From contig CAWCUS010000003.1 in NCBI GenBank assembly GCA_963798845.1, positions 96,001 through 160,000 of the forward strand: a DNA stretch of 64,000 bases, written 5' to 3'. The translations under genes were made by a program, and so were the position numbers. This stretch comes from an uncultured Gemmatimonadales bacterium. GTDB taxonomy: Bacteria > Gemmatimonadota > Gemmatimonadetes > Longimicrobiales > RSA9. Below, piece by piece: positions 1-64,000 of the stretch. The notes under the pieces were generated by a model, which had not been told where the DNA came from, ran no database searches, and was given only the letters and a program-made list of their open reading frames with translations. How positions within the stretch are numbered: position 1 is the first letter of the stretch; each line of letters opens with the position of its first letter.

Positions 1-810
1 ATGGCCGGGGTACTCGCGGTGGTCGGGCTCTGGGGGTACGCCGGGTCGCGGCGCCTGCGCGTGCAGCGGCTGACTTTTCGCTTCCCCACCCTCCCGCCCG
101 GCCTGGACGGGCTCCGCATCGTCCAGCTTTCGGACCTTCACGTGGGGCCGCACACGCCCCGCCGGCACCTCGAGCGCGTGGCGCGCTCGGTGATGGCCGC
201 AGGGCCGGATCTCGTGGCTTTCACCGGCGACCAGGTCGACGACTACGCCGAGGACGTCGCCCATTTCGCCAGGGCGTTCCGCGGTCTCCGTGCTCCGCTC
301 GGGGTGTACGCGGTTGCCGGCAACCACGACGTCTACGCCGGCTGGTCGGCGGTGCGCCTCGGCATGGAGGCCATGGGCATTCGCGTCCTCGTGAACGAAG
401 CGGTGGCGCTCGAGCGCGACGGCGCGCGGCTGTGGCTCGGCGGGACGGGCGACCCGGCGGGATCGGCCTGGCACCGTGACGGCGGGGCGGCGGCGGCGCC
501 GGATCTCCAGCGGACGCTGGCCGGCGTTCCGCCCGGGGCCTTCGCGGTGGTCCTGGCCCACAATCCGGTGCTCTGGCCTCCGCTGGCGGAGCGCGGGGTG
601 CAGCTGACTTTGAGCGGCCACACCCACCACGGCCAGCTGTCGATTCCACGGCTCCGCTGGAGCCTTGCCTCCCCATTCGTGGAGCACGCCATGGGCACGC
701 ACCGGCGGGGAGATTCCGTACTGTACATTTCGCCCGGCACGAACTACTGGGGGCTGCCCCTCCGGATCGGTGCCCTGCCCGAGGTCACCGTTATCCAGCT
801 GGCGCGCTAG
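1..810 (+). CDS. Metallophosphoesterase (calcineurin-like, YkuE-type), probably 5'-truncated by the window edge
   Basis: Motifs LSDLH, TGDQVD, GNHD, LAHNP and GHTHHGQ. Confidence 0.9.
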   Translation: MAGVLAVVGLWGYAGSRRLRVQRLTFRFPTLPPGLDGLRIVQLSDLHVGPHTPRRHLERVARSVMAAGPDLVAFTGDQVDDYAEDVAHFARAFRGLRAPLGVYAVAGNHDVYAGWSAVRLGMEAMGIRVLVNEAVALERDGARLWLGGTGDPAGSAWHRDGGAAAAPDLQRTLAGVPPGAFAVVLAHNPVLWPPLAERGVQLTLSGHTHHGQLSIPRLRWSLASPFVEHAMGTHRRGDSVLYISPGTNYWGLPLRIGALPEVTVIQLAR

Positions 811-943
811 CTCGCGGCGATTCCCGGCTCACCTCCCGAAAGTACCCGAACCGGGCTACATTTCCGGAATCCCGCCGGCGGTCGGGACGATCCGGGCGCC
901 GGGGCTCCCACGCGGAGCCGAAGACCCCCGAGCCACCGGAGCC

Positions 944-2377
944 ATGCGCCCGTTCTCCCTGATCCCGATCGCGGCCGTCGCCGTGCTTACTGCCGCCTCC
1001 CTGACGGCACAGCAGCCCGCCGGCGACGACGGCGGCGCTCTCACCATCCCGTTCGAGCGGGTGACCCTCGACAACGGGCTGAACGTGATCCTCTCACCTG
1101 ACCACACCACTCCGCAGGTGGTGGTGGACGTGTGGTACCACGTGGGCTCGAAGAACGAGGAGCCGGGGCGGACGGGCTTCGCACACATGTTCGAGCACGT
1201 GATGTTCACCGGCTCCGCCCACGTCCCCTACGGCCTCCACGACAGGCTCACGGAGGGGGTGGGCGGCTACAACAACGGTTCCACCAACAACGACCGGACC
1301 AACTACTTCGAAAGCGTTCCGTCGAACTACCTGGAGTCTGCGCTCTGGCTGGAGTCGGACCGCATGGGATACCTGCTCGACAAGCTGGACGAGGCGAAGT
1401 TCGTGGCGCAGCGGGACATCGTGCAGAACGAGCGTCGCCAGGGGGTGGACAACCAGCCGTACGGCCGGGCGTCGGAGATCCTGACCACAGCGGCCTACCC
1501 GCCGTCCAACCCGTACTCCTGGTCGGTGATCGGCTACATGACCGACCTCCAGGCCGCCACGGTCGACGATGTGAAGAAGTTCTTCCGGCTGTACTACGCG
1601 CCGTCCAACGCGACCGTCGCGATCGTCGGCGACTTCGACCCGGCGCAGGCGAAGGCGTGGGTCGAGCAGTACTTCGACGAGCTTCCGGCGGGCGCCGCGA
1701 TCACCCGCCCGAGCGTGACTCGCCCCGTGCTGCCAGCGGAAAAGCGGCTGGTTTTCGAGGACCACGTGCAGGTGCCGCGGCTGTACATGCAATGGCCCAC
1801 CGTGGGCGTGGACAACCCGGACAACCGCGCCCTCCAGTACCTCGGCGAGATCCTCACCGGCTCGCGCACAGCGCGGCTGACCAAGGCGCTCGTGTACGAC
1901 CTGCAATCGGCCGCCAACGTGATGGCCTACAACGGCGGACGGGAGAACGCGGGTGATTTCAACATCGTCATCACGCCCCGCCCGGGGCATACGCTCACCG
2001 AGCTGAAGTCGGCCACGGACTCGGTGCTGACCGGGATCCTCGAGGATGGGCCGACCGCGGACGAGATGGCGCGCACGGCGGCCGGGCTCCAGTACCAGTT
2101 CGTGTCGTCGCTGCAGTCCAACCTCGGGAAGGCGGAGATGCTGAACACGGGGCTAGTCTTTCACGGCGATCCGGCGTTCTACAAGGCCGAGTTCGCGGCC
2201 ATGAAGGCAGTCACCGCCGCCCAGGTGAGAGCCGCGGCCAGGGAGTACCTGACGCCCGGACGTGTCGTGCTGAGCGTGGTCCCGCTCGGCGAGACGCAGC
2301 TCGCCGCCGACGCGGACCAGAGCATCCCCGTGACCGTGTCGCCCGACGGCGGCCATTACATCATGGAGCCCCGCTGA
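944..2377 (+). CDS. M16 (pitrilysin) family zinc peptidase, catalytic subunit with signal peptide
   Basis: HMFEH inverted zinc motif and WYHVGSKNE. Start moved to ATG 944 (MRPFSLIP..., signal-like, GGAG upstream). Confidence 0.9.
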   Translation: MRPFSLIPIAAVAVLTAASLTAQQPAGDDGGALTIPFERVTLDNGLNVILSPDHTTPQVVVDVWYHVGSKNEEPGRTGFAHMFEHVMFTGSAHVPYGLHDRLTEGVGGYNNGSTNNDRTNYFESVPSNYLESALWLESDRMGYLLDKLDEAKFVAQRDIVQNERRQGVDNQPYGRASEILTTAAYPPSNPYSWSVIGYMTDLQAATVDDVKKFFRLYYAPSNATVAIVGDFDPAQAKAWVEQYFDELPAGAAITRPSVTRPVLPAEKRLVFEDHVQVPRLYMQWPTVGVDNPDNRALQYLGEILTGSRTARLTKALVYDLQSAANVMAYNGGRENAGDFNIVITPRPGHTLTELKSATDSVLTGILEDGPTADEMARTAAGLQYQFVSSLQSNLGKAEMLNTGLVFHGDPAFYKAEFAAMKAVTAAQVRAAAREYLTPGRVVLSVVPLGETQLAADADQSIPVTVSPDGGHYIMEPR

Positions 2378-3879
2378 TGCGCACACAGGCAAAGGCAGTC
2401 CGACTCAGCGGCCGCACCGCTGCGGCATTCGCACCGCTCATTCTGGCCGCCGCGCTCGCGGTCACGCTCGGGGGCGCCTCGCCGGCCGCGGGCCAGAAGC
2501 CGCTCGACCGCACTATCGTTCCGCCGCCCGGCCCAGCGCCCGAGCTGCGCGTCCCGCAGTGGACGCACACCACGCTCGCCAACGGCGCCGAGCTGGTCGT
2601 GGTGGCCAAGCGCGACCTGCCGCTCGTGTCGTTCAGCATCGACTTCATCGGCGGCGCCGCCAATTACGAGCCGGCGGGGAAGACGGGTGTGGCGGCGTTC
2701 ACCGCAGACATGCTGAGCGAAGGCACGGTGAAGCGCACCGCCGATGAGCTGAGCGAAGCAGAGCAGATGCTCGGCACCGAGATCCGCGCCGACGTCGGGA
2801 AGGAGAACGGCTACATCGGCTTCACGGCACTGAGCGATCGCTTCCAGCCCGCACTCGCGCTCCTGGCCGACATGCTGGAGAATCCCACGTTCCCGAGCGA
2901 TGCGCTGGAGCGCCTGCGCGGCCGTACCCTGGTGTCGCTGCGCCAGGCCAAAGACCGCCCGAACGCGATCGCTGCGGACGTGTTCGCCCGCGTCGTGTAC
3001 GGCGCCGGGCATCCGTACGGCCGGGTCATGACCGAAGGCACGGTCGGCGCCATCACCCGCGACGACATCGCCGCCTTCCACCAGACCTATTTCCGCCCGG
3101 GCCACGCGGTCATTACCGTGGCCGGGAATGTGGAGCCGGCGGCCGTGAAGCAGCAGGTGGAGCAAGCCCTCGCGGGGTGGAAGACCGGCGGCGCCGCGCC
3201 GTCGTTCGATTACCCGGCGATGCCAGCACCGAAGCCCACCACCATCTATCTCGTGGACAAGCCGAACGCCGCCCAGTCCGTATTCGCGATCGGGCTCGCC
3301 GGTCCACCCCGCGACACGCCCGACTACTACGCCATCGAAGTCATGAACACCCTGCTCGGCGGGCTCTTCCAGTCCCGGCTCAACCATGAGATCCGCGAAG
3401 TGCGCGGCTGGAGCTACGGCGTGGGCTCCGACTTCCACTTCGGCCGCGGGCCCGGGGCTTTCCAGGCCGGGGGCGGCGTGATCACCGCCAAGAGCGACAG
3501 CGCCCTGATGGCGTTCATGCGCCACCTCCAGGGCGTGCGGGGGGAGATCCCCTTCACCGACGACGAGATGGCGCAGGGCAAGGGCTCACTGGTGCAGTCG
3601 CTCCCCGGCCGCTTCGCGTCTGTACAGGGCACCGCCGACGCCATCGGCACGCTGTACACGGACGCGCTGCCGGAGACGTACTACCAGGACTATGCGGCCA
3701 AGATCGACGCGGTCACCCGCGACGACCTCGTCCGGGTGGCACGCACGTACCTCGACCTCGACCACCTCAGCATCGTCATCGTGGGCGACCGCGCCACGAT
3801 CGAGGCGCCGCTCCGCGCCACGGGCGTCGCACCCATCACCCTCCTCGACGTCGACGGCGACCCCGTCACCGACCAGTAG
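2377..3879 (+). CDS. M16 family peptidase, non-catalytic partner subunit
   Basis: M16 motifs (LGGLFQSRLNHEIRE..GWSYG) without HxxEH. TGATG overlap with the upstream gene. Confidence 0.88.
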   Translation: MRTQAKAVRLSGRTAAAFAPLILAAALAVTLGGASPAAGQKPLDRTIVPPPGPAPELRVPQWTHTTLANGAELVVVAKRDLPLVSFSIDFIGGAANYEPAGKTGVAAFTADMLSEGTVKRTADELSEAEQMLGTEIRADVGKENGYIGFTALSDRFQPALALLADMLENPTFPSDALERLRGRTLVSLRQAKDRPNAIAADVFARVVYGAGHPYGRVMTEGTVGAITRDDIAAFHQTYFRPGHAVITVAGNVEPAAVKQQVEQALAGWKTGGAAPSFDYPAMPAPKPTTIYLVDKPNAAQSVFAIGLAGPPRDTPDYYAIEVMNTLLGGLFQSRLNHEIREVRGWSYGVGSDFHFGRGPGAFQAGGGVITAKSDSALMAFMRHLQGVRGEIPFTDDEMAQGKGSLVQSLPGRFASVQGTADAIGTLYTDALPETYYQDYAAKIDAVTRDDLVRVARTYLDLDHLSIVIVGDRATIEAPLRATGVAPITLLDVDGDPVTDQ

Positions 3880-3889
3880 GCGGCTGGCG

Positions 3890-3922
3890 CCCCTCCGGCC
3901 TCCGGGCCGGAGGGGGCCTTCT
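3890..3922 (+). terminator. Probable intrinsic terminator
   Basis: CCCCTCCGGCC-tccg-GGCCGGAGGGG, an 11-bp stem directly after the stop, with a short pyrimidine tail. Confidence 0.55.
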
Positions 3923-4031
3923 CGCCGGCGACCGCGACGGCAGGCGAGGGTCGCGTGCCGGGCAGAAAGCGATGAAACCTGCGCCTTCGCCCGGCCGTAG
4001 AGCCGCTCCACACCCTCATCCCGGATCGCCC

Positions 4032-6491
4032 ATGCTTCGCGAGCTCCGCCAGAACATCAGGATCCTGTGGAAGGAGAAGGCGTTCACCCTCACGGTCCTG
4101 GTGACGCTCGCGGTCTGCGTCGGCGCCAACGCCGCCATCTTCTCCGTCGTCCACACCGTTCTGCTCGCGCCGCTGCCGTACGCCCACGCGGACCGGCTCG
4201 TCACGGTCTACAACAGCTATCCAGGGGCGGGCGTGCCGCGGGCCTCGAACGGGTCGTTCGACTACTTCGTGCGGCGCGAACGGATCGGGTCGTTCGAGGC
4301 GGTGGCGGAGTACCAGATGGCAGGCGCGACGGTGGGCGACCCGGGCTCTACCGAGCGTCTCACGATCCAGCGCGTGACTCCGTCCTTCTTCCCCCTGTTC
4401 GGTGCGAAGCCGGTCCTGGGACGCGGCTTCACGGAGGAGGAGATGGAGCCCGGGAAGGAACAGGTGGTGGTGCTCTCGAACGGGTACTGGAAGGAGCATT
4501 TCGCCGGTGATCCGGGCGCGGTCGGGCGGGAGCTCCGGGTGGACGGTCGGCAGTATCTGATCGTGGGGGTGATGCCTGCCGAATTCCGCATGCCGCAGGC
4601 CGAGCAGCCGCGCTTCTACGTGCCCATCGTCTTTCCGCCGGAGTCGCGGACCATCGACGCATGGCACAGCAACAACTACTCGATGGCGGCGCGGCTCGCC
4701 CCGGGCGTCACCATCGAGCGCGCGGTGGCGGAGAACGACGAGCTCAACCATGCCCTCATCGCCGACTGGCCGATCCCTGGAGCGGAGCAGATCCTCAAGG
4801 ACGCCGGGTACCATACCGAGGTGCACCCCATGCACGAAGAGCTGGTGCGGGACATCCGCCCGACGCTCTACCTCCTCTGGGGCGGCGTCGTCTTCGTGCT
4901 CCTCATCGGCTGCGTCAACATCGCCAACATCATCCTGGCCCGCTCTCAGGTCCGGCTGCGCGAAGTGGCGACGCGCCTGGCGCTGGGCGCGCCGCGTCGT
5001 CGCCTGGCGAGGGAGATGCTGTTTCACGCCCTCCTCCTGGCGGGGATCGGCGGCGTGCTCGGGATCGGCGTGGGGCTCGCCGGGATCAGGCTGCTGAGCG
5101 CGTTCGGCGCCTCGGACCTCCCGCGCGGCCCCGAAATCGGAATGGACGGGTCGGTGCTGCTCTTCACTATCGGCACCGCGCTCGTGGCGGGGTTCATCTT
5201 CGGCGCCATCCCGACCGCACAGCTGCTGCGCGGCAACCTCCAGGCGGTGCTGCAGACGGAGAGCCGCGGCGGCACGGCGAGCCGGCGGACCCTGTGGGTG
5301 CGCAACGGCCTCGTCACCGCCCAGGTCACCCTCGCCTTCCTCCTCCTCATCGGAGCCGGCCTCATGCTCATGAGCTTCCGGCACGCCGTCGCCGTCAACC
5401 CCGGATTCCAGCCGGACGGCGTGCTCACCGGCAGCCTGGCCCTCCCCACCTCCCGGTACCCGGAAGGCGACGACCGGGAGCACTTCGTGGATGAGCTCCT
5501 CGCCGAGCTCCGGGGCGTGCCCGGAGTGCGCAGCCTCGGATTGACCACGCTTCTCCCCTTCAGCGGCAACAACTCGAGCAGCGTGATCTTCCCCGAGGGC
5601 TACTCTCCCCCGCCCGGCGAGTCGGTCCTGTCGCCCTTCCAGAGCTGGGTGGCCGGCGACTACTTCCAGGTCATGCGGATCCCCCTCGTGGAGGGCCGGA
5701 CCTTCCAGGGCGACGATGGTCGCGACGACCGCCGCGTCATCATCCTCGACCGCTGGCTCGCCCACCGCTACTTCGGTGACGCGAGCCCGCTCGGCAAGCG
5801 CATGATCTGGGGCGCCATCCCCGGCCAGGCCGACCCGGAGGACTACTATACCGTGATCGGCGTGGTGGAGACGGTGAAGCAGAACGACCTCACGGCGCGC
5901 CCGGGGGAGCACGTCGGCGCGTACTACTTCCCTTACCGGTCCAACCGCCAGACCAACGTGACCCTGGTGGTTCGCACCGACGGCGACCCGGAGGCGCTCA
6001 CCCCCGTGATCCGCGACCGGATCCGGAAGCTCGACTCGGAGCTGCCCCTGTACTCCGTGAACACCATGCGTGGCCGCATCGACGAGTCGCTCACCAGCCG
6101 GCGTGCCTCCATGCTCCTCCTCCTGACCTTCGCCGGCGTGGCCCTGTTCCTGGCCGTCCTCGGGATATACGGCGTGCTGGCCTACGCCGTGGCGCAGCGA
6201 ACGCGCGAGATGGGGATCCGCATGGCCCTGGGCAGCACGGCCCGGGAGATCTTCGTGCTGGTGGTCTCCCACGGTGCACGCATCACCCTCATCGGCCTCC
6301 TCGTGGGCGGCGCTGGCGCCGTCGGGCTCGGACGCGTCATCCGCTCGCTGCTCTACGACGTCCAGCCGCTGGATCCCGCCGTCTTCGGCGCCGTCGCCGC
6401 CGTGCTGGCGGTGGTGGCGGTGGCCGCGTGCATGCTCCCGGCCTGGCAGGCCACCAGGGTGGACCCGGTGCGGGCCCTTGTGGGCGAGTAG
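4032..6491 (+). CDS. ADOP-type duplicated ABC permease (MacB_PCD/FtsX repeats)
   Basis: GANAAIFSVV, LLIGCVNIANI..AR, RLALGAPR and QRTREMGIRMALG. Start moved to ATG 4032. Confidence 0.9.
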   Translation: MLRELRQNIRILWKEKAFTLTVLVTLAVCVGANAAIFSVVHTVLLAPLPYAHADRLVTVYNSYPGAGVPRASNGSFDYFVRRERIGSFEAVAEYQMAGATVGDPGSTERLTIQRVTPSFFPLFGAKPVLGRGFTEEEMEPGKEQVVVLSNGYWKEHFAGDPGAVGRELRVDGRQYLIVGVMPAEFRMPQAEQPRFYVPIVFPPESRTIDAWHSNNYSMAARLAPGVTIERAVAENDELNHALIADWPIPGAEQILKDAGYHTEVHPMHEELVRDIRPTLYLLWGGVVFVLLIGCVNIANIILARSQVRLREVATRLALGAPRRRLAREMLFHALLLAGIGGVLGIGVGLAGIRLLSAFGASDLPRGPEIGMDGSVLLFTIGTALVAGFIFGAIPTAQLLRGNLQAVLQTESRGGTASRRTLWVRNGLVTAQVTLAFLLLIGAGLMLMSFRHAVAVNPGFQPDGVLTGSLALPTSRYPEGDDREHFVDELLAELRGVPGVRSLGLTTLLPFSGNNSSSVIFPEGYSPPPGESVLSPFQSWVAGDYFQVMRIPLVEGRTFQGDDGRDDRRVIILDRWLAHRYFGDASPLGKRMIWGAIPGQADPEDYYTVIGVVETVKQNDLTARPGEHVGAYYFPYRSNRQTNVTLVVRTDGDPEALTPVIRDRIRKLDSELPLYSVNTMRGRIDESLTSRRASMLLLLTFAGVALFLAVLGIYGVLAYAVAQRTREMGIRMALGSTAREIFVLVVSHGARITLIGLLVGGAGAVGLGRVIRSLLYDVQPLDPAVFGAVAAVLAVVAVAACMLPAWQATRVDPVRALVGE

Positions 6492-6568
6492 AGGAGCCAT
6501 GCGGCGCGTGCCCTTCCACGGGGTGTCGCCCCCCCGAGGTGGCCGCCGCGCGGCAGCCGACGCGAGGC

Positions 6569-7417
6569 TCAGAAGTTCGCCGGAATCGTCCAGGCCAGGG
6601 AAATCCCGCCGTCGGCCGACGGAAGCACGGCGGTGGAGAGGAGCAGCCGATCGACCGGGTTGTCCGGGTGCGAATAGGCGTACCAAACCACCTTGTTCCC
6701 GCTGAAGGTCCCGATCGCGGCCCCGGCCATGACGTCACTGGCCCAGTGCTTGTCGTGGTACATCCGGGACACCCCGACCAGCGCCGCGCCGCCGTACATC
6801 ACCCCGCCCACCACGTACTTCCACCCCGGCCAGGCGTCCTCCTCGGCGAGCCAGTGGGTCGTCTCGGCGGTCACCGCCGACGCGACGGAGAACGCAGTCG
6901 TGGCATGCCCCGACGGGAATGACTCGTAGTCCGTTCCCTTCAAGCCGCGGAACAACTTGAAGGAGTATGCCGATGTGTCCGCGGTCACGTACGGTCTCGC
7001 ACGGCCTACAACGACCTTCAGGGTCGTCGTGAACACCGTCGCGAGAAGGAAGGACTCCGTGCCGTGGAGCCCGAGCGCCGACAGGTATGGCCAGCCGCCG
7101 ATCCGGCCCACCGCGTACAGCGACGGCCCGATGATCTCCGGCGCCGGCTGACCCATGTAGCGGAAGAAGGAGGCCGCGTTGTGGGCGAAGGTGTTGTCCT
7201 GGAATACCGGCTCCCGGATCTCGCCCGCCAGGCGGTGGTCCAGCGGGAGCATGGCCGCCGTCGCTGCCACGAAACCGGCCGCGAGCCATGCGTCGTGCTT
7301 GGTGAGGAACGGCTTGGCCGCGTCCTCGGTGCTGTCCCGGACCGACTGGGGGCTCTGGGCCGACACCGCGCCCGCGGGCAGGACTACGATCAGAAACGCG
7401 ACAATGGTGCGGCGCAT
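6569..7417 (-). CDS. PAP2 family phosphatase
   Basis: K..VGRARP, SFPSGH and SRMYHDKHWASDV motifs. N-terminal signal. Confidence 0.9.
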   Translation of the reverse strand: MRRTIVAFLIVVLPAGAVSAQSPQSVRDSTEDAAKPFLTKHDAWLAAGFVAATAAMLPLDHRLAGEIREPVFQDNTFAHNAASFFRYMGQPAPEIIGPSLYAVGRIGGWPYLSALGLHGTESFLLATVFTTTLKVVVGRARPYVTADTSAYSFKLFRGLKGTDYESFPSGHATTAFSVASAVTAETTHWLAEEDAWPGWKYVVGGVMYGGAALVGVSRMYHDKHWASDVMAGAAIGTFSGNKVVWYAYSHPDNPVDRLLLSTAVLPSADGGISLAWTIPANF

Positions 7418-7577
7418 GGCTGTCTTCCGGCGGCCGCGGCCATCGCCGCGGCGAGGATTGCATTGTCAGTTCCCGGGCTCGCAATGCAACGCCCGCGCCA
7501 GCCGGGCCGTCACGCCCGCCCGCTCGGTCCGAACGCCATGAATGGGAAAAGAACGAAGGACCGCTTCCGCAGGGCGG

Positions 7578-8534
7578 CTACTTCGGTGCCGCGGCGCCGA
7601 GCGGAACGCTGAGACCGAGCGAGACCCCACCCGAGTCGCTGGCCCCCACGTACGGTCGAACCTCCGTGGTCCAGCGCGACCGCCCGGACACGGCCATGCT
7701 CCGCCCCACCAGCGTACCGATGGCCGCACCCGCGGCCACGTCCGAGAGGAAATGGGCGTCGTGGTAGACCCGCGCGGCCCCGACGCTCCCCGCCAGCCCG
7801 TACGCCAGGAGGTCGACCCAGAGCGACGGCGACTCCGCCGCGATCACCGACGCCACTGCGAACGCCTGCGTCGTATGTCCGGACGGGAACGACTCGTCCC
7901 CCGAGAACGGCACGAACGCTTCAGTCCCCAGCTTCTGCCGCGGCCTCGCTCGCCCGGCCGCCAGCTTGATCAGCGGCGTCACCACCCCTCCCGCCACCAC
8001 GCTCGCAGCCAGCGCCTCCACCGCCGTCCGGCGGAGCGTGGGACGGTGCCACACCATCCCACCGCCGTACAACCCCGCCACCACCCCGAACGAGGCGAGC
8101 TGACCCAGCGGCTCGACCGCGGCGAAATAGACGCTGATTCCCCGGTTCCGACGCCCATCCTCGAAATGCTCCACCGGGCCATCGGCCGCATGCACCAGCA
8201 GCACCGCCGCCAGACCGGAGCCGGGCACCAGCAGCCACTGCGTCGTCGTCCAGCGCGCCGGCGCGGAAAGGCCGTGCAGCACGAGCCCGGCCCCGAAACG
8301 CAGGTCCGCCGAGAGCACCGACTCGCTTTCCCGCGGTCTCGCGGTCGACCCAGGCGAACGGGAGACCGGGACCTGCTGCGTCGCTGACGTGTCGGGAACC
8401 ACGACGGCCGCGGAGGCGGGCGGAATCCCAACCTGTCCGGCGGACGGACTCGCGTTCGCAGCGAAGCCCAGGAGCACGACCAACGGCAACAGGGTTCCCC
8501 GCGCCGGGCGAACGGCGTGCTCGCCCGTTTTCAT
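7578..8534 (-). CDS. PAP2 family phosphatase (tandem paralogue)
   Basis: KLAAGRARP, SFPSGH and RVYHDAHFLSDV. Start uncertain (ATG 8534 chosen). Confidence 0.85.
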   Translation of the reverse strand: MKTGEHAVRPARGTLLPLVVLLGFAANASPSAGQVGIPPASAAVVVPDTSATQQVPVSRSPGSTARPRESESVLSADLRFGAGLVLHGLSAPARWTTTQWLLVPGSGLAAVLLVHAADGPVEHFEDGRRNRGISVYFAAVEPLGQLASFGVVAGLYGGGMVWHRPTLRRTAVEALAASVVAGGVVTPLIKLAAGRARPRQKLGTEAFVPFSGDESFPSGHTTQAFAVASVIAAESPSLWVDLLAYGLAGSVGAARVYHDAHFLSDVAAGAAIGTLVGRSMAVSGRSRWTTEVRPYVGASDSGGVSLGLSVPLGAAAPK

Positions 8535-8632
8535 GCGCGCGCGGCGGGAGGATGAAGCGGGTGCATGACGAAAGATCTCTCCGATTCCGCCCGCCCCGCA
8601 ACCCCCGACGCCTCCGTGCGTCGACAAGCCCC

Positions 8633-8677
8633 TTGCCGACGGAACCGTGAAGCCCTAATCGTGTCTATCATCACGAG
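8633..8677 (+). promoter_or_regulatory. sigma70-like promoter with overlapping Rex-type operator
   Basis: TTGCCG(8633)-N17-TAATCG(8656). TCGTG-tctatcat-CACGA at 8659-8676. GGAGG RBS follows. Confidence 0.65.
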
Positions 8678-8694
8678 ATCGGAGGAAACCGACG

Positions 8695-10023
8695 ATGGTA
8701 ACCGCCTCCCGGCCCCAGGCCCCCACGCTTCCGCGCGAACGGTGGTTCACGAGCGAAGACTGGTGGTCTGTCATTCTGGGCCTTTTCCTGCTGGCCGCCT
8801 GCTGGGCGGCCTTCGTGTTGCGCGCGCCGCTCACCACGCTGGGCAGGGCGAAGCCGACTGCGTGGCCGGCCCACCCGCTCGGCCCCCACTTCGCCGAGAC
8901 CTGGCCGGCGTACGTGGCGATGCTGGCGGTGCTCACCGTTCTGACGACCGGCGCGGTGTACGTCATGACGGGGAAGGCGCGGAACTACGTCCTCGGCTTC
9001 CTCGTGCTGTTCGCGGCGTCCACGCTGGTGATGATCCTGGGGGCGCAGGAGCAGCTGAAGACCTACGGCCTCGAGACCGCGTTCTGGGCGCTGGTGATCG
9101 GCCTCGCCGTGGGCAACACCATCCACCTCCCCGTGTGGTTCCAGGCCGCAGCCGGCCGGACGGAGTTCTTCATCAAGACGGGGATCATCCTGCTCGGCGC
9201 CCAGCTCTCCTTCAACGTCATCATCGCCGGTGGCGTGTGGGGGTTCCTGGAAGCGCTGCTCATCGTCTCCGCCGGCTTCACCACCGCCTTCTTCATCGCC
9301 AAGCGTATGGGCTACGACAACCGCTTCGCCGCCGTGCTGGGCGCCGGCGGCTCGGTATGCGGCGTCTCGGCTGCCATCGCCGTCGGCGGGGCCGTGAAGG
9401 CGAACGAGAAGCAGGTCGGCTACGTCATTTCCCTTGTCGTGCTCTACGCGCTCGTGCTCATCTTCCTCCTCCCCGCCATCTCCCGCGGGATCGGGCTCAG
9501 CGAGGTGGTCGCAGGCGCCTGGATCGGAGGCTCCGAGCTCGCAGACGCCGCCGGCCTCGCCTCCGCCGCCATGATCTCCGAGAAGGCGGTCCAGGCCTTC
9601 ACGCTGGTCAAGCTCAACCGCGACGTCATGATCGGCTTCCTCTGCTTCCTGTTCGCCTACCTCGCCGTCACGCGGTGGGACGTCAAGGAGTCCGGCACCA
9701 AGCCGAGCCCGAGGGTCATCTGGGACCGCTTCCCCAAGTTCGTCCTTGCCTTCCTGGTCACCTCCATCGTGATCACCGCCCTCGACAGCAGCATCGGCCC
9801 GGACGTCGCCACCTACATCGTCGCTCCACTGGGCACCATTCGCGGCTGGCTCTTCACCATCGCCTTCCTCTGCATCGGCCTGAACACCCGTATCGAGGAC
9901 GTCCGCGCCATGGGCGCCAAGCCCATCATCGCGTTCACCACGGTCGTGCTGGTCAACGTCAGCGTCGGCTTCATCCTCGCCAACCTCTTCTTCGGCGGCA
10001 TCATCGCCGCGCCGCTCAAGTAG
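8695..10023 (+). CDS. Putative sulfate exporter family transporter (YeiH/UPF0324)
   Basis: Multi-pass membrane protein with EDWWSV, EFFIKTGIILLGA, GGSVCGVSAAIA, GAWIGGSE and VKLNRD. Confidence 0.85.
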   Translation: MVTASRPQAPTLPRERWFTSEDWWSVILGLFLLAACWAAFVLRAPLTTLGRAKPTAWPAHPLGPHFAETWPAYVAMLAVLTVLTTGAVYVMTGKARNYVLGFLVLFAASTLVMILGAQEQLKTYGLETAFWALVIGLAVGNTIHLPVWFQAAAGRTEFFIKTGIILLGAQLSFNVIIAGGVWGFLEALLIVSAGFTTAFFIAKRMGYDNRFAAVLGAGGSVCGVSAAIAVGGAVKANEKQVGYVISLVVLYALVLIFLLPAISRGIGLSEVVAGAWIGGSELADAAGLASAAMISEKAVQAFTLVKLNRDVMIGFLCFLFAYLAVTRWDVKESGTKPSPRVIWDRFPKFVLAFLVTSIVITALDSSIGPDVATYIVAPLGTIRGWLFTIAFLCIGLNTRIEDVRAMGAKPIIAFTTVVLVNVSVGFILANLFFGGIIAAPLK

Positions 10024-10054
10024 GCGCCGCGACAATACGCTGAAACGGCCTCAC

Positions 10055-10094
10055 GGCACCGGCAACGCCTGCCGCGGGGAGGCGTTGCGGTGCC
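10055..10094 (+). terminator. Stem-loop after the transporter gene
   Basis: GGCACC(g)GCAACGCCT ... AGGCGTTGCGGTGCC, 15 bp with one bulge. No U tract. Confidence 0.45.
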
Positions 10095-10115
10095 ATGGCG
10101 AGGGTGACGTGGGGG

Positions 10116-10160
10116 TTGACGGGGAGCAGCAGCGGCAGTAATCGTGACTTTTGGCACGAT
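10116..10160 (+). promoter_or_regulatory. sigma70-like promoter with overlapping Rex-type operator
   Basis: TTGACG(10116)-N17-TAATCG(10139). Perfect ATCGTG-acttttgg-CACGAT at 10141-10160. Confidence 0.7.
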
Positions 10161-10206
10161 AGACTCCGGCCCGCCCCTGCCGGCTCTGAAAAACGGAAGG
10201 TAGACC

Positions 10207-11742
10207 TTGGAGGCGACGCAGGCGGTTGCGGGGGACGGGAGGGGGAACCCGAGGCCGGCGTCCGAGCGGAAAGCGGACGAAGGGGGTCCCGCGGGCGCGG
10301 AGCGCGCGCTGATGGCGCGTCCGGAGCTGAGCATTCGGACGCGGATCATGGGCGTGTTCGCGCTGCTATTCGTTCTGTGCACCACCATCACGGTGGCGGC
10401 GGTGGTGTTCCTGTCGGCCTTCCAGGCCAAGATCCGGTTCCTGGAGAACGCCGGGAGCTATTCCTTCGAGATCGAGGAAGCGCGGCGCAACGAGAAGAAT
10501 TTCTTCCTGTACGGGACGGGTCTTCCGGAGGCGCTTGCGAGCGCGACGCTGGCGCAGAGCCACCTGGAGCGGAACGTGGACCAGATCCGCTCGGTGGTGG
10601 GTGGTGCGAAGTACGAGGAGATGGAGCGAAGTCTCGCGCGCTACCGAAGCCTGCTGGAGGAGCTGGTCCGACTGGAGGAAGGCGCGGAGAGGGCGACGGC
10701 GTCGTCGTCCCGGGGGATCGAGGTGAGACTGCGGACCGAAGGCGCGCAGCTGCTGAACGACGCCGAGGAAATGATCGCCGGCGAGCGGTCGGCGGTGTCT
10801 GCGATGCTGCACACCTCCATGCTCGCGGCGTTCGCTTTCCTGGGGTTGATGCTGCTTCTGATGGTGGTGTTCGCGGGGTTCGTGATCCGGACGGTGGTGC
10901 ACCCGCTGGAGCGGTTCATGGATTACATCGAGCGGATCGGCGCCGGGAACTACGAGCCGATCCAGCCGGTGCGGCGGTTCCGGGACGAGTTCTCCTCCCT
11001 GGCGCTGGCGTTCAACCGGATGCTGGGGGAGTTCGTGACGCACCAGGAGCAACTGGTGCAGTCGGCGAAAATGGCTGCGGTGGGGACGCTGACGTCGGGG
11101 ATCGCGCACGAGCTGAACAACCCGCTGAACAACATCGGGCTCACGGTGGAGGCGCTGCTGGACGACCTCGACGCCTACCCGGAGGAGGACAAGCGGCGCA
11201 TGCTGGAGCAGGCGTACACGCAGGTGGAGCGGGCGAGCACCACCGTGCGGAACCTGCTGGACTTCACGCGCAAGGACCGCTCCGCCTTCACCACGGTGTC
11301 GGTGGCGAAGGTGGTGGCTTCGGTGCTGCGACTGGTGCAGAACGAGGCGCTGCTGGGCGGCGTGGAGTTCGAGAGCTCGATCCCCGGTGACCTTCCCCCG
11401 GTGCGGGGCAACCCGCACGACCTCGAGCAGGTGTTCCTGAACCTCTGCCTCAACGCGATCCAGGCGATGCCGGACGGCGGCCGGGCGGAGGTCACGGCCG
11501 TGGCGGAGGGCGAGGAGGTGAGGGTGGATGTCGCCGATACCGGTGCCGGGATCGCGCCGGAGCACCTGGATGAGATCTTCGATCCGTTCTTCACGACGAA
11601 GGAGCCGGGAGAGGGCACGGGCCTGGGACTGTCCGTGAGCCACAGCATCATCGAGCAGCACCGGGGCCGGATCACCGTGGCCAGCGAGGTCGGGAAGGGA
11701 ACGACGTTCTCCGTATACCTGCCGGCGGCGGTCGGGAAGTGA
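10207..11742 (+). CDS. Membrane sensor histidine kinase (2 TM, HAMP, HisKA, HATPase)
   Basis: H-box GIAHELNNPL, N-box QVFLNLCLNA, DTGAGI, FDPFFTTK and GTGLGL. Alternative start ATG 10312. Confidence 0.92.
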   Translation: MEATQAVAGDGRGNPRPASERKADEGGPAGAERALMARPELSIRTRIMGVFALLFVLCTTITVAAVVFLSAFQAKIRFLENAGSYSFEIEEARRNEKNFFLYGTGLPEALASATLAQSHLERNVDQIRSVVGGAKYEEMERSLARYRSLLEELVRLEEGAERATASSSRGIEVRLRTEGAQLLNDAEEMIAGERSAVSAMLHTSMLAAFAFLGLMLLLMVVFAGFVIRTVVHPLERFMDYIERIGAGNYEPIQPVRRFRDEFSSLALAFNRMLGEFVTHQEQLVQSAKMAAVGTLTSGIAHELNNPLNNIGLTVEALLDDLDAYPEEDKRRMLEQAYTQVERASTTVRNLLDFTRKDRSAFTTVSVAKVVASVLRLVQNEALLGGVEFESSIPGDLPPVRGNPHDLEQVFLNLCLNAIQAMPDGGRAEVTAVAEGEEVRVDVADTGAGIAPEHLDEIFDPFFTTKEPGEGTGLGLSVSHSIIEQHRGRITVASEVGKGTTFSVYLPAAVGK

Positions 11743-11765
11743 ATCTGCAGCTTGAGTGAAGCGAT

Positions 11766-12692
11766 ATGAATCATCTGGCGATCTATCTCCCCGTTGCGGG
11801 GAGCGCGGTGAGCATCCCGCTCCTGATCGGTCTCGGGGCCGTGGTGGGGTTCATGTCCGGGCTGTTCGGGGTGGGCGGCGGCTTCCTGATGACGCCGCTG
11901 CTCATCATGATCGGGATCCCACCCACGGTGGCGGCCGCCTCGGACTCGAACCAGATCGTGGCCGCGTCGTCGTCGGGGACGTACGCCCACGCCCGCGCGG
12001 GATCCGTGGACACGCCAATGGGGCTGCTGCTCCTCGTGGGGGGCATCGCGGGTGGCTCGCTGGGCGTCGTGCTGATCAAGTTCCTGCGGGCCATGGGGAA
12101 CGCCGACTTCGTGATCACGGTGACATACGTGGTGATGCTCGGCGGGATCGGCGCCTACATGTTCGTGGAGAGCCTGCGCAGCATGCGGACGGGCCCCGAC
12201 GTACGGGAGGTCGCGGCGAAGCCGTCGATGTACGCTCGGGTGGTCCAGGCGCTGCCGTGGAGGATCCGATTCCGCCGCTCGAACGTGCAGCTGTCGGTGC
12301 TGATGCCTCTGCTGCTCGGCGTTCTGGTGGGCACCCTGGCCGCGATCATGGGTGTGGGAGGCGGCTTCATCATGGTCCCGGTCATGGTATACCTGCTTCG
12401 CATGCCGATGCACGTGGTGGTCGGAACCAGCCTCTTCCAGATCCTCTTCACGTGCATCAACGTCACGGTCCTCCAGGCGACGCTCAACCACACGGTGGAC
12501 TTCATCCTCGCCCTCTTTCTCCTCATTGGCTCCGTGGTGGGCGCGCAGCTCGGAGCGCTGGTGAGCAAGCGGCTGAAGGCGGACCAGCTCAAGATCCTCA
12601 TGGCCATCATCGTCCTGGTCGTCACGGGCAAGATGCTCCTGGGGCTGGTCCTGCCGCCGGAGTTCCTGGTCAGTTACGCGGGAGGCCACTGA
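11766..12692 (+). CDS. TauE/SafE (TSUP) family sulfite/sulfate transporter
   Basis: Repeated GLFGVGGGFLMTP / IMGVGGGFIMVP motifs and VVGTSLFQI. Confidence 0.9.
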   Translation: MNHLAIYLPVAGSAVSIPLLIGLGAVVGFMSGLFGVGGGFLMTPLLIMIGIPPTVAAASDSNQIVAASSSGTYAHARAGSVDTPMGLLLLVGGIAGGSLGVVLIKFLRAMGNADFVITVTYVVMLGGIGAYMFVESLRSMRTGPDVREVAAKPSMYARVVQALPWRIRFRRSNVQLSVLMPLLLGVLVGTLAAIMGVGGGFIMVPVMVYLLRMPMHVVVGTSLFQILFTCINVTVLQATLNHTVDFILALFLLIGSVVGAQLGALVSKRLKADQLKILMAIIVLVVTGKMLLGLVLPPEFLVSYAGGH

Positions 12693-13582
12693 TGCCTGGC
12701 CAACGGATGTCCACGGCCGCGGGCGTGCTCGCCGCCTGCTGCGTGGCCGTCGCGATCGTCGTCCCCGCCCCCTCGCGGGTGTCGGCGCAGGAGCCGGGCG
12801 CGACGGCGGCGCCCGACCAGGACACGACCCGCGGGCCGGTGGTGGAACGGGCGCACGAGCTGCCCGGGGAGACGGCTGCCGCCGCGGTCGGTTCCGGCGC
12901 GGTCGTGGTGGAGCCGGCCGAGATCGTGGCCGGGATGTTCTACGCCGGGGCCACCATCCACGTGAGCGCGGTGGTCCCGCAGGGTGCGGCCGTGACGGTA
13001 CTCTGCCACAGCGAAGGTCACCCGCTGACCCTGAAGCGGAAGGGCAAGGCGCTCGGGCTGCTCTGGTTGAACGTGGGCGACGTGTCCTTCGAGGATGTCC
13101 CGACCGCGTACCTGCTGGCCACGTCGCGGCCCCTGACGTCGCTGGCGCCGGATTCCGTGCTCGAGCAGCTCGACCTCGGGTTCGTGGCGCTCGCCTCGCG
13201 CTGCGACGCGGACGCCTCGGACCCTGTACTTTTCAGCGAGCTGGTACGTCTGAAGCAGAAGGAGCGGTTGTGGACGGTGGCGGAGAACACGGTGGCAGTC
13301 CAGCCGGCAGAAGGCGACGCCGGGCTGGCCACGACCGACATCACCCTGCCCCCCAAGGCGGGCCCAGGCGAGTACGAAGTGCTGGTGTACGCCTTCCAGG
13401 ACGAGCGGCCGGAGCTCATCGGGAGCGCGCGGCTCCGCATCCGGCAGGCGGGCGTGACTGGGTTCATCACCGACCTCGCTACGGACCACGGGCTTCTGTA
13501 CGGAATCCTCGCGGCGACCGTGGCGATCGCCGTGGGCCTGCTCACGGGTCTCGTCTTCGGGATGGGCTCGAAGGGGCACTGA
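12692..13582 (+). CDS. TIGR02186-like periplasmic protein with C-terminal TM anchor (TauE partner)
   Basis: Signal peptide, LKRKGKALGLLWLN, LP.KA.PGEYEV and a C-terminal TM helix. TGATG coupling to the TauE gene. Confidence 0.75.
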   Translation: MPGQRMSTAAGVLAACCVAVAIVVPAPSRVSAQEPGATAAPDQDTTRGPVVERAHELPGETAAAAVGSGAVVVEPAEIVAGMFYAGATIHVSAVVPQGAAVTVLCHSEGHPLTLKRKGKALGLLWLNVGDVSFEDVPTAYLLATSRPLTSLAPDSVLEQLDLGFVALASRCDADASDPVLFSELVRLKQKERLWTVAENTVAVQPAEGDAGLATTDITLPPKAGPGEYEVLVYAFQDERPELIGSARLRIRQAGVTGFITDLATDHGLLYGILAATVAIAVGLLTGLVFGMGSKGH

Positions 13583-13589
13583 GAAGGAG

Positions 13590-16574
13590 ATGATGCTGGG
13601 GAGCGTGCGCGCGCTGTTCGGCCGCCGCGGGGCGGATTCCGCCGAGAGGATCCGGAAGAAGCTGACGACCTTCCGGGACCTGGTGGAGAAGAACGACCGC
13701 GTGCTGGAGCTCATCGCCGACGCAGGCGAGAAGCTGGGCGGCGAGTACGTGTTCGACACGAAGTATCTGGACGACCTCGTCCGGGACCTGAAGAGCGCCG
13801 TCCACGGGGTGGTCGAGGACCTCAACACCCTCACCGGCAACCGCTACCCGGAACTGCTCCAGGTCGTGGCGTCCCTCGACGCACGCGTCCGCGCGGCGCT
13901 GGAATGCCGCACCCGAATTCCCGACGGCCCCTACATCGTCCCGGTGGAGGAAGCCGGCTTCGAGCAGGTGGAGGTCGTGGGGGAGAAGCTCGGCCGACTG
14001 GGCGAGATGCAGACCCGGCTGGACTGCCGGATCCCGGATGGGTTCGTGGTCACGACGCGCGGCTGTCGGGACCTGCTCGAACAGGCGGGGGTCCTCGACG
14101 CCGCGGAGTCGCTCCGCTCGCGCCTGGGCGAAGACGGAGCGGCGCTGGAGTCGGAAGCGCTGGAGCTGCAGGCCCGCGTCCTTTCCGCCTCGGTTCCGCG
14201 TGACGTGGCCCGGAGCATCCGGCGCGAGGTGGACCGGCTCCAGGCTCGCCAGCCCGGAGCGCTCTTCGCCGTGCGCTCCAGCGCGGCGGAGGAGGACGGA
14301 GCGCTCACGTTCGCCGGCCAGTACGAGACGGTGCTCGGCGTCGATGCCGACGACGTGGTCGACGCGTACCAGCAGGTGGTGGCGAGCCTCTTCTCGCCCA
14401 ACGTGATCCGCTATCAGCAGCACCACCGTCTTCCGCCCGGCTGCGGTCTGATGGCGGTCGGCTGCCTTTGCATGGTCCCGGCGCGGGCGAGCGGCGTCGT
14501 CTACACCCTGAACCCTTCGGCCGCGGCCGCCCGGGTCCAACTCGTGACCTCAACCTGGGGCCTCGGCAAGGCCGTCGTCGAGGGCGAGGCGCCCGTGGAC
14601 CGGTTCGAGGTGCTGCGGGAGCCGGGCTACCCGGTGGCCGAGACCCGCCTGGCTTACAAGTCGTGGAAGTACGTGGCCCGTCCGGGCCGTGGGACGGTGC
14701 GGGAGCCGGTGCCGGAAGAGCAGCGCGGAGCGCCGTCGCTCACGCCGGCCCAGGTTTCGGAGCTGGCGGACATCGCCTGCCGGATCGAGCGCTACATGAA
14801 GGCGGCCCAGGACATCGAGTGGGCCATCGACGACGAAGGCCGCCTGTTCATCCTCCAGGCGAGGCCGCTCAGCATCCCGGCCGACCGGGACCACGAGCGT
14901 CAGGACCTGTCCGACGTCGTCGCCCGCTACCCCGTCCTGCTGCGCGGGCGAGGAGACGTGGCCTGCCGCGGGATCGGGATCGGCCGCGTCCACGTGGTCG
15001 AGCACGAGGCGACCCCCGGCGACGTCCCTCCCGGCGCCGTGCTGGTGGCACGGACCGCGACGCCCCGGCTCGGCGGGGCGCTGGCAGGGGTGAGCGCGGT
15101 CGTCACCGACCTCGGCAGCGCCACCGGCCATTTCGCAGCCGTCGCCCGCGATTTCCGCGTCCCCACCATCGTCTCCACCGGGGTCGCGACGCGCACGCTG
15201 CTGGAGGGGATGGAGGTGACGGTCGACGCCGAAGAGAACGTGGTCTACGAGGGCCGAATCGACGAGCTGCTCCGGCACCAGCTGCTCATGCGCTCGTCCT
15301 TCGAGGACACGAACGAGTTCCGTCTCCTGCGCCGCGTGCTGCGGACCATTGCCCCGCTCGGACTTCGCGACCCGCAGAGCTCCGGGTTCTCGACCTCCCA
15401 GTGCCGCACCTACCACGACGTGATCCGCTTCGCCCACGAGAAGGCCATCGCGGAGCTCACGGACATCGGGTGGGTCAAGGCGACCGGCGACCAGTCGCAC
15501 CTCCGCCGACTCGACCTGCCGATCCCGCTCGACCTGATCCTCATCGATCTCGGGGGGGGGTTCCGCGTCCGCGCCGGCCACGATACCGCGAGCCTCGATG
15601 ACCTCACCTCACGCCCGCTGCTGCCGCTCCTCGAAGCCCTCACGGCCGAGGGCATCTGGGAGACCGCCCCCGCCGACATGGACATGGACGGCTTCATGTC
15701 CAGCGCGACCCGCTCCATGGCACTCACCGGGCCGCTGGCGAGCCGGCCGACCCAGAACCTCGCCATCGTGGGCGGACGCTACCTGCACCTCAGCCTCCGC
15801 CTGGGCTACCACTTCAACATCGTCGACGCCCACCTCGGGGACACCCCGGCGGACAACTACATCTATTTCCGCTTCGCCGGCGGCGTGACGGAGCTGACCC
15901 GGCGCTCGCGCCGCGCAACACTGCTCAAACAGATCCTCGAGGACCACGGCTTCGTGACCGAGGGAGGCGAGGATCTGGTCATCGGACGCGTGAAGGGCCT
16001 CGCCCCCGACATCATGGAAGAGCGCATGCGCATGCTGGGGCGGCTCATCGGTTTCACGCGGCAGCTGGACGTGTTCCTCAGAAACGACACGCTCGTGGAC
16101 CGCTACGTGGAGCGGTTCATGGGCCGGGCAACACCCCTGGACGACGGGACTTCCGAAAACGGAATGGAGAACGCCATGAGCAGCACTGCCGACGTGTTGG
16201 TGCTGGACGACGAGCCGATGGTGGCTGAGCGTCTGAAGGACCACCTGGACCGGAAGGGCTATCAGGTCGAGGTGTTCACCGATAGCCAGACCGCCATCGA
16301 TCGCCTCGCCGTGCAGCGCTTCGACGTGGTCATCACGGATCTCAAGATGGCCGGGCCGACCGGGCTGGACGTCCTTCGGTTCGTGCGGGACAACAGCTTC
16401 GGGACACAGGTCATCATCATCACCGGATACGGCTCGATGGACGCGGCGAGGAAGGCGGAATACACCGGCGCCTTCGATTTCGTGAACAAGCCGTTCAGCA
16501 TGAAGACGCTCGAAACCATGACCCGCAAGGCCGCCAGGAAGGCCCGGAAGCTCCACGCCAAGGAGCCTCTGTGA
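13590..16574 (+). CDS. PEP-synthase-like protein (ATP-grasp + phospho-His swivel domain + unknown domain) fused to a C-terminal receiver domain
   Basis: VGEKLGRLGE, FAVRSSA.EED..FAGQYET, QDIEWA and LQARP. Swivel motif GSATGHFAAVARDF. REC motifs LDDE, ITDLKM, IITG and NKP. Confidence 0.88.
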   Translation: MMLGSVRALFGRRGADSAERIRKKLTTFRDLVEKNDRVLELIADAGEKLGGEYVFDTKYLDDLVRDLKSAVHGVVEDLNTLTGNRYPELLQVVASLDARVRAALECRTRIPDGPYIVPVEEAGFEQVEVVGEKLGRLGEMQTRLDCRIPDGFVVTTRGCRDLLEQAGVLDAAESLRSRLGEDGAALESEALELQARVLSASVPRDVARSIRREVDRLQARQPGALFAVRSSAAEEDGALTFAGQYETVLGVDADDVVDAYQQVVASLFSPNVIRYQQHHRLPPGCGLMAVGCLCMVPARASGVVYTLNPSAAAARVQLVTSTWGLGKAVVEGEAPVDRFEVLREPGYPVAETRLAYKSWKYVARPGRGTVREPVPEEQRGAPSLTPAQVSELADIACRIERYMKAAQDIEWAIDDEGRLFILQARPLSIPADRDHERQDLSDVVARYPVLLRGRGDVACRGIGIGRVHVVEHEATPGDVPPGAVLVARTATPRLGGALAGVSAVVTDLGSATGHFAAVARDFRVPTIVSTGVATRTLLEGMEVTVDAEENVVYEGRIDELLRHQLLMRSSFEDTNEFRLLRRVLRTIAPLGLRDPQSSGFSTSQCRTYHDVIRFAHEKAIAELTDIGWVKATGDQSHLRRLDLPIPLDLILIDLGGGFRVRAGHDTASLDDLTSRPLLPLLEALTAEGIWETAPADMDMDGFMSSATRSMALTGPLASRPTQNLAIVGGRYLHLSLRLGYHFNIVDAHLGDTPADNYIYFRFAGGVTELTRRSRRATLLKQILEDHGFVTEGGEDLVIGRVKGLAPDIMEERMRMLGRLIGFTRQLDVFLRNDTLVDRYVERFMGRATPLDDGTSENGMENAMSSTADVLVLDDEPMVAERLKDHLDRKGYQVEVFTDSQTAIDRLAVQRFDVVITDLKMAGPTGLDVLRFVRDNSFGTQVIIITGYGSMDAARKAEYTGAFDFVNKPFSMKTLETMTRKAARKARKLHAKEPL

Positions 16575-16614
16575 TCACTCGAAGTCGCGAAGCGCACGGA
16601 GGGGGAGCAACCCC

Positions 16615-16992
16615 ATGACCAAGACCCCCAAAAAGGTGCTGCTGCTGGACGACGAGCCCGTGGTCTGCGAACGCCTGAAGCCCGCCCTCGAGAAGCTCGG
16701 CTTCTACGTGGAGTCCTACACCGAGAGCCAACCGGTGGTCGACCGCGTCCTCGAGGAGAGGTTCGACGTCCTGGTCACGGACCTGAAGATGCAGAAGCCC
16801 GATGGCCTGGAGATCATGAACTTCGTCCGCGAGCACTCGCCGGCCACCAAGGTGATCATCATCACCGGCTTCGCCACCGTCGAGACGGCGACGGAGACCC
16901 TCAAGGGCGGGGCCGTGGACTTCATCGCCAAGCCGTTCAAGATCCGGACGCTCTGCGACCGGATCGTTCAGCTCACCCGGGAAGAGGCGTGA
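16615..16992 (+). CDS. Stand-alone response regulator receiver protein
   Basis: LLDDE, VTDLKM, IITGF and IAKPF. 125 aa. Confidence 0.92.
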   Translation: MTKTPKKVLLLDDEPVVCERLKPALEKLGFYVESYTESQPVVDRVLEERFDVLVTDLKMQKPDGLEIMNFVREHSPATKVIIITGFATVETATETLKGGAVDFIAKPFKIRTLCDRIVQLTREEA

Positions 16993-17017
16993 ACGGGGGC
17001 CTCAAGGCCACGCGGGC

Positions 17018-17830
17018 TCAGACCGTGTAGTCCGGCGCCGCCAGGTTCTCGCGGTCCACCCGCTCGACGCCGGGCACGCTCCCCGCGACCTCGATCACCG
17101 CGTCCACCAGCGACGGAGGCCGCAGCCGGCCCCGCAGGTACACCGCCCCGTCCTGTGCGCGCAGCCGAACCTCGGCGGAGAACGTCCGCTCGTCCGCCGC
17201 CAGCGCCGCCTGCACGCGGCTCGCCAGACCCAGGTCCGCCATTGCCTTCCGGCTCTCGGACGTCGGCTTGAACCGCGGCGACCGCGACGCCAGTACCACC
17301 AGCGCGACCGCGTCCTCCACCTCCAGCGTACGCAGGTTGATGCACAGGTCGTACAGCCGAGGGTCGAGCCAGTCCACGCCGTACAGGAAGCGCGTCCACT
17401 TCTCCCGCTGCCGGTCCAGCTTCTCGATCCGCTCCTCGGCTTCTTCCTCGCTGAGATCCGAGCGCTCCTGCAGCACTCGGTCCCGGAAGTCCGCCGGCGC
17501 GATCAGCCGCACCCGCACGACGTGCGAAATCCCGGGCAGCAGCAGGTGCCCCGCGTTGCCGTGGTACACCAGACGACCCGCCTGCGCGCGCTCCACCAGC
17601 GCCGCCTGCACGTAGGCGATGTACCGCCGCCGCTCGTGCTGCACCCGGTCCCACAGCCGCGGCGGCTCCAGCAGCGCCTTCCGCAGCGCATCCTCCGAGG
17701 CACCGAAGCGCGTCGCTTCATGCACCACTTCCTCACGGCTCACCACCGTATAGCCGAGCTCGGCAGCCACCGCCTCCGCCAGCTCCTGCCCTCCGCTCCC
17801 AGAGCCCCGGGATATCGTAATGATCGACAT
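17018..17830 (-). CDS. Cytidylate-kinase-like family protein with C-terminal BON-like domain
   Basis: MSIITISRGSGSGG, VYHG, VRLIAP and YDLCIN. C-terminal DGAVYLRG...VPGVERV. Confidence 0.8.
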   Translation of the reverse strand: MSIITISRGSGSGGQELAEAVAAELGYTVVSREEVVHEATRFGASEDALRKALLEPPRLWDRVQHERRRYIAYVQAALVERAQAGRLVYHGNAGHLLLPGISHVVRVRLIAPADFRDRVLQERSDLSEEEAEERIEKLDRQREKWTRFLYGVDWLDPRLYDLCINLRTLEVEDAVALVVLASRSPRFKPTSESRKAMADLGLASRVQAALAADERTFSAEVRLRAQDGAVYLRGRLRPPSLVDAVIEVAGSVPGVERVDRENLAAPDYTV

Positions 17831-17929
17831 AGCGCTTCGTTGCCGCGGCCTCCCTGCCGGCCCCCGATCGGGGCCGGGCCAATTCGTTCCTGCGTTCACG
17901 AATCACTGTGGCCGCTGCCGCGCCCCGCG

Positions 17930-18370
17930 TCAAGACGCGGCAGGCGCGGCGGACAGCAGCTTCTCCACGGCGGCCAGGAGCTGGTCGCGGTCGATGGGCT
18001 TGGGGAAGAAGCCGTCCGGCGGCGGGACGGCGTCGCTCTTCCGGATGAACTTTTCATAGCCGTACGGGTCGCCGCCATAGCCGGTGACGGCGGTGATGAT
18101 GACCACGGGAACTCCGCTGAGGGCGGGGTCGTTCTTCACAGTCCGGTAGAAGCGTGTTCCCGAGGCCCTGGGCATGGAGATGTCCAGGGTGACGAGGTCG
18201 GGCTTGTGGCTGCGCAACATCTCCAGCGCCGCCTCGCCGTCGCCGGCGATGAGCGTCTCGTAGCCGGTGTCGCGGAAAAGCATGTCTAGATAGTCGACGA
18301 CATCCTGCTCGTCATCGACGATGAGGATCTTCCTGGCCGGCCCTTGCGCGGCCTGGTCCGGTGCGGGCAT
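17930..18370 (-). CDS. Stand-alone receiver protein (Rrf1-like position downstream of the hmc-like genes)
   Basis: IVDDE, LDISMP, IITA and PKP. Confidence 0.9.
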   Translation of the reverse strand: MPAPDQAAQGPARKILIVDDEQDVVDYLDMLFRDTGYETLIAGDGEAALEMLRSHKPDLVTLDISMPRASGTRFYRTVKNDPALSGVPVVIITAVTGYGGDPYGYEKFIRKSDAVPPPDGFFPKPIDRDQLLAAVEKLLSAAPAAS

Positions 18371-18413
18371 GGCTCGCCTCCTTGCTGCGGTATCCAAGCG
18401 ACCCGGTCCGCCG

Positions 18414-18944
18414 TCAGGCGCCGGGCGTGGTGCGTTTCAGCGCCTCCAGGGCGCGTCTGAGGGCGTGGGGCTCCGCCTGGGTGAGCTGGCGGCGCACCTC
18501 GTCCTGGAGGGTGATGCGATCCTCGTCGCCGGGGCTCTCTTCGAGGCCGAGGGCGCGCTGGACGCAGCGGACGTAGTCCAGCGGCTTGACGGGCTTCTCG
18601 AGGTAGACGCCGGGCCCCGATATGACGCGGCTCTCGACAATGTCCTCGAGCTCGGCGCGTCCGAGCTCATCGCGGGCGTGGGCGGTGACGATGAGGACGG
18701 GGATGCGGGAGAGCGCGTGGTCCTTTCGGAGCTCGTAGAGGAGCTTGTGGCCGCTCTTCCCGGGCATGACGAGGTCGAGGGAAATGAAGTCGGGTGGCTG
18801 CTGGCGGATGAGGTCGAGGGCCTCGTCGCCGTCCGAGGCGGTTCGGACCTGAAATCCTGCGTCCCTCAGGATCTGAGCGAGGTAATCGCGGACGTCCGGC
18901 TCATCATCCACCACCAGCACGGTCCTGTCCTGTGGCCGCTCCAT
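18414..18944 (-). CDS. Receiver protein with short helical C-terminal extension
   Basis: VVDDE, LDLVMP, IVTA and EKP. Confidence 0.9.
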   Translation of the reverse strand: MERPQDRTVLVVDDEPDVRDYLAQILRDAGFQVRTASDGDEALDLIRQQPPDFISLDLVMPGKSGHKLLYELRKDHALSRIPVLIVTAHARDELGRAELEDIVESRVISGPGVYLEKPVKPLDYVRCVQRALGLEESPGDEDRITLQDEVRRQLTQAEPHALRRALEALKRTTPGA

Positions 18945-18948
18945 GGCG

Positions 18949-20088
18949 TCATCCCTTCGTGTGGTTCTGCCCGTCGGCCCCGTCGGCCTGTTCGGCGGCC
19001 GCGGAGGTGGGCAGCGTGTTGCGAGGCAGCTCGATCCGGAACACCGATCCTTCTCCCTCGTGAGAGGTGAAGGAGATCCGACCCCCGTGCTGGTGCACGA
19101 GGCGGCGTGTGGTCAGGAGCCCGAGGCCGGTGCCACGGTCCGAGCCTTTCGTCGTGAAGAACTTGGAAAACACCTTCCGGCTCAGCTCGTAGTCCATGCC
19201 CTTGCCGTTGTCCGCCACCTCGTAGACCAGGACGCCGTCGTTCTCGGAGACGGTCACGCGGACCACGAACTCGCGGTCCTTGTCGGCCACGGTGCACGCG
19301 TCGATGGCGTTGGAAACCAGGTTGGCCAGGGACGTATGGATCCCGGCCTCGTCCAGCAGCGCCGGGGCGATGCCGTCCTGCGGCTCGAAGTCGAGGCGGA
19401 TGCCGGCGCGGGCGGCACCATCGCGGAACAGATCGACAGCGTTCCTCGCCGGCAGTACCGGGTCGGTGAGGGCGACCACGGCGGGGCGTCCCTTGGCGAA
19501 GTCCAGGAACTCCTTCATGAAGGCGGAGATCCGGTTGACGTTCTGCTCCAGGGTGGTCCAGCCGCGGGCGATGCGCTCGTCGTCGCCGAGCTGGATACCG
19601 GTGTTCACGGCATACATGCCGCCTTCCAGGCCCATGAGGATGTTCTTCACCCCGTGGGCGACGCCGGCCACGGTCTCGCCCACGGCGGCGAGGCGCTCGG
19701 CTTCCCGCTTCTCCCGCTCGAGGCGCTTCACGACGGAGATGTCGGTGGACATCTCAATGACGTAGGGGATGTCGCCGTTGGGTCGGACCAGGGGGACCAT
19801 ATGGACCAGGTAGTCGATCTCCCGGCCATTTCCCATCACGCCCTCCTCCTCCTGCTCCCGGATGGAGCCGTCCGCGAAGGTGGCCAGGGCGGCGCACCGA
19901 AGGCAGGGCTCGTCGCGCCCCTTGTAGACCTGGTAGCAGGGCCGCCCCTGCCAGTCCCCGAACTCCGACTCGAAAGCCAGGTTCGCGTCCACGATCCCGT
20001 AATTGCGCCCGATGACGCTGATGGCGACGGGCACCTCGTCGTAGAGGTGCGTGTGGAGCCAGTCCCGGATCTCGTCCGTGTCCATCAT
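18949..20088 (-). CDS. Cytoplasmic PAS histidine kinase
   Basis: PAS domain with CY.VYKGRDEPCLRC. H-box GVAHGVKN, NLVSNA, DNGKGM, FFTTK and GTGLGL. Start ATG 20088. Confidence 0.9.
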   Translation of the reverse strand: MMDTDEIRDWLHTHLYDEVPVAISVIGRNYGIVDANLAFESEFGDWQGRPCYQVYKGRDEPCLRCAALATFADGSIREQEEEGVMGNGREIDYLVHMVPLVRPNGDIPYVIEMSTDISVVKRLEREKREAERLAAVGETVAGVAHGVKNILMGLEGGMYAVNTGIQLGDDERIARGWTTLEQNVNRISAFMKEFLDFAKGRPAVVALTDPVLPARNAVDLFRDGAARAGIRLDFEPQDGIAPALLDEAGIHTSLANLVSNAIDACTVADKDREFVVRVTVSENDGVLVYEVADNGKGMDYELSRKVFSKFFTTKGSDRGTGLGLLTTRRLVHQHGGRISFTSHEGEGSVFRIELPRNTLPTSAAAEQADGADGQNHTKG

Positions 20089-22193
20089 GGCAGCGATCCT
20101 CCTTCCGTGCCGGGCTGCCGCTCGCGCGTGGCGGCGCGTGCCACGTCCGTGGCTGTCGGGCCGGGCGAGCGCAGGGGCGTGGATGCGGCTGTGGTCCGGG
20201 CGGGCTCGAGCTGCTGGAGGGCGCCGGAACGGTCCGCGTCGTGGCACGTTTCGCAGCGTGCCAGATTCTCGGGATGCTCCCCCGGCTCCGAGCGCAGGGC
20301 CTCCTCGTGGCACGCGATGCACACGCCGTGCATGGCGTCCATGTAGCCCGGGGCGGCGCGCCACCGCTCCTGCGCCGCCGGGATGATCGCGCTCTGCCCC
20401 GCGTCGCGAGCGTGGCACTCCATGCACGCCGTCGACGTGGCGTAGGTCCTGGTCGCGATGCCCGGGGCGTGGCACTGCTGGCAGCCGTCGTTCCCTGCCA
20501 GCGCCTCCACGTGCGACGCATGGTCGAAGACGGCGGTGCTGTCGTACATGTCCCGGTGGCACGCGCCACAGCGGCTCGCTTCCTCGAGCGGGAGATTCAG
20601 GTGATGGCAGGTTCCGCAGCCGTCGTCGCCGCCAGCGCGCTCCACGTGGGCGTCGTGGTCGAACAGGACGGCGTTGCGGTCCCGACCCCCATCGATGAGC
20701 AGCAGCACGGCCTCGCCCGGATCCATCATCCCCGGTCCACCCGTGCCGCCAGCCGCCTCCGTTTCACCCGCTCCGCCGGGGACGTTCGATGCCGGCGATA
20801 CCGCGTGCGCGTGCAGCGTCTCGCTCGCGGCGCCGGCCAGCGCCAGCAGCCTCGCCTGCCCCGGCCGCTCCGAAATGGTCCCGGCCACGGAGCGCGCGTC
20901 CGCCACGGGTACCGGGCGCGGGCGCGCCCCCGAAAGCGGAAGGAACAGGAGCGCGATCACGAAGCCGGCGAGCGCCATCCCGCTGTTCAGGTGGGGGCCC
21001 GCGAGGCGCGGCGGGAGGAGCCCGTGCACGGTGGTGGGCTCGAAGCTCCGAGGCCTGGCGCGGACGGTGTCGGCGGAAACGTCGTCGTACACGCGCAGGT
21101 GCTCGACGAAGAAGATGAAGACCAGCATGAACGCCGACACGATCCCGACGCTCACGGCGAGCTCTTCCCAGCTGGGGAAGTACGGCATGTCCGCAGGCCT
21201 CGCGAACGCCACGACGGAAACGTCCAGCCGGTACAGGATCATGCCGGCCACGGTCATGGCGCCCGCCACGCCCACGCCGCGGATGCTGTTCCGGACCCGC
21301 GGGATGGCCATGAGCACCACGGGGATCCCGGCACTGAGGGCGAGCTCGGCCACGAACAGCACCCCGTGCCAGGACGGCTGAAGCGCACTGACCAGCACGC
21401 CGCGGGCCGCCAGGTCGCCCAGCCGCAGGGCCAGGTACAGCGTGAGCACCACGGCCGCCGCGGCGCCCAGGCCGGACATCTGGCGCCGGTGAAGCGCGTG
21501 GCCGAGGAACCGGTGGGCGAACATGGACTCTGTCACCACCATCGACAGACCCAGAGCTACGGCGGAGACGAAGAAGAGCACGTAGATGATCGGCGAGTAC
21601 CAGAGCGGGTGCAGCCGGTAGGGCGTGATCAGGAAGAGGGAGCCCAGCGACGACTGGTGCAGCGTGGAAAGCATGATCCCCAGGATGACCAGCGGGATCG
21701 TCACCTTCCGGAGCGCGGCCAGAGTCGTGCGGAACGGCCGCCAGCGGAAGAGGGGGTGCTCCAGGATCGCGGGAGCGAACTCCAGCGCCAGGACGGTCAG
21801 GTAGAGCATGACGCACATGGCGACTTCGAACAGCACGGAGTGGTGCTGCCAGTGGAACAGCGGGTGCCAGATGCGCCAGGGGAGACCGAGGTCGTAGAGG
21901 AGCCCCACCGCCACGGCCGCGTAGCCGAGGAACGCCGTGAGCACCGCGGGGCGCGCGAAGGCGTGGTAGCGCTCCAGGTGGAAGATGTACACGGTGGCGG
22001 CCATGACGAACCCGCCAGCCGCCAGCGCAACGCCGGACATGACGTCGAAGCCGATCCAGAGGCCCCACGGGGTCGCGTCGGACAGGTGGGTCACCGCCCC
22101 GAGCCCCCGGGTGTAGCGCACCATGCTGACGGCGACGAGCACGCCGACCAGCGTCCACAATACCAGCTTCAGCCGCACCAGCCGCTCACGCAT
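20085..22193 (-). CDS. HmcC/HybB (NrfD-type) membrane subunit fused to a C-terminal multiheme cytochrome c (6 CxxCH)
   Basis: PWGLWIGFDV..GVALAAGGF, DLGLPWRI, SVLFEV and STLHQSSLG. Then CGTCH, CGACH, CQQCH, CMECH, CIACH and CETCH, with c3-like FDH..H motifs. Confidence 0.88.
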   Translation of the reverse strand: MRERLVRLKLVLWTLVGVLVAVSMVRYTRGLGAVTHLSDATPWGLWIGFDVMSGVALAAGGFVMAATVYIFHLERYHAFARPAVLTAFLGYAAVAVGLLYDLGLPWRIWHPLFHWQHHSVLFEVAMCVMLYLTVLALEFAPAILEHPLFRWRPFRTTLAALRKVTIPLVILGIMLSTLHQSSLGSLFLITPYRLHPLWYSPIIYVLFFVSAVALGLSMVVTESMFAHRFLGHALHRRQMSGLGAAAAVVLTLYLALRLGDLAARGVLVSALQPSWHGVLFVAELALSAGIPVVLMAIPRVRNSIRGVGVAGAMTVAGMILYRLDVSVVAFARPADMPYFPSWEELAVSVGIVSAFMLVFIFFVEHLRVYDDVSADTVRARPRSFEPTTVHGLLPPRLAGPHLNSGMALAGFVIALLFLPLSGARPRPVPVADARSVAGTISERPGQARLLALAGAASETLHAHAVSPASNVPGGAGETEAAGGTGGPGMMDPGEAVLLLIDGGRDRNAVLFDHDAHVERAGGDDGCGTCHHLNLPLEEASRCGACHRDMYDSTAVFDHASHVEALAGNDGCQQCHAPGIATRTYATSTACMECHARDAGQSAIIPAAQERWRAAPGYMDAMHGVCIACHEEALRSEPGEHPENLARCETCHDADRSGALQQLEPARTTAASTPLRSPGPTATDVARAATRERQPGTEGGSLP

Positions 22194-23076
22194 TGGGACC
22201 TCCATCGGTCTCTGGCGACGGGGGCGACGCCGGCGCACCGCCGCGATCCACCTCGGTCGCGTCCTCCGCTCCCACCTCCGCCACGCCGACCGGGTCGACT
22301 CCGGCCACCGGGATGCCCGCCGCCGTCGCGTCCATGGCCAGACGCATGCGCCGCTGGATTACCCAGTAGATCCCCGTCATCAGCGTCCCCATGCCCAGGA
22401 ACACACCGGGCACCTTGTCGAGGGAAGCCCAGGAGAGGAGCGGCAGGGAGCCATCGCCCACGTGCCCTCCCCAACCGAGGAAGCCCAGCGACGCGTCCGA
22501 GATGTAGAGCACCGAGGTGCCGCCCACTTCCGTCTCGCCCCACACGTGGTCGAGGTAGCGGTGCGGATGCGCGGCGACCCGGGCGTGTGCTTCCCGCAGC
22601 AGGTCGTCGCGGGTGCCGAAGAGCAGCGCCTCCTCGGGGCACGCCTCCACACACGCCGGCTGCTTCCCTTCCTTCAGTCGCGGATAGCACATCTCGCACT
22701 TCCGCACGTACGGCACTGCCTCGTCCCAGTCGTAGCGCGGGATGCCGTACGGGCATGCCACCATGCAGTAGCGGCAGCCTATGCAGAGGGAGGAGTCATA
22801 GAGCACCGGCCCTTCCGGCGACTTCTGCATGGCCCCCACGAGGCACGCGCTCACGCACGCCGGCTCGAGGCAGTGACGGCACTGCTGCTTGACGTACAGG
22901 TCACCCGGACGTCGAAGCACGGTGGAGAAGCGGCGGGCGGAAAGGTCGTCCACCGCCTGCTGCCCGGGCCCCATGCCGTCCGGCGGAAGATCGTTCACGT
23001 CCTTGCACGCCAGCACGCACGACTCGCAGCCGACGCAACGTGTGGTGTCCACCAGAATGGCAGGCGAGCGGATCAT
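22186..23076 (-). CDS. HmcB/HybA-like 4x[4Fe-4S] protein with C-terminal TM helix
   Basis: CVGCESCVLAC, CRHCLEPACVSAC, CIGCRYCMVACP and KCEMC...PACVEACP. Confidence 0.88.
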   Translation of the reverse strand: MIRSPAILVDTTRCVGCESCVLACKDVNDLPPDGMGPGQQAVDDLSARRFSTVLRRPGDLYVKQQCRHCLEPACVSACLVGAMQKSPEGPVLYDSSLCIGCRYCMVACPYGIPRYDWDEAVPYVRKCEMCYPRLKEGKQPACVEACPEEALLFGTRDDLLREAHARVAAHPHRYLDHVWGETEVGGTSVLYISDASLGFLGWGGHVGDGSLPLLSWASLDKVPGVFLGMGTLMTGIYWVIQRRMRLAMDATAAGIPVAGVDPVGVAEVGAEDATEVDRGGAPASPPSPETDGGPNA

Positions 23077-23774
23077 ATCGGTTCACCCTCCTTCCCCAGC
23101 GCTGCGGCGACGCGGGTCCCGGCATCCGGGGGCCAGTGCCAGGCCGCTTCGGACACCAGCTGGGCCAGGGGCAGCAGGAGCATGTGGCTGAGCTTGCTGA
23201 GCGGGACGAGCAGGAAGAGCAGGTCCCCGGCGAGCACGTGAGCGAGAAAGACCGGCTGGAACGCGAAGGGGTTCCAGGCGGGGTGCATGGTCATGAAGCC
23301 TGTGACGAACGTGACGCCGATCATGACCGGGAGCGCATAGTCCTGGAAGCGCCCCAGCGCGCGGGCGGCTCGGATCGTCGCCCGCTGGATGATGACGGCG
23401 AGGGCGGCGAGCACCACGGCCACGGTGAGAGCCGTGGCCACGGCGTTCGGCAGTGCGGGCCAGGACAGGCCGATGGCCCGGTCCCAGAGCGCGATGTGGC
23501 CGGCCAGGAAGAGCGGCACGAGGATCACCGCCACATGAAAGACCATGGTGGTGACGCTGTACGGCCACCGCCGCAACAGCCGGCGGGCGGGGAAGAGCCA
23601 GCCGGCCGTGGTCGCCGCCACCTTGCGGACGGGGAGGTTCTTGTCACCTGCCAGGCGACGCACACGGGCCAGCTCCCACGCCACCAGGGCGAGCTCCCGG
23701 AGCAGCCCCAGGACCATGAACGCCAGCGCCGCCCAGAAGAGCGGACCGCGGGCCCAGCTCAGCCATTCCTGCAT
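23073..23774 (-). CDS. HmcE/NarI-like heme b membrane subunit
   Basis: ARGPLF, FHV..ILVPLFLAGHI, AHVLAG and PLSKLSH. Confidence 0.82.
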   Translation of the reverse strand: MQEWLSWARGPLFWAALAFMVLGLLRELALVAWELARVRRLAGDKNLPVRKVAATTAGWLFPARRLLRRWPYSVTTMVFHVAVILVPLFLAGHIALWDRAIGLSWPALPNAVATALTVAVVLAALAVIIQRATIRAARALGRFQDYALPVMIGVTFVTGFMTMHPAWNPFAFQPVFLAHVLAGDLLFLLVPLSKLSHMLLLPLAQLVSEAAWHWPPDAGTRVAAALGKEGEPI

Positions 23775-23777
23775 GGG

Positions 23778-25166
23778 TCAGCCCTCCCCGTTGCCGTGGC
23801 CGTTGCCGTCGCGGCCGCCGAAGTCGATGACGCGGAGCAGGAGGTCGTGCAGACCCACCACCTCCACCTCGTCCAGGCCGTTGTCCTGGCACAGCTCCCG
23901 GAGCTGCTTCTTGCAGTTGGCGCACGGCGCCACCACGTACTTCGCACCCGTCTCCCGGATCTGGTCCGCCTTGCGCTTGCCCAGCGGCCCCGTGCGGAAG
24001 GCCCGGATCTCGTCGATGGAGACGGTCCCGCCCCCACCACCGCAGCAGTAGTTTCGGGTCCGGTTTGGCGTCATCTCGGCGTAGTCCGCGCAGATCGCGG
24101 CAAGGATCTCCCGCGGCTGCTCCGTGATGCGCCCCACCCGGGCGATGTTGCAGGGGTCGTGATAGGTGACCCGCTCCAGGATCTTCTCGTCCTTCAGCGG
24201 GATCCTGCCGGCTTCCAGCTGCTGGTGCGTGTACTCCATGCAGTTCACCACCTGCGGCGCGTCCGGCCCGCAGAAGGTCGGGACGAACCAGGCCGAGCGG
24301 GTGGCGTGGCCGCACTCCCCGACCATGATCTTCTTCGCCCCCAGCCGCTCCGCCTCCGCCACCACGTTCCGGACGATGCGCTCCATTATCCGGTCGCTGT
24401 AGAACAGGCCGTAGTTGATCCCGTCGTAGTTGTGCGTCCCGATGGTCCAGGAGCCCCCGGTGACATGCATCACGGCCGCGTTCCCCATGAGCGTGTCCGC
24501 TTCCATGATGAAGTCGGAGACGGCGGGGAAGAACGCGAACTCGGCCCCCTCCACGTCGAACGGGTACTTCACGTCCACACCGTAGATGTCGTGGAGCTCC
24601 TCCTCCAGGAACTCGCACGTGTCCTTCAGCGCCGGGAGCGGAATCGCCGACGTGTTCCCCGTCTTTCCGTCCAGCTGCTCGCGCACGGACACGAGCAGGG
24701 CTCGCGGGATGATCCCCACCTCGGCCAGGACCCAGCGCGCCAGGTGCGTGACCAGCCCGTGGTCCAGCCCCATGGGGCAGCTGTCCTTGCACCGGCGGCA
24801 CGCCGTGCAGCGATAGTAGTCCTCCGCCATCCGGTCGATGTACTCGTCCGTGAGCGTGAAGCCACCCCCCAGGCGCGCCTTCAGGATCCCCCACGACGTG
24901 AAGTAGCGGCGGTACACCCGCAGCAGCAGCTCCGAGCGCTCGCAAGGGATGTCACGGTCCTCGCCCGTCGCCTCGTAGAGCTGGCACTCCGCCGCGCACC
25001 GACCGCAACGGGCACTCAACCGCGCGTAAGTCTCCAGCGCCACCTGGTAGCTCCCGTGCTCCAGGATCGCCGAGAACGCCTCAAGGAACCGCCGCGGACG
25101 CTCCGTCAGCCCCAGCGCCCGCTGCTCCACGTGATAGCTGTACTTCGTCGGTGTCGGCACCTTCAC
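23778..25166 (-). CDS. HmcF/HdrD-like (Fe-S)-binding CCG-domain protein
   Basis: SARCGRCAAEC, CTACRRCKDSCP, GECGH, YHDPC, YCCGGGGG and PCANC. GTG start with GGAG RBS. Confidence 0.85.
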   Translation of the reverse strand: MKVPTPTKYSYHVEQRALGLTERPRRFLEAFSAILEHGSYQVALETYARLSARCGRCAAECQLYEATGEDRDIPCERSELLLRVYRRYFTSWGILKARLGGGFTLTDEYIDRMAEDYYRCTACRRCKDSCPMGLDHGLVTHLARWVLAEVGIIPRALLVSVREQLDGKTGNTSAIPLPALKDTCEFLEEELHDIYGVDVKYPFDVEGAEFAFFPAVSDFIMEADTLMGNAAVMHVTGGSWTIGTHNYDGINYGLFYSDRIMERIVRNVVAEAERLGAKKIMVGECGHATRSAWFVPTFCGPDAPQVVNCMEYTHQQLEAGRIPLKDEKILERVTYHDPCNIARVGRITEQPREILAAICADYAEMTPNRTRNYCCGGGGGTVSIDEIRAFRTGPLGKRKADQIRETGAKYVVAPCANCKKQLRELCQDNGLDEVEVVGLHDLLLRVIDFGGRDGNGHGNGEG

Positions 25167-25181
25167 CGCTCCATGATCGGG

Positions 25182-25532
25182 TCAGCCCCGTGACGGCGGC
25201 GCTTCGGCCCGCGGCATCTCCATGCCCGGCACCAGCTGCCCCCGGATGTACATTTCGAGCAGATCCTCCACGCGCCCCGCCACCCACGAGATCACCTGGA
25301 ACCCACTCGCCCGCACCAGCTCCTCGTAGTGGCCTTCCATCCCGCCGCAAATCAGCGTGTCCACTTCCTGGTCCCGCAGCAGACGCACACGGTCGAACGG
25401 GTCCCGACTGCGCAGCGGGAAGTCCGTCTGGTCCACGACGCCAAGTCCCGAGACGGTGAACACCGCCATCGTGGCGCAGTACTCGAAGCACGGCGCCACC
25501 GTCTCACCCATCCTCGGAATCGCGATCTTCAT
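25182..25532 (-). CDS. NifB/NifX family (Nitro_FeMo-Co-like) small protein
   Basis: MKIAIP....VAPCFE, VDTLICGG and G.VE.LL..Y..GQL. Confidence 0.8.
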   Translation of the reverse strand: MKIAIPRMGETVAPCFEYCATMAVFTVSGLGVVDQTDFPLRSRDPFDRVRLLRDQEVDTLICGGMEGHYEELVRASGFQVISWVAGRVEDLLEMYIRGQLVPGMEMPRAEAPPSRG

Positions 25533-25568
25533 GGTTGCAGGCCTCCCGATGCCTGCCCCGATCCAGGG

Positions 25569-25731
25569 GCAAGCGCCGGACCCGCTGCGGCACGGGCGGG
25601 GAAAATATCGTTAAGTAGTTGGGATACAGCGCGTTGGCGGCACGCCTGTGATCCGGGATGGGGCGCGGCTGCGCGGCCTTTGGTGCAACAGTGGAATGAT
25701 CGGTTGTTTCAGGTGTTACAGACCTGGAACA
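25569..25731 (-). promoter_or_regulatory. Putative sigma54 promoter with IHF-like site and upstream activator sequence for the hmc-like operon
   Basis: Minus strand GG-TCCGGCGCTT-GC (25582-25569). AT-rich CAA-N4-TTA near 25612-25624. Inverted repeat TGTTTCAGGT-N7-ACCTGGAACA at 25705-25731. Confidence 0.55.
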
Positions 25732-27092
25732 TGCCCGGGCGGTGCGCTGCGGAAGCCGCCTCCCTCGATCCCGTACTTCTTCATCTTGCGCCAGAGGGTG
25801 GTGCGGCTGATGCGGAGTTCGTGGGCGGTTCGCCCCTGGTGTCCGTGGTTGCGGCTGAGGGCGAGGCGAATGGCGTCGGCCTCGCTGTCTTCGAGGGGGC
25901 GGGCGGGGCGGTGCTGGGTGGCGGTTTCGCCCTGGATGTCCTCGGGGAGGTGGCGGACGTCGATGAAGCGGTTGTGGCAGAGGACGAACGCGTACTCGAT
26001 GATGTTCTCGAGCTCGCGCACGTTGCCGGGGAAGTCGTGGCGCATGAGGATCTCCATGACCGCCGGCGTGACGCCCTGGATGCTCTTGGCCTGCTTGGCG
26101 TTGAAGCGTTCGACGAAGTGGGCGACGAGGTGAGGGATGTCCTCGCGGCGCTTCAGGAGCGGCGGTATGGAGAGGCGGACGACGGCGAGGCGGAAGTAGA
26201 GGTCGTCGCGGAACTGCGAGTCGGCGACGAGGCGGGCGAGGTCCTGGTTGGTGGCGGCGACGATGCGGATGTCGGCGCGGATGGTCTGGACGCTGCCCAG
26301 GGGGCTGTACTCCCGCTGCTGCACGAGCCGGAGCAGCTTCACCTGAGTCTCGTGGGGGAGCTCCCCGATCTCGTCGAAGAAGATGGTGCCGCCCTGCGCC
26401 TGCGTGATCCGCCCCGGCTTGTCCTGACGGGCGTCGGTGAAGGCGCCACGCTTGTAGCCGAAGAGCTCCGACTCGAAGAGGTTGGTCGGGAGCGTTCCGC
26501 AGTTCACGACGACGTACGGCCGGTCGCGACGAGGGCTGAGGTTGTGGATCGCGCGGGCGAGCAGCTCTTTCCCGGACCCGCTCGGCCCCTCGATGAGTAC
26601 CGTGCTGTCGCTGGCGGCGATGTCGGGGAGGAGCGCGAAGATCTTCTGGAACGCCTCGCTTCGCCCGATGATGTCCTCGAACGTGTAGCGGCCGTGGATC
26701 TCGCGGCGCAGCTGCTCGAGGGTGGACATGTCGCGGAACGTCTCGACGGCCCCCAGCAACGTGCCGTCGCGGGCACGGAGCACCGCACTGCTCACCGCGA
26801 TGGGAACGGAGCGGCCGCGCCGTGTGAGGATGCGGGCTGGCCGGTCGATGACCTCGTGGTCCTGCTCGAGGGACTCACGGAGCGGACACGCGCACTCGCA
26901 CAGGTCGGAGTGGAACACGTCGGAGCAGCGCCGTCCGACGGCGCGCTCGGCGGACACGCCCGTGATGCGGGCGGCGGCCGGGTTGAACGACGTGATCCGC
27001 CATTCCCGGTCGACCGTGAAAACGCCCTCCGTGACGCAGCGGAGGACCGTCTCGAAGAACCGGTTCTCGTCTCCCAGGTCCTGTTTGGCCAT
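25716..27092 (-). CDS. PAS-domain sigma54-dependent enhancer-binding protein (OrpR-like)
   Basis: GPSGSGKEL, ESELFG..RGAFTDA, FFDEIGE, FPGNVREL and a Fis-type HTH. PAS has C-x8-C-x3-C. Start ATG 27092. Confidence 0.92.
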   Translation of the reverse strand: MAKQDLGDENRFFETVLRCVTEGVFTVDREWRITSFNPAAARITGVSAERAVGRRCSDVFHSDLCECACPLRESLEQDHEVIDRPARILTRRGRSVPIAVSSAVLRARDGTLLGAVETFRDMSTLEQLRREIHGRYTFEDIIGRSEAFQKIFALLPDIAASDSTVLIEGPSGSGKELLARAIHNLSPRRDRPYVVVNCGTLPTNLFESELFGYKRGAFTDARQDKPGRITQAQGGTIFFDEIGELPHETQVKLLRLVQQREYSPLGSVQTIRADIRIVAATNQDLARLVADSQFRDDLYFRLAVVRLSIPPLLKRREDIPHLVAHFVERFNAKQAKSIQGVTPAVMEILMRHDFPGNVRELENIIEYAFVLCHNRFIDVRHLPEDIQGETATQHRPARPLEDSEADAIRLALSRNHGHQGRTAHELRISRTTLWRKMKKYGIEGGGFRSAPPGHVPGL

Positions 27093-27196
27093 CGGCGCCT
27101 CCCCGGCCGCTACGGCCCCCGCTCCCCGCTCCACCTCCGACTCGGTCCCCGTTGCCGGCGCGAATCGCCAGGCCGCGCCGGCGGGGTGCCCGCCGC

Positions 27197-28798
27197 TCAG
27201 TGCATCTCCCAGTGAATGAACGGCTCCTTGACGTCCACCATGGCGTTGACGATGAGCTCCACCAGTCCGCCGTAGGTGATGCCGCTCTTCTCGAGCGCGC
27301 CGTAGTACTCCAGCATGTCCCGGATCTGCCCCTTGCAGTTGGAGCACGGGGCACACACGTACTTCTTCACGTCCGGCCCGGGCTGGTCCGCGAAGGCGTC
27401 CAGGAACTGCTTGAACTTCATGCGCCCGCCCACGCTCACGCGCCAGTCCGTGAAGTTGTTCGGGCTCATCACCGCGAAGCCGCTCCCGCCGCCGCAGCAG
27501 TAGTTGTCCACGCCGTGAGGCGTCATCTCCCGGAACTGCGGGCAGAGGTAGCGCAGGATTCGCCGCTGTGGCTCCACGATCCCGAGGTTGCGGACGATGT
27601 TGCACGGGTCGTGGAGGGTGACGGGGAAATCGTTCTTGGACGGGTCGAACTGGATCTTCCCGCTGAACACGATCTGCTCCAGCAACGTGAAGCAGCTCTC
27701 GCGCGGCACCGACAGCTCGCCGGTTAGGACGCGGTCCGCGATGGTCACCAGTGCCTTGTGCTGGTGGCCGCACTCGCCCATGACGATGCGGTTCACCTTC
27801 AGCTTTCTCGCCGTCTGCGCGTGGCGCAGGGCGATGCGGGCGAGCTGCATGTCGTCGTAGAAGAGGCCGTAGTTCACGCCGTCGTAGCCCACCGTGTCGG
27901 ACGCCAGCGTCCAGCTGATGCCTGCCGCGTTCAGGACAATCGCGAACGCCCCGGGGTTCTCCGGCCACGCGAGGATCTCGCCCGCGTTGTGGATCAGCAG
28001 GACATCCGCCTCTTCCTCGTCGAAGGGCGTGTGCGCGTTCTGCCCCGTGGCCTCCTCCATGTCCTCGTCGATGAACTCGATGTTGTCCTTCACCACCACC
28101 GGATTCATCCCCGTGGAGCTCCCCACTTCGAGCTGCAGCACGGTCCCCTTCTCGTGCAGCTCCTTCGGGGCCCAGCCCAGCTCCTGGCTGAACAGCTTGC
28201 GCAGCTCGTGCGTGATCAGCCCGTTGTCCACTCCGATGGGACACGCCTGCGCGCATCGCCGGCACATCGTGCACCGGTACGCGAGCTCGTACAGGCGCGT
28301 GATCGTCGCCCAGTTCAGCTCAATGTCCTCCCCCTTCAGCTTCGCCAGCGCCGCGCTCCCCGGCTTCACGTACTTCCGCACCAGCCGGCGCAGGACCTCG
28401 GACCGGTAGGTGGGGCGGTAGATGTCGTTGCGCCCGCTCATCACGTAAACGGGGCACGACTCGTTGCACGTCTGGCAGCTCACGCAGTACTCGGCCGACA
28501 GGATCAACGGCTGGAGGAAGGTCCAGTTGTTCTCCTTCGAGAAGAGCTTCTTCATGCCCGACTCGAAACGGTCCACGCACGCCTGCTTCTCCTCCTCCGT
28601 AGCGGGCTGCGGAATGCTCACCCCCACGAAGCCGTCCAGGTTGCAGACCATCCGCTCCCGGGCCTCCGGCTTGATCTCCTTCCACGCCGGATCCTTGTCG
28701 TAGGGCGGCGGCAGCGGCGGCAGATCCTCCACCGACACGGGGGACAGCACTTCGTTCTCACGCCGACTGATATCCTTCACACTCACGGGGATCTTCAT
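27197..28798 (-). CDS. Second DsrK-like (HdrD-type) Fe-S/CCG protein
   Basis: CVSCQTCNESCP, CTMCRRCAQACP, GECGH, HDPCN, YCCGGGSG and PCSNC. Start ATG 28798. Confidence 0.85.
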   Translation of the reverse strand: MKIPVSVKDISRRENEVLSPVSVEDLPPLPPPYDKDPAWKEIKPEARERMVCNLDGFVGVSIPQPATEEEKQACVDRFESGMKKLFSKENNWTFLQPLILSAEYCVSCQTCNESCPVYVMSGRNDIYRPTYRSEVLRRLVRKYVKPGSAALAKLKGEDIELNWATITRLYELAYRCTMCRRCAQACPIGVDNGLITHELRKLFSQELGWAPKELHEKGTVLQLEVGSSTGMNPVVVKDNIEFIDEDMEEATGQNAHTPFDEEEADVLLIHNAGEILAWPENPGAFAIVLNAAGISWTLASDTVGYDGVNYGLFYDDMQLARIALRHAQTARKLKVNRIVMGECGHQHKALVTIADRVLTGELSVPRESCFTLLEQIVFSGKIQFDPSKNDFPVTLHDPCNIVRNLGIVEPQRRILRYLCPQFREMTPHGVDNYCCGGGSGFAVMSPNNFTDWRVSVGGRMKFKQFLDAFADQPGPDVKKYVCAPCSNCKGQIRDMLEYYGALEKSGITYGGLVELIVNAMVDVKEPFIHWEMH

Positions 28799-29718
28799 TT
28801 CCCCACCTCCGACGTCGCGATGTCCACCCAGTTCTTCGATCCGTCCGCGCCGACGTGCTTGGCCGACCACGTCACCTTCTGCTGAAGCAGCTCGAGCACT
28901 TCCGCTTCCAGCTTCCCGCCCACTTCCAGCGGATGGTCCTCCCACCGCACCTGGTGGTACGTGAAGTACTTCGCCACGAAATGCATCATCTGGCTGAACG
29001 GCAGGTACGCCAGGAACACACCGGTCAGCACCACGTGCGCCGCCAGCGGCCCCGGAACCGGCGTGGATGCGTCCCCGGTCAGGAGCGCCCCGGCCACGCC
29101 GAGCGCCCGCATCCCGAACGATGGGACGGTCACAACCGCCCAGACGCCCGTGCCGAACAGCGCCAGCAGGAGCACCAGGTTGAAGTACGCCACCCGGCTC
29201 GTCATCACCCTCAGGTCCCGCATCGCGACCCGACTCACCAGCAGTCCCAGTGCCCCCACGCCGCCGAGAACGAAGGCGACGCCCGCCAGAACGGTCAGCG
29301 CCGTCCCGACCACCGGAGCCGTCGCCGACGCCACGCCCAGCAGCCCCAGCACCGCCGCGAGCAGCGCCAGCCCGGTCAGCCCCATCAGCACGTACAGCCC
29401 CACGTGGAACGGGTACGACGACCACCACAGCTTCCGGTTGTGCTCCCACAGCGCCTTCAGGAACAGAATCTCGGTCAGCATGTAGGACAACTCTCCCCAG
29501 AGCGACTCCTCGCGCGGCTTCTTCCACCACTCGTACTCTTCCAGATACGAGCCGCCGTAGCGGCTTCGGCCCTTCTCCTTCGGCACCGGGGCCAGCTCCC
29601 AACGCAGGTGAACCGGCAGCCTCGCCAGTCGTACCGAGCGGATCACGAACGCGAGGACGAACGTGCCGAAGAGGACGTAACCAACAGCTAGCAGAACGGG
29701 ACCGGACATCGTGTTCAT
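28795..29718 (-). CDS. Second DsrM-like (NarI gamma family) membrane cytochrome b
   Basis: PVHLRWELAPVP.E, GGSYLEE.EWW, YPFHVG and AYLPFSQMMH. Start ATG 29718. Confidence 0.85.
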   Translation of the reverse strand: MNTMSGPVLLAVGYVLFGTFVLAFVIRSVRLARLPVHLRWELAPVPKEKGRSRYGGSYLEEYEWWKKPREESLWGELSYMLTEILFLKALWEHNRKLWWSSYPFHVGLYVLMGLTGLALLAAVLGLLGVASATAPVVGTALTVLAGVAFVLGGVGALGLLVSRVAMRDLRVMTSRVAYFNLVLLLALFGTGVWAVVTVPSFGMRALGVAGALLTGDASTPVPGPLAAHVVLTGVFLAYLPFSQMMHFVAKYFTYHQVRWEDHPLEVGGKLEAEVLELLQQKVTWSAKHVGADGSKNWVDIATSEVGK

Positions 29719-29803
29719 CTCCGGAGCGCAGTGATCGTGGCGCCTGCTGAACGCCCGCGCCGCCTCTGTTCTCGACATCGCGGGCGTGCGCGCGCGTGCC
29801 CAA

Positions 29804-29821
29804 TCGTGGCAAACGTCACGA
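29804..29821. promoter_or_regulatory. Rex-type operator near the dsrM2K2-like promoter
   Basis: TCGTG-gcaaacgt-CACGA. Minus-strand TTGACG at 29854-29849. Confidence 0.65.
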
Positions 29822-29895
29822 ATAGAGCTTGCGCTGATCTCTCTCCGGCGTCAAGTCCCTCGTCCGGCGGGTGGGCGCCGGCGCAGGGCGCGCAA

Positions 29896-29913
29896 TCGTG
29901 CCAAGTGTCACGA
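29896..29913. promoter_or_regulatory. Rex-type operator upstream of rex (possible autoregulation)
   Basis: TCGTG-ccaagtgt-CACGA, adjacent to TTGACC(29917)-N17-CAGCAT. Confidence 0.65.
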
Positions 29914-30021
29914 GGGTTGACCTTTCGGCGAACAGGCACCAGCATTCACGTTGAATGGCAGAAGTCGGCCGCACGGCCGCCGGGTGGTCGCGCGGCCCTT
30001 TCACGGGAGGCTGTTTCCACA

Positions 30022-30732
30022 GTGGCACGCTTGCGCAGGGTCGTCCTCGAGCGCCTCATCCGGTACTACCGGTACCTGACCGAAGTCACGGCGAAGCGGC
30101 CGCTCCAGACGATCACGAGCGGACAGCTTGCCACGGTGCTGGACGTGGACGCGAGCCAGGTGCGGAAGGACTTCAGCGCGGTGGGACTGGTCGGCGTGAG
30201 CCGCGTCGGTTACGACGTGTGCGAGGTCTGCCGCACCATCCGGAGCGAGCTTGGATTCGACAACACGTACGAGGCCGTGGTGGTCGGCGCCGGCCACCTC
30301 GGCGTGGCGCTGGCGAACTATGGTGGGTTCGACCGATACGGGCTGCGCGTGGTGGCGGCGTTCGACAGCAACCCCGACGTCATAGGCGAGCGGTTCGGCC
30401 AGGTGGCGGTTCGCTCGGTCCACGACCTGAAGGGGTTCGTGGAGGAGCGCCGGATCCCGGCGGCGATCCTGACCACCCCCGCGAGCGTGGCGCAGTCCCT
30501 GGCCGATCTCCTCGTCATGGCCGGGGTGAAGGCCATCTGGAACTTCACCCCCACTCGCCTGAACGTCCCCGATCACGTCCTGGCCCGGAACGAACACATC
30601 TCCGTCGGCCTCGCCGAGATCTCCTTCCACCTCAGCGGCGTTCTCGACCGCGACCGACCCGGCAACACGGTCGGGCTCTGCTGCGCGGAGAACAACGTCG
30701 CCCCTTCCCTGGCGGGCCGCCGCCGCCGCTAG
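30022..30732 (+). CDS. rex: Redox-sensing transcriptional repressor Rex
   Basis: RL..YYRYL, SQVRKDFS..G..G....GY, VGAGHLG.AL, AAFD and GVKAIWNFTP. GTG start after GGGAGG. Confidence 0.93.
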   Translation: MARLRRVVLERLIRYYRYLTEVTAKRPLQTITSGQLATVLDVDASQVRKDFSAVGLVGVSRVGYDVCEVCRTIRSELGFDNTYEAVVVGAGHLGVALANYGGFDRYGLRVVAAFDSNPDVIGERFGQVAVRSVHDLKGFVEERRIPAAILTTPASVAQSLADLLVMAGVKAIWNFTPTRLNVPDHVLARNEHISVGLAEISFHLSGVLDRDRPGNTVGLCCAENNVAPSLAGRRRR

Positions 30733-30890
30733 CCCGCGAAACGCCGGGCGCCGCCTCGTCGACGAGCCCCGCCCGGCACCGCCAGTGAGCGCACGCCCCC
30801 GATCCCCCGCAACCCCCCGCCGGCCAGGCGCATCCCTCTGGCAACGCGGGACTTCCGCTCCCCGGTCCTCAACCCCCATCAAGGACCCTC

Positions 30891-30944
30891 TTGACAACCT
30901 GCAGTCCTCCCCCCTATAGATCGATTCGTGATTCTTATCTCGAA
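30891..30944 (+). promoter_or_regulatory. Near-consensus sigma70 promoter of the apr-qmo-sat-dsr unit, with a Rex-type operator at the start site
   Basis: TTGACA(30891)-N18-TATAGA(30915). TTCGTG-attcttat-CTCGAA at 30925-30944. Confidence 0.7.
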
Positions 30945-31102
30945 TTCGTCGCTGGCCCCCTACCTCGCGGCCAATCGGGATGAATCGCGGGCCCGCCGGC
31001 CGCTTCGGCGCCGGGCCCGATGTTCACTTTCGACCCCCGCGCCGGGCGCGCAGGGTCCACGGAGGAAGCAGGAGTTGGAGCAGGGTGTTTTTTTTGTGGT
31101 TT

Positions 31103-31122
31103 TTCGTGATTGCTTTCACAGA
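31103..31122. promoter_or_regulatory. Second Rex-type operator in the aprB leader
   Basis: TTCGTG-attgcttt-CACAGA. Confidence 0.6.
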
Positions 31123-31168
31123 TCACGACCCCTCTGGCGCGCTGGCCCGCGCGGAAAGGACGGAAGAC

Positions 31169-31636
31169 ATGCCGAGCTTCGTGATCCCGGACAAATGTGA
31201 CGGCTGCAAGGCGCTCGACAAGACTGCCTGTCAGTACATTTGCCCGAACGACCTCATGGTGCTGAACAAGGACACCATGAAGGCCTACAACCAGGACCCG
31301 TCGATGTGCTGGGAGTGCTACAGCTGCGTGAAGATCTGCCCGAACCAGGCGATCGAGGTGCGCGGCTACGCCGATTTCGTGCCCATGGGCGCGAAGGTGT
31401 CGGCGATGCGGAGCTCCGAGGACATCATGTGGACGATCCAGTTCCGCGACTCTCAGATCCGGCCGAAGCGGTTCAAGTTCCCGATCCGCAGGGGCGTGGC
31501 CGAGGGTCAGGCGGATCCGTTCGGTCACTATTCCACCGGCGACAACGACATCAAGAGCCCCACCCTCATGTCCGAGCCGGAGGGGCTGAACACGGAGCGT
31601 GGTCCGCTGAAGTTCGACGCGGTCCCGACGCTGTGA
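31169..31636 (+). CDS. aprB: Adenylylsulfate reductase beta subunit
   Basis: MPSFV..KCDGCK..DKTACQYICPNDLM, CWECYSCVKICP and RFKFPIR. Confidence 0.97.
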   Translation: MPSFVIPDKCDGCKALDKTACQYICPNDLMVLNKDTMKAYNQDPSMCWECYSCVKICPNQAIEVRGYADFVPMGAKVSAMRSSEDIMWTIQFRDSQIRPKRFKFPIRRGVAEGQADPFGHYSTGDNDIKSPTLMSEPEGLNTERGPLKFDAVPTL

Positions 31637-31691
31637 TCGGGAGCGGTTTGCGACGCGGGAATCGACAGCGAATCCAAGGAGACAAGGGACA

Positions 31692-33620
31692 ATGGCGGAC
31701 TTCGAGACTGTAGTCGTCGACACCGACCTCCTGATCTGCGGGGGCGGGATGGCCGCGTGTGGCGCGGCCGTGGAGGCGTCGTACTGGGCGCAGCAGAACG
31801 GTCTGAAGGTGACCGTTGTGGACAAGGCGGCCATGGACCGCTCTGGCGCGGTGGCCATGGGGCTGAGCGCGATCAACCAGTACGTGGATCTGAACAGCGG
31901 GAAGAACACCCTGAAGGACTACTGCGACTACGTGCGCAACGACCTGATGGGGATCACGCGCGAGGACCTGGTGGCGAGCATCGCGCGGCACGTGGATGAC
32001 ACGGTGCACCTGTTCGAGAAGTGGGGCCTTCCGATCTGGAAGGACCAGGAAGGGAACTACGTGCACGAGGGCCGCTGGCAGCTGATGATCAACGGCGAGT
32101 CGTACAAGATCATCGTGGCCGAGGCGGCGAAGAACGCGCTGGCGAAGGCGAACGGGGAGTACTTCGAGCGGATCTTCATCACGCACCCGCTGATGGACGG
32201 CAACAAGTGCGTGGGGGCGATCGGCTTCAGCGTGCGCGAGAACAAGGTGTACGTGTTCCGAGCGAAGGCCGTGCTGGCCTCGATGGGCGGCGCGGTGCAC
32301 GTGTTCAAGCCGCGCAGCACGGGCGAGGGCTTCGGCCGCAGCTGGTACCCGCCCTTCAACTCGGGGGCGAGCACGTTCTTCACGCTGTACGCGGGCGCCG
32401 AGCAGACGTGTCAGGAAGTGCGCTTCATCCCCGTGCGCTTCAAGGACGCGTACGGCCCGGTGGGCGCGTGGTTCCTGCTCTTCAAGTCGATCGCGACGAA
32501 CGCGTACGGCGGCAACTACATGAAGGACAACGCCGCCGAGCTGGAGAAGTGGATGCCGTACGGCAGCGTGAAGCCGAGCCCGGCGAACATCCGGAACTGG
32601 CTCATGATGCTGGATGTGATGGAGGGCAAGGGCCCGATCTACATGCAGACGGCCGAAGCGATCAAGCGCATCGCCGACACGGCGGCGGACGAGAAGGCGG
32701 CGGCGCGGAAGCTGAAGGAGCTGGAGGCGGAGGCGTGGGAGGACTTCCTGGACATGACGATCTCGCAGGCGATCCTGTGGGCCGCGTCGAACGTGGAGCC
32801 GGAGAAGAAGCCTTCCGAGATCATGGCGTGCGACCCGTACTTCATCGGCTCGCACTCCGGCGCCTCGGGCGCATGGGTTTCCGGTCCTGAGGACCTCCAG
32901 ACGGCCGAGACGAAGGACGAGTACTTCTGGGGCTACGCCAACATGACGACCGTCGACGGGCTGTTCGCCGCCGGCGACGCGTCGGGCGCCTCCAGCCACA
33001 AGTTCTCCTCGGGTTCGTTCACCGAGGGACGGATCGCCGGCAAGGCGGCGGTCGCCTACATCCTGGATCACAACCAGGCGCCGGAGGTGGACGCCGGCCA
33101 GGTCGAGGCCCTGAAGGACAAGATCCTCAAGCCGCTCAAGCTGTTCGAGGAACACAAGGGCGCCACGACGGACCCGGAGGTCAACCCGAACTACATCCGA
33201 CCGCGTCAGTTCATGTATCGGCTGCAGAAGATCATGGACGAGTACGCGGGCGGCGTGTCGTCTCAGTTCAAGACGAACGACAAGCTCCTGGAGAAGGGGC
33301 AGGAGCTGCTGGACTTCCTGAAGGAGGACGCGGAGAACCTGGCCGCGCCCAACCTGCATGAGCTCATGCGGGCGTGGGAGGCGGTCCACCGGATGTATCA
33401 GGGCGAGGCGCACGTGCGCTCGATCCTGTTCCGGGAGGAGACCCGCTGGCCGGGCTACTACTTCCGTGCGGACAAGCCGTCGATGGACAACGAGAACTGG
33501 CTGGCCTTCTGTAACTGCCAGTTCGACCGCACGACGGGCGAATGGAAGATGATCAAGCGCCCGGTGAAGTACATCACGCAGGCCTCACCGGCTGTGAAGC
33601 CGGAGACAGTGCACGCCTGA
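31692..33620 (+). CDS. aprA: Adenylylsulfate reductase alpha subunit
   Basis: RSGAVAMGLSAIN, WQLMINGESYK, RFKDAYGPVGAWF, HKFSSGS and REETRWPGYY. Confidence 0.98.
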   Translation: MADFETVVVDTDLLICGGGMAACGAAVEASYWAQQNGLKVTVVDKAAMDRSGAVAMGLSAINQYVDLNSGKNTLKDYCDYVRNDLMGITREDLVASIARHVDDTVHLFEKWGLPIWKDQEGNYVHEGRWQLMINGESYKIIVAEAAKNALAKANGEYFERIFITHPLMDGNKCVGAIGFSVRENKVYVFRAKAVLASMGGAVHVFKPRSTGEGFGRSWYPPFNSGASTFFTLYAGAEQTCQEVRFIPVRFKDAYGPVGAWFLLFKSIATNAYGGNYMKDNAAELEKWMPYGSVKPSPANIRNWLMMLDVMEGKGPIYMQTAEAIKRIADTAADEKAAARKLKELEAEAWEDFLDMTISQAILWAASNVEPEKKPSEIMACDPYFIGSHSGASGAWVSGPEDLQTAETKDEYFWGYANMTTVDGLFAAGDASGASSHKFSSGSFTEGRIAGKAAVAYILDHNQAPEVDAGQVEALKDKILKPLKLFEEHKGATTDPEVNPNYIRPRQFMYRLQKIMDEYAGGVSSQFKTNDKLLEKGQELLDFLKEDAENLAAPNLHELMRAWEAVHRMYQGEAHVRSILFREETRWPGYYFRADKPSMDNENWLAFCNCQFDRTTGEWKMIKRPVKYITQASPAVKPETVHA

Positions 33621-33753
33621 CCGGTATACCCGGGTCGCGCGCCTGCGCGGCCCGGGGCCGGCTAGGGGGGACAGGCAACAGGGAGGCTCTCTCCGGGCGG
33701 CGCATCGGTCGCCCGGGGGGTGCGCCCGGGAAAAGAGAAGAGCGAGGCCGCTT

Positions 33754-34041
33754 ATGCTGGACACTCCATGGACCTGCCCGTATTGCGGTTCGCGCATGAA
33801 AAAGTGGCGCGTGCCCGATGGGGCGAGCTGGGATGCGGAGTTCTTCATGGTCTGTTTCGACGATGAGTGCTCCTACTACCGGGACGGATGGACCTGGATG
33901 CGCGAGCAGTTCCAGCAGGAGGCCTCCTATCGCTACGCCGTCGACCCGCGCGAGGGTCAGCGCTGGATGATCCCCGTATGGTCGCCGTCCGCCACGAAGG
34001 AGATGATCGTGGACGAGAGCGTGGAAGGGGCGGCGCAATGA
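33754..34041 (+). CDS. Small zinc-ribbon protein (CPYC...CFDDEC)
   Basis: 95-aa ORF with four Cys and an RBS, overlapping the next start (ATGA). Confidence 0.75.
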   Translation: MLDTPWTCPYCGSRMKKWRVPDGASWDAEFFMVCFDDECSYYRDGWTWMREQFQQEASYRYAVDPREGQRWMIPVWSPSATKEMIVDESVEGAAQ

Positions 34042-34931
34042 CCCCGACCACGATGTCCACGGCCGAAAGGGAGCACGCCAAGCTCCGGGAGCAGATCCTG
34101 GCGGAGCGTCCGCGCCTCGGCCCGGACGACAGCTTCCGCTTCGGTTGCCACGCGGGCGTGGCCTGCTTCAATCGCTGCTGCAACGACGTCAACATCTTCC
34201 TCTCGCCCTACGACGTGCTGCGGATGCGCGAGCGTCTGGGGCTGGGCTCCACCGAGTTCCTGGAGAAGCACACGCTGCTCCCGGTGCAGAAGGACATGAC
34301 GACCCCGGTCGTCGTGCTCCGGATGCGCGACGACGACGGACATCCGTGTCCGTTCGTGGAGGCGGCGGGGTGCGGCATCTACGCGGACCGGCCATGGCCG
34401 TGCCGCATGTACCCGCTGGGGCTGGCAGCGTCGAAGGACACGTCGGACGGCTGGAGGGGGGAGCGCTTCTACTTCCTGCTGGAGGAAGAGAAGTGTCTTG
34501 GCCGTCGCGAGGGGACGGAGTGGACGGTCGACGGTTGGCTCGAGAACCAGGGTGTGGAGGAGTTCGACCGCTGGGGCGAGGCGTACAAGGAGCTGGCGCT
34601 GCACGACTACTTCGAGAAGGGCGGCGTCCTCAGCCCCGAGAAGATGGAGATGTTCTACACCGCCTGCTACGACCTGGACAAGTTCCGCACGTTCGTCTTC
34701 GAGACCTCTCTGCTGAAGAAGTTCGAGGTGGACGAGGACTTCATCGACGAGATGCGAGACAGCGACGAGGCACTGCTTCGCTTCGGCTTCCTCTGGCTCC
34801 GCTTCAGCCTGTTCGGCGAGGCGACCATGAAGATGCGCGAGGAGGCGGTCCGTGAGGCGCAGGACCGATTGGAGCGGCGCGTCATCCAGGACAGCAGGCG
34901 CACGCGCGCGGCGCAGGAAGGGGTGCGATGA
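34038..34931 (+). CDS. YkgJ family cysteine-cluster protein
   Basis: CHAGVACFNRCC, CPF....CGIYADRPWPCRMYP and CLG. Start ATG 34038. Confidence 0.85.
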   Translation: MTPTTMSTAEREHAKLREQILAERPRLGPDDSFRFGCHAGVACFNRCCNDVNIFLSPYDVLRMRERLGLGSTEFLEKHTLLPVQKDMTTPVVVLRMRDDDGHPCPFVEAAGCGIYADRPWPCRMYPLGLAASKDTSDGWRGERFYFLLEEEKCLGRREGTEWTVDGWLENQGVEEFDRWGEAYKELALHDYFEKGGVLSPEKMEMFYTACYDLDKFRTFVFETSLLKKFEVDEDFIDEMRDSDEALLRFGFLWLRFSLFGEATMKMREEAVREAQDRLERRVIQDSRRTRAAQEGVR

Positions 34932-36229
34932 AAGGCAACGGCACGCGCGGTCGGATCCTGGTGGTCGGAGGTGGGATCAGCGGGATCACGGCGGCCGTGG
35001 AAGCGTCGGAGGCCGGCGCAGAGGTGGTCCTGGTGGAGCGGGAGGCGTTCCTCGGCGGGCGCGTGGCCGCGCTCAACGAGTACTTCCCGAAGCTCTGCCC
35101 CCCCACGTGCGGCCTCGAGATCAACATGCGGCGGATCAAGAGCAGCCCCCGCATCCGCGTTCTGACGCTCTCACAGGTTGAGAGGGTCACGGGTGAGCCC
35201 GGGAGCTATCACGCCACCATCCGGCGCGAGCCCCGCTTCGTGCGAGAGAACTGCACGGCGTGCGGCGCGTGCGTGGACGCATGCCCCGTGGACCGGCCCG
35301 ACGCCTACAACCTGGGCATGGCCACCACGAAGGCGGTGTACCTGCCGTTCGAGATGGCATACCCGTTCCGGTTCGCCATCGACGGCGGCGTCTGCCCCGG
35401 CGAGAGCTGCGGCAAGTGCGTCCCCGCCTGCCCGTTCGATGCCATCGACCTGGGCATGGAGACCGAGACTGTCGAGCTGGACGTGAACGCCGTGGTCTGG
35501 GCCACCGGCTGGTCGCCTCCGGATGCGGAGATGATCGAGGGGCTCGGATTCGGCACGCACCCGGACATCATCACCAACGTCATGATGGAGCGCCTGGCCG
35601 CGCCCGCCGGCCCCACCGGCGGCGCCATCCGGAAGCGCTCCGACGGCGAGCCGATCTCGTCGGTGGCCTTCGTCCAGTGCGCCGGCTCCCGCGACGACAA
35701 CTACATGCGCCAGTGCTCCGGGGTCTGCTGCATGGGCTCGCTGAAGCAGACGCGCTACGTCCGCGAGCAGTACCCGGAGGCCGAGATCTACGTCTTCTAC
35801 ATCGACATCCGTGCCCCGGGCCGCCTCGAGGACTTCTACCAGGCAGCGCAGGAGGACGCGAAGCTCCACATGGTGAAGGGGAAGGTCGCCAAAGTCACGC
35901 CTCACCCCGAGGGCGGTCTGGAAGTGATGGCGGAGGACACGCTCGCCGGCGGCCGCGTGCACCAGAAGGTGGACATGGTCGTGCTGGCCACCGGCATGGC
36001 GCCCCAGGGTGCGGCCGGCGCCGAGGTGGAGGGCGGCCTCCGCACCGATGACTTCGGGTTCCTCACCGTCCAGCAGCCCCAGGCCGGGATGCTGGCCGCA
36101 GGGTGTGCGAAGCAGCCTCTGGACGTGGCGGCGTGCGTCCGGGACGCGACGGGAGTGGCGCTGAAGGCGCTCCGTTTCTGTGAAGCCGACACCGATGCTC
36201 TCGCGTTCGCGGAGGCGAGCCGTGGATAA
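34928..36229 (+). CDS. qmoA: QmoA (HdrA-like flavoprotein, with an internal 2x[4Fe-4S] insert)
   Basis: VVGGGISG, YFPKLCPPTCG, CTACGACVDACP and QCAGSRD...CSGVCC. Confidence 0.93.
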   Translation: MKGNGTRGRILVVGGGISGITAAVEASEAGAEVVLVEREAFLGGRVAALNEYFPKLCPPTCGLEINMRRIKSSPRIRVLTLSQVERVTGEPGSYHATIRREPRFVRENCTACGACVDACPVDRPDAYNLGMATTKAVYLPFEMAYPFRFAIDGGVCPGESCGKCVPACPFDAIDLGMETETVELDVNAVVWATGWSPPDAEMIEGLGFGTHPDIITNVMMERLAAPAGPTGGAIRKRSDGEPISSVAFVQCAGSRDDNYMRQCSGVCCMGSLKQTRYVREQYPEAEIYVFYIDIRAPGRLEDFYQAAQEDAKLHMVKGKVAKVTPHPEGGLEVMAEDTLAGGRVHQKVDMVVLATGMAPQGAAGAEVEGGLRTDDFGFLTVQQPQAGMLAAGCAKQPLDVAACVRDATGVALKALRFCEADTDALAFAEASRG

Positions 36230-38468
36230 GAAAGCTGCCGTATACGTCTGTCGCGGGTGCGACATTGGGAAATCGCTGGATCTGGCGTCCCTGGCCGGCG
36301 TGGCCACGGGGGAGCTCGGGATCAGCACGTGCCGCGAGCACGACTGCCTGTGCGGAGACGAGGGGCGTGAGCTGATCGCCGCAGACATCCGTGACGGGGG
36401 CGTGAACACGGCCGTGGTGGCCGCGTGCTCACCCAGGGTGATGTCCGACGTGTTCACCTTCGACGGCGTCTACACCGAGCGGGTGAACCTGCGCGAGCAC
36501 GTGGTGTGGAGCCACGAGCCGAACGACGAGGACACGCAGATGCTGGCGGAGGACTATCTCCGCATGGGCATCGCCCGGGCGCAGAAGGCCGAGCTCCCGG
36601 AGCCGTTCGACGTGGAGATCGAACGTACCATGCTGGTCGTGGGCGGCGGCGTGGCGGGGATGGGGGCGGCGCTGGACGCCGCGAACGCCGGGTACTCGGT
36701 GGTCCTCGTGGAAAAGGAGCCGGAGCTGGGCGGCTGGATGGGGCACTTCGCCCGCCAGATCCCCCACGCCCCGCCCTACCGCGAGCCGCAGCCGTCGGAC
36801 GTGAACGACCGTGTAGCGCTCGTGCGCGCGCACGCGCGCATAACCGTCCACACCGGCGCCACCGTCGGCAGGATCACCGGGCAGCCGGGGCAGTTCGACG
36901 TGGCGCTCTCCGCCAACGGCTCCAGCACGGAACTGCGCGTGGGCGCCATCGTCCAGGCCACGGGCTGGCAGCCGTACGACGCGAACAGGCTGGGCCACCT
37001 GGGCTACGGCAGGTCCCCGGACGTGATCACCAACGTCCAGATGGAGGAGATGATCGCGGCGGGCGCGATCAAGCGGCCCAGTGACGGACAGGTCCCGAAC
37101 AAGATCGCGTTCATCCAGTGCGCCGGCTCGCGGGACAAGGAGCACCTGCCGTACTGCTCGGCCGTGTGCTGCCGCGTGAGCATCAAGCAGGCGCTGGTGG
37201 CGCGGGAGATGGCCCCGGAGGCCGAGGTCTTCGTCCTCTACAAGGACATCCGGACACCGGGCCAGTATGAGGAGCTGTACCGCCGGGCCCAGGAGGACAG
37301 CGGCATCTTCTTCACCAAGGTGGACGTCACCGGGGTGGAGACCAACGGCAAGCTGGTGGTGAAGGGCGAGCACTCGCTCCTGGGCGAGGGTGTGGACGTG
37401 GAGGCGGACCTGGTGGTCCTGGCCACGGGAATGGTGCCACGCTCCGCCGATGGCGAGGCGCTCCGACGTTACACGGACGCGAAGGCGGTGGTGGCGAAGG
37501 ACGAGGCCGGCGCCCAGCTGGACGCGGCCAGAGCCACCGTGGAGGAGATGGCGCATCTGGAGGGCACCTCCGTGCTGAACCTGGGCTACCGACAGGGGCC
37601 GGACCTGCCCACGCTCCGCCATGACTTCCCGGACTCCCATTTCATTTGCTTCCCCTACGAGACGCGGCGCACCGGCATCTACGCCGCCGGCTGCCTGCGT
37701 GCGCCCGAGGACGCGCAGATGGCCGCGGATGACGGCGCCGGCGCGGCCCTCAAGGCCATCCAGACGATGGAGCTCGCCACGCGGGGCGAGGCGGTGCACC
37801 CGCGCTGGGGCGACATGTCGTACCCGTCCTTCTTCCTCCAGCGCTGCACCCAGTGCAAGCGCTGCACGGAGGAGTGCCCGTTCGGCACGCTGAACGAGGA
37901 CATGAAGGGGACGCCGCAGCTCAACCTCACGCGCTGCCGCCGCTGCGGCATCTGCATGGGGGCATGCCCGGAGCGGATCATCTCCTTCAAGGACTACTCG
38001 GTCGACATCGTCAGCTCGATGATCAAGGCGGTGAACATCCCCGACGAGTTCGAGGAGAAGCCCCGCCTGCTGGGGCTCATCTGCGAGAACGACGCGTATC
38101 CGGCGCTGGACACGGCGGGACTCAAGCGAATCCGGCACTCTGCCAACATCCGCTTCGTCCCGGTCCGCTGCCTGGGGAGCGTGAACGTGGTGTGGGTGGC
38201 GGACGCGCTGGCGCGCGGCTTCGACGGCGTGCTGCTCGTCGGCTGCCGCTCGGGCTCCGAGTACCAGTGCCACTACATCCGCGGCAGCGAGCTCATGGAG
38301 ACGCGCAGCAAGAACGTGCGCGAGAAGCTTCAGCAGCTCGCCCTCGAGGAAGAGCGGGTGCGTCTTGAGCAGCTGCCCATCGACCAGTTCGCGCGACTCC
38401 CGGAAATCATCGACGAGTTCGCCGCGCAGATCGATGAGATCGGCCTGAATCCGTTCAAGGGAATGTGA
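36222..38468 (+). CDS. qmoB: QmoB (HdrA-MvhD fusion)
   Basis: VAACSPR, QCAGSRD, DSHFICFPYETRRTGIY, CTQCKRCTEECP and MvhD CENDAYPA..VRCLGS..CHY. GTG start 36222. Confidence 0.95.
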   Translation: MDKKAAVYVCRGCDIGKSLDLASLAGVATGELGISTCREHDCLCGDEGRELIAADIRDGGVNTAVVAACSPRVMSDVFTFDGVYTERVNLREHVVWSHEPNDEDTQMLAEDYLRMGIARAQKAELPEPFDVEIERTMLVVGGGVAGMGAALDAANAGYSVVLVEKEPELGGWMGHFARQIPHAPPYREPQPSDVNDRVALVRAHARITVHTGATVGRITGQPGQFDVALSANGSSTELRVGAIVQATGWQPYDANRLGHLGYGRSPDVITNVQMEEMIAAGAIKRPSDGQVPNKIAFIQCAGSRDKEHLPYCSAVCCRVSIKQALVAREMAPEAEVFVLYKDIRTPGQYEELYRRAQEDSGIFFTKVDVTGVETNGKLVVKGEHSLLGEGVDVEADLVVLATGMVPRSADGEALRRYTDAKAVVAKDEAGAQLDAARATVEEMAHLEGTSVLNLGYRQGPDLPTLRHDFPDSHFICFPYETRRTGIYAAGCLRAPEDAQMAADDGAGAALKAIQTMELATRGEAVHPRWGDMSYPSFFLQRCTQCKRCTEECPFGTLNEDMKGTPQLNLTRCRRCGICMGACPERIISFKDYSVDIVSSMIKAVNIPDEFEEKPRLLGLICENDAYPALDTAGLKRIRHSANIRFVPVRCLGSVNVVWVADALARGFDGVLLVGCRSGSEYQCHYIRGSELMETRSKNVREKLQQLALEEERVRLEQLPIDQFARLPEIIDEFAAQIDEIGLNPFKGM

Positions 38469-38476
38469 GGAGAGCC

Positions 38477-39695
38477 ATGTCCCAGACCCTGCTCCTCGAG
38501 CCCGACCGCGCGTTCATCGACGCCGTACTGGCGTCCGGGGGTGGCGACCTGAAGAAGTGCATGCAGTGCGCCACGTGCTCCGCCGTCTGCGGCCTCTCCA
38601 TGGACGGGGATCCGTTCCCGCGCAAGGAGATGCACTGGGCGCAGTGGGGGCTCAAGGACCGTCTCATGGCGGACCCGGACATTCTGGCTCTGCCACCAGT
38701 GCAACGACTGCTCCCGCCGGTGTCCGCGACAGGCTCGCCCGGGAGACGTGCTGGCCGCAGTGCGACAGCAGGCGGTGCAGCACTATGCGTTTCCGCGCTT
38801 TCTCGGGCGCTGGGTGAATCACCTGCCCACGCTCCCGCTCATGCTCTTCATCCCGTCCGTGCTCCTCGCCCTGGCGCTCCTGGTACGCGACCCCCTCGCC
38901 CAGTCGCTCAGGGTCGGGGAGCCGGACGGGTTTTACGCTGAATTCTTCCCGCACTGGCTGCTCATTGGCTTCTTCTCCCTGTTCGTGGGCCTTGCCCTCG
39001 TCGGGGCGGCGGTCGGCGCTGTGCGATTCTGGGGGGCGATGAAGGCGGCCGACGCCGGCAACGACGTGGTCCGCAACGGCGCGACCGTGCCCGCCAGCAT
39101 CGGCCGGGCCGTCGCATCCATTTTCCGCCACGACCGTTTCGCCGAATGCGAGGCGCGGCGGTCGCGGCGCTGGACGCACCTGCTGGCATTCTACGGCTTC
39201 CTCGCCCTGTTCGTGACCACTGTCTGGGCGGTGATCGACCTGTACGCCTTCCCGCTGATGGGGCTGGAGTCGGGTTACCCGTTCGGCCTCACTCACCCGG
39301 TGAAGTTCCTGGCCAACGCCGGGGCGCTGCTCCTGGTGGCGGGCGCCGGGAAGGCGCTGTGGGACCGGGCGAGGGCGGGCGGTGGGGTCGAGACCAGCAC
39401 GTCTTTCGACTGGATCTTCGCCTGGCTGCTCCTGACCATCGGCGTCACCGGTCTGGTGACCGAGGCGCTGCGGTTCGTGGCCGATCCAGGCGCGGGCGCC
39501 ACGCTCACGGCGACGGCGTACTCGCTGTACTACGTGCACCTGGTGCTGGTGTTCGCGCTCCTGGTCTACCTCCCGTACTCGAAGTTCGCCCACGTGCTCT
39601 ACCGCACCGTGGCGCTCGTGTATGCGGAGCATACGGGTCGTACGCGGGGGCCGGGCCGCGCGGCGGTGGCGGCTCCGGCGGTAATCAATGCATAG
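38477..39695 (+). pseudogene. qmoC: QmoC membrane subunit interrupted by a +1 frameshift (pseudogene or sequencing error)
   Basis: CMQCATCSAVC..PFPRKEM.WAQWG in one frame. WLCHQCNDCSRRCPR and the TM domain (YLPYSKFAH) are in the next frame. One extra base in GAC ATT C TGG at 38678-38687. Confidence 0.9.
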
Positions 39696-39742
39696 CCCCA
39701 CCGGGGGCGAACGGGGACTCCTAACGCGATGAGGGAACGGAC

Positions 39743-40969
39743 ATGAGCCAGCTCGTGAATCCGCACGGCAAGGAAAAGAAGCTCAAGCCCCTCCTGCTGG
39801 AGGGCGAGGAGCTCAAGGACGCGCAGCAGAAGGTCCCGACGCTGAAGAAGATCCCCATCACGTCGAGGGAGGCGGGCGACGCCATCATGCTGGGCATCGG
39901 CGGCTTCACCCCCCTGGACGGGTTCATGGGGAAGGCCGACTGGAAGGGCGTCGTCACGGACATGCAGATGACGGACGGCACGTTCTGGCCGATCCCGATC
40001 ACGCTGTCCGCGTCGAAGGCGGACTCGGACACGATCCGGGAGGGCGAGGAAGTCGTCCTGCTGGACGTGGAGACGGGGACCGACCTGGCGATCCTGAAGG
40101 TCACGGAGAAGTACACGATCGACAAGGAGCTGGAGTGCAAGGAGGTCTTCAGGACCGCCGATCCGGAGCACCCCGGCGTGGCGCAGGTGATGGCGCAGAA
40201 GGAAGTCAACCTGGCCGGCACGCTCCAGGTGCTGAGCGAGAGCTACTTCCCCGTCGAGTTCGGCGACGTCTACATGCGTCCGGCGGAATCGCGGAAGCTG
40301 TTCGAGGAGCGCGGGTGGCGGACCGTGGCAGCGCTGCAGCTGCGCAACCCGATGCACCGCTCCCACGAGTACCTGGCGAAGATCGCGCTGGAGGTCCTGG
40401 ACGGGCTCTTCATCGACCAGCTCGTGGGCAAGCTCAAGCCCGGCGACATCCCGGCGGACGTGCGCGTGAGGTGCATCGACACGCTGGTGGAGAACTACTT
40501 CGTCAAGAACTCGGCCATCCAGGGCGGCTACCCGCTGGACATGCGCTACGCCGGTCCGCGTGAGGCGCTGCTCCATGCCCTGTTCCGCCAGAACTACGGC
40601 TGCAGCCACCTCATCGTCGGCCGGGACCATGCCGGCGTGGGCGACTACTACGGGCCGTTCGACGCGCAGGAGATCTTCAACCAGATCCCCGAGGGCGCGC
40701 TGGAGACGCAGCCGCTGAAGATCGACTGGACGTTCTACTGCCACAAGTGCCGCGGCATGGCTTCGATGAAGACCTGCCCCCACGGCAAGGAAGACCGGCT
40801 GCTGCTGAGTGGCACCGTGCTGCGGAAGACGCTCTCCGAGGGCGGCGATCCGCCGGCGGATTTCAGCCGTCCCGAGGTGCTGGCGATCCTGAAGGAGTAC
40901 TACGCCAACCTCGAGGAGAAGGTGGAAGTGAAGCTGCACGGCGCCGCTACGGGCGCGGCGGCGAAGTAG
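39743..40969 (+). CDS. sat: Sulfate adenylyltransferase
   Basis: [41 protein letters not shown] and CHKC...CPH. Confidence 0.97.
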
Positions 40970-40997
40970 GACAACGGCGACGGGTGAGGGTGAGGCA

Positions 40998-41384
40998 ATG
41001 GACCTGATCACAGTCTCCAGGCAGTCCGGACTGCAGTTCGAGATCCGGGTGCGGAGCCATTCGGTGCGGAGCGACTTCTCGGTGGATGACGGCGGCGAGG
41101 ATGCCGGCCCGTCGCCGTCGGAGCTCTTCGCCGGCTCGCTGGGGGCGTGCATCGCGATGATGGTCCAGGGCTACTGCGACCGTCACGGCCACGGCGACGT
41201 GGAAGTGGCGATGACAGTGGAGCTGGGCACGGATCCGAAGCGGATCGCGGCCATCGCGGTGGACGTGGAGCTACCCCGGGAAGTCCCGGAGGCGGAGCTC
41301 CCGGTCCTGCGCCGGATCGCGGAAACCTGCGTGATCCATCACACCCTCGCCCGGCCGCCCCGGGTTGACATCGAGTTCGTGTAG
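40998..41384 (+). CDS. OsmC family protein
   Basis: GG.DAGPSPSEL..SLGAC and ETCVIHHTL. Confidence 0.85.
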   Translation: MDLITVSRQSGLQFEIRVRSHSVRSDFSVDDGGEDAGPSPSELFAGSLGACIAMMVQGYCDRHGHGDVEVAMTVELGTDPKRIAAIAVDVELPREVPEAELPVLRRIAETCVIHHTLARPPRVDIEFV

Positions 41385-41437
41385 CGCGCCTGCGGCCGAC
41401 GGGCGGCGGCAACGCGGCACGTAAAACAGGAGGAATC

Positions 41438-41752
41438 ATGGAGACGCAGCTCGGCGGTAAGACGATGGAGATCGACGAGGACGGGTTCATCCAGGACCCG
41501 ACCCAGTGGGACGAGGCGGTGGCCGCGGACCTCGCGAAGACCGAGGGCGTGGATCAGCTGACCGACCAGCACTGGAAGCTCGTGAACTATCTGCGGCAGT
41601 ACTACCTGGACTACAACATGGCTCCGATGATCCGGAAGCTGTGCAAGGAGACCGGGTTGAAGCTGAAGGACGTGTACGACCTGTTCCCCAGCGGCCCGGC
41701 CAAGGGCGCGTGCAAGGTGGCCGGGCTGCCGAAGCCCACCGGCTGCGTCTGA
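41438..41752 (+). CDS. dsrC: Sulfur carrier DsrC
   Basis: LFPSGPAKGACKVAGLPKPTGCV, with both C-terminal Cys. Confidence 0.97.
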   Translation: METQLGGKTMEIDEDGFIQDPTQWDEAVAADLAKTEGVDQLTDQHWKLVNYLRQYYLDYNMAPMIRKLCKETGLKLKDVYDLFPSGPAKGACKVAGLPKPTGCV

Positions 41753-41816
41753 GGGAGGATCCCCCCGGCGGCGCGGGGCCGAACGGCCCCGCAGCCGTCG
41801 GAAGGAGCGAATTGCG

Positions 41817-42395
41817 ATGAGCACGATGCGACAGGTCCTGGAAACGAAGAAGGACGCCGTCCTCGAGCGCTGGCTCGACGACGTGGTCGCCGCGTACCCC
41901 AACGAAGGGGGAGCCTTCTTCCGCGTCCGGCGCAACCAGTTCGCGAACCCGGTGGGGCACAGTATCCGGGAAGGCACGCGGGCGGTGCTCGACGGCGTGC
42001 TGACGGGAGCGGCCCTGGACGCGTTCCGGGTACCGCTCGCCGCCATGCTGCGGGTCCGCGCCGTTCAGGAGATGTCGGCGTCACAGGCGGTGGGCTTCGT
42101 TCTGGGGCTGAAGCGGGCGATCCGTGCGGAAGCGGGTGAGCCGGAGAACTGCGCCCGGGCGGAGGAGCTGGTGGCGCTGGAGGAGGCGGTGGACCGGGTC
42201 GCCCTGCTGGGGTTCGACCTGTTCACCGAGGTGCGCGAAGAGCTGGCCCGGGTCCGCATCCGGGAGATGGAGCGACACGTGTCCTGGATCACGAGCCGGC
42301 TCAACGCCAGTGACACCCGCCCGCGCGGGGAATGGGGCGAGGCCGACGAGGACGCACCCGAAGACACGAAAGTGAGGCGAGGGACTCTCCCATGA
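41817..42395 (+). CDS. dsrT: DsrT (RsbRD N-terminal domain)
   Basis: QFANPVG and RVRAVQE..SQAVGF. Located directly before dsrM. Confidence 0.9.
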   Translation: MSTMRQVLETKKDAVLERWLDDVVAAYPNEGGAFFRVRRNQFANPVGHSIREGTRAVLDGVLTGAALDAFRVPLAAMLRVRAVQEMSASQAVGFVLGLKRAIRAEAGEPENCARAEELVALEEAVDRVALLGFDLFTEVREELARVRIREMERHVSWITSRLNASDTRPRGEWGEADEDAPEDTKVRRGTLP

Positions 42396-43381
42396 AGGTG
42401 ATTCTTCCCCTGCTGGTCGTGGCGGCCCTGTTCGTGACGGGCCTGCTCGGCGCATCGGTGGCGTCCGGCTGGGTCTTCGGCGTGGTGATCCCGTACGTGG
42501 CGGTCACCATCCTGTTCACCGGGCTCATCTACCGGGTCCTCGCCTGGGCCGCGGTGCCCGTGCCGTTCCGGATCACGACGACGAGCGGACAGCAGAAGTC
42601 GCTCCCATGGATCCGTCGGAACGCGCTGGACAACCCCAGCGGCAGGGCGGGCGTGATCGGCCGGATGGTGCTCGAGGTCTGCTGCTTCCGCTCGCTGCTC
42701 AAGAACACCCGGACCGAGATGGTGCCCGGGAAGGGGCTGGTCTACGCCACGTCGCTCACGCTCTGGCTGGCGGCGATGGCCATGCACTGGTCGCTGCTCG
42801 TGATCGTGACTCGCCACCTGCGCCTGTTCACGGAGCCGGTCCCCGGCTTCGTGCCGGCGATCGAGGGTCTCGACGGGTTCCTCGAGGTGGGTCTGCCGGT
42901 GTTCTACCTCACGAGCGTGCTCTTCCTGCTGGCGGCCGGCTACCTGCTCTACCGGCGCCTCTCGGATCCGCGCGTGCGGTACATCTCTCTGTTCGGCGAC
43001 TACTTCCCGCTCTTCCTTCTCCTGGGGATCGGCCTCAGCGGATTCTGGCTGCGCCACCTGGGCCGCACCGACGTGCGCGCCATCAAGGAGCTCGCGCTGG
43101 GCCTGGTCAACTTCGCCCCCGCCGTGCCGCACGGGATCGCGCCGCTCTTCTTCGGCCACCTGTTCCTCGTGTCCGTGCTGGTGGCCTACTTCCCGTTCAG
43201 CAAGCTGGTCCACGCCCCCGGCGTGTTCCTGAGCCCGACGCGCAACCTGGCGAACACCAACCGCCGCGTCCGGCACGTGAACCCGTGGGATTATCCGGTC
43301 CCCGTGCACACCTACGAGGAGTACGAGGACGAGTTCAGGGAGAAGATGATCGCTGCCGGTATCCCGGTGGAGAAATCATAG
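42392..43381 (+). CDS. dsrM: DsrM membrane cytochrome b
   Basis: PVPFRITTT.GQQKSL, FRSLLKNT, HWS...RHLR and YFPFSKLVH....SPTRN. Confidence 0.95.
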   Translation: MKVILPLLVVAALFVTGLLGASVASGWVFGVVIPYVAVTILFTGLIYRVLAWAAVPVPFRITTTSGQQKSLPWIRRNALDNPSGRAGVIGRMVLEVCCFRSLLKNTRTEMVPGKGLVYATSLTLWLAAMAMHWSLLVIVTRHLRLFTEPVPGFVPAIEGLDGFLEVGLPVFYLTSVLFLLAAGYLLYRRLSDPRVRYISLFGDYFPLFLLLGIGLSGFWLRHLGRTDVRAIKELALGLVNFAPAVPHGIAPLFFGHLFLVSVLVAYFPFSKLVHAPGVFLSPTRNLANTNRRVRHVNPWDYPVPVHTYEEYEDEFREKMIAAGIPVEKS

Positions 43382-43383
43382 CC

Positions 43384-45069
43384 ATGTCGCGCTTCGACGA
43401 TCCGGAACACTACGAGAAGGACGAGCTCCTGGGGGTGGACTGGACCCCACCCTCGTCGCCCTGGATGGACACGCCCGTCCAGATCCAGCCGGGCCGCTTC
43501 ATCTACCCCGGGAAAGCCAAGAACCTGGAGGCGCTGGGCCTGCCCAACGCCCGGGAGTGGGCGGTCACGGACGTGGACTGGAAGCTCCCGCACGACTGGC
43601 AGCGGATCATCCTGGAAGGGATGGCCGAACGGCTCAAGAAGTACCGCAGTTTCAAGCTATACATGGACATCTGCGTCCGCTGCGGTGCCTGCGCCGACAA
43701 GTGCCACTTCTTCATCGGCGGCGGGGACCCCAAGAACATGCCCGTGCTCCGGGCCGAGCTGCTGCGCTCCATCTATCGCCACGACTTCACGGCAATGGGG
43801 AAGGTGTTCGGGAAGATGGCGGGCGCGCGGCCGCTCACGGAGGACGTGATCAAGGAGTGGTTCTACTACTTCTTCCAGTGTACGGAGTGCCGGCGCTGCT
43901 CGGTCTTCTGTCCGTACGGCATCGACACGGCCGAGATCACCATGATGGGGCGCGAGCTGCTGGGGCTGCTCGGGCTGTACGTGAACTGGGTGATCGAGCC
44001 CGTGGCCAACTGCTCGCGCACCGGCAACCACCTGGGCATCCCGCCGCACGGCCTGGTGGACACCCTCGAGTTCATGCGGGACGACATTGAGGAGGCCACC
44101 GGGATCCGCGTGGACCTGCCCATCAACAAGAAGGGCGCCGAGATCCTCTTCGTCACGCCCTCGGGCGACTACGTGGCGGCGCCGGGCATCTACACGTGCA
44201 TGTCGTACATGCTCCTCTTCCACGAGCTGGGCATCGACTACACGTGGAGCACCTACGCGTCGGAGGGCGGGAACTTCGGGCTGTTCACGTCGCACGAGAT
44301 GATCAAGCGCCTCAACGCGAAGATGTACCGGGAGGCCAAGCGGCTCGGGGTGAAGTGGATCCTGGGCGGCGAGTGCGGCCACATGTGGCGCGTCGTCAAC
44401 CAGTACATGGACACCGTCAACGGGCCGGCCGATTTCCTGGAAGTCCCGAAGTCGCCCGTCACGGGAACCGTGTTCGAGAACGCCCGCTCGACCAAGATGG
44501 TCCACCTGATGGAGTTTCTGGCGGACGTGATCCGGCACGACAAGCTCGAGCTCGACCCATCGAGGAACGACCACATCCGGGTCACCTTCCACGACTCCTG
44601 CAACCCCGCCCGGGCGATGGGGATCTTCGAGGAGCCGCGTTACGTGATCCGAAACGTGTGCAACCACTTCTACGAGATGCCGGCCAACACGATCCGCGAG
44701 CAGACCTTCTGCTGCGGCGGCGGCGCCGGTCTGGGCACGGACGAGAACATGGAGATGCGGCTCCGCGGCGGCATGCCGCGGGGGCTGGCCGTCCGCCACG
44801 TCCAGGAGAAGCACGGCGTGAACCAGCTGGCGGCCATGTGTGCCATCGACCGGGCCACGTTGAGCACCGTTTGCGACTACTGGGCTCCGGGCGTCCAGGT
44901 CACCGGGATCAGCGAGCTGGTGGCCAACGCCACCGTGTTCAAGGGCGAGAAGCGCCGCCCCATCAATCTCCGCCTCGAGCCGATTCCGGGGATGGAGGAG
45001 GAGCCGGAAATCGACGAGCCGCGCGCCGAGCCAGTCCCGGTCGCGGCGGGAGGTGCCGTCCATGGGTGA
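43384..45069 (+). CDS. dsrK: DsrK
   Basis: CVRCGACADKC, CTECRRCSVFCP, GECGHMWR, FHDSCN and FCCGGGAG. Start ATG 43384. Confidence 0.96.
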   Translation: MSRFDDPEHYEKDELLGVDWTPPSSPWMDTPVQIQPGRFIYPGKAKNLEALGLPNAREWAVTDVDWKLPHDWQRIILEGMAERLKKYRSFKLYMDICVRCGACADKCHFFIGGGDPKNMPVLRAELLRSIYRHDFTAMGKVFGKMAGARPLTEDVIKEWFYYFFQCTECRRCSVFCPYGIDTAEITMMGRELLGLLGLYVNWVIEPVANCSRTGNHLGIPPHGLVDTLEFMRDDIEEATGIRVDLPINKKGAEILFVTPSGDYVAAPGIYTCMSYMLLFHELGIDYTWSTYASEGGNFGLFTSHEMIKRLNAKMYREAKRLGVKWILGGECGHMWRVVNQYMDTVNGPADFLEVPKSPVTGTVFENARSTKMVHLMEFLADVIRHDKLELDPSRNDHIRVTFHDSCNPARAMGIFEEPRYVIRNVCNHFYEMPANTIREQTFCCGGGAGLGTDENMEMRLRGGMPRGLAVRHVQEKHGVNQLAAMCAIDRATLSTVCDYWAPGVQVTGISELVANATVFKGEKRRPINLRLEPIPGMEEEPEIDEPRAEPVPVAAGGAVHG

Positions 45070-45430
45070 CCGCAAGTGGATCTACACGGGCCTCGGCCTC
45101 TTCCTGGCCGTGGCGCTCCTCCCGATCTGGCGCGCCGTCGCGTCGGACACCGACCGCACGCCGCCCGTGCTGGAGCTGCCGGACTCGGCGGCCTGCGTGG
45201 AGGACACGGCGTTCATGATCCCGAACCACCCCGCGCTGCTGAACGAGTGGCGCACGCGCGTGGTGCGGAACGGAGAGAAGGAGTACACGGCGTCGGACGG
45301 GAAGACCTACACCATGAGCCTGACCGGCACGTGCATGGGGTGTCACGAAAACCGCGGAACGTTCTGCCAGCGCTGTCACGACTACGCGGACGTTCAGCCC
45401 ACTTGCTGGAACTGCCATGTCGAACCGTGA
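45062..45430 (+). CDS. dsrJ: DsrJ triheme cytochrome c
   Basis: N-terminal anchor, CVE, WR..VVR, CMGCH, CQRCH and CWNCH. Confidence 0.92.
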   Translation: MGDRKWIYTGLGLFLAVALLPIWRAVASDTDRTPPVLELPDSAACVEDTAFMIPNHPALLNEWRTRVVRNGEKEYTASDGKTYTMSLTGTCMGCHENRGTFCQRCHDYADVQPTCWNCHVEP

Positions 45431-46280
45431 TCGCGAGGAAGGGCCCCGGAGCGGGACGGACCGGCGCACCTTCCTGAAAGAGGCGGGGTCCGCGGCGCTC
45501 GGCCTGGGCTGGGGCCTGCCCATCCTCACGGCTGCATGCACCCGGGCCGGAGCCACGCAGGCGACGGAGGCCGGGGCCGCCCGTGCGGGCGCCGAGGCCG
45601 GCGCCGCCCATCAGCTGGCCATGGTGGTGGACGTGGAGAAGTGCCGCGCGGACGCGGTGCGGGAGGCGGCGACGGAAGCGTGCCGCCGCGCGCACAACAT
45701 CCCCCGGATTCCCGACCCCGATGACGAGGTCAAGTGGGTCTGGAGCGAGAAGTACGAGAGGGTTTTCGAGGACCGCGTCCACGCTCACATGGGGGAGGAG
45801 CGACTCGAGACGCCGGTCCTGGTGATGTGCAACCAATGCACCAACCCGCCGTGCGTCCGGGTGTGCCCCACGCAGGCGACCTACAAGCGCGAGTCCGACG
45901 GCATCGTGATGATGGACATGCACCGGTGCATCGGCTGCCGGTACTGCATGGCCGCGTGCCCGTTCGGGGCGCGCAGCTTCAACTGGCGCGATCCCCGTCC
46001 GTACGTCGAAACGGACGCCAATGGGAAGTACCTCTCCGACTACCCGACGCGCACGCGGGGCGTGGTGGAGAAGTGCGACCTGTGTGCGGAGCGGCTTCGT
46101 GACGGTCAGCTGCCGGCGTGCGTGGCGGCGGCGGCCACCGTGCCGGGCGGCGAGGGCGCGCTGCTGTTCGGGGACGTGGCCGACCCGTCGTCCGAGGTCA
46201 GCCGCGTTCTGAGGGAGAGGGAGAGCGCAGTCCGGCGTGCCGAGCTGGGCACCGGTCCCAACGTCTACTACCTGGTCTGA
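45417..46280 (+). CDS. dsrO: DsrO Fe-S protein with Tat signal
   Basis: DRRTFLK, CNQCTNPPCVRVCP, CIGCRYCMAACP, GVVEKC and LGTGPNVYY. Confidence 0.93.
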   Translation: MSNRDREEGPRSGTDRRTFLKEAGSAALGLGWGLPILTAACTRAGATQATEAGAARAGAEAGAAHQLAMVVDVEKCRADAVREAATEACRRAHNIPRIPDPDDEVKWVWSEKYERVFEDRVHAHMGEERLETPVLVMCNQCTNPPCVRVCPTQATYKRESDGIVMMDMHRCIGCRYCMAACPFGARSFNWRDPRPYVETDANGKYLSDYPTRTRGVVEKCDLCAERLRDGQLPACVAAAATVPGGEGALLFGDVADPSSEVSRVLRERESAVRRAELGTGPNVYYLV

Positions 46281-46287
46281 GGCGAAC

Positions 46288-47448
46288 ATGCTGGAAGCCG
46301 CATTTCGCGGGGGCAGGCGATACTGGCTGCTGATGGCAGTGTGGGTGATCCTCGTTGCCATCGGCGTGCTGGCCTACACCCGGCAGTTCACCGAGGGGCT
46401 CACCATCACGGGCATGAGCCGGGACGTCAGCTGGGGGCTCTACATCGCCCAGTTCACGTTCCTGGTGGGCGTGGCCGCCTCCGCCGTCATGGTGGTGCTC
46501 CCGTACTACCTGCACGACTACAAGACCTTCGGGAAGCTCGTGATCCTGGGCGAGTTCCTGGCCGTGTCCGCCGTGCTCATGTGCATGGCGTTCATCTTCG
46601 TGGACATGGGCCAGCCGACCCGCGTGCTCAACATCTTCCTCCACCCCACGCCGAATTCGGTGATGTTCTGGGACAGCATGGTCCTGTTCGGCTATCTGCT
46701 CCTCAACCTGGTCATCGGAACGACCACGTTCGACGCCGAGCGGAAGGGCGGACCGCCGCCCCGGTGGGTGAAGCCGCTCATCTACCTGTCCATTCCTTGG
46801 GCGGTGAGCATCCACACGGTCACGGCGTTCCTGTACTCCGGCCTCGAGGCCCGCACCTTCTGGATGACGGCGATCCTGGCGCCGCGTTTCCTGGCGTCCG
46901 CCTTCGCCTCGGGTCCGAGCCTGCTCATCCTCCTGGCCGTCCTGCTCCGGCACACCACGAAGTTCGATGCGGGGCAGAAGGCCATCGGGAAGCTGGCCGT
47001 GATCGTCACCTATGCCATGACCATCAACCTGTTTTTCGTGGTCGTGGAGCTCTTCACCGGGCTGTACAGCGACATGCCCGGCCACATGCGCGCGTTCCAG
47101 TACCTGTACACCGGTCTCGAAGGGCACCAGGCCCTCGTCCCGTGGATGTGGACCAACGCGCTGCTGACCCTCGCCTGCGTGAGCCTGCTGCTGGTGCCGG
47201 CCGTGCGCCGCCGCGAGGGCTTGCTGGCCGCCACGGCAGCGGCGGTGATCGTCGCCGTGTGGATCGAGAAGGGTATGGGCCTCGTGATCGGGGGCTTTAT
47301 CCCCAACCCCCTCGGACACGTGACGGAGTACACTCCCACCCTTCCGGAGATCGCCATCACCGTGGGCGTCTACGCGATGGGATTCATGATCCTGACCCTG
47401 CTGGTCCGGATCGTCGTGAACGTGAGAGAGGCACTCGAAGCGGCCTGA
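46288..47448 (+). CDS. dsrP: DsrP (NrfD family)
   Basis: TGMSRDVSWGLYIAQFTF, AVSIHTVTAFLY and LAPRFLASAF. Confidence 0.94.
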   Translation: MLEAAFRGGRRYWLLMAVWVILVAIGVLAYTRQFTEGLTITGMSRDVSWGLYIAQFTFLVGVAASAVMVVLPYYLHDYKTFGKLVILGEFLAVSAVLMCMAFIFVDMGQPTRVLNIFLHPTPNSVMFWDSMVLFGYLLLNLVIGTTTFDAERKGGPPPRWVKPLIYLSIPWAVSIHTVTAFLYSGLEARTFWMTAILAPRFLASAFASGPSLLILLAVLLRHTTKFDAGQKAIGKLAVIVTYAMTINLFFVVVELFTGLYSDMPGHMRAFQYLYTGLEGHQALVPWMWTNALLTLACVSLLLVPAVRRREGLLAATAAAVIVAVWIEKGMGLVIGGFIPNPLGHVTEYTPTLPEIAITVGVYAMGFMILTLLVRIVVNVREALEAA

Positions 47449-47494
47449 CACGGGGGTGTCAGAGGACCGCCCCGATACCTGAAAGGAGATCAGG

Positions 47495-48736
47495 ATGGCA
47501 GACGCCAAGCGCACCGGCACCCCGCTCCTCGATGAGCTGGACAAGGGCCCGTGGCCTTCGTTCGTCCGGCAGATCAAGGAGATGGCCAATGAAAAGGAGC
47601 AGTGCCAGCAGTTGCTGGAGCTGCTCGAGCGCTCCTACGAGGAGAAGAAAGGCCACTGGAAGCACGGCGGCATCGTCGGCGTGATGGGGTACGGCGGTGG
47701 CGTCATCGGGCGCTACAACGACGACCCCGAGACCTACCCGGCCATCGCGCACTTCCACACGCTGCGCGTGAACCAGCCGAGCGGCTGGTTCTACACCGCG
47801 GACGTGCTGAAGAAGATCTGCGACATCTGGGACGAGCACGGCTCCGGTCTGACCAACATGCACGGCTCCACGGGTGACATGGTGCTCCTGGGCACCACGA
47901 CCGACGAGCTCGAGCCCACCTTCGCCGCGCTGTCGGAGATCGACTTCGACCTGGGCGGGAGCGGCTCGGACGTGCGCACGCCGAGCGCGTGCGTGGGCCC
48001 GGCCCGTTGTGAGTGGGCGTGCTACGACACGCTCGACCTGTGCAACGACCTGACGCAGACGTATCAGGACGAGCTGCACCGGCCTGCGTTCCCGTACAAG
48101 TGGAAGTTCAAGTGCTCGGGCTGCCCGAACGACTGCGTGGCGTCGATCGCCCGCAGCGACATGTCCATCATCGGGACGTGGCGGGACGACATCCGCATCG
48201 ATGCCGACGCGGTGACGGCCTATGCCGCCTCCGGGATGAACATCGAGCGGGACGTGTGCGGCAACTGCCCGACCAAGTGCATGGACTGGGACGGCGAGAA
48301 GCTGGAGATCGACAACAGCAACTGCGTCAAGTGCATGCACTGCATCAACGCAATGCCGAAGGCGCTGCGGCCCGGGGTGGACACGGGTGCCACGATCCTG
48401 GTCGGCGCGAAGGCGCCCATCGTGGAGGGAGCGCAGCTCGCGTCGGTGATGGTGCCGTTCATGAAGATGGAGCCGCCGTACGAGGAGCTGAAGGACCTCA
48501 CCGAGCGGATCTGGGACTTCTGGGGCGAGAACGGAAAGAACCGCGAGCGCGTGGGCGAGCTGATCCAGCGCGTGGGCCTCGGCAACTTCCTGGAGGCCAT
48601 CGAGGTGGAGCCGATCCCGCAGATGATCGCCCACCCGAGGGACAACCCGTACGTGTTCTACGACGAATACTACGAGGAAGAAGAAGAGGAAGAGGTGGAG
48701 GAAGCGCCGGAAGCCGTGCCCGCGGGAGGGGCGTGA
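47495..48736 (+). CDS. dsrA: Dissimilatory sulfite reductase alpha subunit
   Basis: [31 protein letters not shown] and [11 protein letters not shown]. Confidence 0.98.
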
Positions 48737-48793
48737 GCACCCGGGTCATCACCGTCAACCGCGCGTTGAACCACAGAACTTGAGGAGAAATCG

Positions 48794-49873
48794 ATGTCGA
48801 CGGTACAAAGAAGGACCGATTTCGGGCCCCCCGATTTCCGGCGCTTCCTCCCGCCCGTGATCAAGGAGAACTACGGGAAGTGGAAGTACCACGAGATCCT
48901 GAGGCCCGGCGTGATGGTGCACGTGGCCGAGTCCGGCGACGAACTCATCACCGTCCGCGCGGGCTCGCCGCGGCTGCTGAGCACGAAGCGGATCCGGATG
49001 TATTCGGATCTGGCCGAGAAGTACTGTGACGGCTTCCTCCGCTTCACCAGCCGCCACAACGTGGAGTTCCTGCTCACGAAGCGGGAGAACATCGAGCCGC
49101 TGATCGCGGACCTGGCGGCGATCGGGCATCCGGTGGGCGGGATCGGCCCGGCGATCTCGAGCATCGTGCACACGCAGGGATGGGTGCACTGCCACTCGGC
49201 GGCGACGGACGCCAGTGGTGTCGTGAAGGCCGTGATGGATGACCTGCACGAGTTCTTCGACGGGACCCGGCCGATCCCCGGGAAGCTGCGCGTCGCTCTG
49301 GCGTGCTGCCTGAACATGTGCGGTGCCGTGCACTGCTCGGACATCGCGATCCTCGGCGTGCACCGTCGCCCGCCGAAGGTGCAGGACGACAACCTCAACA
49401 AGCTGTGCGAGATCCCGAACGTCATCGCGGCCTGCCCGACGGCGGCCATTCGCCCGGCGACGAAGAACGGGAAGCCGACGGTGGAGATCGATGAAGAGAA
49501 CTGCATGTTCTGCGCGAACTGCTTCTCGGTCTGCCCGGCGCTGCCGATCGCCGACCCGCTCAACGACGGTGTGAGCATCTGGGTGGGCGGCAAGGTGTCG
49601 AACGCGCGGCGTGAGCCGATGTTCTCCAAGCTCGCGATCCCCTTCATCGAGAACGAGCCGCCGCGTTGGCCCTCGGTGGTGAAGGCCGTCCGCAAGATCG
49701 TGGAGGTGTGGGCGGACGGCGCCCGGCCTTACGAGCGTGTGGGCGAGTTCATCGAGCGGATCGGCTGGCCGAAGTTCTTCGAGCTGGCGGAGATCGAGTT
49801 CACCAAGCAGCACATCGATGATTACCGCTACGCCGGCCTGACGTACAAGCGCTCTGCGCAACTCAGGCACTAG
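48794..49873 (+). CDS. dsrB: Dissimilatory sulfite reductase beta subunit
   Basis: [31 protein letters not shown] and CMFCANC. Confidence 0.98.
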
Positions 49874-49882
49874 GAGGAAGCA

Positions 49883-50134
49883 ATGGCTGTCACCACTGAA
49901 CAGGTCGCCGACGCCATGTACCAGCTGGTGAGCGAATACCAGGGGAAGAAGAAGTTCAAGGCCCTGGACCTCACCAAGGCGATGAAGGAGAAGTTCGGCG
50001 CCGAGGCCGACCGGAACGTGTGCAAGAACGCCATCCGCAGCCTGATCGACTCGGGCCGGTGCGTCTACACGTACTTCGGCGGCAGCTACATCGAGGTTCC
50101 GCACACGGAAGGGGCAGCAGAAGGCGCCTCCTGA
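49883..50134 (+). CDS. dsrD: DsrD
   Basis: 83-aa winged-helix-like protein (GKKKFK..DL, LIDSGRCVYTYFGGSY) directly after dsrB. Confidence 0.9.
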   Translation: MAVTTEQVADAMYQLVSEYQGKKKFKALDLTKAMKEKFGAEADRNVCKNAIRSLIDSGRCVYTYFGGSYIEVPHTEGAAEGAS

Positions 50135-50272
50135 CCCTTCGGGGCCGGGCCCGTGCGGGAAACCGCGCGGGGCTTCCGGGCGCGGGAATCGGACACCGGG
50201 GCCGCCGTCCGACGTCGGGCGGCGGCGACCGGATAGAACTGAACGATCGTAACCGGTCGCGTGAGGTGACGT

Positions 50273-51949
50273 ATGGCGTTGAAGAAAGTGGTGAAGACGA
50301 AGAAGTCGTTCGGGTCCCGCGGAGGGGGCGGACGCGAGCAGTCACCGCTGCGGCCGAAGCACGTGGAGAAGCGCCCGCCGTGCCAGGACACGTGTCCGAG
50401 CGGCAACCGCATCCGCGAGTTTCTGACCACACTGGCGCAGGCGGAGAAGCTCGGCAAAACCCGGGAGCAGGCGCTCACGGAGGCGTGGGAGATCTACACG
50501 GACACGAGCCCGTTCCCGAGCGTGTGCGGGCGGGTGTGCCCGGCGCCGTGCGAGAGCGAGTGCAACCGCAAGGAGCTGGACGGCGCGCTGAGCGTGAACA
50601 AGGTGGAGCGCGCCATCGGTCAGTGGGGCCTGGAGCAGAACCTCGGTCTCAAGCGGCTGTCGGAGGAAGCCAGGCCGCAGAAGGTGGCGGTGGTGGGGGG
50701 CGGGCCCAGCGGCCTGTCCTGCGCCTATCAGCTGGCACGCCGCGGCTACGCCGTGACGGTGTTCGAAGGCATGGAGAAGGCGGGCGGGATGCTCCGCTAC
50801 GGCATCCCGGGCTACCGGCTGCCGGAGGACGTGCTGGACTCGGAGATCCAGCGGATCCTGGACCTGGGCGTGGAGCTGGAGACGGGGGTGAAGATCGGGC
50901 AGCAGATCACGATGGCCGAGCTGCGCGAGCGCTTCGACGCCGTCTACGTGGCGCTGGGGGCGCAGCAGGGCGTGCGCCTGGGGGTGGAGGGGGAGGACGC
51001 CCCAAACGTGTTCAGCGGCGTGGACTTCCTGAACCGGTTCCATCACGGCGAGAAGCTGGATCTGGGCCCGGATGTCGTCGCCATCGTGGTCGGCGGCGGT
51101 GACACGGCCATCGACGCGGCGCGCATCGCGAAGCGGCTCGGCGCCAACGTCACGGTCCTCTACCGCCGCACGCTGGCCGAGATGCCGGCGGTGAAGGAGG
51201 AGGTCGAGGAGGCCATCGCCGAGGGCGTGAAGGTGGAGTTCCTGGCCGCGCCGCTGGGATTCGTGAAGGAGAACGGCCGGGTGGTGGCCATGCGGGCGAT
51301 CCGGATGGAGCTGGGTGAGCCGGACGCATCCGGCCGCCGGCGCCCCGTGCCCATCGACGGCTCGGAGTTCCAGATCCCGGCCAGCGCGGTGATCTCCGCG
51401 GTGAGCCAGGCCCCGGACTTCACGGGGTTCGAGGACCTCATCGAGGGGAAGGACTGGGTCAAGGTGGACGAGCGCGGCGCAACGAAGGTGGACGGCGTGT
51501 GGGCGGGCGGCGATGTGACGCGCCTGGCGCTGGTCACGGACGCCATCGGCCAGGGCCGTCGCGCGGCGGAGTCCATCGACAGCGCGTTCACGGGCACCCC
51601 GGTGCCGACGGACACGCGCAGGGTGATCCGCACCGACAAGATGCACCTGGACCACTACGCGAAGCAGGTGAGGAACGAGCCGGCCGTGCTCGAGGTGGAC
51701 AAGCGCTTCGAGGCCGTGGACCGGGAAGTGAACCTCGGCCTCACCCTGGACCAGGCCTTCGACGAGGCCACGCGCTGCATGAGCTGCGGCTACTGCTTCG
51801 ACTGCGAGAAGTGCTGGATGTACTGCTCGGAGGCGGGCATCGAAAAGCCGATGACGAAGGGGCAGCTCTACATCTTCAAGCTCGGCACGTGCACCGGCTG
51901 CGCGAAGTGCGCGGACATCTGCCCCTGCGGGTTCATCGAGATGGCATAG
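50273..51949 (+). CDS. dsrL: DsrL NAD(P)H iron-sulfur flavoprotein (short, DsrL-2-like)
   Basis: SPLRP....PPCQ..CPSG, CGRVCPAPCE, GGGPSG, GGGDTA, YRR, RCMSCG.CFDC.KC and CTGC.KC..ICP. Confidence 0.92.
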   Translation: MALKKVVKTKKSFGSRGGGGREQSPLRPKHVEKRPPCQDTCPSGNRIREFLTTLAQAEKLGKTREQALTEAWEIYTDTSPFPSVCGRVCPAPCESECNRKELDGALSVNKVERAIGQWGLEQNLGLKRLSEEARPQKVAVVGGGPSGLSCAYQLARRGYAVTVFEGMEKAGGMLRYGIPGYRLPEDVLDSEIQRILDLGVELETGVKIGQQITMAELRERFDAVYVALGAQQGVRLGVEGEDAPNVFSGVDFLNRFHHGEKLDLGPDVVAIVVGGGDTAIDAARIAKRLGANVTVLYRRTLAEMPAVKEEVEEAIAEGVKVEFLAAPLGFVKENGRVVAMRAIRMELGEPDASGRRRPVPIDGSEFQIPASAVISAVSQAPDFTGFEDLIEGKDWVKVDERGATKVDGVWAGGDVTRLALVTDAIGQGRRAAESIDSAFTGTPVPTDTRRVIRTDKMHLDHYAKQVRNEPAVLEVDKRFEAVDREVNLGLTLDQAFDEATRCMSCGYCFDCEKCWMYCSEAGIEKPMTKGQLYIFKLGTCTGCAKCADICPCGFIEMA

Positions 51950-51953
51950 CGCC

Positions 51954-53387
51954 ATGACGACGCCCCGGGTTCTCGTGGCGGGACTGCGCGGCGGGAGCGG
52001 CAAGACGCTCCTCGCCGTGGGGCTCGAGGACGCGTGGCGTCGCCAGGGGCTGCAGGTGGCTCCTTTCAAGAAGGGGCCCGACTACATCGATGCGGCATGG
52101 TCCTCCTCAGCCGCGGGGAGGCCATGTCGCAATCTCGACCTCTTCCTCCACTCGCCGGACGCAGCGGTGCGCTCTTTCGTGGATGGCGCGGCCGGCGCGG
52201 ACGTGGCCGTGATCGAGGGGAACCGCGGGCTTTTCGACGGCGCCGATGCACGGGGCTCGTACAGCAGCGCGGAGCTGGCGAAGCTGCTGAACGCACCCGT
52301 CGTGCTGGTGGTGGACTGCACAAAGGCGACGCGCACGGTCGCCGCGGCGGTGCTCGGCTGTCGGCATCTCGACCCTGAAGTGGACATCCGGGGCGTGGTG
52401 CTGAACCAGATCTCGGGGCTCCGCCACGAGGAGGTGGTGCGAGCGGCCATTGCGGACGCCACGGGTCTCCCCGTGCTCGGCGCCCTGCCCCGGATCAACG
52501 GCGACATCCTTCCCGAACGTCACCTCGGGCTTCTCCCGCCCGCCGAACACGGGGCACGGGAGGAGGCCGTACGGGAGGTCGGGGAGTTGGCCGAGCGATA
52601 CATGGACCTGGACGAGATCCTCGCCATCGCCCGGCGCGCGCCCGCCCTCGACCGGCCGCTGGAGGTGAGGGCGGCACCGGGACCCGGCCAGGGGGCGGCG
52701 GAGGCGGAGGAAGCTCCGTTCGCCGGCGTTCGGATCGGGGTCTTCCGGGATGCGGCGTTTCAGTTCTACTACCCTGAGAACCTGGAAGCCCTGGAGCGCG
52801 CAGGCGCGGAGCTGGTGGAGATTTCGCCTTTGCGGGACCGGTCCCTGCCGGAGGTGAACGGGTTGTATCTCGGCGGCGGGTTCCCGGAGACGCAGGCGGA
52901 GGGACTGTCGGCGAACCGGACGTTCCGGAGCGCCGTGCGTGACGCGGCGATGGCGGGGATGCCGATGTACGCGGAGTGCGGCGGCGCCGTCTACCTGGGC
53001 CAGGATCTGGACTACCGGGGGGGCCGGTATCCGATGGTGGGCGTGTTCCCGGTGGCGTTCGGATTTCAGGAGCGCCCTCGTGGTCACGGCTATGCGGTCC
53101 TGGAAGCGGTCGAGCAGAACCCGTACTACGGCGTGGGGGACGAACTCCGCGGCCACGAGTTCCACTACACCTTCATGCGCGCGGCGCCGGTGATGGAGCT
53201 CACGTTCGCTTTCCGGGTGCGCCGAGGGTACGGCTTCGATGGCGAGCATGACGGGCTCTGCCGCCACAACGTGATGGCCTGCTACACCCACATTCACGCG
53301 CTCACGGTGCCGCAGTGGGCTCCCGCACTGGTGCGGGCGGCCGGGCAGTTCCGGTGGGCTTCGATCGCGGCCGTCGCGGCGCGATGA
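51954..53387 (+). CDS. dsrN: Siroheme a-amide synthase DsrN (CbiA/CobB family)
   Basis: GGSGKT, FKKGPDYID, IEGNRGLFDG, ERHLGL, YAECGG and GHEFHY. Confidence 0.92.
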   Translation: MTTPRVLVAGLRGGSGKTLLAVGLEDAWRRQGLQVAPFKKGPDYIDAAWSSSAAGRPCRNLDLFLHSPDAAVRSFVDGAAGADVAVIEGNRGLFDGADARGSYSSAELAKLLNAPVVLVVDCTKATRTVAAAVLGCRHLDPEVDIRGVVLNQISGLRHEEVVRAAIADATGLPVLGALPRINGDILPERHLGLLPPAEHGAREEAVREVGELAERYMDLDEILAIARRAPALDRPLEVRAAPGPGQGAAEAEEAPFAGVRIGVFRDAAFQFYYPENLEALERAGAELVEISPLRDRSLPEVNGLYLGGGFPETQAEGLSANRTFRSAVRDAAMAGMPMYAECGGAVYLGQDLDYRGGRYPMVGVFPVAFGFQERPRGHGYAVLEAVEQNPYYGVGDELRGHEFHYTFMRAAPVMELTFAFRVRRGYGFDGEHDGLCRHNVMACYTHIHALTVPQWAPALVRAAGQFRWASIAAVAAR

Positions 53388-53400
53388 GTGGAGACGCAGC

Positions 53401-54054
53401 ATGGCGATCATCACCATCTCGCGTGGATCTCTCAGCGGTGGCCGAATCGTGGCAGAGTGCCTTGCCGAGCACCTGGGCTACCCGTGCGTGGCCCACGAAG
53501 TCCTGCGCGGCGCCGCCCGGCGGCTGGGGCTCGCGGAAGACGTGGTCCGCGAGAAGTTCGAGACCCCTCCTCGCCTCTGGTCGCGGCTGAGCCGCGACCG
53601 GGAGGTCTACCTGCTGGCCGTCAAAACGGCCCTCGCCGACAAGTGCCTGGACGGCTGCCTGGTGTACCACGGCCCCGCTGGACAGTTCTTCCTCGCCGGG
53701 GTCCCCTGCGTGCTCTCCGTCCGGCTGATCGCTCCGCTGCAGCAGCGGGTGCGGGCGCTGACCGGCCCGCATCACCGGCTCACGCGCAAAGCCGCCCTCG
53801 AGTTCATCGAGAACGTGGACGAGGAGCGGCGGCGCTGGGCGCGGTTGATGTTCGGGGCGGACGTCGAGGATCCGTCGCTGTACGACCTCACGGTGAACCA
53901 GCGCTTCCTCTCGGTGGAGACCGCGTGCGTCGCGGTCGCCGAGGCCGCGGGTCAGCCGGAGTTTCAGGTCACCGACGAGGCGCTCTCCGAGCTCACTTCG
54001 TTCGCGGCATCGTGTCACGACCGGCTGGACGCTCTCCTGGACGGAGAGGAGTGA
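53401..54054 (+). CDS. Cytidylate-kinase-like family protein
   Basis: MAIITISRGSLSGG, VYHG, VRLIAP and YDLTVN. Confidence 0.8.
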   Translation: MAIITISRGSLSGGRIVAECLAEHLGYPCVAHEVLRGAARRLGLAEDVVREKFETPPRLWSRLSRDREVYLLAVKTALADKCLDGCLVYHGPAGQFFLAGVPCVLSVRLIAPLQQRVRALTGPHHRLTRKAALEFIENVDEERRRWARLMFGADVEDPSLYDLTVNQRFLSVETACVAVAEAAGQPEFQVTDEALSELTSFAASCHDRLDALLDGEE

Positions 54055-54057
54055 GCC

Positions 54058-54876
54058 ATGGCCATCATCGCCATCTGCCGGGGCAGCAAGAGCGGTGGGG
54101 GGGCCATGGCCCGCTGCCTGGCGGACGGCCTCGGCTATCCGATCCTCGGGCGGGAGATCGTGCAGGACGCCGCCGCAGAGCTGGGGGTGCCGGCGCAGCT
54201 GCTGGAGCAGCGGATGGACGCCCGTCCCACGCTCTGGAGCCGGTTCTCGAGCCTGAGGCGGACGTACATGGTGGCCGTACAGGCCGCGATGGCGGAGTAC
54301 GTGGTGGAGGGCGATCTGGTCTACCACGGGCTGGCGGGAGGTCTCCTGCTGCGCGGACTTCCGGCCACGCTGTCGCTGCGCCTGATCGCGCCCCTGGAGT
54401 ACAGGAAGCGGGCGGTCGTCGCGGCATCCGAAATGGATGACGCCATGGCCGAGGCCTACGTCCGGGAGCTGGACGAGACGCGTGGGCAATGGGTGAAGGT
54501 GATGTACGGAGAGGACATCGCCGATCCGAGGCTTTTCGACATGGTGGTGAGCCTGGGCAAGCTGACCATCGAGGGGGCGTGCGCAGTGGTGGTGAAGACC
54601 ATCCAGCGTCCCGAGTACCAGATCACCGAGGAGGTCCGGGCGCGGCTGATGGACTTCCGGTCCGCCTGCCGGGTGAAGCTCGCCCTGGTTCGTGACAGCG
54701 AGCTGAGCGGGCTGGACCTGGACGCCGCCGTGGAGGACGGCGCGGTGGTGATCACCGGAGAAGCACCGCTGCTGAAGGGTGGACGGACGGGGAACCGCAT
54801 CGTGGAGCTGGCCCGCTCGGTCCCGGGCGTGGACGAGGTCCGGCTCAAGGTGGAGTGGTTCGACCCTTACCCGTAG
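54058..54876 (+). CDS. Cytidylate-kinase-like family protein with BON-like domain
   Basis: MAIIAICRGSKSGG, VYHG and LRLIAP. C-terminal DGAVVITG...VPGVDEV. Confidence 0.8.
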   Translation: MAIIAICRGSKSGGGAMARCLADGLGYPILGREIVQDAAAELGVPAQLLEQRMDARPTLWSRFSSLRRTYMVAVQAAMAEYVVEGDLVYHGLAGGLLLRGLPATLSLRLIAPLEYRKRAVVAASEMDDAMAEAYVRELDETRGQWVKVMYGEDIADPRLFDMVVSLGKLTIEGACAVVVKTIQRPEYQITEEVRARLMDFRSACRVKLALVRDSELSGLDLDAAVEDGAVVITGEAPLLKGGRTGNRIVELARSVPGVDEVRLKVEWFDPYP

Positions 54877-54934
54877 GCGAACAATGTTCCGGCCCGTCCG
54901 CCGCAGGAGCGGCGAGCGGCCAGGAGTGAGCGAT

Positions 54935-55933
54935 ATGTCGTACCAGCGCTACGTTTGCGCCGCAGGGAGCGTCATTCCGGTCACGCTCGCGCTCCTGCTC
55001 TGTGCCGTTGCGCCCGTGGTCGCACAGCACGCGGCGCAGGACGCCACGGAGCTCGCCGCCATGCAGGCTGCGGTGAGCGAGCACGCCTGGTGGTTCTGGC
55101 CGGCCGTGCTGTTCGGGATGACGTTCGTCATGGGCATACTGGCGGCAGTGGCCGGCGTGGGCGGCGGCGTGCTCTTCGTCCCCATCGTCAGCGGCTTCTG
55201 CCCGTTCCACCTGGACTTCGTGCGCGGCACCGGTCTGCTGGTGGCGATGTCCGGTGCGCTGGCGGCGGGCCCCGGTTTCCTGCGCATGAATCTGGCCAGC
55301 CTGCGCCTGGCCATGCCCGTGGCGCTCATCGCCTCCGCGTGCGCCATAGCGGGCGCCATGGTGGGGCTGGCACTCCCAACCAACGTGGTCCAGACTGCGC
55401 TGGGGGCGTCCATTCTCGGCATCGTGGTGATCATGATCCGGGCGAAGAAGTCCGCATTCCCCGTGGTGGCGCGTGCGGACCGGCTGTCCACGGCGCTGGG
55501 CATCTCGGGCGTCTACATGGAGGCAAGCCTCGGGCGCGAAGTGGACTGGAAGATCCATCGCACGCTGCCGGGGCTGATCCTGTTCATCGCCATCGGCTTC
55601 ATGGCCGGCATGTTCGGCCTGGGCGCGGGGTGGGCCAACGTCCCCGTGCTGAACCTGCTGCTGGGCGCGCCGCTCAAGGTGAGCGTGGCCACCAGCAAGT
55701 TCCTCCTGTCCATCACAGACACGTCCGCCGCCTGGATCTACCTGAACCAGGGGTGCGTCATCCCCCTGCTCGTGGTTCCCTCTCTCGTCGGGATCATGCT
55801 CGGGTCCTTCGTGGGCGTGCGCGTGCTCAAGGTGGCGAAGCCGGCTTTCGTTCGCTGGATGGTCATCGCGCTCCTGATCTTCTCGGGAGCAAAGGCGATG
55901 ACGAAGGGTCTCGGACTTCCGTTCTTCTTCTGA
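54935..55933 (+). CDS. TauE/SafE family transporter
   Basis: AGVGGGVLFVP, GLGAGWANVP and VATSKF. Start ATG 54935 after AGGAG. Confidence 0.88.
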   Translation: MSYQRYVCAAGSVIPVTLALLLCAVAPVVAQHAAQDATELAAMQAAVSEHAWWFWPAVLFGMTFVMGILAAVAGVGGGVLFVPIVSGFCPFHLDFVRGTGLLVAMSGALAAGPGFLRMNLASLRLAMPVALIASACAIAGAMVGLALPTNVVQTALGASILGIVVIMIRAKKSAFPVVARADRLSTALGISGVYMEASLGREVDWKIHRTLPGLILFIAIGFMAGMFGLGAGWANVPVLNLLLGAPLKVSVATSKFLLSITDTSAAWIYLNQGCVIPLLVVPSLVGIMLGSFVGVRVLKVAKPAFVRWMVIALLIFSGAKAMTKGLGLPFFF

Positions 55934-55958
55934 CCCGGGACAAGCGGGAGGTGCAGCG

Positions 55959-56408
55959 ATGAGCGAACCGACACGGAGCGCCCGGCCGAGCGAAGAGCAG
56001 CGCCTCTACGCCACGATCCTGGCCGCCGGCATGTACACGGGGCTGGCGCTGCTGCTGATCACCTTCGCCCTCTACATCTTCGGCGTGATCGAGCCGGCCG
56101 TGCCGGTGGACCGGCTGGAGACGTACTGGACGCTGAGCGTGGACCGCTTCAACGAAGTGATCAACGCGGAGTACCTGCACCGCGACCACGCGCTGAGCGG
56201 CTGGTGGTGGCTGTCGGCGCTGGGACGGGGCGACTACCTGAACCTCGTCGGTATCGCCGTCCTCTCCGGCGTGACGGTGCTCTGCTTCATCGGCATCATC
56301 CCGGTCCTCATCCGGAAGCGGGACTGGGTCTACGCCGCCATCGCGGTCGTCGAGGTGCTGATCCTCGTGCTGGCGGCCAGCGGCATCCTGGCCGTGGGCG
56401 GGCACTGA
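55959..56408 (+). CDS. DUF1634-like membrane protein (TauE partner)
   Basis: Three TM segments, EQ..YA, GW.WL...GDYLN..GIA.L and C-terminal LAASGIL..GH. Confidence 0.75.
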   Translation: MSEPTRSARPSEEQRLYATILAAGMYTGLALLLITFALYIFGVIEPAVPVDRLETYWTLSVDRFNEVINAEYLHRDHALSGWWWLSALGRGDYLNLVGIAVLSGVTVLCFIGIIPVLIRKRDWVYAAIAVVEVLILVLAASGILAVGGH

Positions 56409-57253
56409 TGCGCTTCCTCCCCGTCGGCCTGGACCTGCGCGACCGGCCCTGCGTGGTGGTGGGCGGCGGCGCCGTGGGGACGCGCAAGGCGCGCACCCTG
56501 GCCCGGGTGGGTGCCCGTGTCACCATCGTCTCTCCGGAGATCGGCGAGGAGCTGGCGGGCGACGTGAAAGCCGGGCGGATCCGCTGGCTACGCGAGCCGT
56601 TCCGCCCCGAGCACCTCGAAGGCGCGCGCGTGGCGGTGCTGGCGACGGACGACGCGGCGCTGAACGCGCGCGCGGCACGGGAGGCGTCGGCCCGGGGGAT
56701 CCTGGCGTGCGATGCCTCCTCGGCCGACGGAACGGAGCTGATCTTCGGCGCGCTCGTGGAGCACGATGGCGTCACTCTGGGCGCGTTCACGGACGGGCGC
56801 GATCCCGCCCGGGCGAGGCGGATCCGGGACGCCGTGGCGCTCTGGCTGGGCGCGCCGCGGCCGAACGGCTCGCCATCCGCGCCCACCGACGCACTGCTGG
56901 TGCTGGCGGCGCACGGTAGCCGGGACCCCGCGTGGGGCCGACCCCTGGAAGCGCTGGCGGAGGCGCTGCGCAAGCGCACCGGCGACCAGCGCGTGCGCCT
57001 CGCATACGTGCAGTTCGCATCCCCTTCCCTGGAGGACGTGGTGGCGGACGCCGCCCGCTCCGGCATCCGGCGCGTCCGCGTGCTGCCGCTGTTCATGACG
57101 GCGGAAGGGCACGTGGAGCGCGACATCCGACCGGCGGTGGATGCGCTCCGCCGGATCCATGCAGAGATCGAGGTGACGCTGCTCCCACCCGTGGGACAGC
57201 TCCCTTCGTTTGAACGGCTTCTGGCCGATATCGCTTTGGAGGCAACCCGATGA
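56408..57253 (+). CDS. Precorrin-2 dehydrogenase (SirC/CysG-N) fused to a CbiX/SirB-type chelatase
   Basis: VVGGGAVGTRK and ATDD..LN, then AHGSRDP and PLFM..GHVERDI. Confidence 0.85.
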   Translation: MRFLPVGLDLRDRPCVVVGGGAVGTRKARTLARVGARVTIVSPEIGEELAGDVKAGRIRWLREPFRPEHLEGARVAVLATDDAALNARAAREASARGILACDASSADGTELIFGALVEHDGVTLGAFTDGRDPARARRIRDAVALWLGAPRPNGSPSAPTDALLVLAAHGSRDPAWGRPLEALAEALRKRTGDQRVRLAYVQFASPSLEDVVADAARSGIRRVRVLPLFMTAEGHVERDIRPAVDALRRIHAEIEVTLLPPVGQLPSFERLLADIALEATR

Positions 57254-57287
57254 GTCCTGTCCTCGACCCCCGGCTCCGGAGGAACGC

Positions 57288-58844
57288 ATGATCACCCCGG
57301 CGCGCCCGAAACCCGGAACGGTGTACCTCGTCGGAGCGGGCCCGGGGCATCCAGGGCTGCTCACGCTGCGAGCGGTGGAGTGCCTGAAGAAGGCCGACCT
57401 GGTCATGTACGACTATCTGGCCAACGCCTCCCTGGTGGAGCACGCCAGGCCGGACGCGGAGCTGATGCGGCTCGGCCACCACAACGGCGGTCCCCGCCTC
57501 TCCCCCGCCGAGATCATCGCGCTCATGGTGAAGGAAGCGGCCGCGGGGAAGTGCGTGGTGCGGCTGAAGGGAGGCGACCCGAGCATTTTCGCCCGGGGCG
57601 GCGACGAGGCGACGGCATTGCGCGAGGCCGGCCTTCCCTTCGAGATCGTCCCCGGCATCACCTCCGGGCTGGCGCTGGCGGCGTTCGCCGAGATCCCGCT
57701 CACGCACTTCGAGGACGCATCGGCCGTGGCGCTGGTGACCGGACGGGAGCGGGATGCCAAGCTGGCCAACGACGACTGTCACCTCGACTACGCCGGGCTG
57801 GCCGCTTTCCCGGGCACGCTCGTGTTCTACATGGCGGTAAAGGGGACGCAGTCGTGGAGCAGTGCGCTGATGGCCGAGGGGAAGTCACCGGACACGCCAG
57901 TGGCGATCGTGCGCTGGTGCAGCAGGGCCTGGCAACAGACCGTGCGCTGCACGCTGGGCACCGTGGCGGAGGTGGTGGAAAGCACGGGACTCCGTCCACC
58001 CGCGCTGTTCGTCGTGGGGAAGGTGGTGGCGCGCACGCCTCGCCTGAGCTGGTTCGAGTCGCGCCCGCTGTTCGGCTCGACGGTCCTGGTGGCGGGGTCC
58101 GCCAGCACGGCGGGCCGCCTGCGCGAGCGGCTGGCGGAGGCGGGAGCGGAGGTGATCACGCAGCCGGCGATCCGGATCACGCCACCTGAGACATGGGTGC
58201 CGGTGGACGACACACTGGGGCGCATCGCGACGTACGACTGGCTGGTGCTCTCGACGCCCAACGCCGTGGACTCGCTCCTCGACCACATCGACGCGCGGGG
58301 CGGCGACGCGCGCTGGCTGGGCGGAGTGAAGATCGTGGCGCTGGGCTCGGGGACGGTCGATCGCCTCACGGCGCACCGGCTGAAGCCGGACCTGACCCCC
58401 GAAGGCTACCGCCCCGCCATCCTGGCCCGCACGCTGACTCAAACCGGCGCGGGGCGCGTCCTTCTGGCCCGCTCGCACGGCGAGCGACCGATCTTGGCGG
58501 CCGAGCTCGAGAAAGCGGGTGCGACGGTGGGTGAGATCGTCGTCTACGGGACGGCGGAAGTGCTGGAGCCGGACCCGGACGTCGCGATGTCGCTGGTGGA
58601 GGAGGAGATCGACTGGGTGGCCGTGACCAGCCCGGCCACCGCCCGATCGCTGGACCGTTTGTACGGGAGCGCCCTGCGCACTGCGCGCATCGCCTCCATC
58701 AGCCCGCTCACGTCGGCAGCGCTGCGCGAGCTCGGGCTGGAGCCGGACGTGGAAGCCGCCCCGGCCACGGTGGCCGGGCTCGTGGACGCCATAGCCGCGG
58801 CGGTCCCCCGCCTTGCCGTGGCCGAGACCGCGGGAGTTCCGTAA
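57288..58844 (+). CDS. cobA: Uroporphyrinogen-III C-methyltransferase/synthase fusion (CobA-HemD)
   Basis: VYLVGAGPG, RLKGGDP and VPGITS. HemD motifs LSTPNAV, VTSPAT and SISPLTS. Confidence 0.92.
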   Translation: MITPARPKPGTVYLVGAGPGHPGLLTLRAVECLKKADLVMYDYLANASLVEHARPDAELMRLGHHNGGPRLSPAEIIALMVKEAAAGKCVVRLKGGDPSIFARGGDEATALREAGLPFEIVPGITSGLALAAFAEIPLTHFEDASAVALVTGRERDAKLANDDCHLDYAGLAAFPGTLVFYMAVKGTQSWSSALMAEGKSPDTPVAIVRWCSRAWQQTVRCTLGTVAEVVESTGLRPPALFVVGKVVARTPRLSWFESRPLFGSTVLVAGSASTAGRLRERLAEAGAEVITQPAIRITPPETWVPVDDTLGRIATYDWLVLSTPNAVDSLLDHIDARGGDARWLGGVKIVALGSGTVDRLTAHRLKPDLTPEGYRPAILARTLTQTGAGRVLLARSHGERPILAAELEKAGATVGEIVVYGTAEVLEPDPDVAMSLVEEEIDWVAVTSPATARSLDRLYGSALRTARIASISPLTSAALRELGLEPDVEAAPATVAGLVDAIAAAVPRLAVAETAGVP

Positions 58845-60457
58845 TGCAGATCGTCTGCGTATCCAGGGGCTCGCTGTCAGCGGGCCGGGAGCTGGCCGAC
58901 AATCTCGCCGCCAAGCTCGGCTACCCGGTTCTGAGCCGGGAGAAGCTGATCGAGGAGGCGACGCACGAGGGCATCCAGGTGGGGAAGCTCGAGACCGCCA
59001 TGATGAACCCGCGTGCGTTCACCGAGCGGCTCGCGAGGGAGCGGGATCACTATCTCGCCTTCTGCACGTCGTACCTGTGCGACCGCCTGGAGGAAGGGCC
59101 GCTGGTCTACCATGGCCGGACGGGTCACCTCCTGCTGAGAGGGATCAGCCACGTGCTGCGGGTGCGGGTCGTGGCGGACGAGGAATACCGGATCGCGAGC
59201 GTGATGCGCGAGCTCGGGCTGGAGCGGGAGAAGGCCCGGGCGTACCTGAAGGCGGTGGAAGAGGACCGTCGCAACTGGACGCGTGCGATGTACGGCGCCT
59301 CTTCCGAGGAGGCGGAGCAGTACGACGTGGTGGTGAACATCGAGCGCATGAGCGTGGGGAACGCCGCTGCGTCGCTGGTGGACATGTGCCAGCTCCCGGA
59401 CTTCCAGGCGACGCCGGCATCCCGCCGGGCGATGGAGGACCTGCGGGTCTCGGCACGAGCCCGTCTGCTCCTGGCCCGCGACCCGCGCACCAACCGCTTC
59501 GGCTTCTCGGTCGGCACGCACGACGGCGTCCTGACCGTCACCTTCCTTCCGCACGACGCCGAGGTCGCCCCTCACATCGAGCCCGTGCTCCAGCCGCTGG
59601 CGGGCGTGGACGAGATCCGGGCGACCATGGCTGCCACGACCATCCTGTGGGTGCAGGAGGCGTTCGATCCGGCCTCCGACACCTTCAGGGACGTGGTGGA
59701 GATCGCGGGCAAGTGGAACGCGGCCGTCGAGCTGGTTCGCTACACGGCCGACGCCGCGGGGCGAGGAGGCCACGGCCCGGGAGCCGCCGCACCGGTGCGG
59801 GAAGCCGTGGCGGCGGGCGGGGTGGTGGACTCTGCGGCCACGGCCGCAACCGCGGCGGGAGCGGGCGGCGCGGGAGCGGCGACGATCGTCGCGCCGCCGA
59901 TCATCGCGGCAGCCCCCGGCGGAATCGAGGAGGACGTGGACGAAGAGCCCGCCGTGGACGAAGGGCTCAAGGCCACGTTGGACGCGCTGGCGCGGCTCGG
60001 TCGCGCGGGCGGTGCCCGCCACGTCCGCGGCTCCCGGGGAAGCCTGATCGCGTCGTGCTGCGGAGGGGTTCCGCACTCGATGGTGGTGCTGGGCGAGCTG
60101 TTCCTGGGCAGCCCGCACGCCGCGAGGCTGCGGCTGACGCGCGAGCTGCGCGGCTCCATCTCGGACCGGGTCAAGGTGCCGGTCGTGACGACGGACGAGC
60201 TGCGCACGCAGTACCTGTTCGGTCACCGTGACCTGTTCCGGCTCCTGGGGTGGGTCGCAGTCGTGCTCGCGCTTTACGTGGTGGCCTTCACCCACCAGCC
60301 GGCCATGCTCCGCTTCCTGGCGAGCGGGGGCGACGCGCTCAGCGGGACCGTGGGAAGGCTGCTGGTCTCAGCGGCCGTGTTCGTGTTCGTGCCCATCGTC
60401 GCCTTCTCCTACGGGACGGTGGCGCGGCTGCTCATGAAGCTGATCCGGATGGAGTAG
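58844..60457 (+). CDS. Multidomain cytidylate-kinase-like / BON-like / USP-like protein with two C-terminal TM helices
   Basis: VSRGSLSAG, VYHG and YDVVVN. DGVLTV..GVDEI. USP-like ILW...AVELV...MVVLG...VPVVT. Two hydrophobic helices at the C terminus. Confidence 0.75.
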   Translation: MQIVCVSRGSLSAGRELADNLAAKLGYPVLSREKLIEEATHEGIQVGKLETAMMNPRAFTERLARERDHYLAFCTSYLCDRLEEGPLVYHGRTGHLLLRGISHVLRVRVVADEEYRIASVMRELGLEREKARAYLKAVEEDRRNWTRAMYGASSEEAEQYDVVVNIERMSVGNAAASLVDMCQLPDFQATPASRRAMEDLRVSARARLLLARDPRTNRFGFSVGTHDGVLTVTFLPHDAEVAPHIEPVLQPLAGVDEIRATMAATTILWVQEAFDPASDTFRDVVEIAGKWNAAVELVRYTADAAGRGGHGPGAAAPVREAVAAGGVVDSAATAATAAGAGGAGAATIVAPPIIAAAPGGIEEDVDEEPAVDEGLKATLDALARLGRAGGARHVRGSRGSLIASCCGGVPHSMVVLGELFLGSPHAARLRLTRELRGSISDRVKVPVVTTDELRTQYLFGHRDLFRLLGWVAVVLALYVVAFTHQPAMLRFLASGGDALSGTVGRLLVSAAVFVFVPIVAFSYGTVARLLMKLIRME

Positions 60458-60461
60458 CGAA

Positions 60462-61562
60462 ATGGATCCAACCCTTCTGTTCCAGCACTTCGTGACCATC
60501 GATGCAGGCATAGCGGTGAAGGTGGTGCTGCTGGGCTTCATCGGCGGCATCCTGTCCGGCTTCATCGGAAGCGGCGGCGCCTTCTTCATGACGCCCGGGA
60601 TGATGAACCTGGGCGTGCCCGGCGTGGTTGCGGTGGGCAGCAACATCACGCACAAGTTCGGCAAGGCGATGGTGGGCTCGCGCAAGCACAGCGAGCTCGG
60701 GAACGTCGACAAGCGACTGGGCGTGTACCTGATCCTGACATCCTTCATCGGCATCCGCATCGCCGTGTGGATCAACAGCGCGCTGTTCGGAGCCGGCGGA
60801 GACGGACACGGCGCCGGCGGCTCGGCGGCGGCCGACCTGTACATCAGCGCGGTCTTCATCTTCATTCTCTCGCTGGTGGCCGTCTCAATGCTCCGGGACG
60901 TGCTCCGCCCGACCGGGAAGGGTGAGGACGAGGGCGGCCCGTCGCAGCGCATCGCGAACTTCATCGGCTCTCTCAAGCTCCCGCCCTACGCCTCGTTCGA
61001 GGTTGCGGACGTGAAGGTCTCGATCTGGGTGCTGGCGGTGGTGGGCCTGGCAACGGGGTACCTGGCCGGGACCATCGGGGTGGGCGGCTTCATCGGCGTT
61101 CCGTGCATGATCTACGTCTTCGGCGTGCCGACCGCCGTGGCTGCGGGGACCGAGCTGTACCTGGCCATGTTCATGGGCGGGTGGGGCGCCCTCAACTACG
61201 CGTTCGAAGGTTTCGTCGATCTGCGCCTGACCATGCTCCTCTACCTGGGCTCCCTCCTGGGCATCTACGTGGGGGTGTACGGGACGAAGGTGGTGAAGGA
61301 GCAACTGATCCGGCTGGTGACCGGCGTCGTGATCCTGCTGTGCGTCGTTAGCCGCGCGGTGGCAGCGCCGGCCTACATGCGCCAGCTGGGCTGGATCCAG
61401 CTCGATCCCGCATGGGACGCCCATTTCAACATGGCGAGCGAGGTGATGCTGTTCGCGGCCGGGATCTCCGGCTCCGGGCTGATCCTCTACCACGTGGTCC
61501 GGTCGTACCGGCAGAGGCTGCGGGTCCAGAAGCGTCTGGTGGAAGCGAGACTCGCGGGATGA
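60462..61562 (+). CDS. TauE/SafE family transporter
   Basis: SGFIGSGGAFFMTP, HKFGKAMVG, GTIGVGGFIGVP and AAGTEL. Confidence 0.88.
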   Translation: MDPTLLFQHFVTIDAGIAVKVVLLGFIGGILSGFIGSGGAFFMTPGMMNLGVPGVVAVGSNITHKFGKAMVGSRKHSELGNVDKRLGVYLILTSFIGIRIAVWINSALFGAGGDGHGAGGSAAADLYISAVFIFILSLVAVSMLRDVLRPTGKGEDEGGPSQRIANFIGSLKLPPYASFEVADVKVSIWVLAVVGLATGYLAGTIGVGGFIGVPCMIYVFGVPTAVAAGTELYLAMFMGGWGALNYAFEGFVDLRLTMLLYLGSLLGIYVGVYGTKVVKEQLIRLVTGVVILLCVVSRAVAAPAYMRQLGWIQLDPAWDAHFNMASEVMLFAAGISGSGLILYHVVRSYRQRLRVQKRLVEARLAG

Positions 61563-61626
61563 GCCCCGGGCGCGTGAAACCCGGCTCGCGGCGAGGCAAG
61601 GGCGGTCGGCGGACAAGGAGGGCCGA

Positions 61627-62232
61627 ATGGCGGACATGAAGAAGAAGATCGAGGACTGGATGGTCCGGGTCTCGTTCGCGGAAGCCAATGCGGACGAGGA
61701 AGGATTTCGGGTCACGGGGGAGCCGGTGGACCGGAAAACGACCCTGGCGCTGGACCGGATCCGCATGGTGCGGAACGAGCGGGCGTCTGAGCGCGGCACG
61801 GAGGATGACATGGCCGAGACGGGCGAGACATTCGCGGGGCTTCCCGGAGGCGACCTGAGCGTCATGGTGATCGATGACGAGCCGATCGTCGGGAAGCGGC
61901 TGAAGCCCGCGCTGGAGAAGGCGGGATTCACCGTGGAGTGCTACGAACACCCGGCCGCGGCGGTGTCCAGGCTGGCGGAGAAGGAGTTCGATATCGTCGT
62001 GACAGACCTCCGGATGGAGGGGATGGACGGTATCGAGATACTCGAGCACGTGATGGCGCACTGCGAGCACACGCGCGTGATCCTGATCACCGGCTACGCC
62101 ACGGTGGAAGTGGCGCGGGAAGCGCTGGTGAAGGGAGCGTTCGACTTCATTTCGAAGCCGTTCAAGCCCCGGGACCTGCGGGCGGTGATCAACAAGGCGG
62201 CGCTTTCACTCGGATACCAGGGGATCATCTAG
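61627..62232 (+). CDS. Receiver-domain protein with N-terminal extension
   Basis: IDDE, VTDLRM, LITGY and ISKPF. In-frame internal RBS and ATG at 61810. Confidence 0.88.
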   Translation: MADMKKKIEDWMVRVSFAEANADEEGFRVTGEPVDRKTTLALDRIRMVRNERASERGTEDDMAETGETFAGLPGGDLSVMVIDDEPIVGKRLKPALEKAGFTVECYEHPAAAVSRLAEKEFDIVVTDLRMEGMDGIEILEHVMAHCEHTRVILITGYATVEVAREALVKGAFDFISKPFKPRDLRAVINKAALSLGYQGII

Positions 62233-62241
62233 GAGGCCACC

Positions 62242-63786
62242 GTGCCTTCGTCAAATCCGGGTGCCGAGGGCGCCTCTCCGCTGGACGCGATGGCGGACGA
62301 GGCGCAGCGCGCGTTCCAGGCGAGGCGGAGCCTGTCGATCCGCACGCGTCTCACGCTCGGGCTGCTGCTGTGGCTGGCCCTGAGCCTCGGCGTGACCGTG
62401 GTGTCGATCCTCATCCTCGGGCGGGTCCAGACCAAGCTCGACTCCGTGGGCGCGGTCGAGCGGTACGCGTTCGAGATCCAGCAGGCCAGGCGCTTCGAGA
62501 AGAACTACTTCCTCTACGGCACGAACCTCCCGGATGCGCTGGACGGCGTGCACACGGCGGGCGGGCTGCTGGAGCGGGAGCGTGGGAGCATCGCGTCGGT
62601 GCTCGGGCAGGCGGCGCTGGACACCATGCGTCTGCACGTGCAGCGCTACGAGGAGCTGCTGGCGCGGCTGCCGGCGCTGCGGGCGGAAGCGGACGCGCGG
62701 CGGCTCGCGACGATCGAGGCGGAGCTTCGGGTGCACGGCGCCGAGATGGTGCTCATGTCGGAGGAGCTGTCGACGCGTGAGCGGCGCAGTGTCGAGTCGC
62801 TGCTGGTGACGTCCCAGCGGATGGCGGTGGCGTTCCTGGTGCTCCTCCTCTTCGTGATCGGGCTGTTCGGCGTGTTCGTGGTGCGCCAGATCCTGGCGCC
62901 GCTCGACCGGATCATGCGCGCGACGCGCCGGATCGCAGAAGGCGACCTCACGCCGATCACTCCCCGGCGGCGCTACCACGACGAGTTCAGCGAGCTGGCC
63001 GGAGCGATCAACTACATGATGAGCGAGCTGGTGCGGCGGCAGCAGCTGCTGGTGCAGACGCACAAGCTGCAGGCCATCGGGACGCTGACGGCAGGGGTGG
63101 CGCACGAGCTGAACAACCCGATCAACAACATCATGCTCACGGCCGACAGCCTGCAGGAGGACTACCAGGAGCTGACGGACGGGGATCGGCTGGACATGGT
63201 GGCCGATCTGGTGCACGAGTCGGAGCGCGCGCGCGGCATCGTCCGCAATCTCCTCGACTTCGCACGTCAGACGGAGACGGAGCTGACGCCGCTGGACGTG
63301 GAGCAGATCGTGGGCGAGACGCTCCAGCTGGCGAGCAACCAGGTGAAGATCGCGAAGGTCAAGGTGCAGGGCGAGGTGGAGGAGAACGTGCCGCCGGTTT
63401 TCGGGGACCGGCAGCAGCTGATCCAGGTGTTCCTGAACCTGGTGCTCAATGCGCTCCACGCCATGCCGGGAGGTGGCATCCTCACGATTGGCGTGGAGAA
63501 GTCGGAGGACCGGAACTTCGTCGACATCTCGTTCGCGGACACGGGTACCGGGATCGCGTCGCAGCACCTTTCACGCATTTTCGACCCGTTCTTCAGCACG
63601 AAGAAGCAGGCGCGGGGCACGGGGCTCGGGTTGAGCGTGTCGCTGGGGATCATCAAGCAGCACGGCGGGGACATCCGGGTGAAGAGCGCGGAAGGCGAGG
63701 GGGCGGTCTTCACAGTCTCGCTCCCGGTAGCGCGGGTACCCGCGTCGATGGAGAGCGCGGAGGCGGCGCTGGCGGCGGAGACCTGA
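62242..63786 (+). CDS. Membrane sensor histidine kinase (paralogue of 10207..11742)
   Basis: GVAHELNNP, QVFLNLVLNA, DTGTGI and GTGLGL. Periplasmic EIQQARRFEKNYFLYGT. Confidence 0.92.
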   Translation: MPSSNPGAEGASPLDAMADEAQRAFQARRSLSIRTRLTLGLLLWLALSLGVTVVSILILGRVQTKLDSVGAVERYAFEIQQARRFEKNYFLYGTNLPDALDGVHTAGGLLERERGSIASVLGQAALDTMRLHVQRYEELLARLPALRAEADARRLATIEAELRVHGAEMVLMSEELSTRERRSVESLLVTSQRMAVAFLVLLLFVIGLFGVFVVRQILAPLDRIMRATRRIAEGDLTPITPRRRYHDEFSELAGAINYMMSELVRRQQLLVQTHKLQAIGTLTAGVAHELNNPINNIMLTADSLQEDYQELTDGDRLDMVADLVHESERARGIVRNLLDFARQTETELTPLDVEQIVGETLQLASNQVKIAKVKVQGEVEENVPPVFGDRQQLIQVFLNLVLNALHAMPGGGILTIGVEKSEDRNFVDISFADTGTGIASQHLSRIFDPFFSTKKQARGTGLGLSVSLGIIKQHGGDIRVKSAEGEGAVFTVSLPVARVPASMESAEAALAAET

Positions 63787-63873
63787 TGTTGGTGGGCGGG
63801 GGCGAGAGTCCGGGAAGGTTCCGGTCGCGAGACAGGGGCAATGATCTCCCTCCAGGAGGGGGACGGAGGTAGA

Positions 63874-64000
63874 ATGACGATCATGACCGAATCGACCGGC
63901 GCTTCGGCCGGCGCTCCGCCGGCGCCCGGCGTGTGTGCCCGCGGGCCGCAGGATGCCGCGTCCGCGGCGTTTTTGGGCCGGATCACGGCAGGCGCGACGC
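63874..64000 (+). CDS. 5' fragment of a probable further histidine kinase, running off the window
   Basis: GGAGG RBS. MTIMTES...FLGRITAGAT followed by C (possible His codon), which resembles the run-up to an H-box. Confidence 0.45.
   Translation, partial: MTIMTESTGASAGAPPAPGVCARGPQDAASAAFLGRITAGAT

Follow-up and report, generated by a model that had tools for sequence, protein, structure and literature searches.

Judged by architecture, the closest known system to the genes described here is the 'nitrate cluster' of Desulfovibrio (DVU0251-DVU0245 / Dde_0597-Dde_0605; Korte et al. 2014, PMC4001038). According to the main text of that study, transposon insertions in its TauE, receiver and dikinase-like genes make the cells resistant to nitrate, as do mutations in rex, and the authors propose a leaky thiosulfate transporter. 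A second related system is the sigma-54 operon DVU2957-DVU2967 of D. vulgaris, which contains a TSUP 'clade B' member, DVU2958 (PMC4641369, supplement file 4; PMC5840216); the latter article proposes DVU2958 as a possible sulfate carrier. In the same article Marietou et al. suggest that the primary sulfate carrier of sulfate reducers may be a conserved clade of TSUP proteins. Further, the main text on Dissulfuribacter thermophilus describes three adjoining genes, annotated as PEP synthase, as a membrane protein that co-occurs with TauE, and as TauE, all of them up in thiosulfate disproportionation (PMC13490349). The Desulfovibrio and Dissulfuribacter cases are matched to our genes by annotation and gene order only. 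In the literature searched we found no paper that describes the present module as a unit.

The locus studied here lies in a window of 64,000 nucleotides, by which we mean the whole stretch of DNA that was analysed. With the nitrate cluster it shares a TauE permease gene with a small partner gene just behind it, and a sensor kinase together with a receiver-only protein; this likeness is one of architecture only. An enzyme with a PPDK_N and a mobile domain and without an annotated PEP-binding domain is also common to both, as is a genetic link to Rex. However, as far as the main text of PMC4001038 describes the cluster, there are several differences. The partner is here an Alph_Pro_TM protein of 296 aa and there a 195-aa hypothetical protein, a receiver is here fused to the enzyme, and a Cytidylate_kin2+BON gene is conserved beside our module. 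Conversely, the nitrate cluster contains a PtxB-like periplasmic protein and a dual-specificity phosphatase, neither of which is found among the window genes 8695-20562. The operon DVU2957-DVU2967, as its published descriptions give it, likewise encodes a TSUP permease with a hypothetical membrane protein next in line, and unites these with a kinase and with receiver-only proteins, but no dikinase-like gene is annotated there and a sigma-54 activator drives it.

Layout of the locus

The features of the locus are collected in Table 1. A preliminary description, made from the sequence, had reported six co-oriented genes with the last five tightly spaced. All six are real, in that each has a Pfam domain match. 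The spacing also holds: YeiH and the kinase are 288 nt apart, and the further gaps are 23 nt between the kinase and TauE, 7 nt between Alph_Pro_TM and the enzyme and 40 nt between the enzyme and the lone receiver, while TauE and Alph_Pro_TM overlap by 1 nt, the Alph_Pro_TM start lying on the TauE stop (TGATG). The kinase reading frame is listed from 10207; the alignments of relatives begin at the ATG at 10312. The stretch delimited in the preliminary description starts at 8633, which is 62 nt 5' of the YeiH ATG.

The description had further stated that no DNA-binding regulator is present. None is found among the six genes, nor in the minus-strand operon that converges on them (17018-20562).

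Table 1. Features of the locus and of the rex gene in the same window.
Feature	Position	Strand	Remark
Exact palindrome TCGTG-N8-CACGA, candidate Rex-type operator	8659..8676	.	36 nt 5' of YeiH ATG
YeiH-family (Cons_hypoth698) permease, 442 aa	8695..10023	+	Pfam E 3.7e-50
Inverted repeat, G+C-rich, possible terminator-like hairpin without T run	10056..10094	+	read from sequence
Exact palindrome TCGTG-N8-CACGA	10142..10159	.	170 nt 5' of kinase ATG
Sensor histidine kinase, HAMP + HisKA + HATPase_c, 476 aa	10312..11742	+	Pfam
TauE/TSUP-family permease, 308 aa	11766..12692	+	Pfam E 1.6e-49
Alph_Pro_TM (PF09608) partner, 296 aa	12692..13582	+	Pfam E 1.2e-40
Dikinase-like enzyme::receiver fusion, 994 aa	13590..16574	+	Pfam
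Stand-alone receiver, 125 aa, no output domain	16615..16992	+	Pfam
Cytidylate_kin2 + BON protein, convergent with receiver gene	17018..17899	-	domain search
Receiver-only protein, convergent operon	17930-18397	-	upstream of Cytidylate_kin2+BON gene
Receiver-only protein, convergent operon	18414-18944	-	upstream of Cytidylate_kin2+BON gene
PAS histidine kinase, convergent operon	18949-20562	-	upstream gene of operon
Rex protein, Put_DNA-bind_N + CoA_binding	29692-30732		domain search

A five-gene module conserved across phyla

The kinase, TauE, Alph_Pro_TM, dikinase and receiver genes (10312-16992) are a conserved unit: they stay together in relatives from seven phyla, and both the gene set and its order are kept. 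The frequency of the single parts was counted in 80 loci that a search with the enzyme had retrieved. Here the receiver adjoins the enzyme or is fused to it in 47, in three layouts (C-terminal fusion, separate gene downstream, separate gene upstream). A kinase is found in 39 of the loci, a TauE-family gene of any type in 35 and Alph_Pro_TM in 25, in 19 of them directly 5' of the enzyme.

A FastTree phylogeny of 75 enzyme sequences, the window included, splits into two clades with a local support of 100%. Alph_Pro_TM is present in the locus for 25 of the 34 rows of the window's clade (the window among them) versus 1 of the 41 in the other clade, where TauE is instead paired with DUF4881 and the layout is TauE, DUF4881, enzyme, receiver and a Cache/PAS kinase. 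The loci of this other clade are closer to the Desulfovibrio layout than the window module is, and from the gene sizes and order given in the main text of PMC4001038 the Desulfovibrio cluster appears to belong to it.

Compared with the 10 closest loci listed, the lone receiver of the window shows 65-85% identity, and in 9 of the closest loci the position of the convergent Cytidylate_kin2+BON gene is kept. The six-gene outline of the preliminary description had left this conserved gene out. The module appears to move horizontally.

Association with dissimilatory sulfur genes

Co-occurrence with dissimilatory sulfur genes had been set beforehand as a test in the preliminary description, which would have been refuted if the module were equally common in genomes without such genes; the link passes this test. 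DsrB is present in 46 of the 50 genomes with a dikinase homologue, and so is AprA (46/50). In a sample of 301 genomes from the window's phylum 2 have the dikinase, 3 have Alph_Pro_TM and 8 have DsrB, and all the dikinase and Alph_Pro_TM matches fall among the 8 DsrB-positive genomes. In one related locus (L008) aprA is 4 kb away from the module. The module is confined to genomes with dsr or apr genes and its enzyme family almost so, and the enzyme is the most distinctive and most dsr-specific part.

The module is dispensable: five of the eight DsrB-positive genomes in the phylum sample have neither the enzyme nor Alph_Pro_TM with these queries. That it tracks AprA rather than DsrB is unsupported in these eight genomes: the two other carriers (G068 and G178), both fragmented assemblies, show no AprA match, and the five non-carriers are AprA-positive.

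The explanation that we propose is that genes 10312-16992 form an accessory module of dissimilatory sulfur metabolism. TauE and a single-pass, periplasm-facing Alph_Pro_TM subunit would move a sulfur oxyanion. The kinase would sense a periplasmic signal and phosphorylate both receiver domains, of which the fused one would switch the enzyme on or off. The enzyme would then pass phosphate from ATP via His514 to an acceptor held by its new C-terminal domain, and this phosphotransfer would control or support transport without a transcription factor. Transcription of the module operon and of YeiH, finally, is probably set in trans by the Rex-type regulator of the island via the palindrome TCGTG-N8-CACGA. 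For this explanation in full we see about an even chance of being right.

YeiH and the shared palindrome

In the preliminary description all six genes, YeiH included, formed a single system for the uptake of sulfate or sulfite that is controlled by Rex boxes, with the phosphorylated receivers acting on TauE directly. YeiH itself matches the Pfam family PF03601 with 171 bits (cut-off 24.5), but reaches 96.6 bits against TIGR00698, below the cut-off of 232.6. Its membership of the module does not hold: a YeiH homologue is near the enzyme in 2 of the 80 loci, and here the long gap to the kinase contains an inverted repeat as well. This repeat begins 33 nt 3' of the YeiH stop and is not listed by the terminator scan. 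YeiH looks like a separate transcription unit.

What does connect YeiH to the kinase operon is the palindrome, of which each has a copy. The canonical Rex operator has the consensus TTGTGAA-N4-TTCACAA. Even when 3 mismatches are allowed, no such operator is found near the cluster. From the consensus the sites at 8659 and 10142 both differ at 5 of 14 positions, and 38 sites as poor as the one at 8659 occur in the window. Against this consensus the Rex boxes of the preliminary description fail, but a related palindrome is real. Exact TCGTG-N8-CACGA occurs 4 times in the window, at 8659 (5' of YeiH), at 10142 (5' of the kinase) and at 29804 and 29896 (both upstream of rex), whereas a mean of 0.13 is expected from 300 Markov simulations, none of which reached 4. 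With up to one mismatch there are 13 copies versus 3.96 +/- 1.84 in shuffles.

The palindrome is also found in relatives. The site at 10142 lies in a block conserved with L002, just 3' of a conserved TTGACG, and in L002 the palindrome is about 167 nt 5' of the kinase; in L001 and L003 it lies between rex and the module operon. From these positions we infer that the palindrome is bound by Rex, and that YeiH is a co-regulated neighbour with a palindrome of its own, outside the module. A genome-wide regulon was also considered and set aside: most of the 14 copies outside the window are inside genes or beside unrelated genes, and the neighbours, among them IF-2, MobB, an ABC ATPase and succinyl-CoA ligase, show no clear Rex-type theme. 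A sigma-54 promoter 5' of the kinase was likewise rejected, as only the -24 half TGGCAC fits, with 3 of 10 mismatches overall.

Permeases, partner protein and cargo

The reading as a single sulfate or sulfite system also has support from the permease family. According to PMC11535334, a Pseudomonas fluorescens TauE homologue rescues the growth of an E. coli cysA mutant, so that the family has a demonstrated sulfate-uptake member, and the clade proposed in PMC5840216 as a possible primary sulfate carrier is of the TSUP type. SulP and DASS carriers are moreover found near the module in two relatives (L001 and L016).

The genome of the window, however, encodes SulP, DASS and PiT candidates and seven TauE genes. 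Nothing therefore forces sulfate uptake onto the module TauE, and as sole candidate for a sulfate carrier it is ruled out by the SulP, DASS and PiT genes. Further, the two experimental hints, from what seem to be related modules, speak for thiosulfate no less than for sulfate (main texts of PMC4001038 and PMC13490349), and the single-system reading gives the enzyme no role. Together with the rarity of YeiH near the enzyme, this makes it a rather unlikely account. In the accessory-module explanation the cargo of TauE and Alph_Pro_TM would be a sulfur oxyanion, which could be thiosulfate, sulfate or sulfite; we give thiosulfate a slight preference.

Both proteins are well recognised. TauE (PF01925) scores 169.2 bits against a cut-off of 32.6 and covers model positions 1-237 of 237. 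The gene directly 3' of it matches Alph_Pro_TM (PF09608) with 140.2 bits against 24.5. Against the NCBIfam hypothetical-equivalog TIGR02186 the partner reaches 69.6 bits, below the cut-off of 255.25; to the alphaproteobacterial set it is only distantly related. Its N-terminus is signal-like, two beta-sandwich domains follow, and a membrane helix forms the C-terminus. A fold search returned generic Ig-like sandwiches only.

It could also be that TauE and Alph_Pro_TM mainly serve as a co-sensor of anion flux for the kinase, and that the enzyme is the true output, its phosphate going to a metabolite or protein of the cytoplasm that has no part in transport. The kinase gene does lie immediately 5' of TauE, and a paralogous kinase with the same sensor region (62233-63786, 44% identical over the full length) adjoins another TauE in the window. 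In about two thirds of the loci (55 of 80) the enzyme homologue is found without Alph_Pro_TM, and the set of invariant Cys, His, Asp and Arg residues in its C-domain, described below, would fit a catalytic site. On the other hand TauE is 59-83% identical across phyla, and the mean column identity of its alignment is 74% versus 35% for Alph_Pro_TM, as for a working carrier. In Desulfovibrio the strongest nitrate phenotype comes from the TauE mutants, according to the main text of PMC4001038. We regard this trigger role as unlikely and keep to transport as the proposed function of the pair.

Kinase and receivers

The preliminary description had given the system its own periplasmic sensor, and the kinase indeed has a periplasmic region of about 150 aa, flanked by two membrane helices as read from the sequence. 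Pfam has no match for this region at E up to 10. The catalytic part matches HisKA (E 1.3e-13) and HATPase_c (E 1.2e-29), with the acceptor His266 in the motif GIAHELNNP. The Response_reg matches are E 6.5e-24 for the fused receiver, with Asp917, and E 6.3e-26 for the lone receiver, with Asp56; both keep the DD, T and K positions as read from the sequence. All the phospho-acceptor residues of the module are intact.

Because both receivers have the acceptor Asp and lack an output domain, a non-transcriptional output is plausible, and to this extent the post-translational regulation suggested earlier stands. However, sigma-54 activators lie beside the module in several relatives, so across the family regulation is not purely post-translational.

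The frequent pairing of enzyme and receiver allows another arrangement, in which the enzyme would be a second receiver kinase and phosphate would pass from ATP via His514 to the receiver Asp, in parallel to the classical kinase or replacing it. In chemical terms, a mobile domain with a phosphorylated His can hand its phosphate to an Asp, and the receiver adjoins or is fused to the enzyme in most of the 80 loci, whichever of the three layouts is used. But a classical kinase is present in nearly half of these loci, including most loci of the window's clade, and the large, strongly conserved C-domain would be left without a role. This arrangement seems to us quite improbable, and in the accessory-module explanation it is the sensor kinase that would phosphorylate the receivers.

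The dikinase-like enzyme

The enzyme consists of a helical N-terminal stretch of about 115 aa, a PPDK_N ATP-grasp (residues 128-432, Pfam E 5.8e-71), a swivel domain (480-549) that matches the PEP-utilizers mobile domain (Pfam E 1e-15), a C-domain (about 556-845) and the receiver (869-977). For the N-terminal stretch Pfam at E 10 gives two chance-level matches only. An ATP-grasp followed by a mobile phospho-His domain is also the order in PpsA and pyruvate phosphate dikinase, and the His motif is intact: His514 sits in GSATGHFAAVARDF, which we take to correspond to the catalytic His motif of PpsA. In contrast to PpsA and PPDK, the barrel is replaced by a C-domain of about 300 aa, the N-terminal stretch is extra, a receiver is fused here, and outside genomes with dsr or apr genes the family is hardly ever found.

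That the enzyme is simply a PEP synthase beside a permease, as its best NCBIfam match (PRK06464, E 8.9e-89) and the source annotation of the relatives ('pyruvate, water dikinase') would have it, is already contradicted by the missing substrate domain and hardly credible: the match reaches 298.5 bits against a cut-off of 598 and spans model positions 6-470 of 798 only, PEP-utilizers_C (PF02896) is not matched by Pfam in residues 556-854 at E up to 10, the C-domain is predicted to be alpha+beta and not a barrel, and another gene of the genome encodes a canonical PPDK. The PEP-utilizers_C family itself does occur in the genome, in two further genes. The enzyme is not a PEP synthase.

The conserved C-domain takes the place of the pyruvate-binding barrel. 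Across 66 sequences it has 15 invariant columns, among them C605, H609, D610, R613, H616, H741, N756, R775 and D827. A profile of the domain finds 1572 proteins at E up to 0.001 among 1.84 billion representatives. Among the 150 matches listed, those that are full-length proteins (about 830-900 aa) invariably have it C-terminal to the swivel domain, at about residues 530-890.

Comparison with known structures gave no clear relative. At E up to 10 neither Pfam (residues 556-854) nor the PDB sequences give any match, the best Foldseek match has an E of 0.018, which is no clear fold match, and both VIA-align searches reach a best Z of 7.2, the background level. The ESM Atlas returns the protein's own family only. 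The weak matches that recur are of DHH/DHHA1 type (RecJ, GdpP, PAP phosphatase, the C-Ala domain of AlaRS), with PAP phosphatase at Z 7.1 over 83 aligned residues and an rmsd of 3.5. This likeness is a lead only, because it does not rise above unrelated ferredoxin-like folds.

The nitrogen PTS (EI-Ntr/NPr/EIIA-Ntr) is a phosphotransfer route that starts from a phospho-His enzyme of the PEP-utilizer type, equipped with a sensory domain, and that regulates transporters, not genes. Its phosphate comes from PEP and not from ATP, and the carrier proteins differ; homology with our enzyme is claimed for the swivel domain at most. As a tentative and in itself doubtful extension of the accessory-module explanation, the enzyme might be the ATP-driven head of a similar regulatory route. 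Phosphate would pass from ATP via His514 to a Cys/His site of the C-domain or to a partner, with the receiver as gate, and would switch or energise TSUP permeases.

Implications

How sulfate reducers and sulfur disproportionators take up sulfur anions, and how this uptake is regulated, is still an open question (as discussed in passages of PMC5840216). The module is one of few gene sets beyond the core apr, sat and dsr genes that track this lifestyle across seven phyla, and it joins a permease, signalling proteins and a dikinase-like enzyme. Its Desulfovibrio relative decides nitrate sensitivity, which is of relevance for souring control in oil fields (main text of PMC4001038).

In genomes of sulfur-cycling organisms several hundred proteins probably bear the name "PEP synthase" wrongly, and such labels push readers of proteomics data toward interpretations in terms of carbon metabolism, as in the main text of PMC13490349. 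The invariant residues and the fused receiver provide direct handles for biochemistry, and the palindrome offers a connection of the module to redox state that can be put to the test. If the enzyme does head a PTS-like route, this would be a new mode of control for anion transport in sulfur respirers and disproportionators, and the C-domain would be a new, lifestyle-specific acceptor fold.

Gene content of the cluster

The closest relatives of the genome are Gemmatimonadota, and the window, with a G+C of 68%, holds a complete dissimilatory sulfur island according to Pfam. The six-gene cluster forms the left edge of this island (see the table). What the preliminary description had observed here was largely right: Pfam and NCBIfam confirm six real genes in the same orientation, and none of them contains a DNA-binding domain. 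Such a domain is likewise absent from the convergent minus-strand operon, which ends 25 nt from the last gene of the cluster and is a second signalling chain without DNA-binding output.

From YeiH to the lone receiver the intergenic gaps are 288, 23, -1, 7 and 40 nt, and a G+C-rich inverted repeat (10056-10094) is located downstream of YeiH. The bounds of the kinase gene were set as listed because the alignments of its relatives begin at the ATG at 10312. Elsewhere in the island, an 86-aa ORF (49874-50134) occupies the dsrD position immediately 3' of dsrB; Pfam assigns it no family at E 1e-5.

Features of the cluster and of the surrounding island
Feature	Position	Remarks
YeiH family gene	8695-10023	co-oriented with the other five
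HAMP/HisKA/HATPase kinase	10312-11742	co-oriented
TauE	11766-12692	co-oriented
Alph_Pro_TM	12692-13582	start overlaps TauE stop as TGATG
994-aa protein (enzyme)	13590-16574	PPDK_N, PEP-utilizers mobile domain, ~300 residues without match, receiver
Lone receiver, 125 aa	16615-16992	co-oriented
Convergent operon	17018-20562	minus strand; PAS histidine kinase, two receiver-only proteins, Cytidylate_kin2+BON
Strong Cytidylate_kin2 (PF13189) genes	17018-17899, 53275-54054, 54055-54876, 58535-60457	
rex	29692-30732	Pfam
aprBA, qmo-like genes, sat		sulfur island; Pfam
dsrC, dsrT-like gene, dsrMK-type genes		sulfur island; Pfam
dsrAB	47483-49873	Pfam
dsrN-like amidase		sulfur island; Pfam
TauE genes (n=3), the four strong Cytidylate_kin2 genes listed above		within the island; Pfam
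Second module	58535-63786	640-aa Cytidylate_kin2 protein, TauE, receiver, kinase
Exact palindromes before rex	29804-29821, 29896-29913	
Other exact palindromes		36 nt 5' of YeiH ATG; 170 nt 5' of kinase ATG

A conserved unit across phyla

Searching one genome per species with the 994-aa enzyme gave 587 stretches with relatives; 80 loci were kept, and the proteins of the window were mapped onto them. A receiver is fused to or adjoins the enzyme in 47 of the 80 loci, a kinase is found in 39, any TauE-family gene in 35, Alph_Pro_TM in 25 (immediately 5' of the enzyme in 19) and a Cytidylate_kin2 gene in 13. YeiH had been counted as part of the module; it occurs in only two of these loci, lies 288 nt from the kinase gene, and does not belong.

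In a FastTree phylogeny of 75 enzyme sequences there are two clades with 100% local support. The clade of the window (34 rows) includes Gemmatimonadota, Myxococcota, Acidobacteriota, Binatota, an Acidithiobacillales genome, Thermodesulfobacteriota and Nitrospirota. Of its rows, 25 carry Alph_Pro_TM, the window itself included, and in five of the nine rows lacking it the upstream sequence is shorter than 6.1 kb. In the other clade, one row of 41 has Alph_Pro_TM; the loci of this clade combine a different TauE, paired with DUF4881, with the enzyme, receivers and Cache/PAS kinases. The enzyme gene tree departs from taxonomy, which points to horizontal spread.

The receiver is linked to the enzyme in three layouts: as a C-terminal fusion (the window and many Desulfobacterales), as a separate downstream gene (related loci L001 and L003) or as a separate upstream gene (Nitrospirota). 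A Cytidylate_kin2+BON gene converges on the module in nine of the closest loci, and is replaced by Usp proteins within the module in Desulfobacterales and Nitrospirota. Four loci (L042, L054, L057, L064) carry two paralogous dikinase-like genes less than 10 kb apart.

TauE is strikingly conserved: in alignments that for TauE span at least four phyla, mean column identity is 74% for TauE and 35% for Alph_Pro_TM. As modelled, Alph_Pro_TM has a signal-like N-terminus that is disordered, followed by two beta-sandwich domains plus a helical insert, and ends in a membrane helix. Given this model and a fold search that returned generic Ig-like matches only, Alph_Pro_TM has the appearance of an accessory subunit with one membrane pass rather than of a classical solute-binding protein.

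The dikinase-like enzyme

The enzyme is nearest to PEP synthase over the ATP-grasp and swivel domains only (PRK06464 model positions 6-470 of 798, below the cut-off), and the swivel histidine, His514, is retained. For residues 556-854, Pfam gave nothing even with the threshold relaxed to E 10. An alignment of 66 of these C-domains contains 15 invariant columns, among them C605, H609, D610, R613, H616, H741, N756, R775 and D827. The AlphaFold model (pLDDT 75.5) is alpha+beta and not a barrel, and fold searches gave no match above background. A C-domain profile run against 1.84 billion proteins matches 1572 representatives at E up to 0.001; among the 150 matches listed, the domain always follows a swivel domain in full-length proteins.

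Outside the module, the genome encodes a canonical PPDK as well as an EI-like protein. Since similarity stops after the swivel domain, the C-domain is not a barrel in the model and lacks a Pfam match, and a canonical PPDK is present elsewhere, the label "pyruvate, water dikinase" on the relatives of the enzyme is very likely wrong.

Three further PPDK_N genes of the genome (G000:C1:711084-714943, G000:C2:279745-280845) have no PEP-utilizers_C match, nor do they match the enzyme at E 1e-60. In L001, from a close relative, canonical PPDK pieces (18342-20596; PEP-utilizers_C, PPDK_N) are found some 5 kb 3' of the module, adjoining both a Cytidylate_kin2 gene and a CitMHS+TrkA_C carrier.

A recurring palindrome

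Sites were scored against the canonical Rex operator consensus over 14 positions. Two Rex-type boxes had been described ahead of the cluster. Against this consensus they do not hold: the site at 8659 has 5 of 14 mismatches, 38 equally poor sites occur in the window, and the scan found no canonical site with three or fewer mismatches near the cluster. What does exist is a recurring palindrome, TCGTG-N8-CACGA, which emerged from the list of weak sites with the GTG-N8-CAC spacing preserved.

The window has four exact copies, against a mean of 0.13 in 300 Markov simulations, none of which reached four. Allowing one mismatch, there are 13, against 3.96 +/- 1.84 in shuffles. Genome-wide (4.26 Mb) the palindrome occurs 18 times and a reversed control pattern 4 times; the remaining genomic copies are mostly intragenic or adjoin unrelated genes. 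One-mismatch copies are also seen before aprB (30926) and at the start of the Cytidylate_kin2+BON gene (17884).

The arrangement recurs in relatives. In L002 the palindrome is found about 167 nt 5' of the orthologous kinase, in a conserved block after a conserved TTGACG. In L001 and L003 the interval between a divergent rex and an operon running from a DsrK-like gene into the kinase contains it. The preliminary description had thus picked up a real signal; the palindrome would be a candidate Rex operator, and the two copies 5' of rex suggest autoregulation.

Association with dissimilatory sulfur metabolism

The proposed link to sulfur is borne out by co-occurrence with dsr. DsrB and AprA were each detected in 46 of 50 genomes with an enzyme homologue. 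In a sample of 301 genomes from the phylum of the window, searches found DsrB in eight, the enzyme in two and Alph_Pro_TM in three, and all enzyme and Alph_Pro_TM matches fall in DsrB-positive genomes. None of 14 control genomes matched Alph_Pro_TM. The module is dispensable for the lifestyle, as five DsrB-positive genomes lack it by these queries. That it tracks AprA was not borne out among the eight DsrB-positive genomes.

All four strong Cytidylate_kin2 genes of the genome fall in the window. In relatives such genes adjoin TauE, DASS/CitMHS+TrkA_C and SulP carriers, and in one locus (L016:17084-18310) Cytidylate_kin2 is fused to a receiver; these proteins may regulate anion carriers as nucleotide-binding proteins. 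Aligned along its entire length, with the sensor region, the kinase of the second module shares 44% identity with that of the first, and in a Binatia locus (L008) both modules are contiguous and adjoin aprA. A DASS (Na_sulph_symp) carrier gene (G000:C3:164428-165732) is located 4.4 kb beyond the right end of the window, past the second TauE/kinase module.

Relation to known systems

Korte et al. 2014 (PMC4001038) describe a "nitrate cluster" in D. vulgaris and D. alaskensis, with TauE, a small hypothetical, a PtxB-like protein, a kinase, a receiver-only protein, a PPDK_N/mobile-domain protein (744 aa) and a dual-specificity phosphatase. Resistance to 100-150 mM nitrate was seen in mutants of most genes of this cluster, and in rex mutants; a leaky thiosulfate transporter was proposed, and a mild thiosulfate growth defect was cited as unpublished data. 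In the 2026 proteome of Dissulfuribacter thermophilus (PMC13490349), adjacent genes annotated as PEP synthase, "transmembrane protein co-occurring with TauE" and TauE are up by log2 3.40, 1.79 and 1.56 during disproportionation of thiosulfate; the first is assigned by the authors to carbon metabolism.

According to Marietou et al. 2018 (PMC5840216), 25 of 44 sulfate-reducer genomes contain a highly conserved TSUP clade, which could, they suggest, serve as the primary sulfate carrier. One such gene is surrounded by the operon DVU2957-2967, with a membrane protein, kinase and receivers (PMC4641369, supplement file 4). A TauE homologue has complemented an E. coli cysA mutant (PMC11535334). The links drawn here from the module to all of these published proteins are by annotation and gene order.

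The first interpretation keeps its sulfur link and its non-transcriptional signalling, but sulfate uptake was too specific, and the most informative gene, that of the enzyme, had been left out. The reading that we favour, giving it roughly an even chance, is that a receiver-gated phospho-His enzyme would control a TSUP sulfur-anion permease, with transcription of the module under Rex-type control.

Follow-up and report, generated by a model that had tools for sequence, protein, structure and literature searches.

A dikinase-like protein with a fused receiver and a new C-terminal domain, encoded in a conserved TauE transport and signalling cassette

Introduction

What does a protein do that begins like a PEP synthase, has an unrelated domain where the PEP/pyruvate TIM barrel should follow, and ends in a response-regulator receiver? 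The question is raised by an open reading frame (ORF) in a 64,000-nucleotide stretch of DNA from an uncultured Gemmatimonadales bacterium (the whole stretch being called the window here), whose product, P0001, we analysed together with its homologues and gene neighbourhood. A sequence-only reading had proposed that the Asp taking phosphate from its phospho-histidine may lie in its own receiver or in the neighbouring one. Homologues of P0001 carry the names 'pyruvate, water dikinase' or 'PEP/pyruvate-binding domain-containing protein' in their source records. The former, assigned automatically, places a gluconeogenic enzyme wrongly in many genomes, and one proteome study, in its account of the data, took the up-regulation of such a 'PEP synthase' as gluconeogenesis (PMC13490349). 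Once the acceptor is identified, either a new dikinase reaction or a new signalling chemistry would be established. The answer could further show how thiosulfate and sulfite traffic is controlled in sulfate reducers and sulfur disproportionators, and why loss of a Desulfovibrio gene cluster confers nitrate resistance, which is relevant to the control of oil-field souring. Our analysis indicates that P0001, rather than being a PEP synthase, probably transfers phosphate under regulation and in connection with sulfur-anion transport.

Domain architecture of the fusion protein

P0001 is the product of a real gene, and a chance ORF is ruled out, because the frame stays open over 994 aa, its GC3 of 0.91 is typical for real genes in this 68% GC window, and close full-length homologues exist, the best non-self hit among 773 homology matches showing 79% identity over the full length. 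Three Pfam profiles matched the protein, namely PPDK_N (residues 128-432), the PEP-utilizers mobile domain (480-549), and Response_reg (869-977), with E values as listed in Table 1, and no further Pfam domain was found in it. Together with an AlphaFold model of the full-length chain (pLDDT 82.3, pTM 0.63), these matches bore out the order proposed earlier: ATP-grasp domain, swivel domain, an unmatched middle domain, and a receiver.

Table 1. Features of the dikinase-receiver gene and its cassette, in window coordinates
Feature	Position	Strand	Basis
HK1, sensor histidine kinase, first cassette gene	10207..11742	+	Pfam, translation
TauE/SafE-family (TSUP) anion transporter	11766..12692	+	PF01925, E 1.6e-49
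Alph_Pro_TM (PF09608) protein	12689..13582	+	Pfam, E 1.2e-40; translation
Dikinase-like protein with fused receiver (P0001, 994 aa)	13590..16574	+	Pfam, NCBIfam, homology, full-length model
N-terminal three-helix domain (residues 1-114)	13590..13931	+	Full-length model, tblastn
ATP-grasp nucleotide-binding domain (residues 115-435)	13932..14894	+	PPDK_N (PF01326), E 5.8e-71
Swivel phospho-histidine domain (residues 480-552)	15027..15245	+	PF00391, E 1e-15
Thr512	15123-15125	+	T512-G-H514 motif of swivel domain
Catalytic His514	15129-15131	+	T512-G-H514 motif of swivel domain
New C-terminal 'acceptor-position' domain (residues ~555-846, ~290 aa)	15252..16127	+	Conserved; without known family or fold
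REC1, fused receiver (residues 867-985)	16188..16544	+	PF00072, E 6.5e-24
REC1 phospho-acceptor Asp917	16338-16340	+	Receiver catalytic residue
REC2, stand-alone CheY-like receiver, 125 aa	16615..16992	+	D12, D56, T84, K106
Cytidylate-kinase-like (PF13189) and BON protein	17018..17899	-	Pfam; convergent with cassette

The protein opens with three modelled helices (residues 2-49, 57-82, and 88-104), for which Pfam gave no match across residues 1-114; this domain is specific to the family, being matched by tblastn in 72 of 74 loci and absent from PpsA. The ATP-grasp domain that follows resembles, by Foldseek, the ATP-binding domain of rifampin phosphotransferase (RPH; 5hv6_A, TMt 0.89) and HpeI (TMt 0.67). 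For residues 115-560, PpsA is the best match in both sequence and fold (structure 2ols, E 2.4e-50), and it shares the succession of an ATP-grasp and a central swivel His domain with the T-G-H motif. Both catalytic domains are intact, as the sequence-only reading had held, with the motif that it quoted containing His514. Thr512 and His514 are invariant in 86 aligned sequences, as are the ATP-grasp motifs, so that all 86 sequences carrying a swivel domain keep the catalytic motifs in full; within the dikinase, conservation peaks in the swivel domain (30% of columns at least 95% identical). Because a PpsA-type ATP-grasp is joined to a swivel domain with an invariant T-G-H, P0001 can be expected, on sequence grounds, to transfer the beta-phosphate of ATP onto His514, with AMP and Pi as products.

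A new domain in place of the TIM barrel

Where PpsA carries its C-terminal PEP/pyruvate TIM barrel, P0001 carries an unrelated domain. PF02896, the profile of that barrel, gave no match in residues 555-866 even at E values up to 10, and for the new domain we obtained no match in Pfam, none in the PDB by sequence (profile search included), none at E<=1e-3 in Foldseek with its model, and no usable one in the ESM Atlas. AlphaFold models of the domain alone (pLDDT 73) and of the full-length chain both showed antiparallel sheets packed on helices and no (beta-alpha)8 barrel. The claims that the barrel is missing and that a domain of no recognised kind, then put at ~280 aa, stands in its place were therefore upheld. 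A degenerate or truncated PEP-utilizer barrel was considered and rejected, as PF02896 and PDB matches are lacking and the modelled order of secondary structure is incompatible with it. Faint fold neighbours of the YbjN/chaperone-like and DHHA1-like kinds (E 0.01-0.1, TM ~0.2) were treated as noise; the non-significant neighbours included YbjN, InvB-like, and DR_1245 structures (E 0.01-0.1, TM ~0.2-0.3).

These data bear directly on the annotation. We give almost no credence to the reading that P0001 is a normal pyruvate, water dikinase (PEP synthase) whose C-terminal domain has diverged, although the automatic names of its homologues suggest it and the closest PDB relatives of its N-terminal two thirds are PEP synthases. 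Besides the absent PF02896 and the modelled non-barrel fold, it conflicts with the NCBIfam equivalogs for PpsA, which align only residues 115-562 (model positions 6-470 of 798) and score less than half of their cut-offs (NF005057, 298.5 bits against 598; TIGR01418, 280.6 bits against 739.75). P0001 further differs from PpsA in its extra three-helix N-terminal domain and C-terminal receiver, and in an operon context of transport and signalling rather than gluconeogenesis.

No other large part of the protein is as well conserved as the new domain, in which 23-27% of columns are at least 95% identical, versus 15% in the ATP-grasp. Its invariant residues comprise roughly nine Arg (R613, R761, R771, R772, R774, R775, and R824 among them), three His (H609, H616, and H741), and further C605, D610, D653, D698, and D827, a pattern that fits a passive linker less well than it does a catalytic or anion-binding site. 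The family is large and uncharacterised: the domain occurs in 1130 representative clusters (50% identity), and the family spans Gemmatimonadota, Acidobacteriota, Thermodesulfobacteriota, Myxococcota, Nitrospirota, NC10, Elusimicrobiota, and other phyla. Among 15 proteins scanned, the domain never occurred without the dikinase core, the shorter forms being N-truncated fragments. Apparent split-gene forms carrying it (~540-570 aa and ~320 aa) were accordingly dismissed as N-truncated pieces at contig edges; PPDK_N begins mid-profile in seven of the eight proteins of ~540-570 aa, and the four of ~320 aa have no Pfam domain. A Desulfobaccales variant, found by a homology search with the protein P0260 as query, lacks the whole swivel domain and keeps the ATP-grasp and the new domain, so the new domain need not always serve His-mediated transfer.

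P0001 can be read as a variant of the dikinases with a swapped acceptor domain, the new domain itself being without a known family. The sequence-only reading had pointed to such a swap, and two precedents fit. RPH (5hv1/5fbs) shares the closely matching ATP-grasp and a swivel His that serves a non-pyruvate acceptor site, and HpeHI (9goj), in the description given by its authors, shares the principle of a swivel His carrying phosphate to a non-pyruvate acceptor (PMC12167813). Their acceptor domains are unrelated to the new domain, and both lack a receiver. In RPH, as in PRK06241-type dikinases, the acceptor domain moreover lies in the middle and the His domain at the C-terminus, the reverse of the order in P0001; sequence similarity between RPH and P0001 is confined to residues 115-428, and the RPH equivalog NF041857 gave 179.5 bits against a cut-off of 999.

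Receivers fused and adjacent to the dikinase

The C-terminal REC1 has what defines a receiver domain: an acidic pair (D873, D874), a phospho-acceptor Asp (D917), T945, K967, and a (beta-alpha)5-type pattern, seen in the model as strand-helix alternation at 868-990 and matching receiver structures at TMt ~0.9 in Foldseek. An intact, in-frame receiver is hence what the earlier claim had made it. The free receiver REC2 is a paralogue of REC1 (51% identity), and a receiver gene of its family lies directly 3' of the dikinase in 70 of 71 loci, fused to it in 15; of the unfused cases, 29 have another receiver behind the first and 26 have just the one. A single clade (44 rows, SH-aLRT 96) contains first receivers of both kinds, fused and separate, intermingled, and the tree requires at least three changes in the fused state. 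The survey of homologues thus substantiated fusion and adjacency, and from this recurrent fusion, a Rosetta-stone sign, we infer that receiver and dikinase make contact. Across 64 cassette receivers the D-D, D, T, and K columns are invariant, and so is the alpha1 face (E15, V18, R21), which means that the surface of the partner must be equally conserved.

Such a partner could be the dikinase itself. In this alternative, which we consider unlikely, the dikinase core works as a sensor kinase of unusual type that passes phosphate from His514 to Asp917 of REC1 and/or Asp56 of REC2, and the phosphorylated receiver acts on the TauE system. The PpsA-type module would then be a new two-component kinase that serves CheY-like receivers directly and needs no HisKA/HATPase, an equally doubtful proposition, with the new domain as a docking platform or ligand sensor whose Arg-rich part may dock the acidic active-site face of the receiver. 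A receiver that follows or is fused to the dikinase so regularly resembles a kinase/regulator pair or a hybrid kinase, and the invariant ATP-grasp and T-G-H motifs, the invariant receiver catalytic residues and alpha1 face, and the high conservation of the swivel domain point the same way. If true, such a relay would by its very nature respond to the ATP/AMP/Pi ratio, and in many phyla of sulfur-cycling bacteria it would gate the transport of sulfur oxyanions by TauE-type proteins. Direct transfer to a receiver Asp, however, leaves the roughly nine invariant Arg and three invariant His of the new domain unexplained and gives no account of why this domain is more conserved than the ATP-grasp.

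Hybrid histidine kinases share with P0001 an ATP-driven phospho-His module and a C-terminal receiver with an intact Asp pocket, and the second, free receiver nearby adds to the likeness. A C-terminal receiver is typical of hybrid kinases, in which it accepts the phosphate of the kinase, and atypical for receiver-regulated enzymes. Unlike in these kinases, the His of P0001 sits on a PEP-utilizer swivel domain with a pyrophosphoryl mechanism (ATP to AMP and Pi), and Pfam found no HisKA, HATPase_c, or HPt domain in P0001, HisKA and HATPase being located in the separate HK1.

A conserved transport and signalling cassette

The main clue to function is a cassette that the sequence-only reading did not mention, consisting of a HAMP histidine kinase, TauE, an Alph_Pro_TM protein, the dikinase-like protein, and one or two CheY-like receivers, and found in about ten phyla. 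In the window it forms a tightly packed operon with intergenic gaps of 24, -4, 8, and 41 nt, the start of the Alph_Pro_TM gene overlapping the TauE stop by 4 nt. HK1 spans the membrane with two segments and combines a helical region in the periplasm with HAMP, HisKA, and HATPase domains; the Alph_Pro_TM protein has a signal peptide, a periplasmic domain, and a C-terminal transmembrane anchor. TauE and Alph_Pro_TM both lie 5' of the dikinase in all 68 loci with at least 1.5 kb of upstream sequence, TauE on the same strand. An HK1 homologue stands directly 5' of TauE in 49 of 65 loci, and a kinase is found within 7 kb in 47 of 47. Promoter/terminator and Rfam scans in and around the cassette found nothing. 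Genes of the dsr, apr, and qmo types often neighbour loci of the family; AprBA itself lies within 10 kb in only 2 of 74 related loci, which leaves the proposal of an ATP/AMP sensor serving a Sat/Apr pathway as speculation.

A canonical phosphodonor for the receivers is at hand, since HK1 belongs to the operon and the H-box/DHp helix of the kinase is nearly invariant in 66 loci. Compared as clues to the phosphodonor, the DHp helix and the receiver alpha1 helix are both near-invariant, equally conserved, and so favour neither His514 nor the kinase as the donor. The same kinase and receiver families are also paired without any dikinase: the window holds a paralogous pair, HK3 (44% identical to HK1) and REC5 (56% identical to REC2), next to another TauE (TauE3) and no dikinase, and similar dikinase-free kinase/receiver modules occur in six related loci (L012, L018, L021, L024, L039, and L065). 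The operon kinase, the HK3/REC5 pair, and the conservation of the new domain make a relay from His514 to a receiver Asp less necessary. Desulfobulbales-type loci pair the kinase with a regulator of the sigma54 NtrC type, and the kinase may have no other partner there.

Full-text searches of openly searchable papers turned up no precedent for transfer from a swivel His to a receiver Asp, nothing on the receiver fusion, the new domain, or PF09608/TIGR02186, and no follow-up to the 2014 paper on the nitrate cluster discussed below.

Related gene clusters in sulfur-cycling bacteria

Genetic data on a cluster of this kind exist only for the Desulfovibrio 'nitrate cluster', DVU0251-DVU0245 / Dde_0597-0605, as reported by Korte et al. 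2014 (PMC4001038). By that report it encodes TauE, a small conserved hypothetical protein, a HAMP histidine kinase, a regulator consisting of REC only, and a 744-aa protein with PPDK_N and the mobile domain, and all five kinds of gene, as given in its Table 3, are present at 10207-16992 of the window. The likeness to the P0001 cassette is one of gene content and order; among the homology matches listed for P0001, L064, and P0260, none was named for the organisms of DVU0246/Dde_0604 or of Dissulfuribacter DITHS69_1988. The PPDK_N and mobile-domain protein has, like P0001, no annotated TIM barrel, and it is ~110 aa shorter with no fused receiver. The Desulfovibrio cluster also differs in having the REC gene 5' of the dikinase-like gene, and in adding a PtxB-like periplasmic protein and a dual-specificity phosphatase.

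Disruption of TauE, the hypothetical protein, REC, or the dikinase-like gene was reported to make Desulfovibrio nitrate-resistant, the mutants being mildly sick on thiosulfate, and a role in thiosulfate transport was suggested (PMC4001038). In D. vulgaris the kinase gene of the cluster carries a pseudogene annotation, and disrupting it changed little or nothing in the single-mutant tests described, yet the REC and dikinase-like mutants of this species were fully resistant. These reported data fit a receiver that is independent of that kinase, and would speak for the relay from the swivel His. Dissulfuribacter thermophilus has consecutive locus tags for a 'PEP synthase', for a 'TM protein co-occurring with TauE', and for TauE itself, and all three proteins were reported up under thiosulfate disproportionation (PMC13490349); by gene content and order, they are candidate relatives of the P0001 family. 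The table and the text of that paper give different locus tags for the same Dissulfuribacter accession.

That the Desulfovibrio TauE, REC, and dikinase-like mutants reportedly share one phenotype would also agree with a target among the cassette proteins, in place of a small molecule or a receiver. The dikinase may phosphorylate or gate TauE, Alph_Pro_TM, or the cytidylate-kinase-like/USP companions in a PTS-like manner, or be an ATP/AMP-binding pseudo-enzyme scaffold, with the new domain as a protein-binding module, a set of options that we rate as rather improbable. The strict linkage, in all 68 loci, to TauE and Alph_Pro_TM, both of them membrane proteins, is in keeping with it, as are the retention of the other domains in the swivel-less Desulfobaccales variant and the resemblance, weak and non-significant, of the new domain to small binding or chaperone-like proteins. 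Those fold matches, however, lie below significance and the membrane-protein contact is purely putative, while the catalytic motifs kept in 86 of 86 swivel-carrying sequences argue for real turnover. PTS Enzyme I shares with P0001 a PEP-utilizer swivel His domain, and delivers phosphate to a protein partner in the service of transport; it differs in being loaded from PEP at a TIM barrel and in lacking an ATP-grasp, and the cassette contains no HPr or EII homologues.

A proposed role in sulfur-oxyanion transport

We tentatively favour, at somewhat less than even confidence, an explanation in which kinase-phosphorylated receivers gate a cytoplasmic dikinase that phosphorylates a probably anionic acceptor at the new domain and thereby controls TauE-dependent sulfur-oxyanion transport. 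HK1 would sense a periplasmic or membrane signal and phosphorylate REC1 and REC2, the fused and the free CheY-like receiver, which would act on the dikinase by contact. The dikinase would then pass the His514 phosphate to an acceptor held by the Arg/His-rich new domain, probably a small anion or a protein partner, and this step would switch or energise the TauE-dependent movement of a sulfur oxyanion, for example thiosulfate or sulfite.

Several observations count against this explanation: the new domain, matching no fold or family, offers no clue to the acceptor; the receiver is placed C-terminally; the D. vulgaris kinase is reported as a pseudogene alongside strong REC and dikinase-like phenotypes; the Desulfobulbales-type kinase has an NtrC-type regulator; and the Desulfobaccales variant has lost its swivel domain. 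In its favour we count the architecture and catalytic motifs, the conservation of the new domain with its invariant Arg and His, the conservation of the cassette with its adjacent or fused receivers, the RPH and HpeHI precedents, and the hints in the published Desulfovibrio and Dissulfuribacter accounts; HK1 as a canonical phosphodonor in the operon and the HK3/REC5 pair beside TauE3, where there is no dikinase, speak specifically for phosphorylation of the receivers by the kinase.

Downstream of the dikinase, a cytidylate-kinase-like homologue occurs within 3 kb in 25 of 63 loci and is thus a common companion that many loci nevertheless lack.

A dikinase-like protein with a new domain in the acceptor position

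P0001, the dikinase-receiver protein, belongs to the dikinase superfamily of PEP synthase (PpsA), PPDK and rifampin phosphotransferase (RPH), and what is new in it is the domain in the acceptor position, the N-terminal helical domain and the recurrently fused receiver. Its gene is a real ORF of 994 uninterrupted codons with a GC3 of 0.91, as in the genuine genes of the window (68% GC), and 773 of 8000 candidates scored were homologues at E<=1e-3, the closest non-self match being 79% identical across the full length. The ATP-grasp domain, swivel histidine and intact receiver that the sequence-only reading had placed here are all present, as three Pfam domains (see table) and as motif residues, with the catalytic histidine at H514 (T512-G-H514) and the receiver residues at D873/D874, D917, T945 and K967. 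Pfam gave no match for residues 1-127 or about 555-866. In the full-length AlphaFold model, residues 1-114 fold into three long helices, and no characterised dikinase is known to have a region of this predicted kind.

We confirmed that the TIM barrel not recognised in the sequence-only reading is indeed missing. The NCBIfam PpsA equivalogs score P0001 at less than half of their cut-offs and stop aligning at residue 562 (model positions 6-470 of 798), which makes it highly improbable that P0001 is an ordinary PEP synthase; PEP synthases in the PDB align with residues 115-559 only, and RPH with residues 114-428 only. Residues 555-866 alone matched no Pfam family at E<=10 and nothing in the ESM Atlas, while against PDB sequences they gave three matches as a single-sequence query, all at E>1.5, and none as a 43-sequence profile. 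Models of the new domain alone (43-sequence alignment, mean pLDDT 73) and of full-length P0001 (86 sequences, mean pLDDT 82.3, pTM 0.63, new domain mostly 70-95) both predict three helices at the N-terminus, followed by a two-strand element, a pair of helices, a run of four antiparallel strands and a final helix-strand-strand-helix-helix. With its elements predicted in this order, the new domain cannot be a (beta-alpha)8 barrel. Foldseek of the new-domain model against the PDB returned no match at E<=1e-3 (best E 0.011, TM 0.20); with the full-length model the top match overall was PpsA (2ols), the ATP-grasp matched the RPH ATP-binding domain (TMt 0.89), and the receiver matched receiver structures (TMt about 0.9).

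Coordinates of features in the window, in P0001 and in related loci
Feature	Location	Strand	Remark
PF03601 (Cons_hypoth698) membrane protein	8695-10023	+	just upstream of HK1
HK1, HAMP-HisKA-HATPase kinase	10207-11742	as P0001	two TM segments
TauE/SafE transporter	11766-12692	as P0001	
Alph_Pro_TM protein	12689-13582	as P0001	signal peptide, C-terminal anchor
Dikinase-receiver gene (P0001)	13590-16574	+	fourth of cassette
PPDK_N	P0001 residues 128-432		Pfam E 5.8e-71
PEP-utilizer mobile domain	P0001 residues 480-549		Pfam 1e-15
Response_reg	P0001 residues 869-977		Pfam 6.5e-24
REC2, free receiver	16615-16992	as P0001	125 aa
REC3, REC4, PAS-HATPase kinase	17930-20562	-	convergent with cassette
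Sulfur island	20085-53387		
PAS, sigma54-activator, HTH_8 protein	25716-28274	-	852 aa
Rex-like	29731-30732		
DsrAB	47495-49873		
ORF of DsrD size	49883-50134		83 aa
Two cytidylate-kinase-like genes, then TauE2	53401-55933		
Cytidylate-kinase-like protein, TauE3, REC5, HK3 (HAMP)	58844-63786		first protein 537 aa
~280-aa protein and tandem USP	L064:12930-14729; L046:12892-14664; L068:9910-11594		
Locus lacking a receiver within 1.5 kb	L036:10001-12463 and flanks		

The new domain is widespread and strongly conserved

Scanning residues 555-866 against 1.84 billion representative proteins, we obtained 1130 clusters that carry the new domain at E<=1e-3, including 864 at E<=1e-10; among the 150 of these 1130 matches listed, the domain is almost always C-terminal in proteins of ~830-890 aa. 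A receiver is carried by 36 of the best 120 full-length homologues (P0001 itself counted), and the remainder of those 120 end after the new domain, at ~850 aa. Fifteen proteins of atypical length were scanned with Pfam: seven of the eight with ~540-570 aa start in the middle of PPDK_N, and the four with ~320 aa have no Pfam domain. Split-gene forms of the family were rejected, the short proteins being contig-edge fragments.

In the 86-sequence alignment, 23-27% of the new-domain columns are at least 95% identical, compared to 15% for the ATP-grasp. Invariant residues include C605, H609, D610, R613, H616, D653, W690, D698, S705 and T707, as well as N723, H741, R761, R771, R772, R774, R775, R824, Q825 and D827. 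Judged from the alignment, this is the pattern of a working site, and the putative site probably binds something anionic. Desulfobaccales have a variant of 704-768 aa (P0260 and its relatives P0398-P0403) without the whole swivel/His domain: P0260, with PF01326 as its only precomputed Pfam domain, aligns to P0001 at 28-427 and 561-844, so that residues 428-560 are precisely absent, and N-terminal helices, ATP-grasp and new domain are all kept. This variant may be a pseudo-enzyme, or its His domain may be supplied in trans.

A conserved cassette with recurrently fused receivers

The surroundings are the main clue to the function of P0001. Its gene lies in a compact cassette (intergenic gaps of 24, -4, 8 and 41 nt), and we mapped the window neighbours by tblastn onto 74 related loci, with one genome per species. 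TauE and the Alph_Pro_TM gene stand immediately upstream on the same strand in all 68 loci with at least 1.5 kb of upstream sequence, the kinase immediately upstream of TauE in 49 of 65, and a kinase homologue within 7 kb in 47 of 47. A same-family receiver follows immediately downstream of the dikinase, or is fused with it, in 70 of 71 loci (three more are cut off): 15 of the 70 have a fused and then a second receiver, 29 a separate receiver gene and then a second, and 26 a single one (counting the frameshift-ridden L070). L036 is the only locus with downstream sequence but no receiver within 1.5 kb of the dikinase-like gene.

The cassette occurs in Gemmatimonadota, Acidobacteriota, Thermodesulfobacteriota, Myxococcota, Nitrospirota, NC10, Elusimicrobiota, Armatimonadota, Fibrobacterota and one Chromatiaceae MAG. 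A cytidylate-kinase-like plus BON gene lies within 3 kb downstream in 25 of 63 loci. Desulfobulbales- and Desulfarculales-type loci run kinase, sigma54 NtrC-type regulator, small ORF, TauE, Alph_Pro_TM, dikinase, receiver, a ~280-aa protein without assignment and a tandem USP; these last two, the former conserved and without a Pfam match, also follow the receiver in Nitrospirota-type loci and replace the cytidylate-kinase-like and BON gene of the window. In L012 and L049, too, the cassette has a homologue of the PF03601 protein nearby. The second signalling set beyond REC2 recurs downstream in L005, L006 and L026, and its receivers REC3 and REC4 are unrelated to those of the cassette (25-33% identity).

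We built a quick maximum-likelihood tree from 115 cassette receivers and two unrelated window receivers. The former are a single family in it (SH-aLRT 100), and the phospho-acceptor residues are all invariant across 64 aligned receivers. Receivers in first position group as a clade of 44 (support 96), joined (support 93) by a separate clade of Desulfobulbales-type single receivers (19 rows, support 100). Since fused and separate forms are intermixed in the first-position clade, with at least three changes of state on well-supported branches alone and eight by parsimony, the receiver sequences indicate that fusion and fission with the dikinase occurred repeatedly. By the Rosetta-stone argument, this recurrence suggests that the dikinase and its receiver touch each other when they work.

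Sulfur context and similar clusters in the literature

The window represents an island of dissimilatory sulfur genes, with DsrMK-like, Rex, AprBA, Qmo/Hdr-like, Sat, DsrC, DsrMKJOP-like, DsrAB, DsrL-like and DsrN-like members, along with three genes for TauE. The island also holds an NrfD/cytochrome c3 fusion and the PAS and sigma54-activator protein, and its nearest relatives are in Gemmatimonadota MAGs. At least one island-gene homologue lies within 10 kb in 18 of the 74 loci, and AprBA or Sat in only two of these (L024, L049), so the link of the cassette to sulfur metabolism is recurrent, not universal. With AprBA or Sat near only two of 74 loci, nothing specific supports the suggested ATP/AMP rationale via Sat and Apr.

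Judged by gene content, two published clusters resemble the cassette. Korte et al. 2014 (PMC4001038) describe a cluster with poor annotation (D. vulgaris Hildenborough DVU0251-0245, D. alaskensis G20 Dde_0597-0605) where transposon insertions gave strong resistance to 100-150 mM nitrate and no nitrite resistance; the nitrate phenotype was confirmed with mutants of the single genes DVU0246, 0247, 0250 and 0251. The genes reported there encode TauE-like, conserved hypothetical and PtxB-like proteins, a PAS/HAMP kinase, a REC-only regulator, a phosphatase and a 744-aa protein with PPDK ATP-grasp and mobile domain as its sole annotations; the authors proposed a leaky thiosulfate transporter and mentioned unpublished mild thiosulfate defects (PMC4001038). 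In Dissulfuribacter thermophilus, according to PMC13490349, a "PEP synthase", a "TM protein co-occurring with TauE" and TauE (locus tags 1988-1990, their adjacency uncertain as the running text gives another tag for the same accession) were all higher under thiosulfate disproportionation, the "PEP synthase" increase being taken by the authors as gluconeogenesis.

Proposed function and the donor of receiver phosphate

As the most likely reading, though at somewhat less than even confidence, we propose that the cassette kinase would phosphorylate the receivers, that these would then gate the dikinase, and that the dikinase, acting on a candidate anionic acceptor or partner, would control TauE-dependent sulfur-oxyanion transport. 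By homology, HK1 is the presumptive default donor for both REC1, the fused receiver, and REC2. The kinase DHp H-box helix is near-invariant over 66 loci and the receiver alpha1 face likewise, as would be expected of a conserved cognate pair, a pattern also compatible with another partner.

The sequence-only reading had instead proposed a direct relay from the swivel His of the dikinase to the receiver Asp, which we consider unlikely, although it would be the more remarkable outcome. Three points speak for the relay. Hybrid kinases carry their receiver at the C-terminus, and the placement in P0001 resembles theirs; moreover, the Desulfobulbales-type kinase has an NtrC-type partner of its own. 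In D. vulgaris, the cluster kinase is annotated as a pseudogene, and growth tests of single mutants showed little or no effect of disrupting it, while nitrate resistance was full in mutants of REC and of the dikinase-like gene (PMC4001038). In favour of the ordinary donor stand the canonical kinase as a conserved cassette member, the cognate-pair pattern of DHp helix and alpha1 face, and the paralogous HK3/REC5 module with TauE3, which has no dikinase within it. Identity between HK3 and HK1 is 44% over 483 aa; REC5 shares 56% of its residues with REC2 and 45% with the fused receiver. The HK3/REC5/TauE3 module adjoins the dikinase cassette in L012, L018, L021, L024, L039 and L065, and in the window the third transporter gene, TauE2, follows two further cytidylate-kinase-like genes.

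Follow-up and report, generated by a model that had tools for sequence, protein, structure and literature searches.

CK1 to CK4, four paralogous proteins encoded in a bacterial gene cluster for sulfate or sulfite respiration on the 64,000-nucleotide stretch of DNA analysed here (the window), have a degenerate nucleoside-monophosphate-kinase fold without the Walker lysine and serine/threonine, and, judging from sequence comparison, they are probably regulatory helpers of sulfur-oxyanion transport, not enzymes. The explanation we favor, to which we assign a probability of about 0.45, is that they are non-catalytic nucleotide- or anion-binding regulators at the membrane, which would control the TSUP permeases of the dsr/apr/sat island and would be coupled both to two-component systems and to a dikinase of the PPDK_N type.

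The CK genes and their surroundings in the window

The four CK genes are as follows.

17018..17830 (-), CK1, 270 aa: PF13189 domain and BON domain; ends the minus-strand run HK-RR-RR-CK1
53401..54054 (+), CK2, 217 aa: PF13189 domain only, with a 26-residue tail; directly after dsrN
54058..54876 (+), CK3, 272 aa: PF13189 domain and BON-like domain; directly upstream of TauE_b
58844..60457 (+), CK4, 537 aa: PF13189 and BON-like domains and C-terminal hydrophobic segments; directly upstream of TauE_c

Translation showed all four reading frames to be free of stop codons. The products match PF13189 (Cytidylate_kin2) with 132.3 (CK1), 111.7 (CK2), 100.4 (CK3) and 107 (CK4) bits, all above the Pfam cut-off of 28 bits, and in the alignment CK2, CK3 and CK4 are 40, 38 and 36% identical to CK1. 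The common motifs are RGSxS(G/A)G (SRGSGSGG, SRGSLSGG, CRGSKSGG and SRGSLSAG in CK1 to CK4), LVYHG, present in all four, and (Y/F)Dxxx(N/S) (YDLCIN, YDLTVN, FDMVVS and YDVVVN). These scores, identities and motifs agree with a sequence-only reading of the window, which had taken the four ORFs to be paralogues. Four of the five PF13189 matches in the genome lie in the window, and CK1 to CK4 are the sole strong PF13189 genes of the 4.26 Mb genome. No signal peptide was found in the CK proteins, in which the CK domain begins at residue 1. P-loop position 14 is Gly in each and position 15 is Q, R, G and R, respectively; as had been claimed, the Walker A lysine is missing in all four, and the alignment places it in neither of the two possible P-loop registers.

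The genes around them are listed below.

11766..12692 (+), TauE_a, TSUP permease, with an HK (histidine kinase, 10207-11742) upstream
12698..13582 (+), approximate start, Alph_Pro_TM (PF09608) membrane protein, 140.2 bits, partner of TauE_a
13590..16574 (+), PPDK_N-type dikinase with PPDK_N ATP-grasp, PEP-utilizers swivel and receiver domains
16615..16992 (+), single-domain response regulator (RR), convergent with CK1
17930-18397, RR, 18414-18944, RR, and 18949-20562, HK with PAS (all -), upstream of CK1 on the same strand
30980..53387 (+), aprBA, CxxCxxCC protein, qmoAB(C), sat, OsmC, dsrC, dsrT, dsrMKJOP, dsrAB, dsrL and dsrN (context)
54935..55933 (+), start 54935 or 54884, TauE_b, highly conserved TSUP permease, with homologues 71-95% identical
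55959..56408 (+), small membrane protein that follows TauE_b, with a weak, sub-threshold match to DUF1634 (18.7 bits; cut-off 27.5)
56204..58844 (+), SirC/CbiX and CysG/HemD proteins, from sirohaem genes of dsrV and dsrW type located after TauE_b and before CK4 (context)
60462..61562 (+), TauE_c, TSUP permease, followed by an RR (61627-62232) and an HK (62242-63786)
61627..63786 (+), the two genes just named, a response regulator and a histidine kinase with HAMP

The apr, qmo, sat and dsr names in 30980..53387 (+) are a reading of Pfam domains and gene order, and an ORF of this run between dsrAB and dsrL is presumably dsrD-like. About 300 residues of the dikinase match no Pfam family. The names dsrV and dsrWa follow the usage in the supplement of PMC6018796.

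TauE_b begins at 54884 or 54935, after the end of CK3 at 54876, and TauE_c begins at 60462, after the end of CK4 at 60457. The placement of three of the four just upstream of a TauE gene was therefore reproduced, directly for CK3 and CK4 and, for CK2, as the head of the run CK2-CK3-TauE_b. CK1 has no directly adjacent TauE gene; TauE_a is 4326 nt away. The genome has seven TauE genes, three of them in the window, and the chance of a TauE gene within 5 kb of a random gene is about 0.018.

Fold, conserved residues and domain partners

An AlphaFold2 model of CK3 (pLDDT 90.4) ranked first with two PF13189 proteins, 3hdt, a 'putative kinase' of Clostridium symbiosum (Z 20.4, 1.9 Å over 164 residues), and 3fdi of Eubacterium ventriosum (Z 17.6), which have the same fold; CMP kinases (Z 12-16) and other P-loop kinases followed. 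As in the CK proteins, 3hdt and 3fdi have an Arg after the first strand and S-G-G replacing G-K-[ST], and their N-terminal loop reads R-E-[YF]-G-S-G-G, but each consists of a single domain, with about 200 residues in all and neither a BON domain nor a membrane anchor. In a gapless register, the missing lysine, real in CK1 to CK4, is thus a trait of PF13189 as a whole and not a speciality of this cluster. Our literature search found no paper that gives the PF13189 family a function, and none on the CK/TauE module.

Residue conservation was counted over 105 CK domains from 78 loci that were picked regardless of gene context. Five arginines are kept, R8 in 93 of the 105 domains, R32 in 104, R108 in 101, R116 in 98 and R142 in 94, and so are G9 (94), S10 (95), G14 (99), D139 (97), W145 (103) and the invariant D161 (105). 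Position 15 may be K, Q, R, E, M, I, A or L, with K in 49 of the 105. At position 16 we counted E in 34, A in 28 and T in 5, and Ser is not among the eight commonest residues listed. The conserved arginines and the composition of position 16 suggest that an arginine-rich pocket has been kept without a Mg-binding residue. A one-residue register shift would make a K at position 15 a Walker lysine, so that catalysis is possible for the 49 carriers. Some relatives retain, in tandem with an intact CK copy, a degenerate CK paralogue with other residues in place of R-G-S.

With the Pfam BON cut-off of 27 bits, CK1 alone among the four scored above it (32.7 bits), CK3 scored below it (23.2 bits) and CK4 had no match. 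Residues 191-268 of the CK3 model form a helix-strand-strand-helix-strand unit, and the profile of CK4 orthologues aligned with the CK3 profile over 262 columns (CK4 1-261 to CK3 1-264) at 100% probability. A BON-like domain in three of the four, as the sequence-only reading had it, is therefore upheld at the level of homology, in CK1 by Pfam, in CK3 by the model and in CK4 by profile alignment. The C-terminal domain of CK1 matches OsmY (8rjx) and YraP (7a2d) by sequence. OsmY and DolP, which have the BON domain in common with the CK1 C-terminus, are periplasmic and carry two BON domains, whereas the CK proteins have one BON-like unit after a cytoplasmic-type domain. According to PMC7806268, BON2 of DolP binds anionic phospholipid, and its authors state that BON domains are not generalist lipid binders. 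Beyond its BON-like domain, CK4 continues with a middle region that is conserved, a linker of low complexity and, at the C-terminus, two hydrophobic segments (464-482 and 503-521). Among 25 long or odd-length CK representatives that were scanned, REC (2), CBS (6), Usp (1) and BON (3) domains were found, and none was fused to an enzyme domain.

Gene neighbourhoods and distribution of relatives

TauE genes occurred in 37 of the 78 related loci, RR or HK genes in 24, and dsr/apr/sat/qmo genes and dikinase relatives in 23 each. A TauE gene lay within 400 nt of 27 of the 105 CK ORFs (26 on the same strand), for which the chance rate is about 0.004, a rough value derived from the TauE count and size of this genome and not from the 78 loci; 49 of the 105 had one within 5 kb. 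Of 28 pairs of adjacent CK and TauE genes on the same strand, 20 had CK upstream. Because related genomes are not independent, the Fisher p-values make the association look stronger than it is.

The order dsrN-CK2-CK3-TauE_b recurs in genome G059 (L088), where it continues, as in the window, into SirC/CbiX and CysG/HemD; the part from CK3 onward, with SirC/CbiX and then CysG/HemD, recurs in seven Acidobacteriota loci (L022, L028, L029, L031, L035, L048 and L053). The module of HK, TauE_a, Alph_Pro_TM, dikinase and RR followed by CK1 is conserved in L001, L003, L004 and L014. CK1 orthologues of Gemmatimonadota, Eiseniibacteriota, Myxococcota and Acidobacteriota form one clade (SH-aLRT 98), each member of which adjoins a receiver gene, and a single-domain response regulator of the 16615..16992 type is conserved beside them. 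The order CK4-TauE_c-RR-HK recurs in L089, L087 adds CK and RR genes before the HK, and CK4 adjoins TauE_c in L004 and L005; in the CK4 clade (SH-aLRT 96) all five full-length members, from these four loci and the window, adjoin a TauE_c-type gene. The paralogue clades thus span phyla with their partners retained, CK4 with TauE_c and CK1 with receiver genes.

The two-component signalling genes and the PPDK_N-type dikinase, which the sequence-only reading had left out, are part of the conserved neighbourhood. The RR/HK pair of the 61627..63786 type is conserved in L089, L087, L014 and Desulfobacterota loci, and of seven dikinase relatives scanned with Pfam the receiver domain was missing in six and present in the L003 copy. 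The usual arrangement in Desulfobacterota is CK, degenerate CK, RR and HK, with TauE absent within 10 kb, suggesting that the core role may be signalling, not transport.

The CK subfamily was found in 30 of 36 dsr+ and 0 of 265 dsr- Acidobacteriota genomes, in 7 of 8 dsr+ and 5 of 243 dsr- Gemmatimonadota genomes (at a threshold of at least 160 bits), and in 64 of 156 dsr+ and 11 of 145 dsr- Desulfobacterota genomes. CK-bearing genomes of Polyangiaceae, Binatia, Omnitrophota and Bacteroidetes also have dsrA, and TauE_b orthologues, present in 6 of 251 Gemmatimonadota genomes, all lie just after a CK pair in a dsrA+ genome (6/6 for both). The expected enrichment of the subfamily near dsr and TauE is therefore real and strong. 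Nonetheless, 92 of the 156 dsr+ Desulfobacterota genomes lack the subfamily (threshold E 1e-40 or better), which shows that sulfate respiration in general does not require the family. Nor is the family restricted to sulfur respirers: it occurs without detected dsrA in Actinomycetes, Thermoleophilia and Chloroflexota genomes, as well as in the 5 Gemmatimonadota and 11 Desulfobacterota. No transporter neighbour was found beside the CK copies of the 5 dsr-less Gemmatimonadota genomes or in 11 of 12 loci examined in dsr-less Desulfobacterota, where CK lies among unrelated housekeeping genes. Most of the copies in dsr-less genomes thus lack a neighbouring transporter gene, which speaks against the CK proteins being obligate subunits. 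Of the earlier idea of pseudo-kinase accessories, the parts that stand rest on the comparison with CMP kinases below, the regulatory REC, CBS and Usp fusions and the dsr/TauE enrichment.

Possible roles of the CK proteins

The Pfam family name and the fold in common with CMP kinases (Z up to 16) might suggest extra copies of an ordinary (d)CMP kinase, a reading to which we give practically no credence. As archaeal (d)CMP kinases, CK1 to CK4 scored 12.7-35.9 bits against the TIGR02173 cut-off of 102.1. A whole-genome search with TIGR00017 gave a single match, a gene on a different contig, C5 (186 bits, cut-off 135.6), which is a canonical cmk with the loop GPAGSGKST. The CK profile matched that of the genome's Cmk weakly (55 columns, probability 0.7, E 0.076), a search with the subfamily profile, up to E 1, recovered no CMP kinase of known structure, and the Walker A lysine and serine of Cmk are missing in CK1 to CK4, all in line with the earlier expectation that these are not ordinary CMP kinases. 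It is also improbable, to a lesser degree, that the CK proteins are atypical active kinases or phosphotransferases acting on AMP, APS or PPi from Sat and Apr, which would recycle AMP and PPi during sulfate activation, perhaps with PPDK_N-type dikinases. The kept fold, the five arginines and the invariant aspartate, the K at position 15 in 49 of 105 relatives, the dikinases in 23 of 78 loci and the linkage to sat and apr would all fit such enzymes. APS kinases belong to the same fold class (Z about 10 for 1x6v, 2gks and 4rfv), and APS kinase (CysC) and the kinase domain of PAPS synthase offer a link to sulfur nucleotides; but APS kinase is far more distant from CK than Cmk or PF13189 proteins are, with no sequence match, and it differs from CK in the Walker lysine, which CK1 to CK4 have in neither register. 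Moreover, free variation at position 15 is not the pattern of a catalytic residue, the Mg-ligand position is without Ser/Thr (T in 5 of 105), the fusion partners are sensory and not enzymes, and R-G-S-replaced paralogues are kept in tandem with intact ones, as regulatory pairs would be.

CK2 and CK3 sit between dsrN and the SirC/CbiX and CysG/HemD genes, so the CK proteins could be accessories of sirohaem or sirohaem-amide cofactor supply, and the recurrence of this order in G059 and, from CK3 onward, in the seven Acidobacteriota loci agrees with it. We regard this as very improbable: CK1, CK4 and most relatives are not beside tetrapyrrole genes, in these arrays it is TauE that is always the neighbour, and no feature of the fold indicates tetrapyrrole chemistry. 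The strongest rival, which we still consider rather unlikely, is that the CK/BON proteins are signalling adaptors, outputs or modulators of adjacent two-component systems (partners of single-domain receivers or HKs, for example) that control the expression or activity of sulfur-respiration genes, with TauE merely a co-regulated neighbour. In its favour are the occurrence of RR or HK genes in 24 of the 78 loci, the position of CK1 at the end of an HK-RR-RR-CK operon, the TauE-free Desulfobacterota arrangement, the CK-receiver fusion in 2 of 25 representatives and the receiver domain of the dikinase in the window and L003. However, CK copies adjoin TauE directly and on the same strand (27 of 105) about as often as they are linked to RR or HK genes, CK2-CK3-TauE_b has no adjacent signalling gene in the window or in the Acidobacteriota arrays, and neither a DNA-binding domain nor a known output domain is present in the CK proteins. 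The signalling reading also overlaps our preferred explanation and does not exclude it.

As for the permeases, PMC11535334 reports a TauE homologue that restored growth of E. coli without cysA, read by its authors as sulfate uptake, and PMC5840216 describes TSUP genes as the sole candidate sulfate carriers of some sulfate reducers. The present genome also encodes SulP and DASS carriers, so the TauE proteins need not import sulfate.

In our preferred explanation, the membrane-regulator role, the degenerate kinase fold would still bind a ligand that is phosphorylated or anionic. Plausible candidates are an adenine nucleotide, APS or PPi, given that ATP is converted to AMP and PPi when sulfate is activated. 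On the cytoplasmic side of the membrane, CK1 and CK3 would be held in place by the BON-like domain and CK4 by its C-terminal hydrophobic hairpin, and CK2 may act via pairing with CK3. We infer that the proteins held there would contact the TauE/TSUP permeases encoded next to them and tune them in one direction or the other, and that these permeases may move a sulfur oxyanion, either sulfate into the cell or sulfite out of it. GlnK with AmtB and SbtB with SbtA are small nucleotide-sensing regulators encoded beside secondary transporters. The proposed logic would be alike, a permease gated according to metabolic state by a cytoplasmic ligand-binding protein encoded next to it, but GlnK and SbtB have a PII-like fold whereas CK is kinase-like with BON, so that the comparison is one of working only. 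In this explanation the CK proteins would also work jointly with the neighbouring histidine kinases, single-domain receivers and PPDK_N-type dikinase.

Gene order of the sulfur island

The window (G+C content, 68.3%) carries a full dissimilatory sulfur island, as judged by Pfam domains and gene order, and the closest homologues of its proteins bear Gemmatimonadota names. Sequencing runs listed as containing part of the window are three DNA runs of a single study, with no RNA run among them. The core of the island runs aprB, aprA, a CxxCxxCC protein, qmoA, qmoB, a QmoC-like ORF, sat, OsmC and dsrC, and then dsrT (RsbRD_N), dsrM, K, J, O, P, dsrA, dsrB, a dsrD-like ORF, dsrL and dsrN. On the 3' side of dsrN lie CK2, CK3, TauE_b, a small membrane protein, SirC/CbiX, CysG/HemD, CK4, TauE_c, a response regulator (RR) and a histidine kinase (HK). 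Two convergent units stand upstream of the core. The plus-strand unit comprises an HK, TauE_a, an Alph_Pro_TM protein (PF09608), a 994-residue protein with PPDK_N, PEP-utilizers and receiver domains (here called the dikinase) and a single-domain receiver; the minus-strand unit comprises an HK, two RRs and CK1. CK1 to CK4 are the kinase-like PF13189 paralogues, and TauE_a to TauE_c are TSUP permease genes. The features discussed are, by position in the window:

11766-12692 (+), TauE_a, TSUP permease
13590-16574 (+), dikinase
17018-17830 (-), CK1, kinase-like paralogue
20085-25532 (-), Hme/Dsr-like membrane complex
25716-28274, sigma-54 activator with a PAS domain
38748-39695 (+), ORF in the qmoC position
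49883-50134 (+), 83-residue ORF following dsrB
50273-51949 (+), DsrL-like gene
53401-54054 (+), CK2, kinase-like paralogue
54058-54876 (+), CK3, kinase-like paralogue
54935-55933 (+), TauE_b, TSUP permease
58844-60457 (+), CK4, kinase-like paralogue
60462-61562 (+), TauE_c, TSUP permease

All three TauE products passed the PF01925 (TauE/SafE, TSUP) gathering cut-off of 32.6 bits, with 169.2, 119.4 and 124 bits for TauE_a, TauE_b and TauE_c, and they account for three of the genome's seven TauE genes. CK3 ends 8-59 nt before TauE_b and CK4 ends 5 nt before TauE_c, which bears out, for these two genes, the earlier observation of kinase-like genes directly upstream of TauE. Besides the TauE proteins, the genome has genes for SulP and DASS carriers, and one of these genes lies 4.4 kb past the window end. 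This DASS gene (Na_sulph_symp, 175.7 bits; G000:C3:164428-165732 in the source genome) lies just downstream of the island, and its product is another candidate sulfate carrier.

The Alph_Pro_TM membrane protein (140.2 bits) is encoded 3' of TauE_a, and the pair (11766-13582, plus strand) recurs in many loci of other genomes, duplicated in some; the 3' neighbour of TauE_b is instead a weakly DUF1634-like protein (18.7 bits). No Pfam family matches the ORF in the qmoC position significantly (best Nitrate_red_gam, E 0.07), but many loci conserve this ORF 3' of qmoB, with identities of 33-40%. In the Hme/Dsr-like complex, the NrfD-type subunit is fused to a multihaem class III cytochrome c domain; the other components are a 4Fe-4S protein, a nitrate-reductase-gamma-like protein and an HdrD-like CCG protein, and a NifX-like (Nitro_FeMo-Co) protein comes next. 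The sigma-54 activator is encoded near this block, which is also found upstream of sat in several Acidobacteriota loci.

The 83-residue ORF between dsrB and the DsrL-like gene encodes what we take to be a DsrD-like protein. On that assumption, the island combines DsrD and DsrL. Such a combination is reported for peat Acidobacteria (PMC6018796).

Family, fold and pocket of the CK proteins

The sequence-only reading had described four cytidylate-kinase-like paralogues sharing (S/C)RGSxS(G/A)G, VYHG and (Y/F)Dxxx(N/S) motifs, and all four proved to be open PF13189 reading frames with these motifs, CK2 to CK4 being 36-40% identical to CK1. CK1 to CK4 scored 132.3, 111.7, 100.4 and 107 bits against PF13189 (Cytidylate_kin2, cut-off 28 bits), and the matches extend from position 1 to 173-175 of the 176-position profile. 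A BON-like domain had been claimed for three of the four. In CK1 it is a Pfam match to PF04972 (32.7 bits; gathering cut-off, 27 bits), whereas in CK3 and CK4 the claim holds only by model and homology, since CK3 stays below the cut-off (23.2 bits) and CK4 has no Pfam match. Residues 191-268 of CK3 form a helix-strand-strand-helix-strand unit in a confident model, and residues 1-261 of CK4 are homologous to residues 1-264 of CK3 (hhalign, probability 100%). CK2 ends after the kinase-like domain and has no such region. CK4 carries two hydrophobic segments at its C-terminus. According to the DolP paper (PMC7806268), lipid binding is not universal among BON domains.

Confident modelling was confined to CK3 (pLDDT 90.4, pTM 0.86); the single-sequence model of CK4 had a mean pLDDT of 39.8 and was replaced by the profile comparison. 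Two solved members of PF13189 headed the matches of the CK3 model: 3hdt (Z 20.4, rmsd 1.9 A over 164 residues; Foldseek E 4.5e-9) and 3fdi (Z 17.6; E 2.8e-10). CMP kinases came next at Z 16-12; below them, at Z 12-10, were dephospho-CoA, shikimate, adenylate, gluconate and APS kinases, and Foldseek was in agreement. A subfamily profile searched against solved chains returned only 3fdi and 3hdt at E values up to 1. Given the kinase-like fold of the CK3 model, membership of the CK proteins in the PII-like fold class appears implausible, and their likeness to regulators of the GlnK/SbtB type is one of functional analogy only.

The Walker A lysine, said to be missing, is indeed found at neither position 14 nor position 15 in any of the four proteins. 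The GxxGxGK[ST] motif is absent: positions 14-15 read G-Q, G-R, G-G and G-R, and position 16 reads E, I, A and E, from CK1 to CK4. A comparison with the genome's own Cmk gave a weak match (55 columns, probability 0.7), so that residue-by-residue claims for the NMP site are unsupported and the P-loop register is ambiguous, with the Walker lysine corresponding to G14 or to position 15. Two observations favour the gapless register: the HMMER match to TIGR02173, and the limits of strand 3-8 and helix 14-25 in the CK3 model. In this register, taken from the archaeal Cmk model, Arg8 occupies the site of the first Walker glycine and Gly14 that of the lysine. The same site in 3hdt and 3fdi reads R-E-[YF]-G-S-G-G, which would make the loss of the lysine a trait of the PF13189 family and no speciality of the island. 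With the register shifted by one, the lysine site is position 15, where 49 of 105 relatives have K and the others Q, R, E, M, I, A or L. A hydroxyl residue almost never occurs at position 16 (T in 5/105, with S missing from the commonest residues listed).

Conserved arginines among the 105 relatives are R8 (93), R32 (104), R108 (101), R116 (98) and R142 (94), and conserved acids are D139 (97) and D161 (105); Y89-H90-G91 and W145 are also strongly kept. We infer from the sequences that the pocket may still bind a phosphorylated or anionic ligand and is probably unsuited to Mg-ATP catalysis.

Neighbourhoods and phyletic link to dsr

We scanned one genome per species with a pattern plus tblastn, which gave at least 587 relatives, and kept the best 78 loci, whose ORFs were labelled by BLASTP against the window proteins. 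Among these best 78 loci, TauE genes occurred in 37 and an RR or HK in 24, while dsr/apr/sat/qmo genes and dikinase relatives were each present in 23. The 78 loci held 105 CK ORFs. For 27 of these ORFs the distance to a TauE gene was at most 400 nt (same strand in 26), and for 49 it was at most 5 kb. Since many of the loci are short contig ends, the counts are lower bounds. In 20 of 28 adjacent same-strand pairs, the CK gene precedes TauE.

Several gene orders recur. In Acidobacteriota the order is Sat, TauE_b, TauE_b, CK3, TauE_b, CK3, SirC/CbiX, CysG/HemD. Others are CK1, TauE_a, Alph_Pro_TM (repeated in some), two dikinases and a CK4-like gene; HK, TauE_a, Alph_Pro_TM, dikinase, RR, RR and CK1; and CK4, TauE_c, RR and HK. 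In Desulfobacterota, an intact CK gene is followed by one with a replaced R-G-S loop (e.g. S-S-D-S or S-S-E-D), an RR and an HK. Kinase-domain trees, made with FastTree and by an IQ-TREE quick search with two long-branch rows dropped, both gave cross-phylum clades with constant partners. The CK1 clade (7 rows, four phyla, SH-aLRT 98) adjoins receivers; the five full-length members of the CK4 clade (SH-aLRT 96) all adjoin TauE_c; and CK2 and CK3 belong to a clade of 28 rows (99) that mostly has TauE genes next to it.

Degenerate CK paralogues stand in tandem with an intact copy in nine loci (L051:10840-11664, L054, L058, L062, L064, L068, L073, L049 and L087:11192-12016). They form a clade of their own (SH-aLRT 98), lie upstream of an RR-HK pair and are mostly from Desulfobacterota. 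The tandem suggests a heterodimer of an intact and a degenerate CK protein.

The dikinase of the window combines PPDK_N (ATP-grasp), PEP-utilizers (swivel His) and a C-terminal receiver, with about 127 N-terminal and about 300 C-terminal residues outside any Pfam family. Unlike true PpsA/PPDK, it has no PEP/pyruvate TIM-barrel domain. Its relatives in 23 of the 78 CK loci (L006, L034, L023 and L003 among others) are often tandem pairs of about 850 residues.

The link to dsr was examined by searching the same genome samples with a kinase-domain profile (alignment A2, 32 rows) and the dsrA model TIGR02064. In Acidobacteriota (301 genomes; E 1e-40, set beforehand), 36 genomes had dsr, and 30 of these carried CK; the 265 genomes without dsr gave no CK match. 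In Desulfobacterota (301 genomes), CK was found in 75 genomes, 64 dsr+ and 11 dsr-, and dsrA in 156. Among 251 Gemmatimonadota genomes, a strong CK match (>=160 bits, a cut set post hoc from the two-tier score distribution) occurred in 12; dsrA, or dsrB at a contig edge, in 8; and both in 7. Among the 12, the seven dsr+ genomes carry 2-5 CK copies and the dsr- genomes 1-2. At E 1e-20, 35 of the 251 genomes matched (8/8 dsr+ and 27/243 dsr-), and the weak tier, with single copies scoring 75-100 bits, is a different PF13189 subfamily. Fisher p values for CK against dsr ranged from 5e-10 to 1e-35 and exaggerate the link, because related genomes are not independent. The subfamily is enriched near dsr and TauE, as the Acidobacteriota (30/36 against 0/265) and the TauE-bearing loci (37/78) indicate.

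TauE_b orthologues (all >=545 bits) were present in 6 of the 251 Gemmatimonadota genomes, all six dsr+, and each lay 300-450 nt 3' of a CK pair. Ten CK-bearing genomes were checked singly. Among them, dsrA was found in Acidobacteriota, Desulfobacterales, Polyangiaceae, Binatia, Omnitrophota and Bacteroidetes; it was not detected in those of Actinomycetes, Thermoleophilia and Chloroflexota, and Dehalococcoidia gave a partial match (104 bits). A search for aprA found no match in the five dsr-less CK-bearing Gemmatimonadota genomes, but none in the control genomes either.

Role of the CK proteins

The sequence-only reading proposed nucleotide sensors serving as accessories of transporters. Against a role purely as transporter subunits, the CK/BON gene lies between an aminotransferase and a DEAD-box helicase gene, or in other unrelated contexts, in the five dsr-less Gemmatimonadota genomes. 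In the 11 dsr-less Desulfobacterota genomes, one of 12 loci has the module of CK4, TauE_c, dikinase and RR, and the other 11 adjoin GlpX, YebC, aminotransferase, P-type ATPase and similar genes. Also against it, 92 of the 156 dsr+ Desulfobacterota genomes had no match at E 1e-40, and the source genome has its SulP and DASS carriers besides. Two loci from actinobacterial genomes with no dsrA (L040:8651-10810 and L052:8678-10810) have an MFS transporter gene 4 nt 5' of the CK/BON start, suggesting that the family can pair with a different class of secondary transporter. A search for longer homologues gave a single match of 500 residues; fusions came instead from a profile search of 1.84 billion representatives, which returned 700 proteins at E 1e-30, 5612 at 1e-10 and 11134 at 0.001. 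We scanned 25 long or odd-length proteins from the best 150 and found fusions to receiver (2), CBS (6), Usp (1) and BON (3) domains, the receiver, CBS and Usp fusions being P0253, P0373, P0288, P0325, P0331, P0357, P0377, P0392 and P0370. The remainder had PF13189 only and were mostly CK4-like, of about 500 residues; no enzyme-domain fusion was seen among the 25. A conserved region of CK4 (residues ~370-455) resembles a Usp-type segment by eye.

The best-supported of the readings weighed is that the CK proteins are ligand-binding regulators of kinase ancestry, which in dsr/apr/sat islands would act at the membrane, together with TSUP permeases and two-component signalling; we put its probability at roughly 0.45. 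Its main rival is a signalling adaptor without direct action on the permease. The receivers beside the CK1 clade and in the fusion proteins fit such an adaptor, and the TauE genes beside CK2 to CK4 fit a partner of permeases; we regard the adaptor as unlikely, and it is compatible with the regulator. An atypical active kinase that recycles AMP, PPi or APS would have the fold for it, and also the altered P-loop, and seems improbable; a role in cofactor supply is very improbable. That these are ordinary CMP kinases is almost certainly wrong. The four are the only strong PF13189 genes in the 4.26 Mb genome, and a further 31-bit match is the true cmk (C5:141269-141913; TIGR00017, 186 bits; loop GPAGSGKST), which was the sole match of a genome-wide TIGR00017 search that returned none of the CK genes. 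Against TIGR02173 (cyt_kin_arch, cut-off 102.1) CK1 to CK4 scored 35.9, 33.2, 27.2 and 12.7 bits, all below the cut-off.

A wider form of the regulator reading is tentative, and we think it somewhat doubtful: CK/BON proteins, TauE permeases, the dikinase and the two-component systems would together be one undescribed control system for sulfur-oxyanion flux, a near-obligatory accessory of DsrL/DsrD-bearing dsr/apr/sat islands in Acidobacteriota, Gemmatimonadota, Binatia and related lineages. In such a system the degenerate kinase fold would sense the adenylate, APS or PPi state produced by sulfate activation, and the sensed state would set the gating of sulfate entry or sulfite exit. PMC11535334 reports that a TauE homologue supports sulfate-dependent growth of E. 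coli without cysA, and PMC5840216 that some sulfate reducers have no candidate sulfate carriers other than TSUP genes. The Acidobacteriota TauE arrays 3' of sat are compatible with uptake; the family name derives from sulfite export. The CK proteins would then be putative trans-acting sensors beside a permease.

Our literature search found no functional study of PF13189 and none on a CK-TauE module. Hausmann et al. 2018 (PMC6018796, Fig. 2 legend) mark conserved 'syntenic genes 1-4' of unknown function in acidobacterial dsr clusters, which may or may not correspond to CK or TauE genes.

These findings bear on sulfate entry and sulfite exit in the newly recognised dsrAB lineages of soil and peat Acidobacteriota, Gemmatimonadota and Binatia, and on the TSUP/TauE permeases, which are among the least understood of the abundant transporter families. 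With its distribution in Acidobacteriota (30/36 dsr+, 0/265 dsr-), the CK family is a strong candidate for a missing accessory of dissimilatory sulfur metabolism and a practical annotation marker for dsr islands. It also offers an experimental handle on PF13189, a family with two orphan crystal structures and no role found in the literature. If a kinase-like ligand sensor does gate the permease, the few trans-acting regulators of transporters would gain a new fold.
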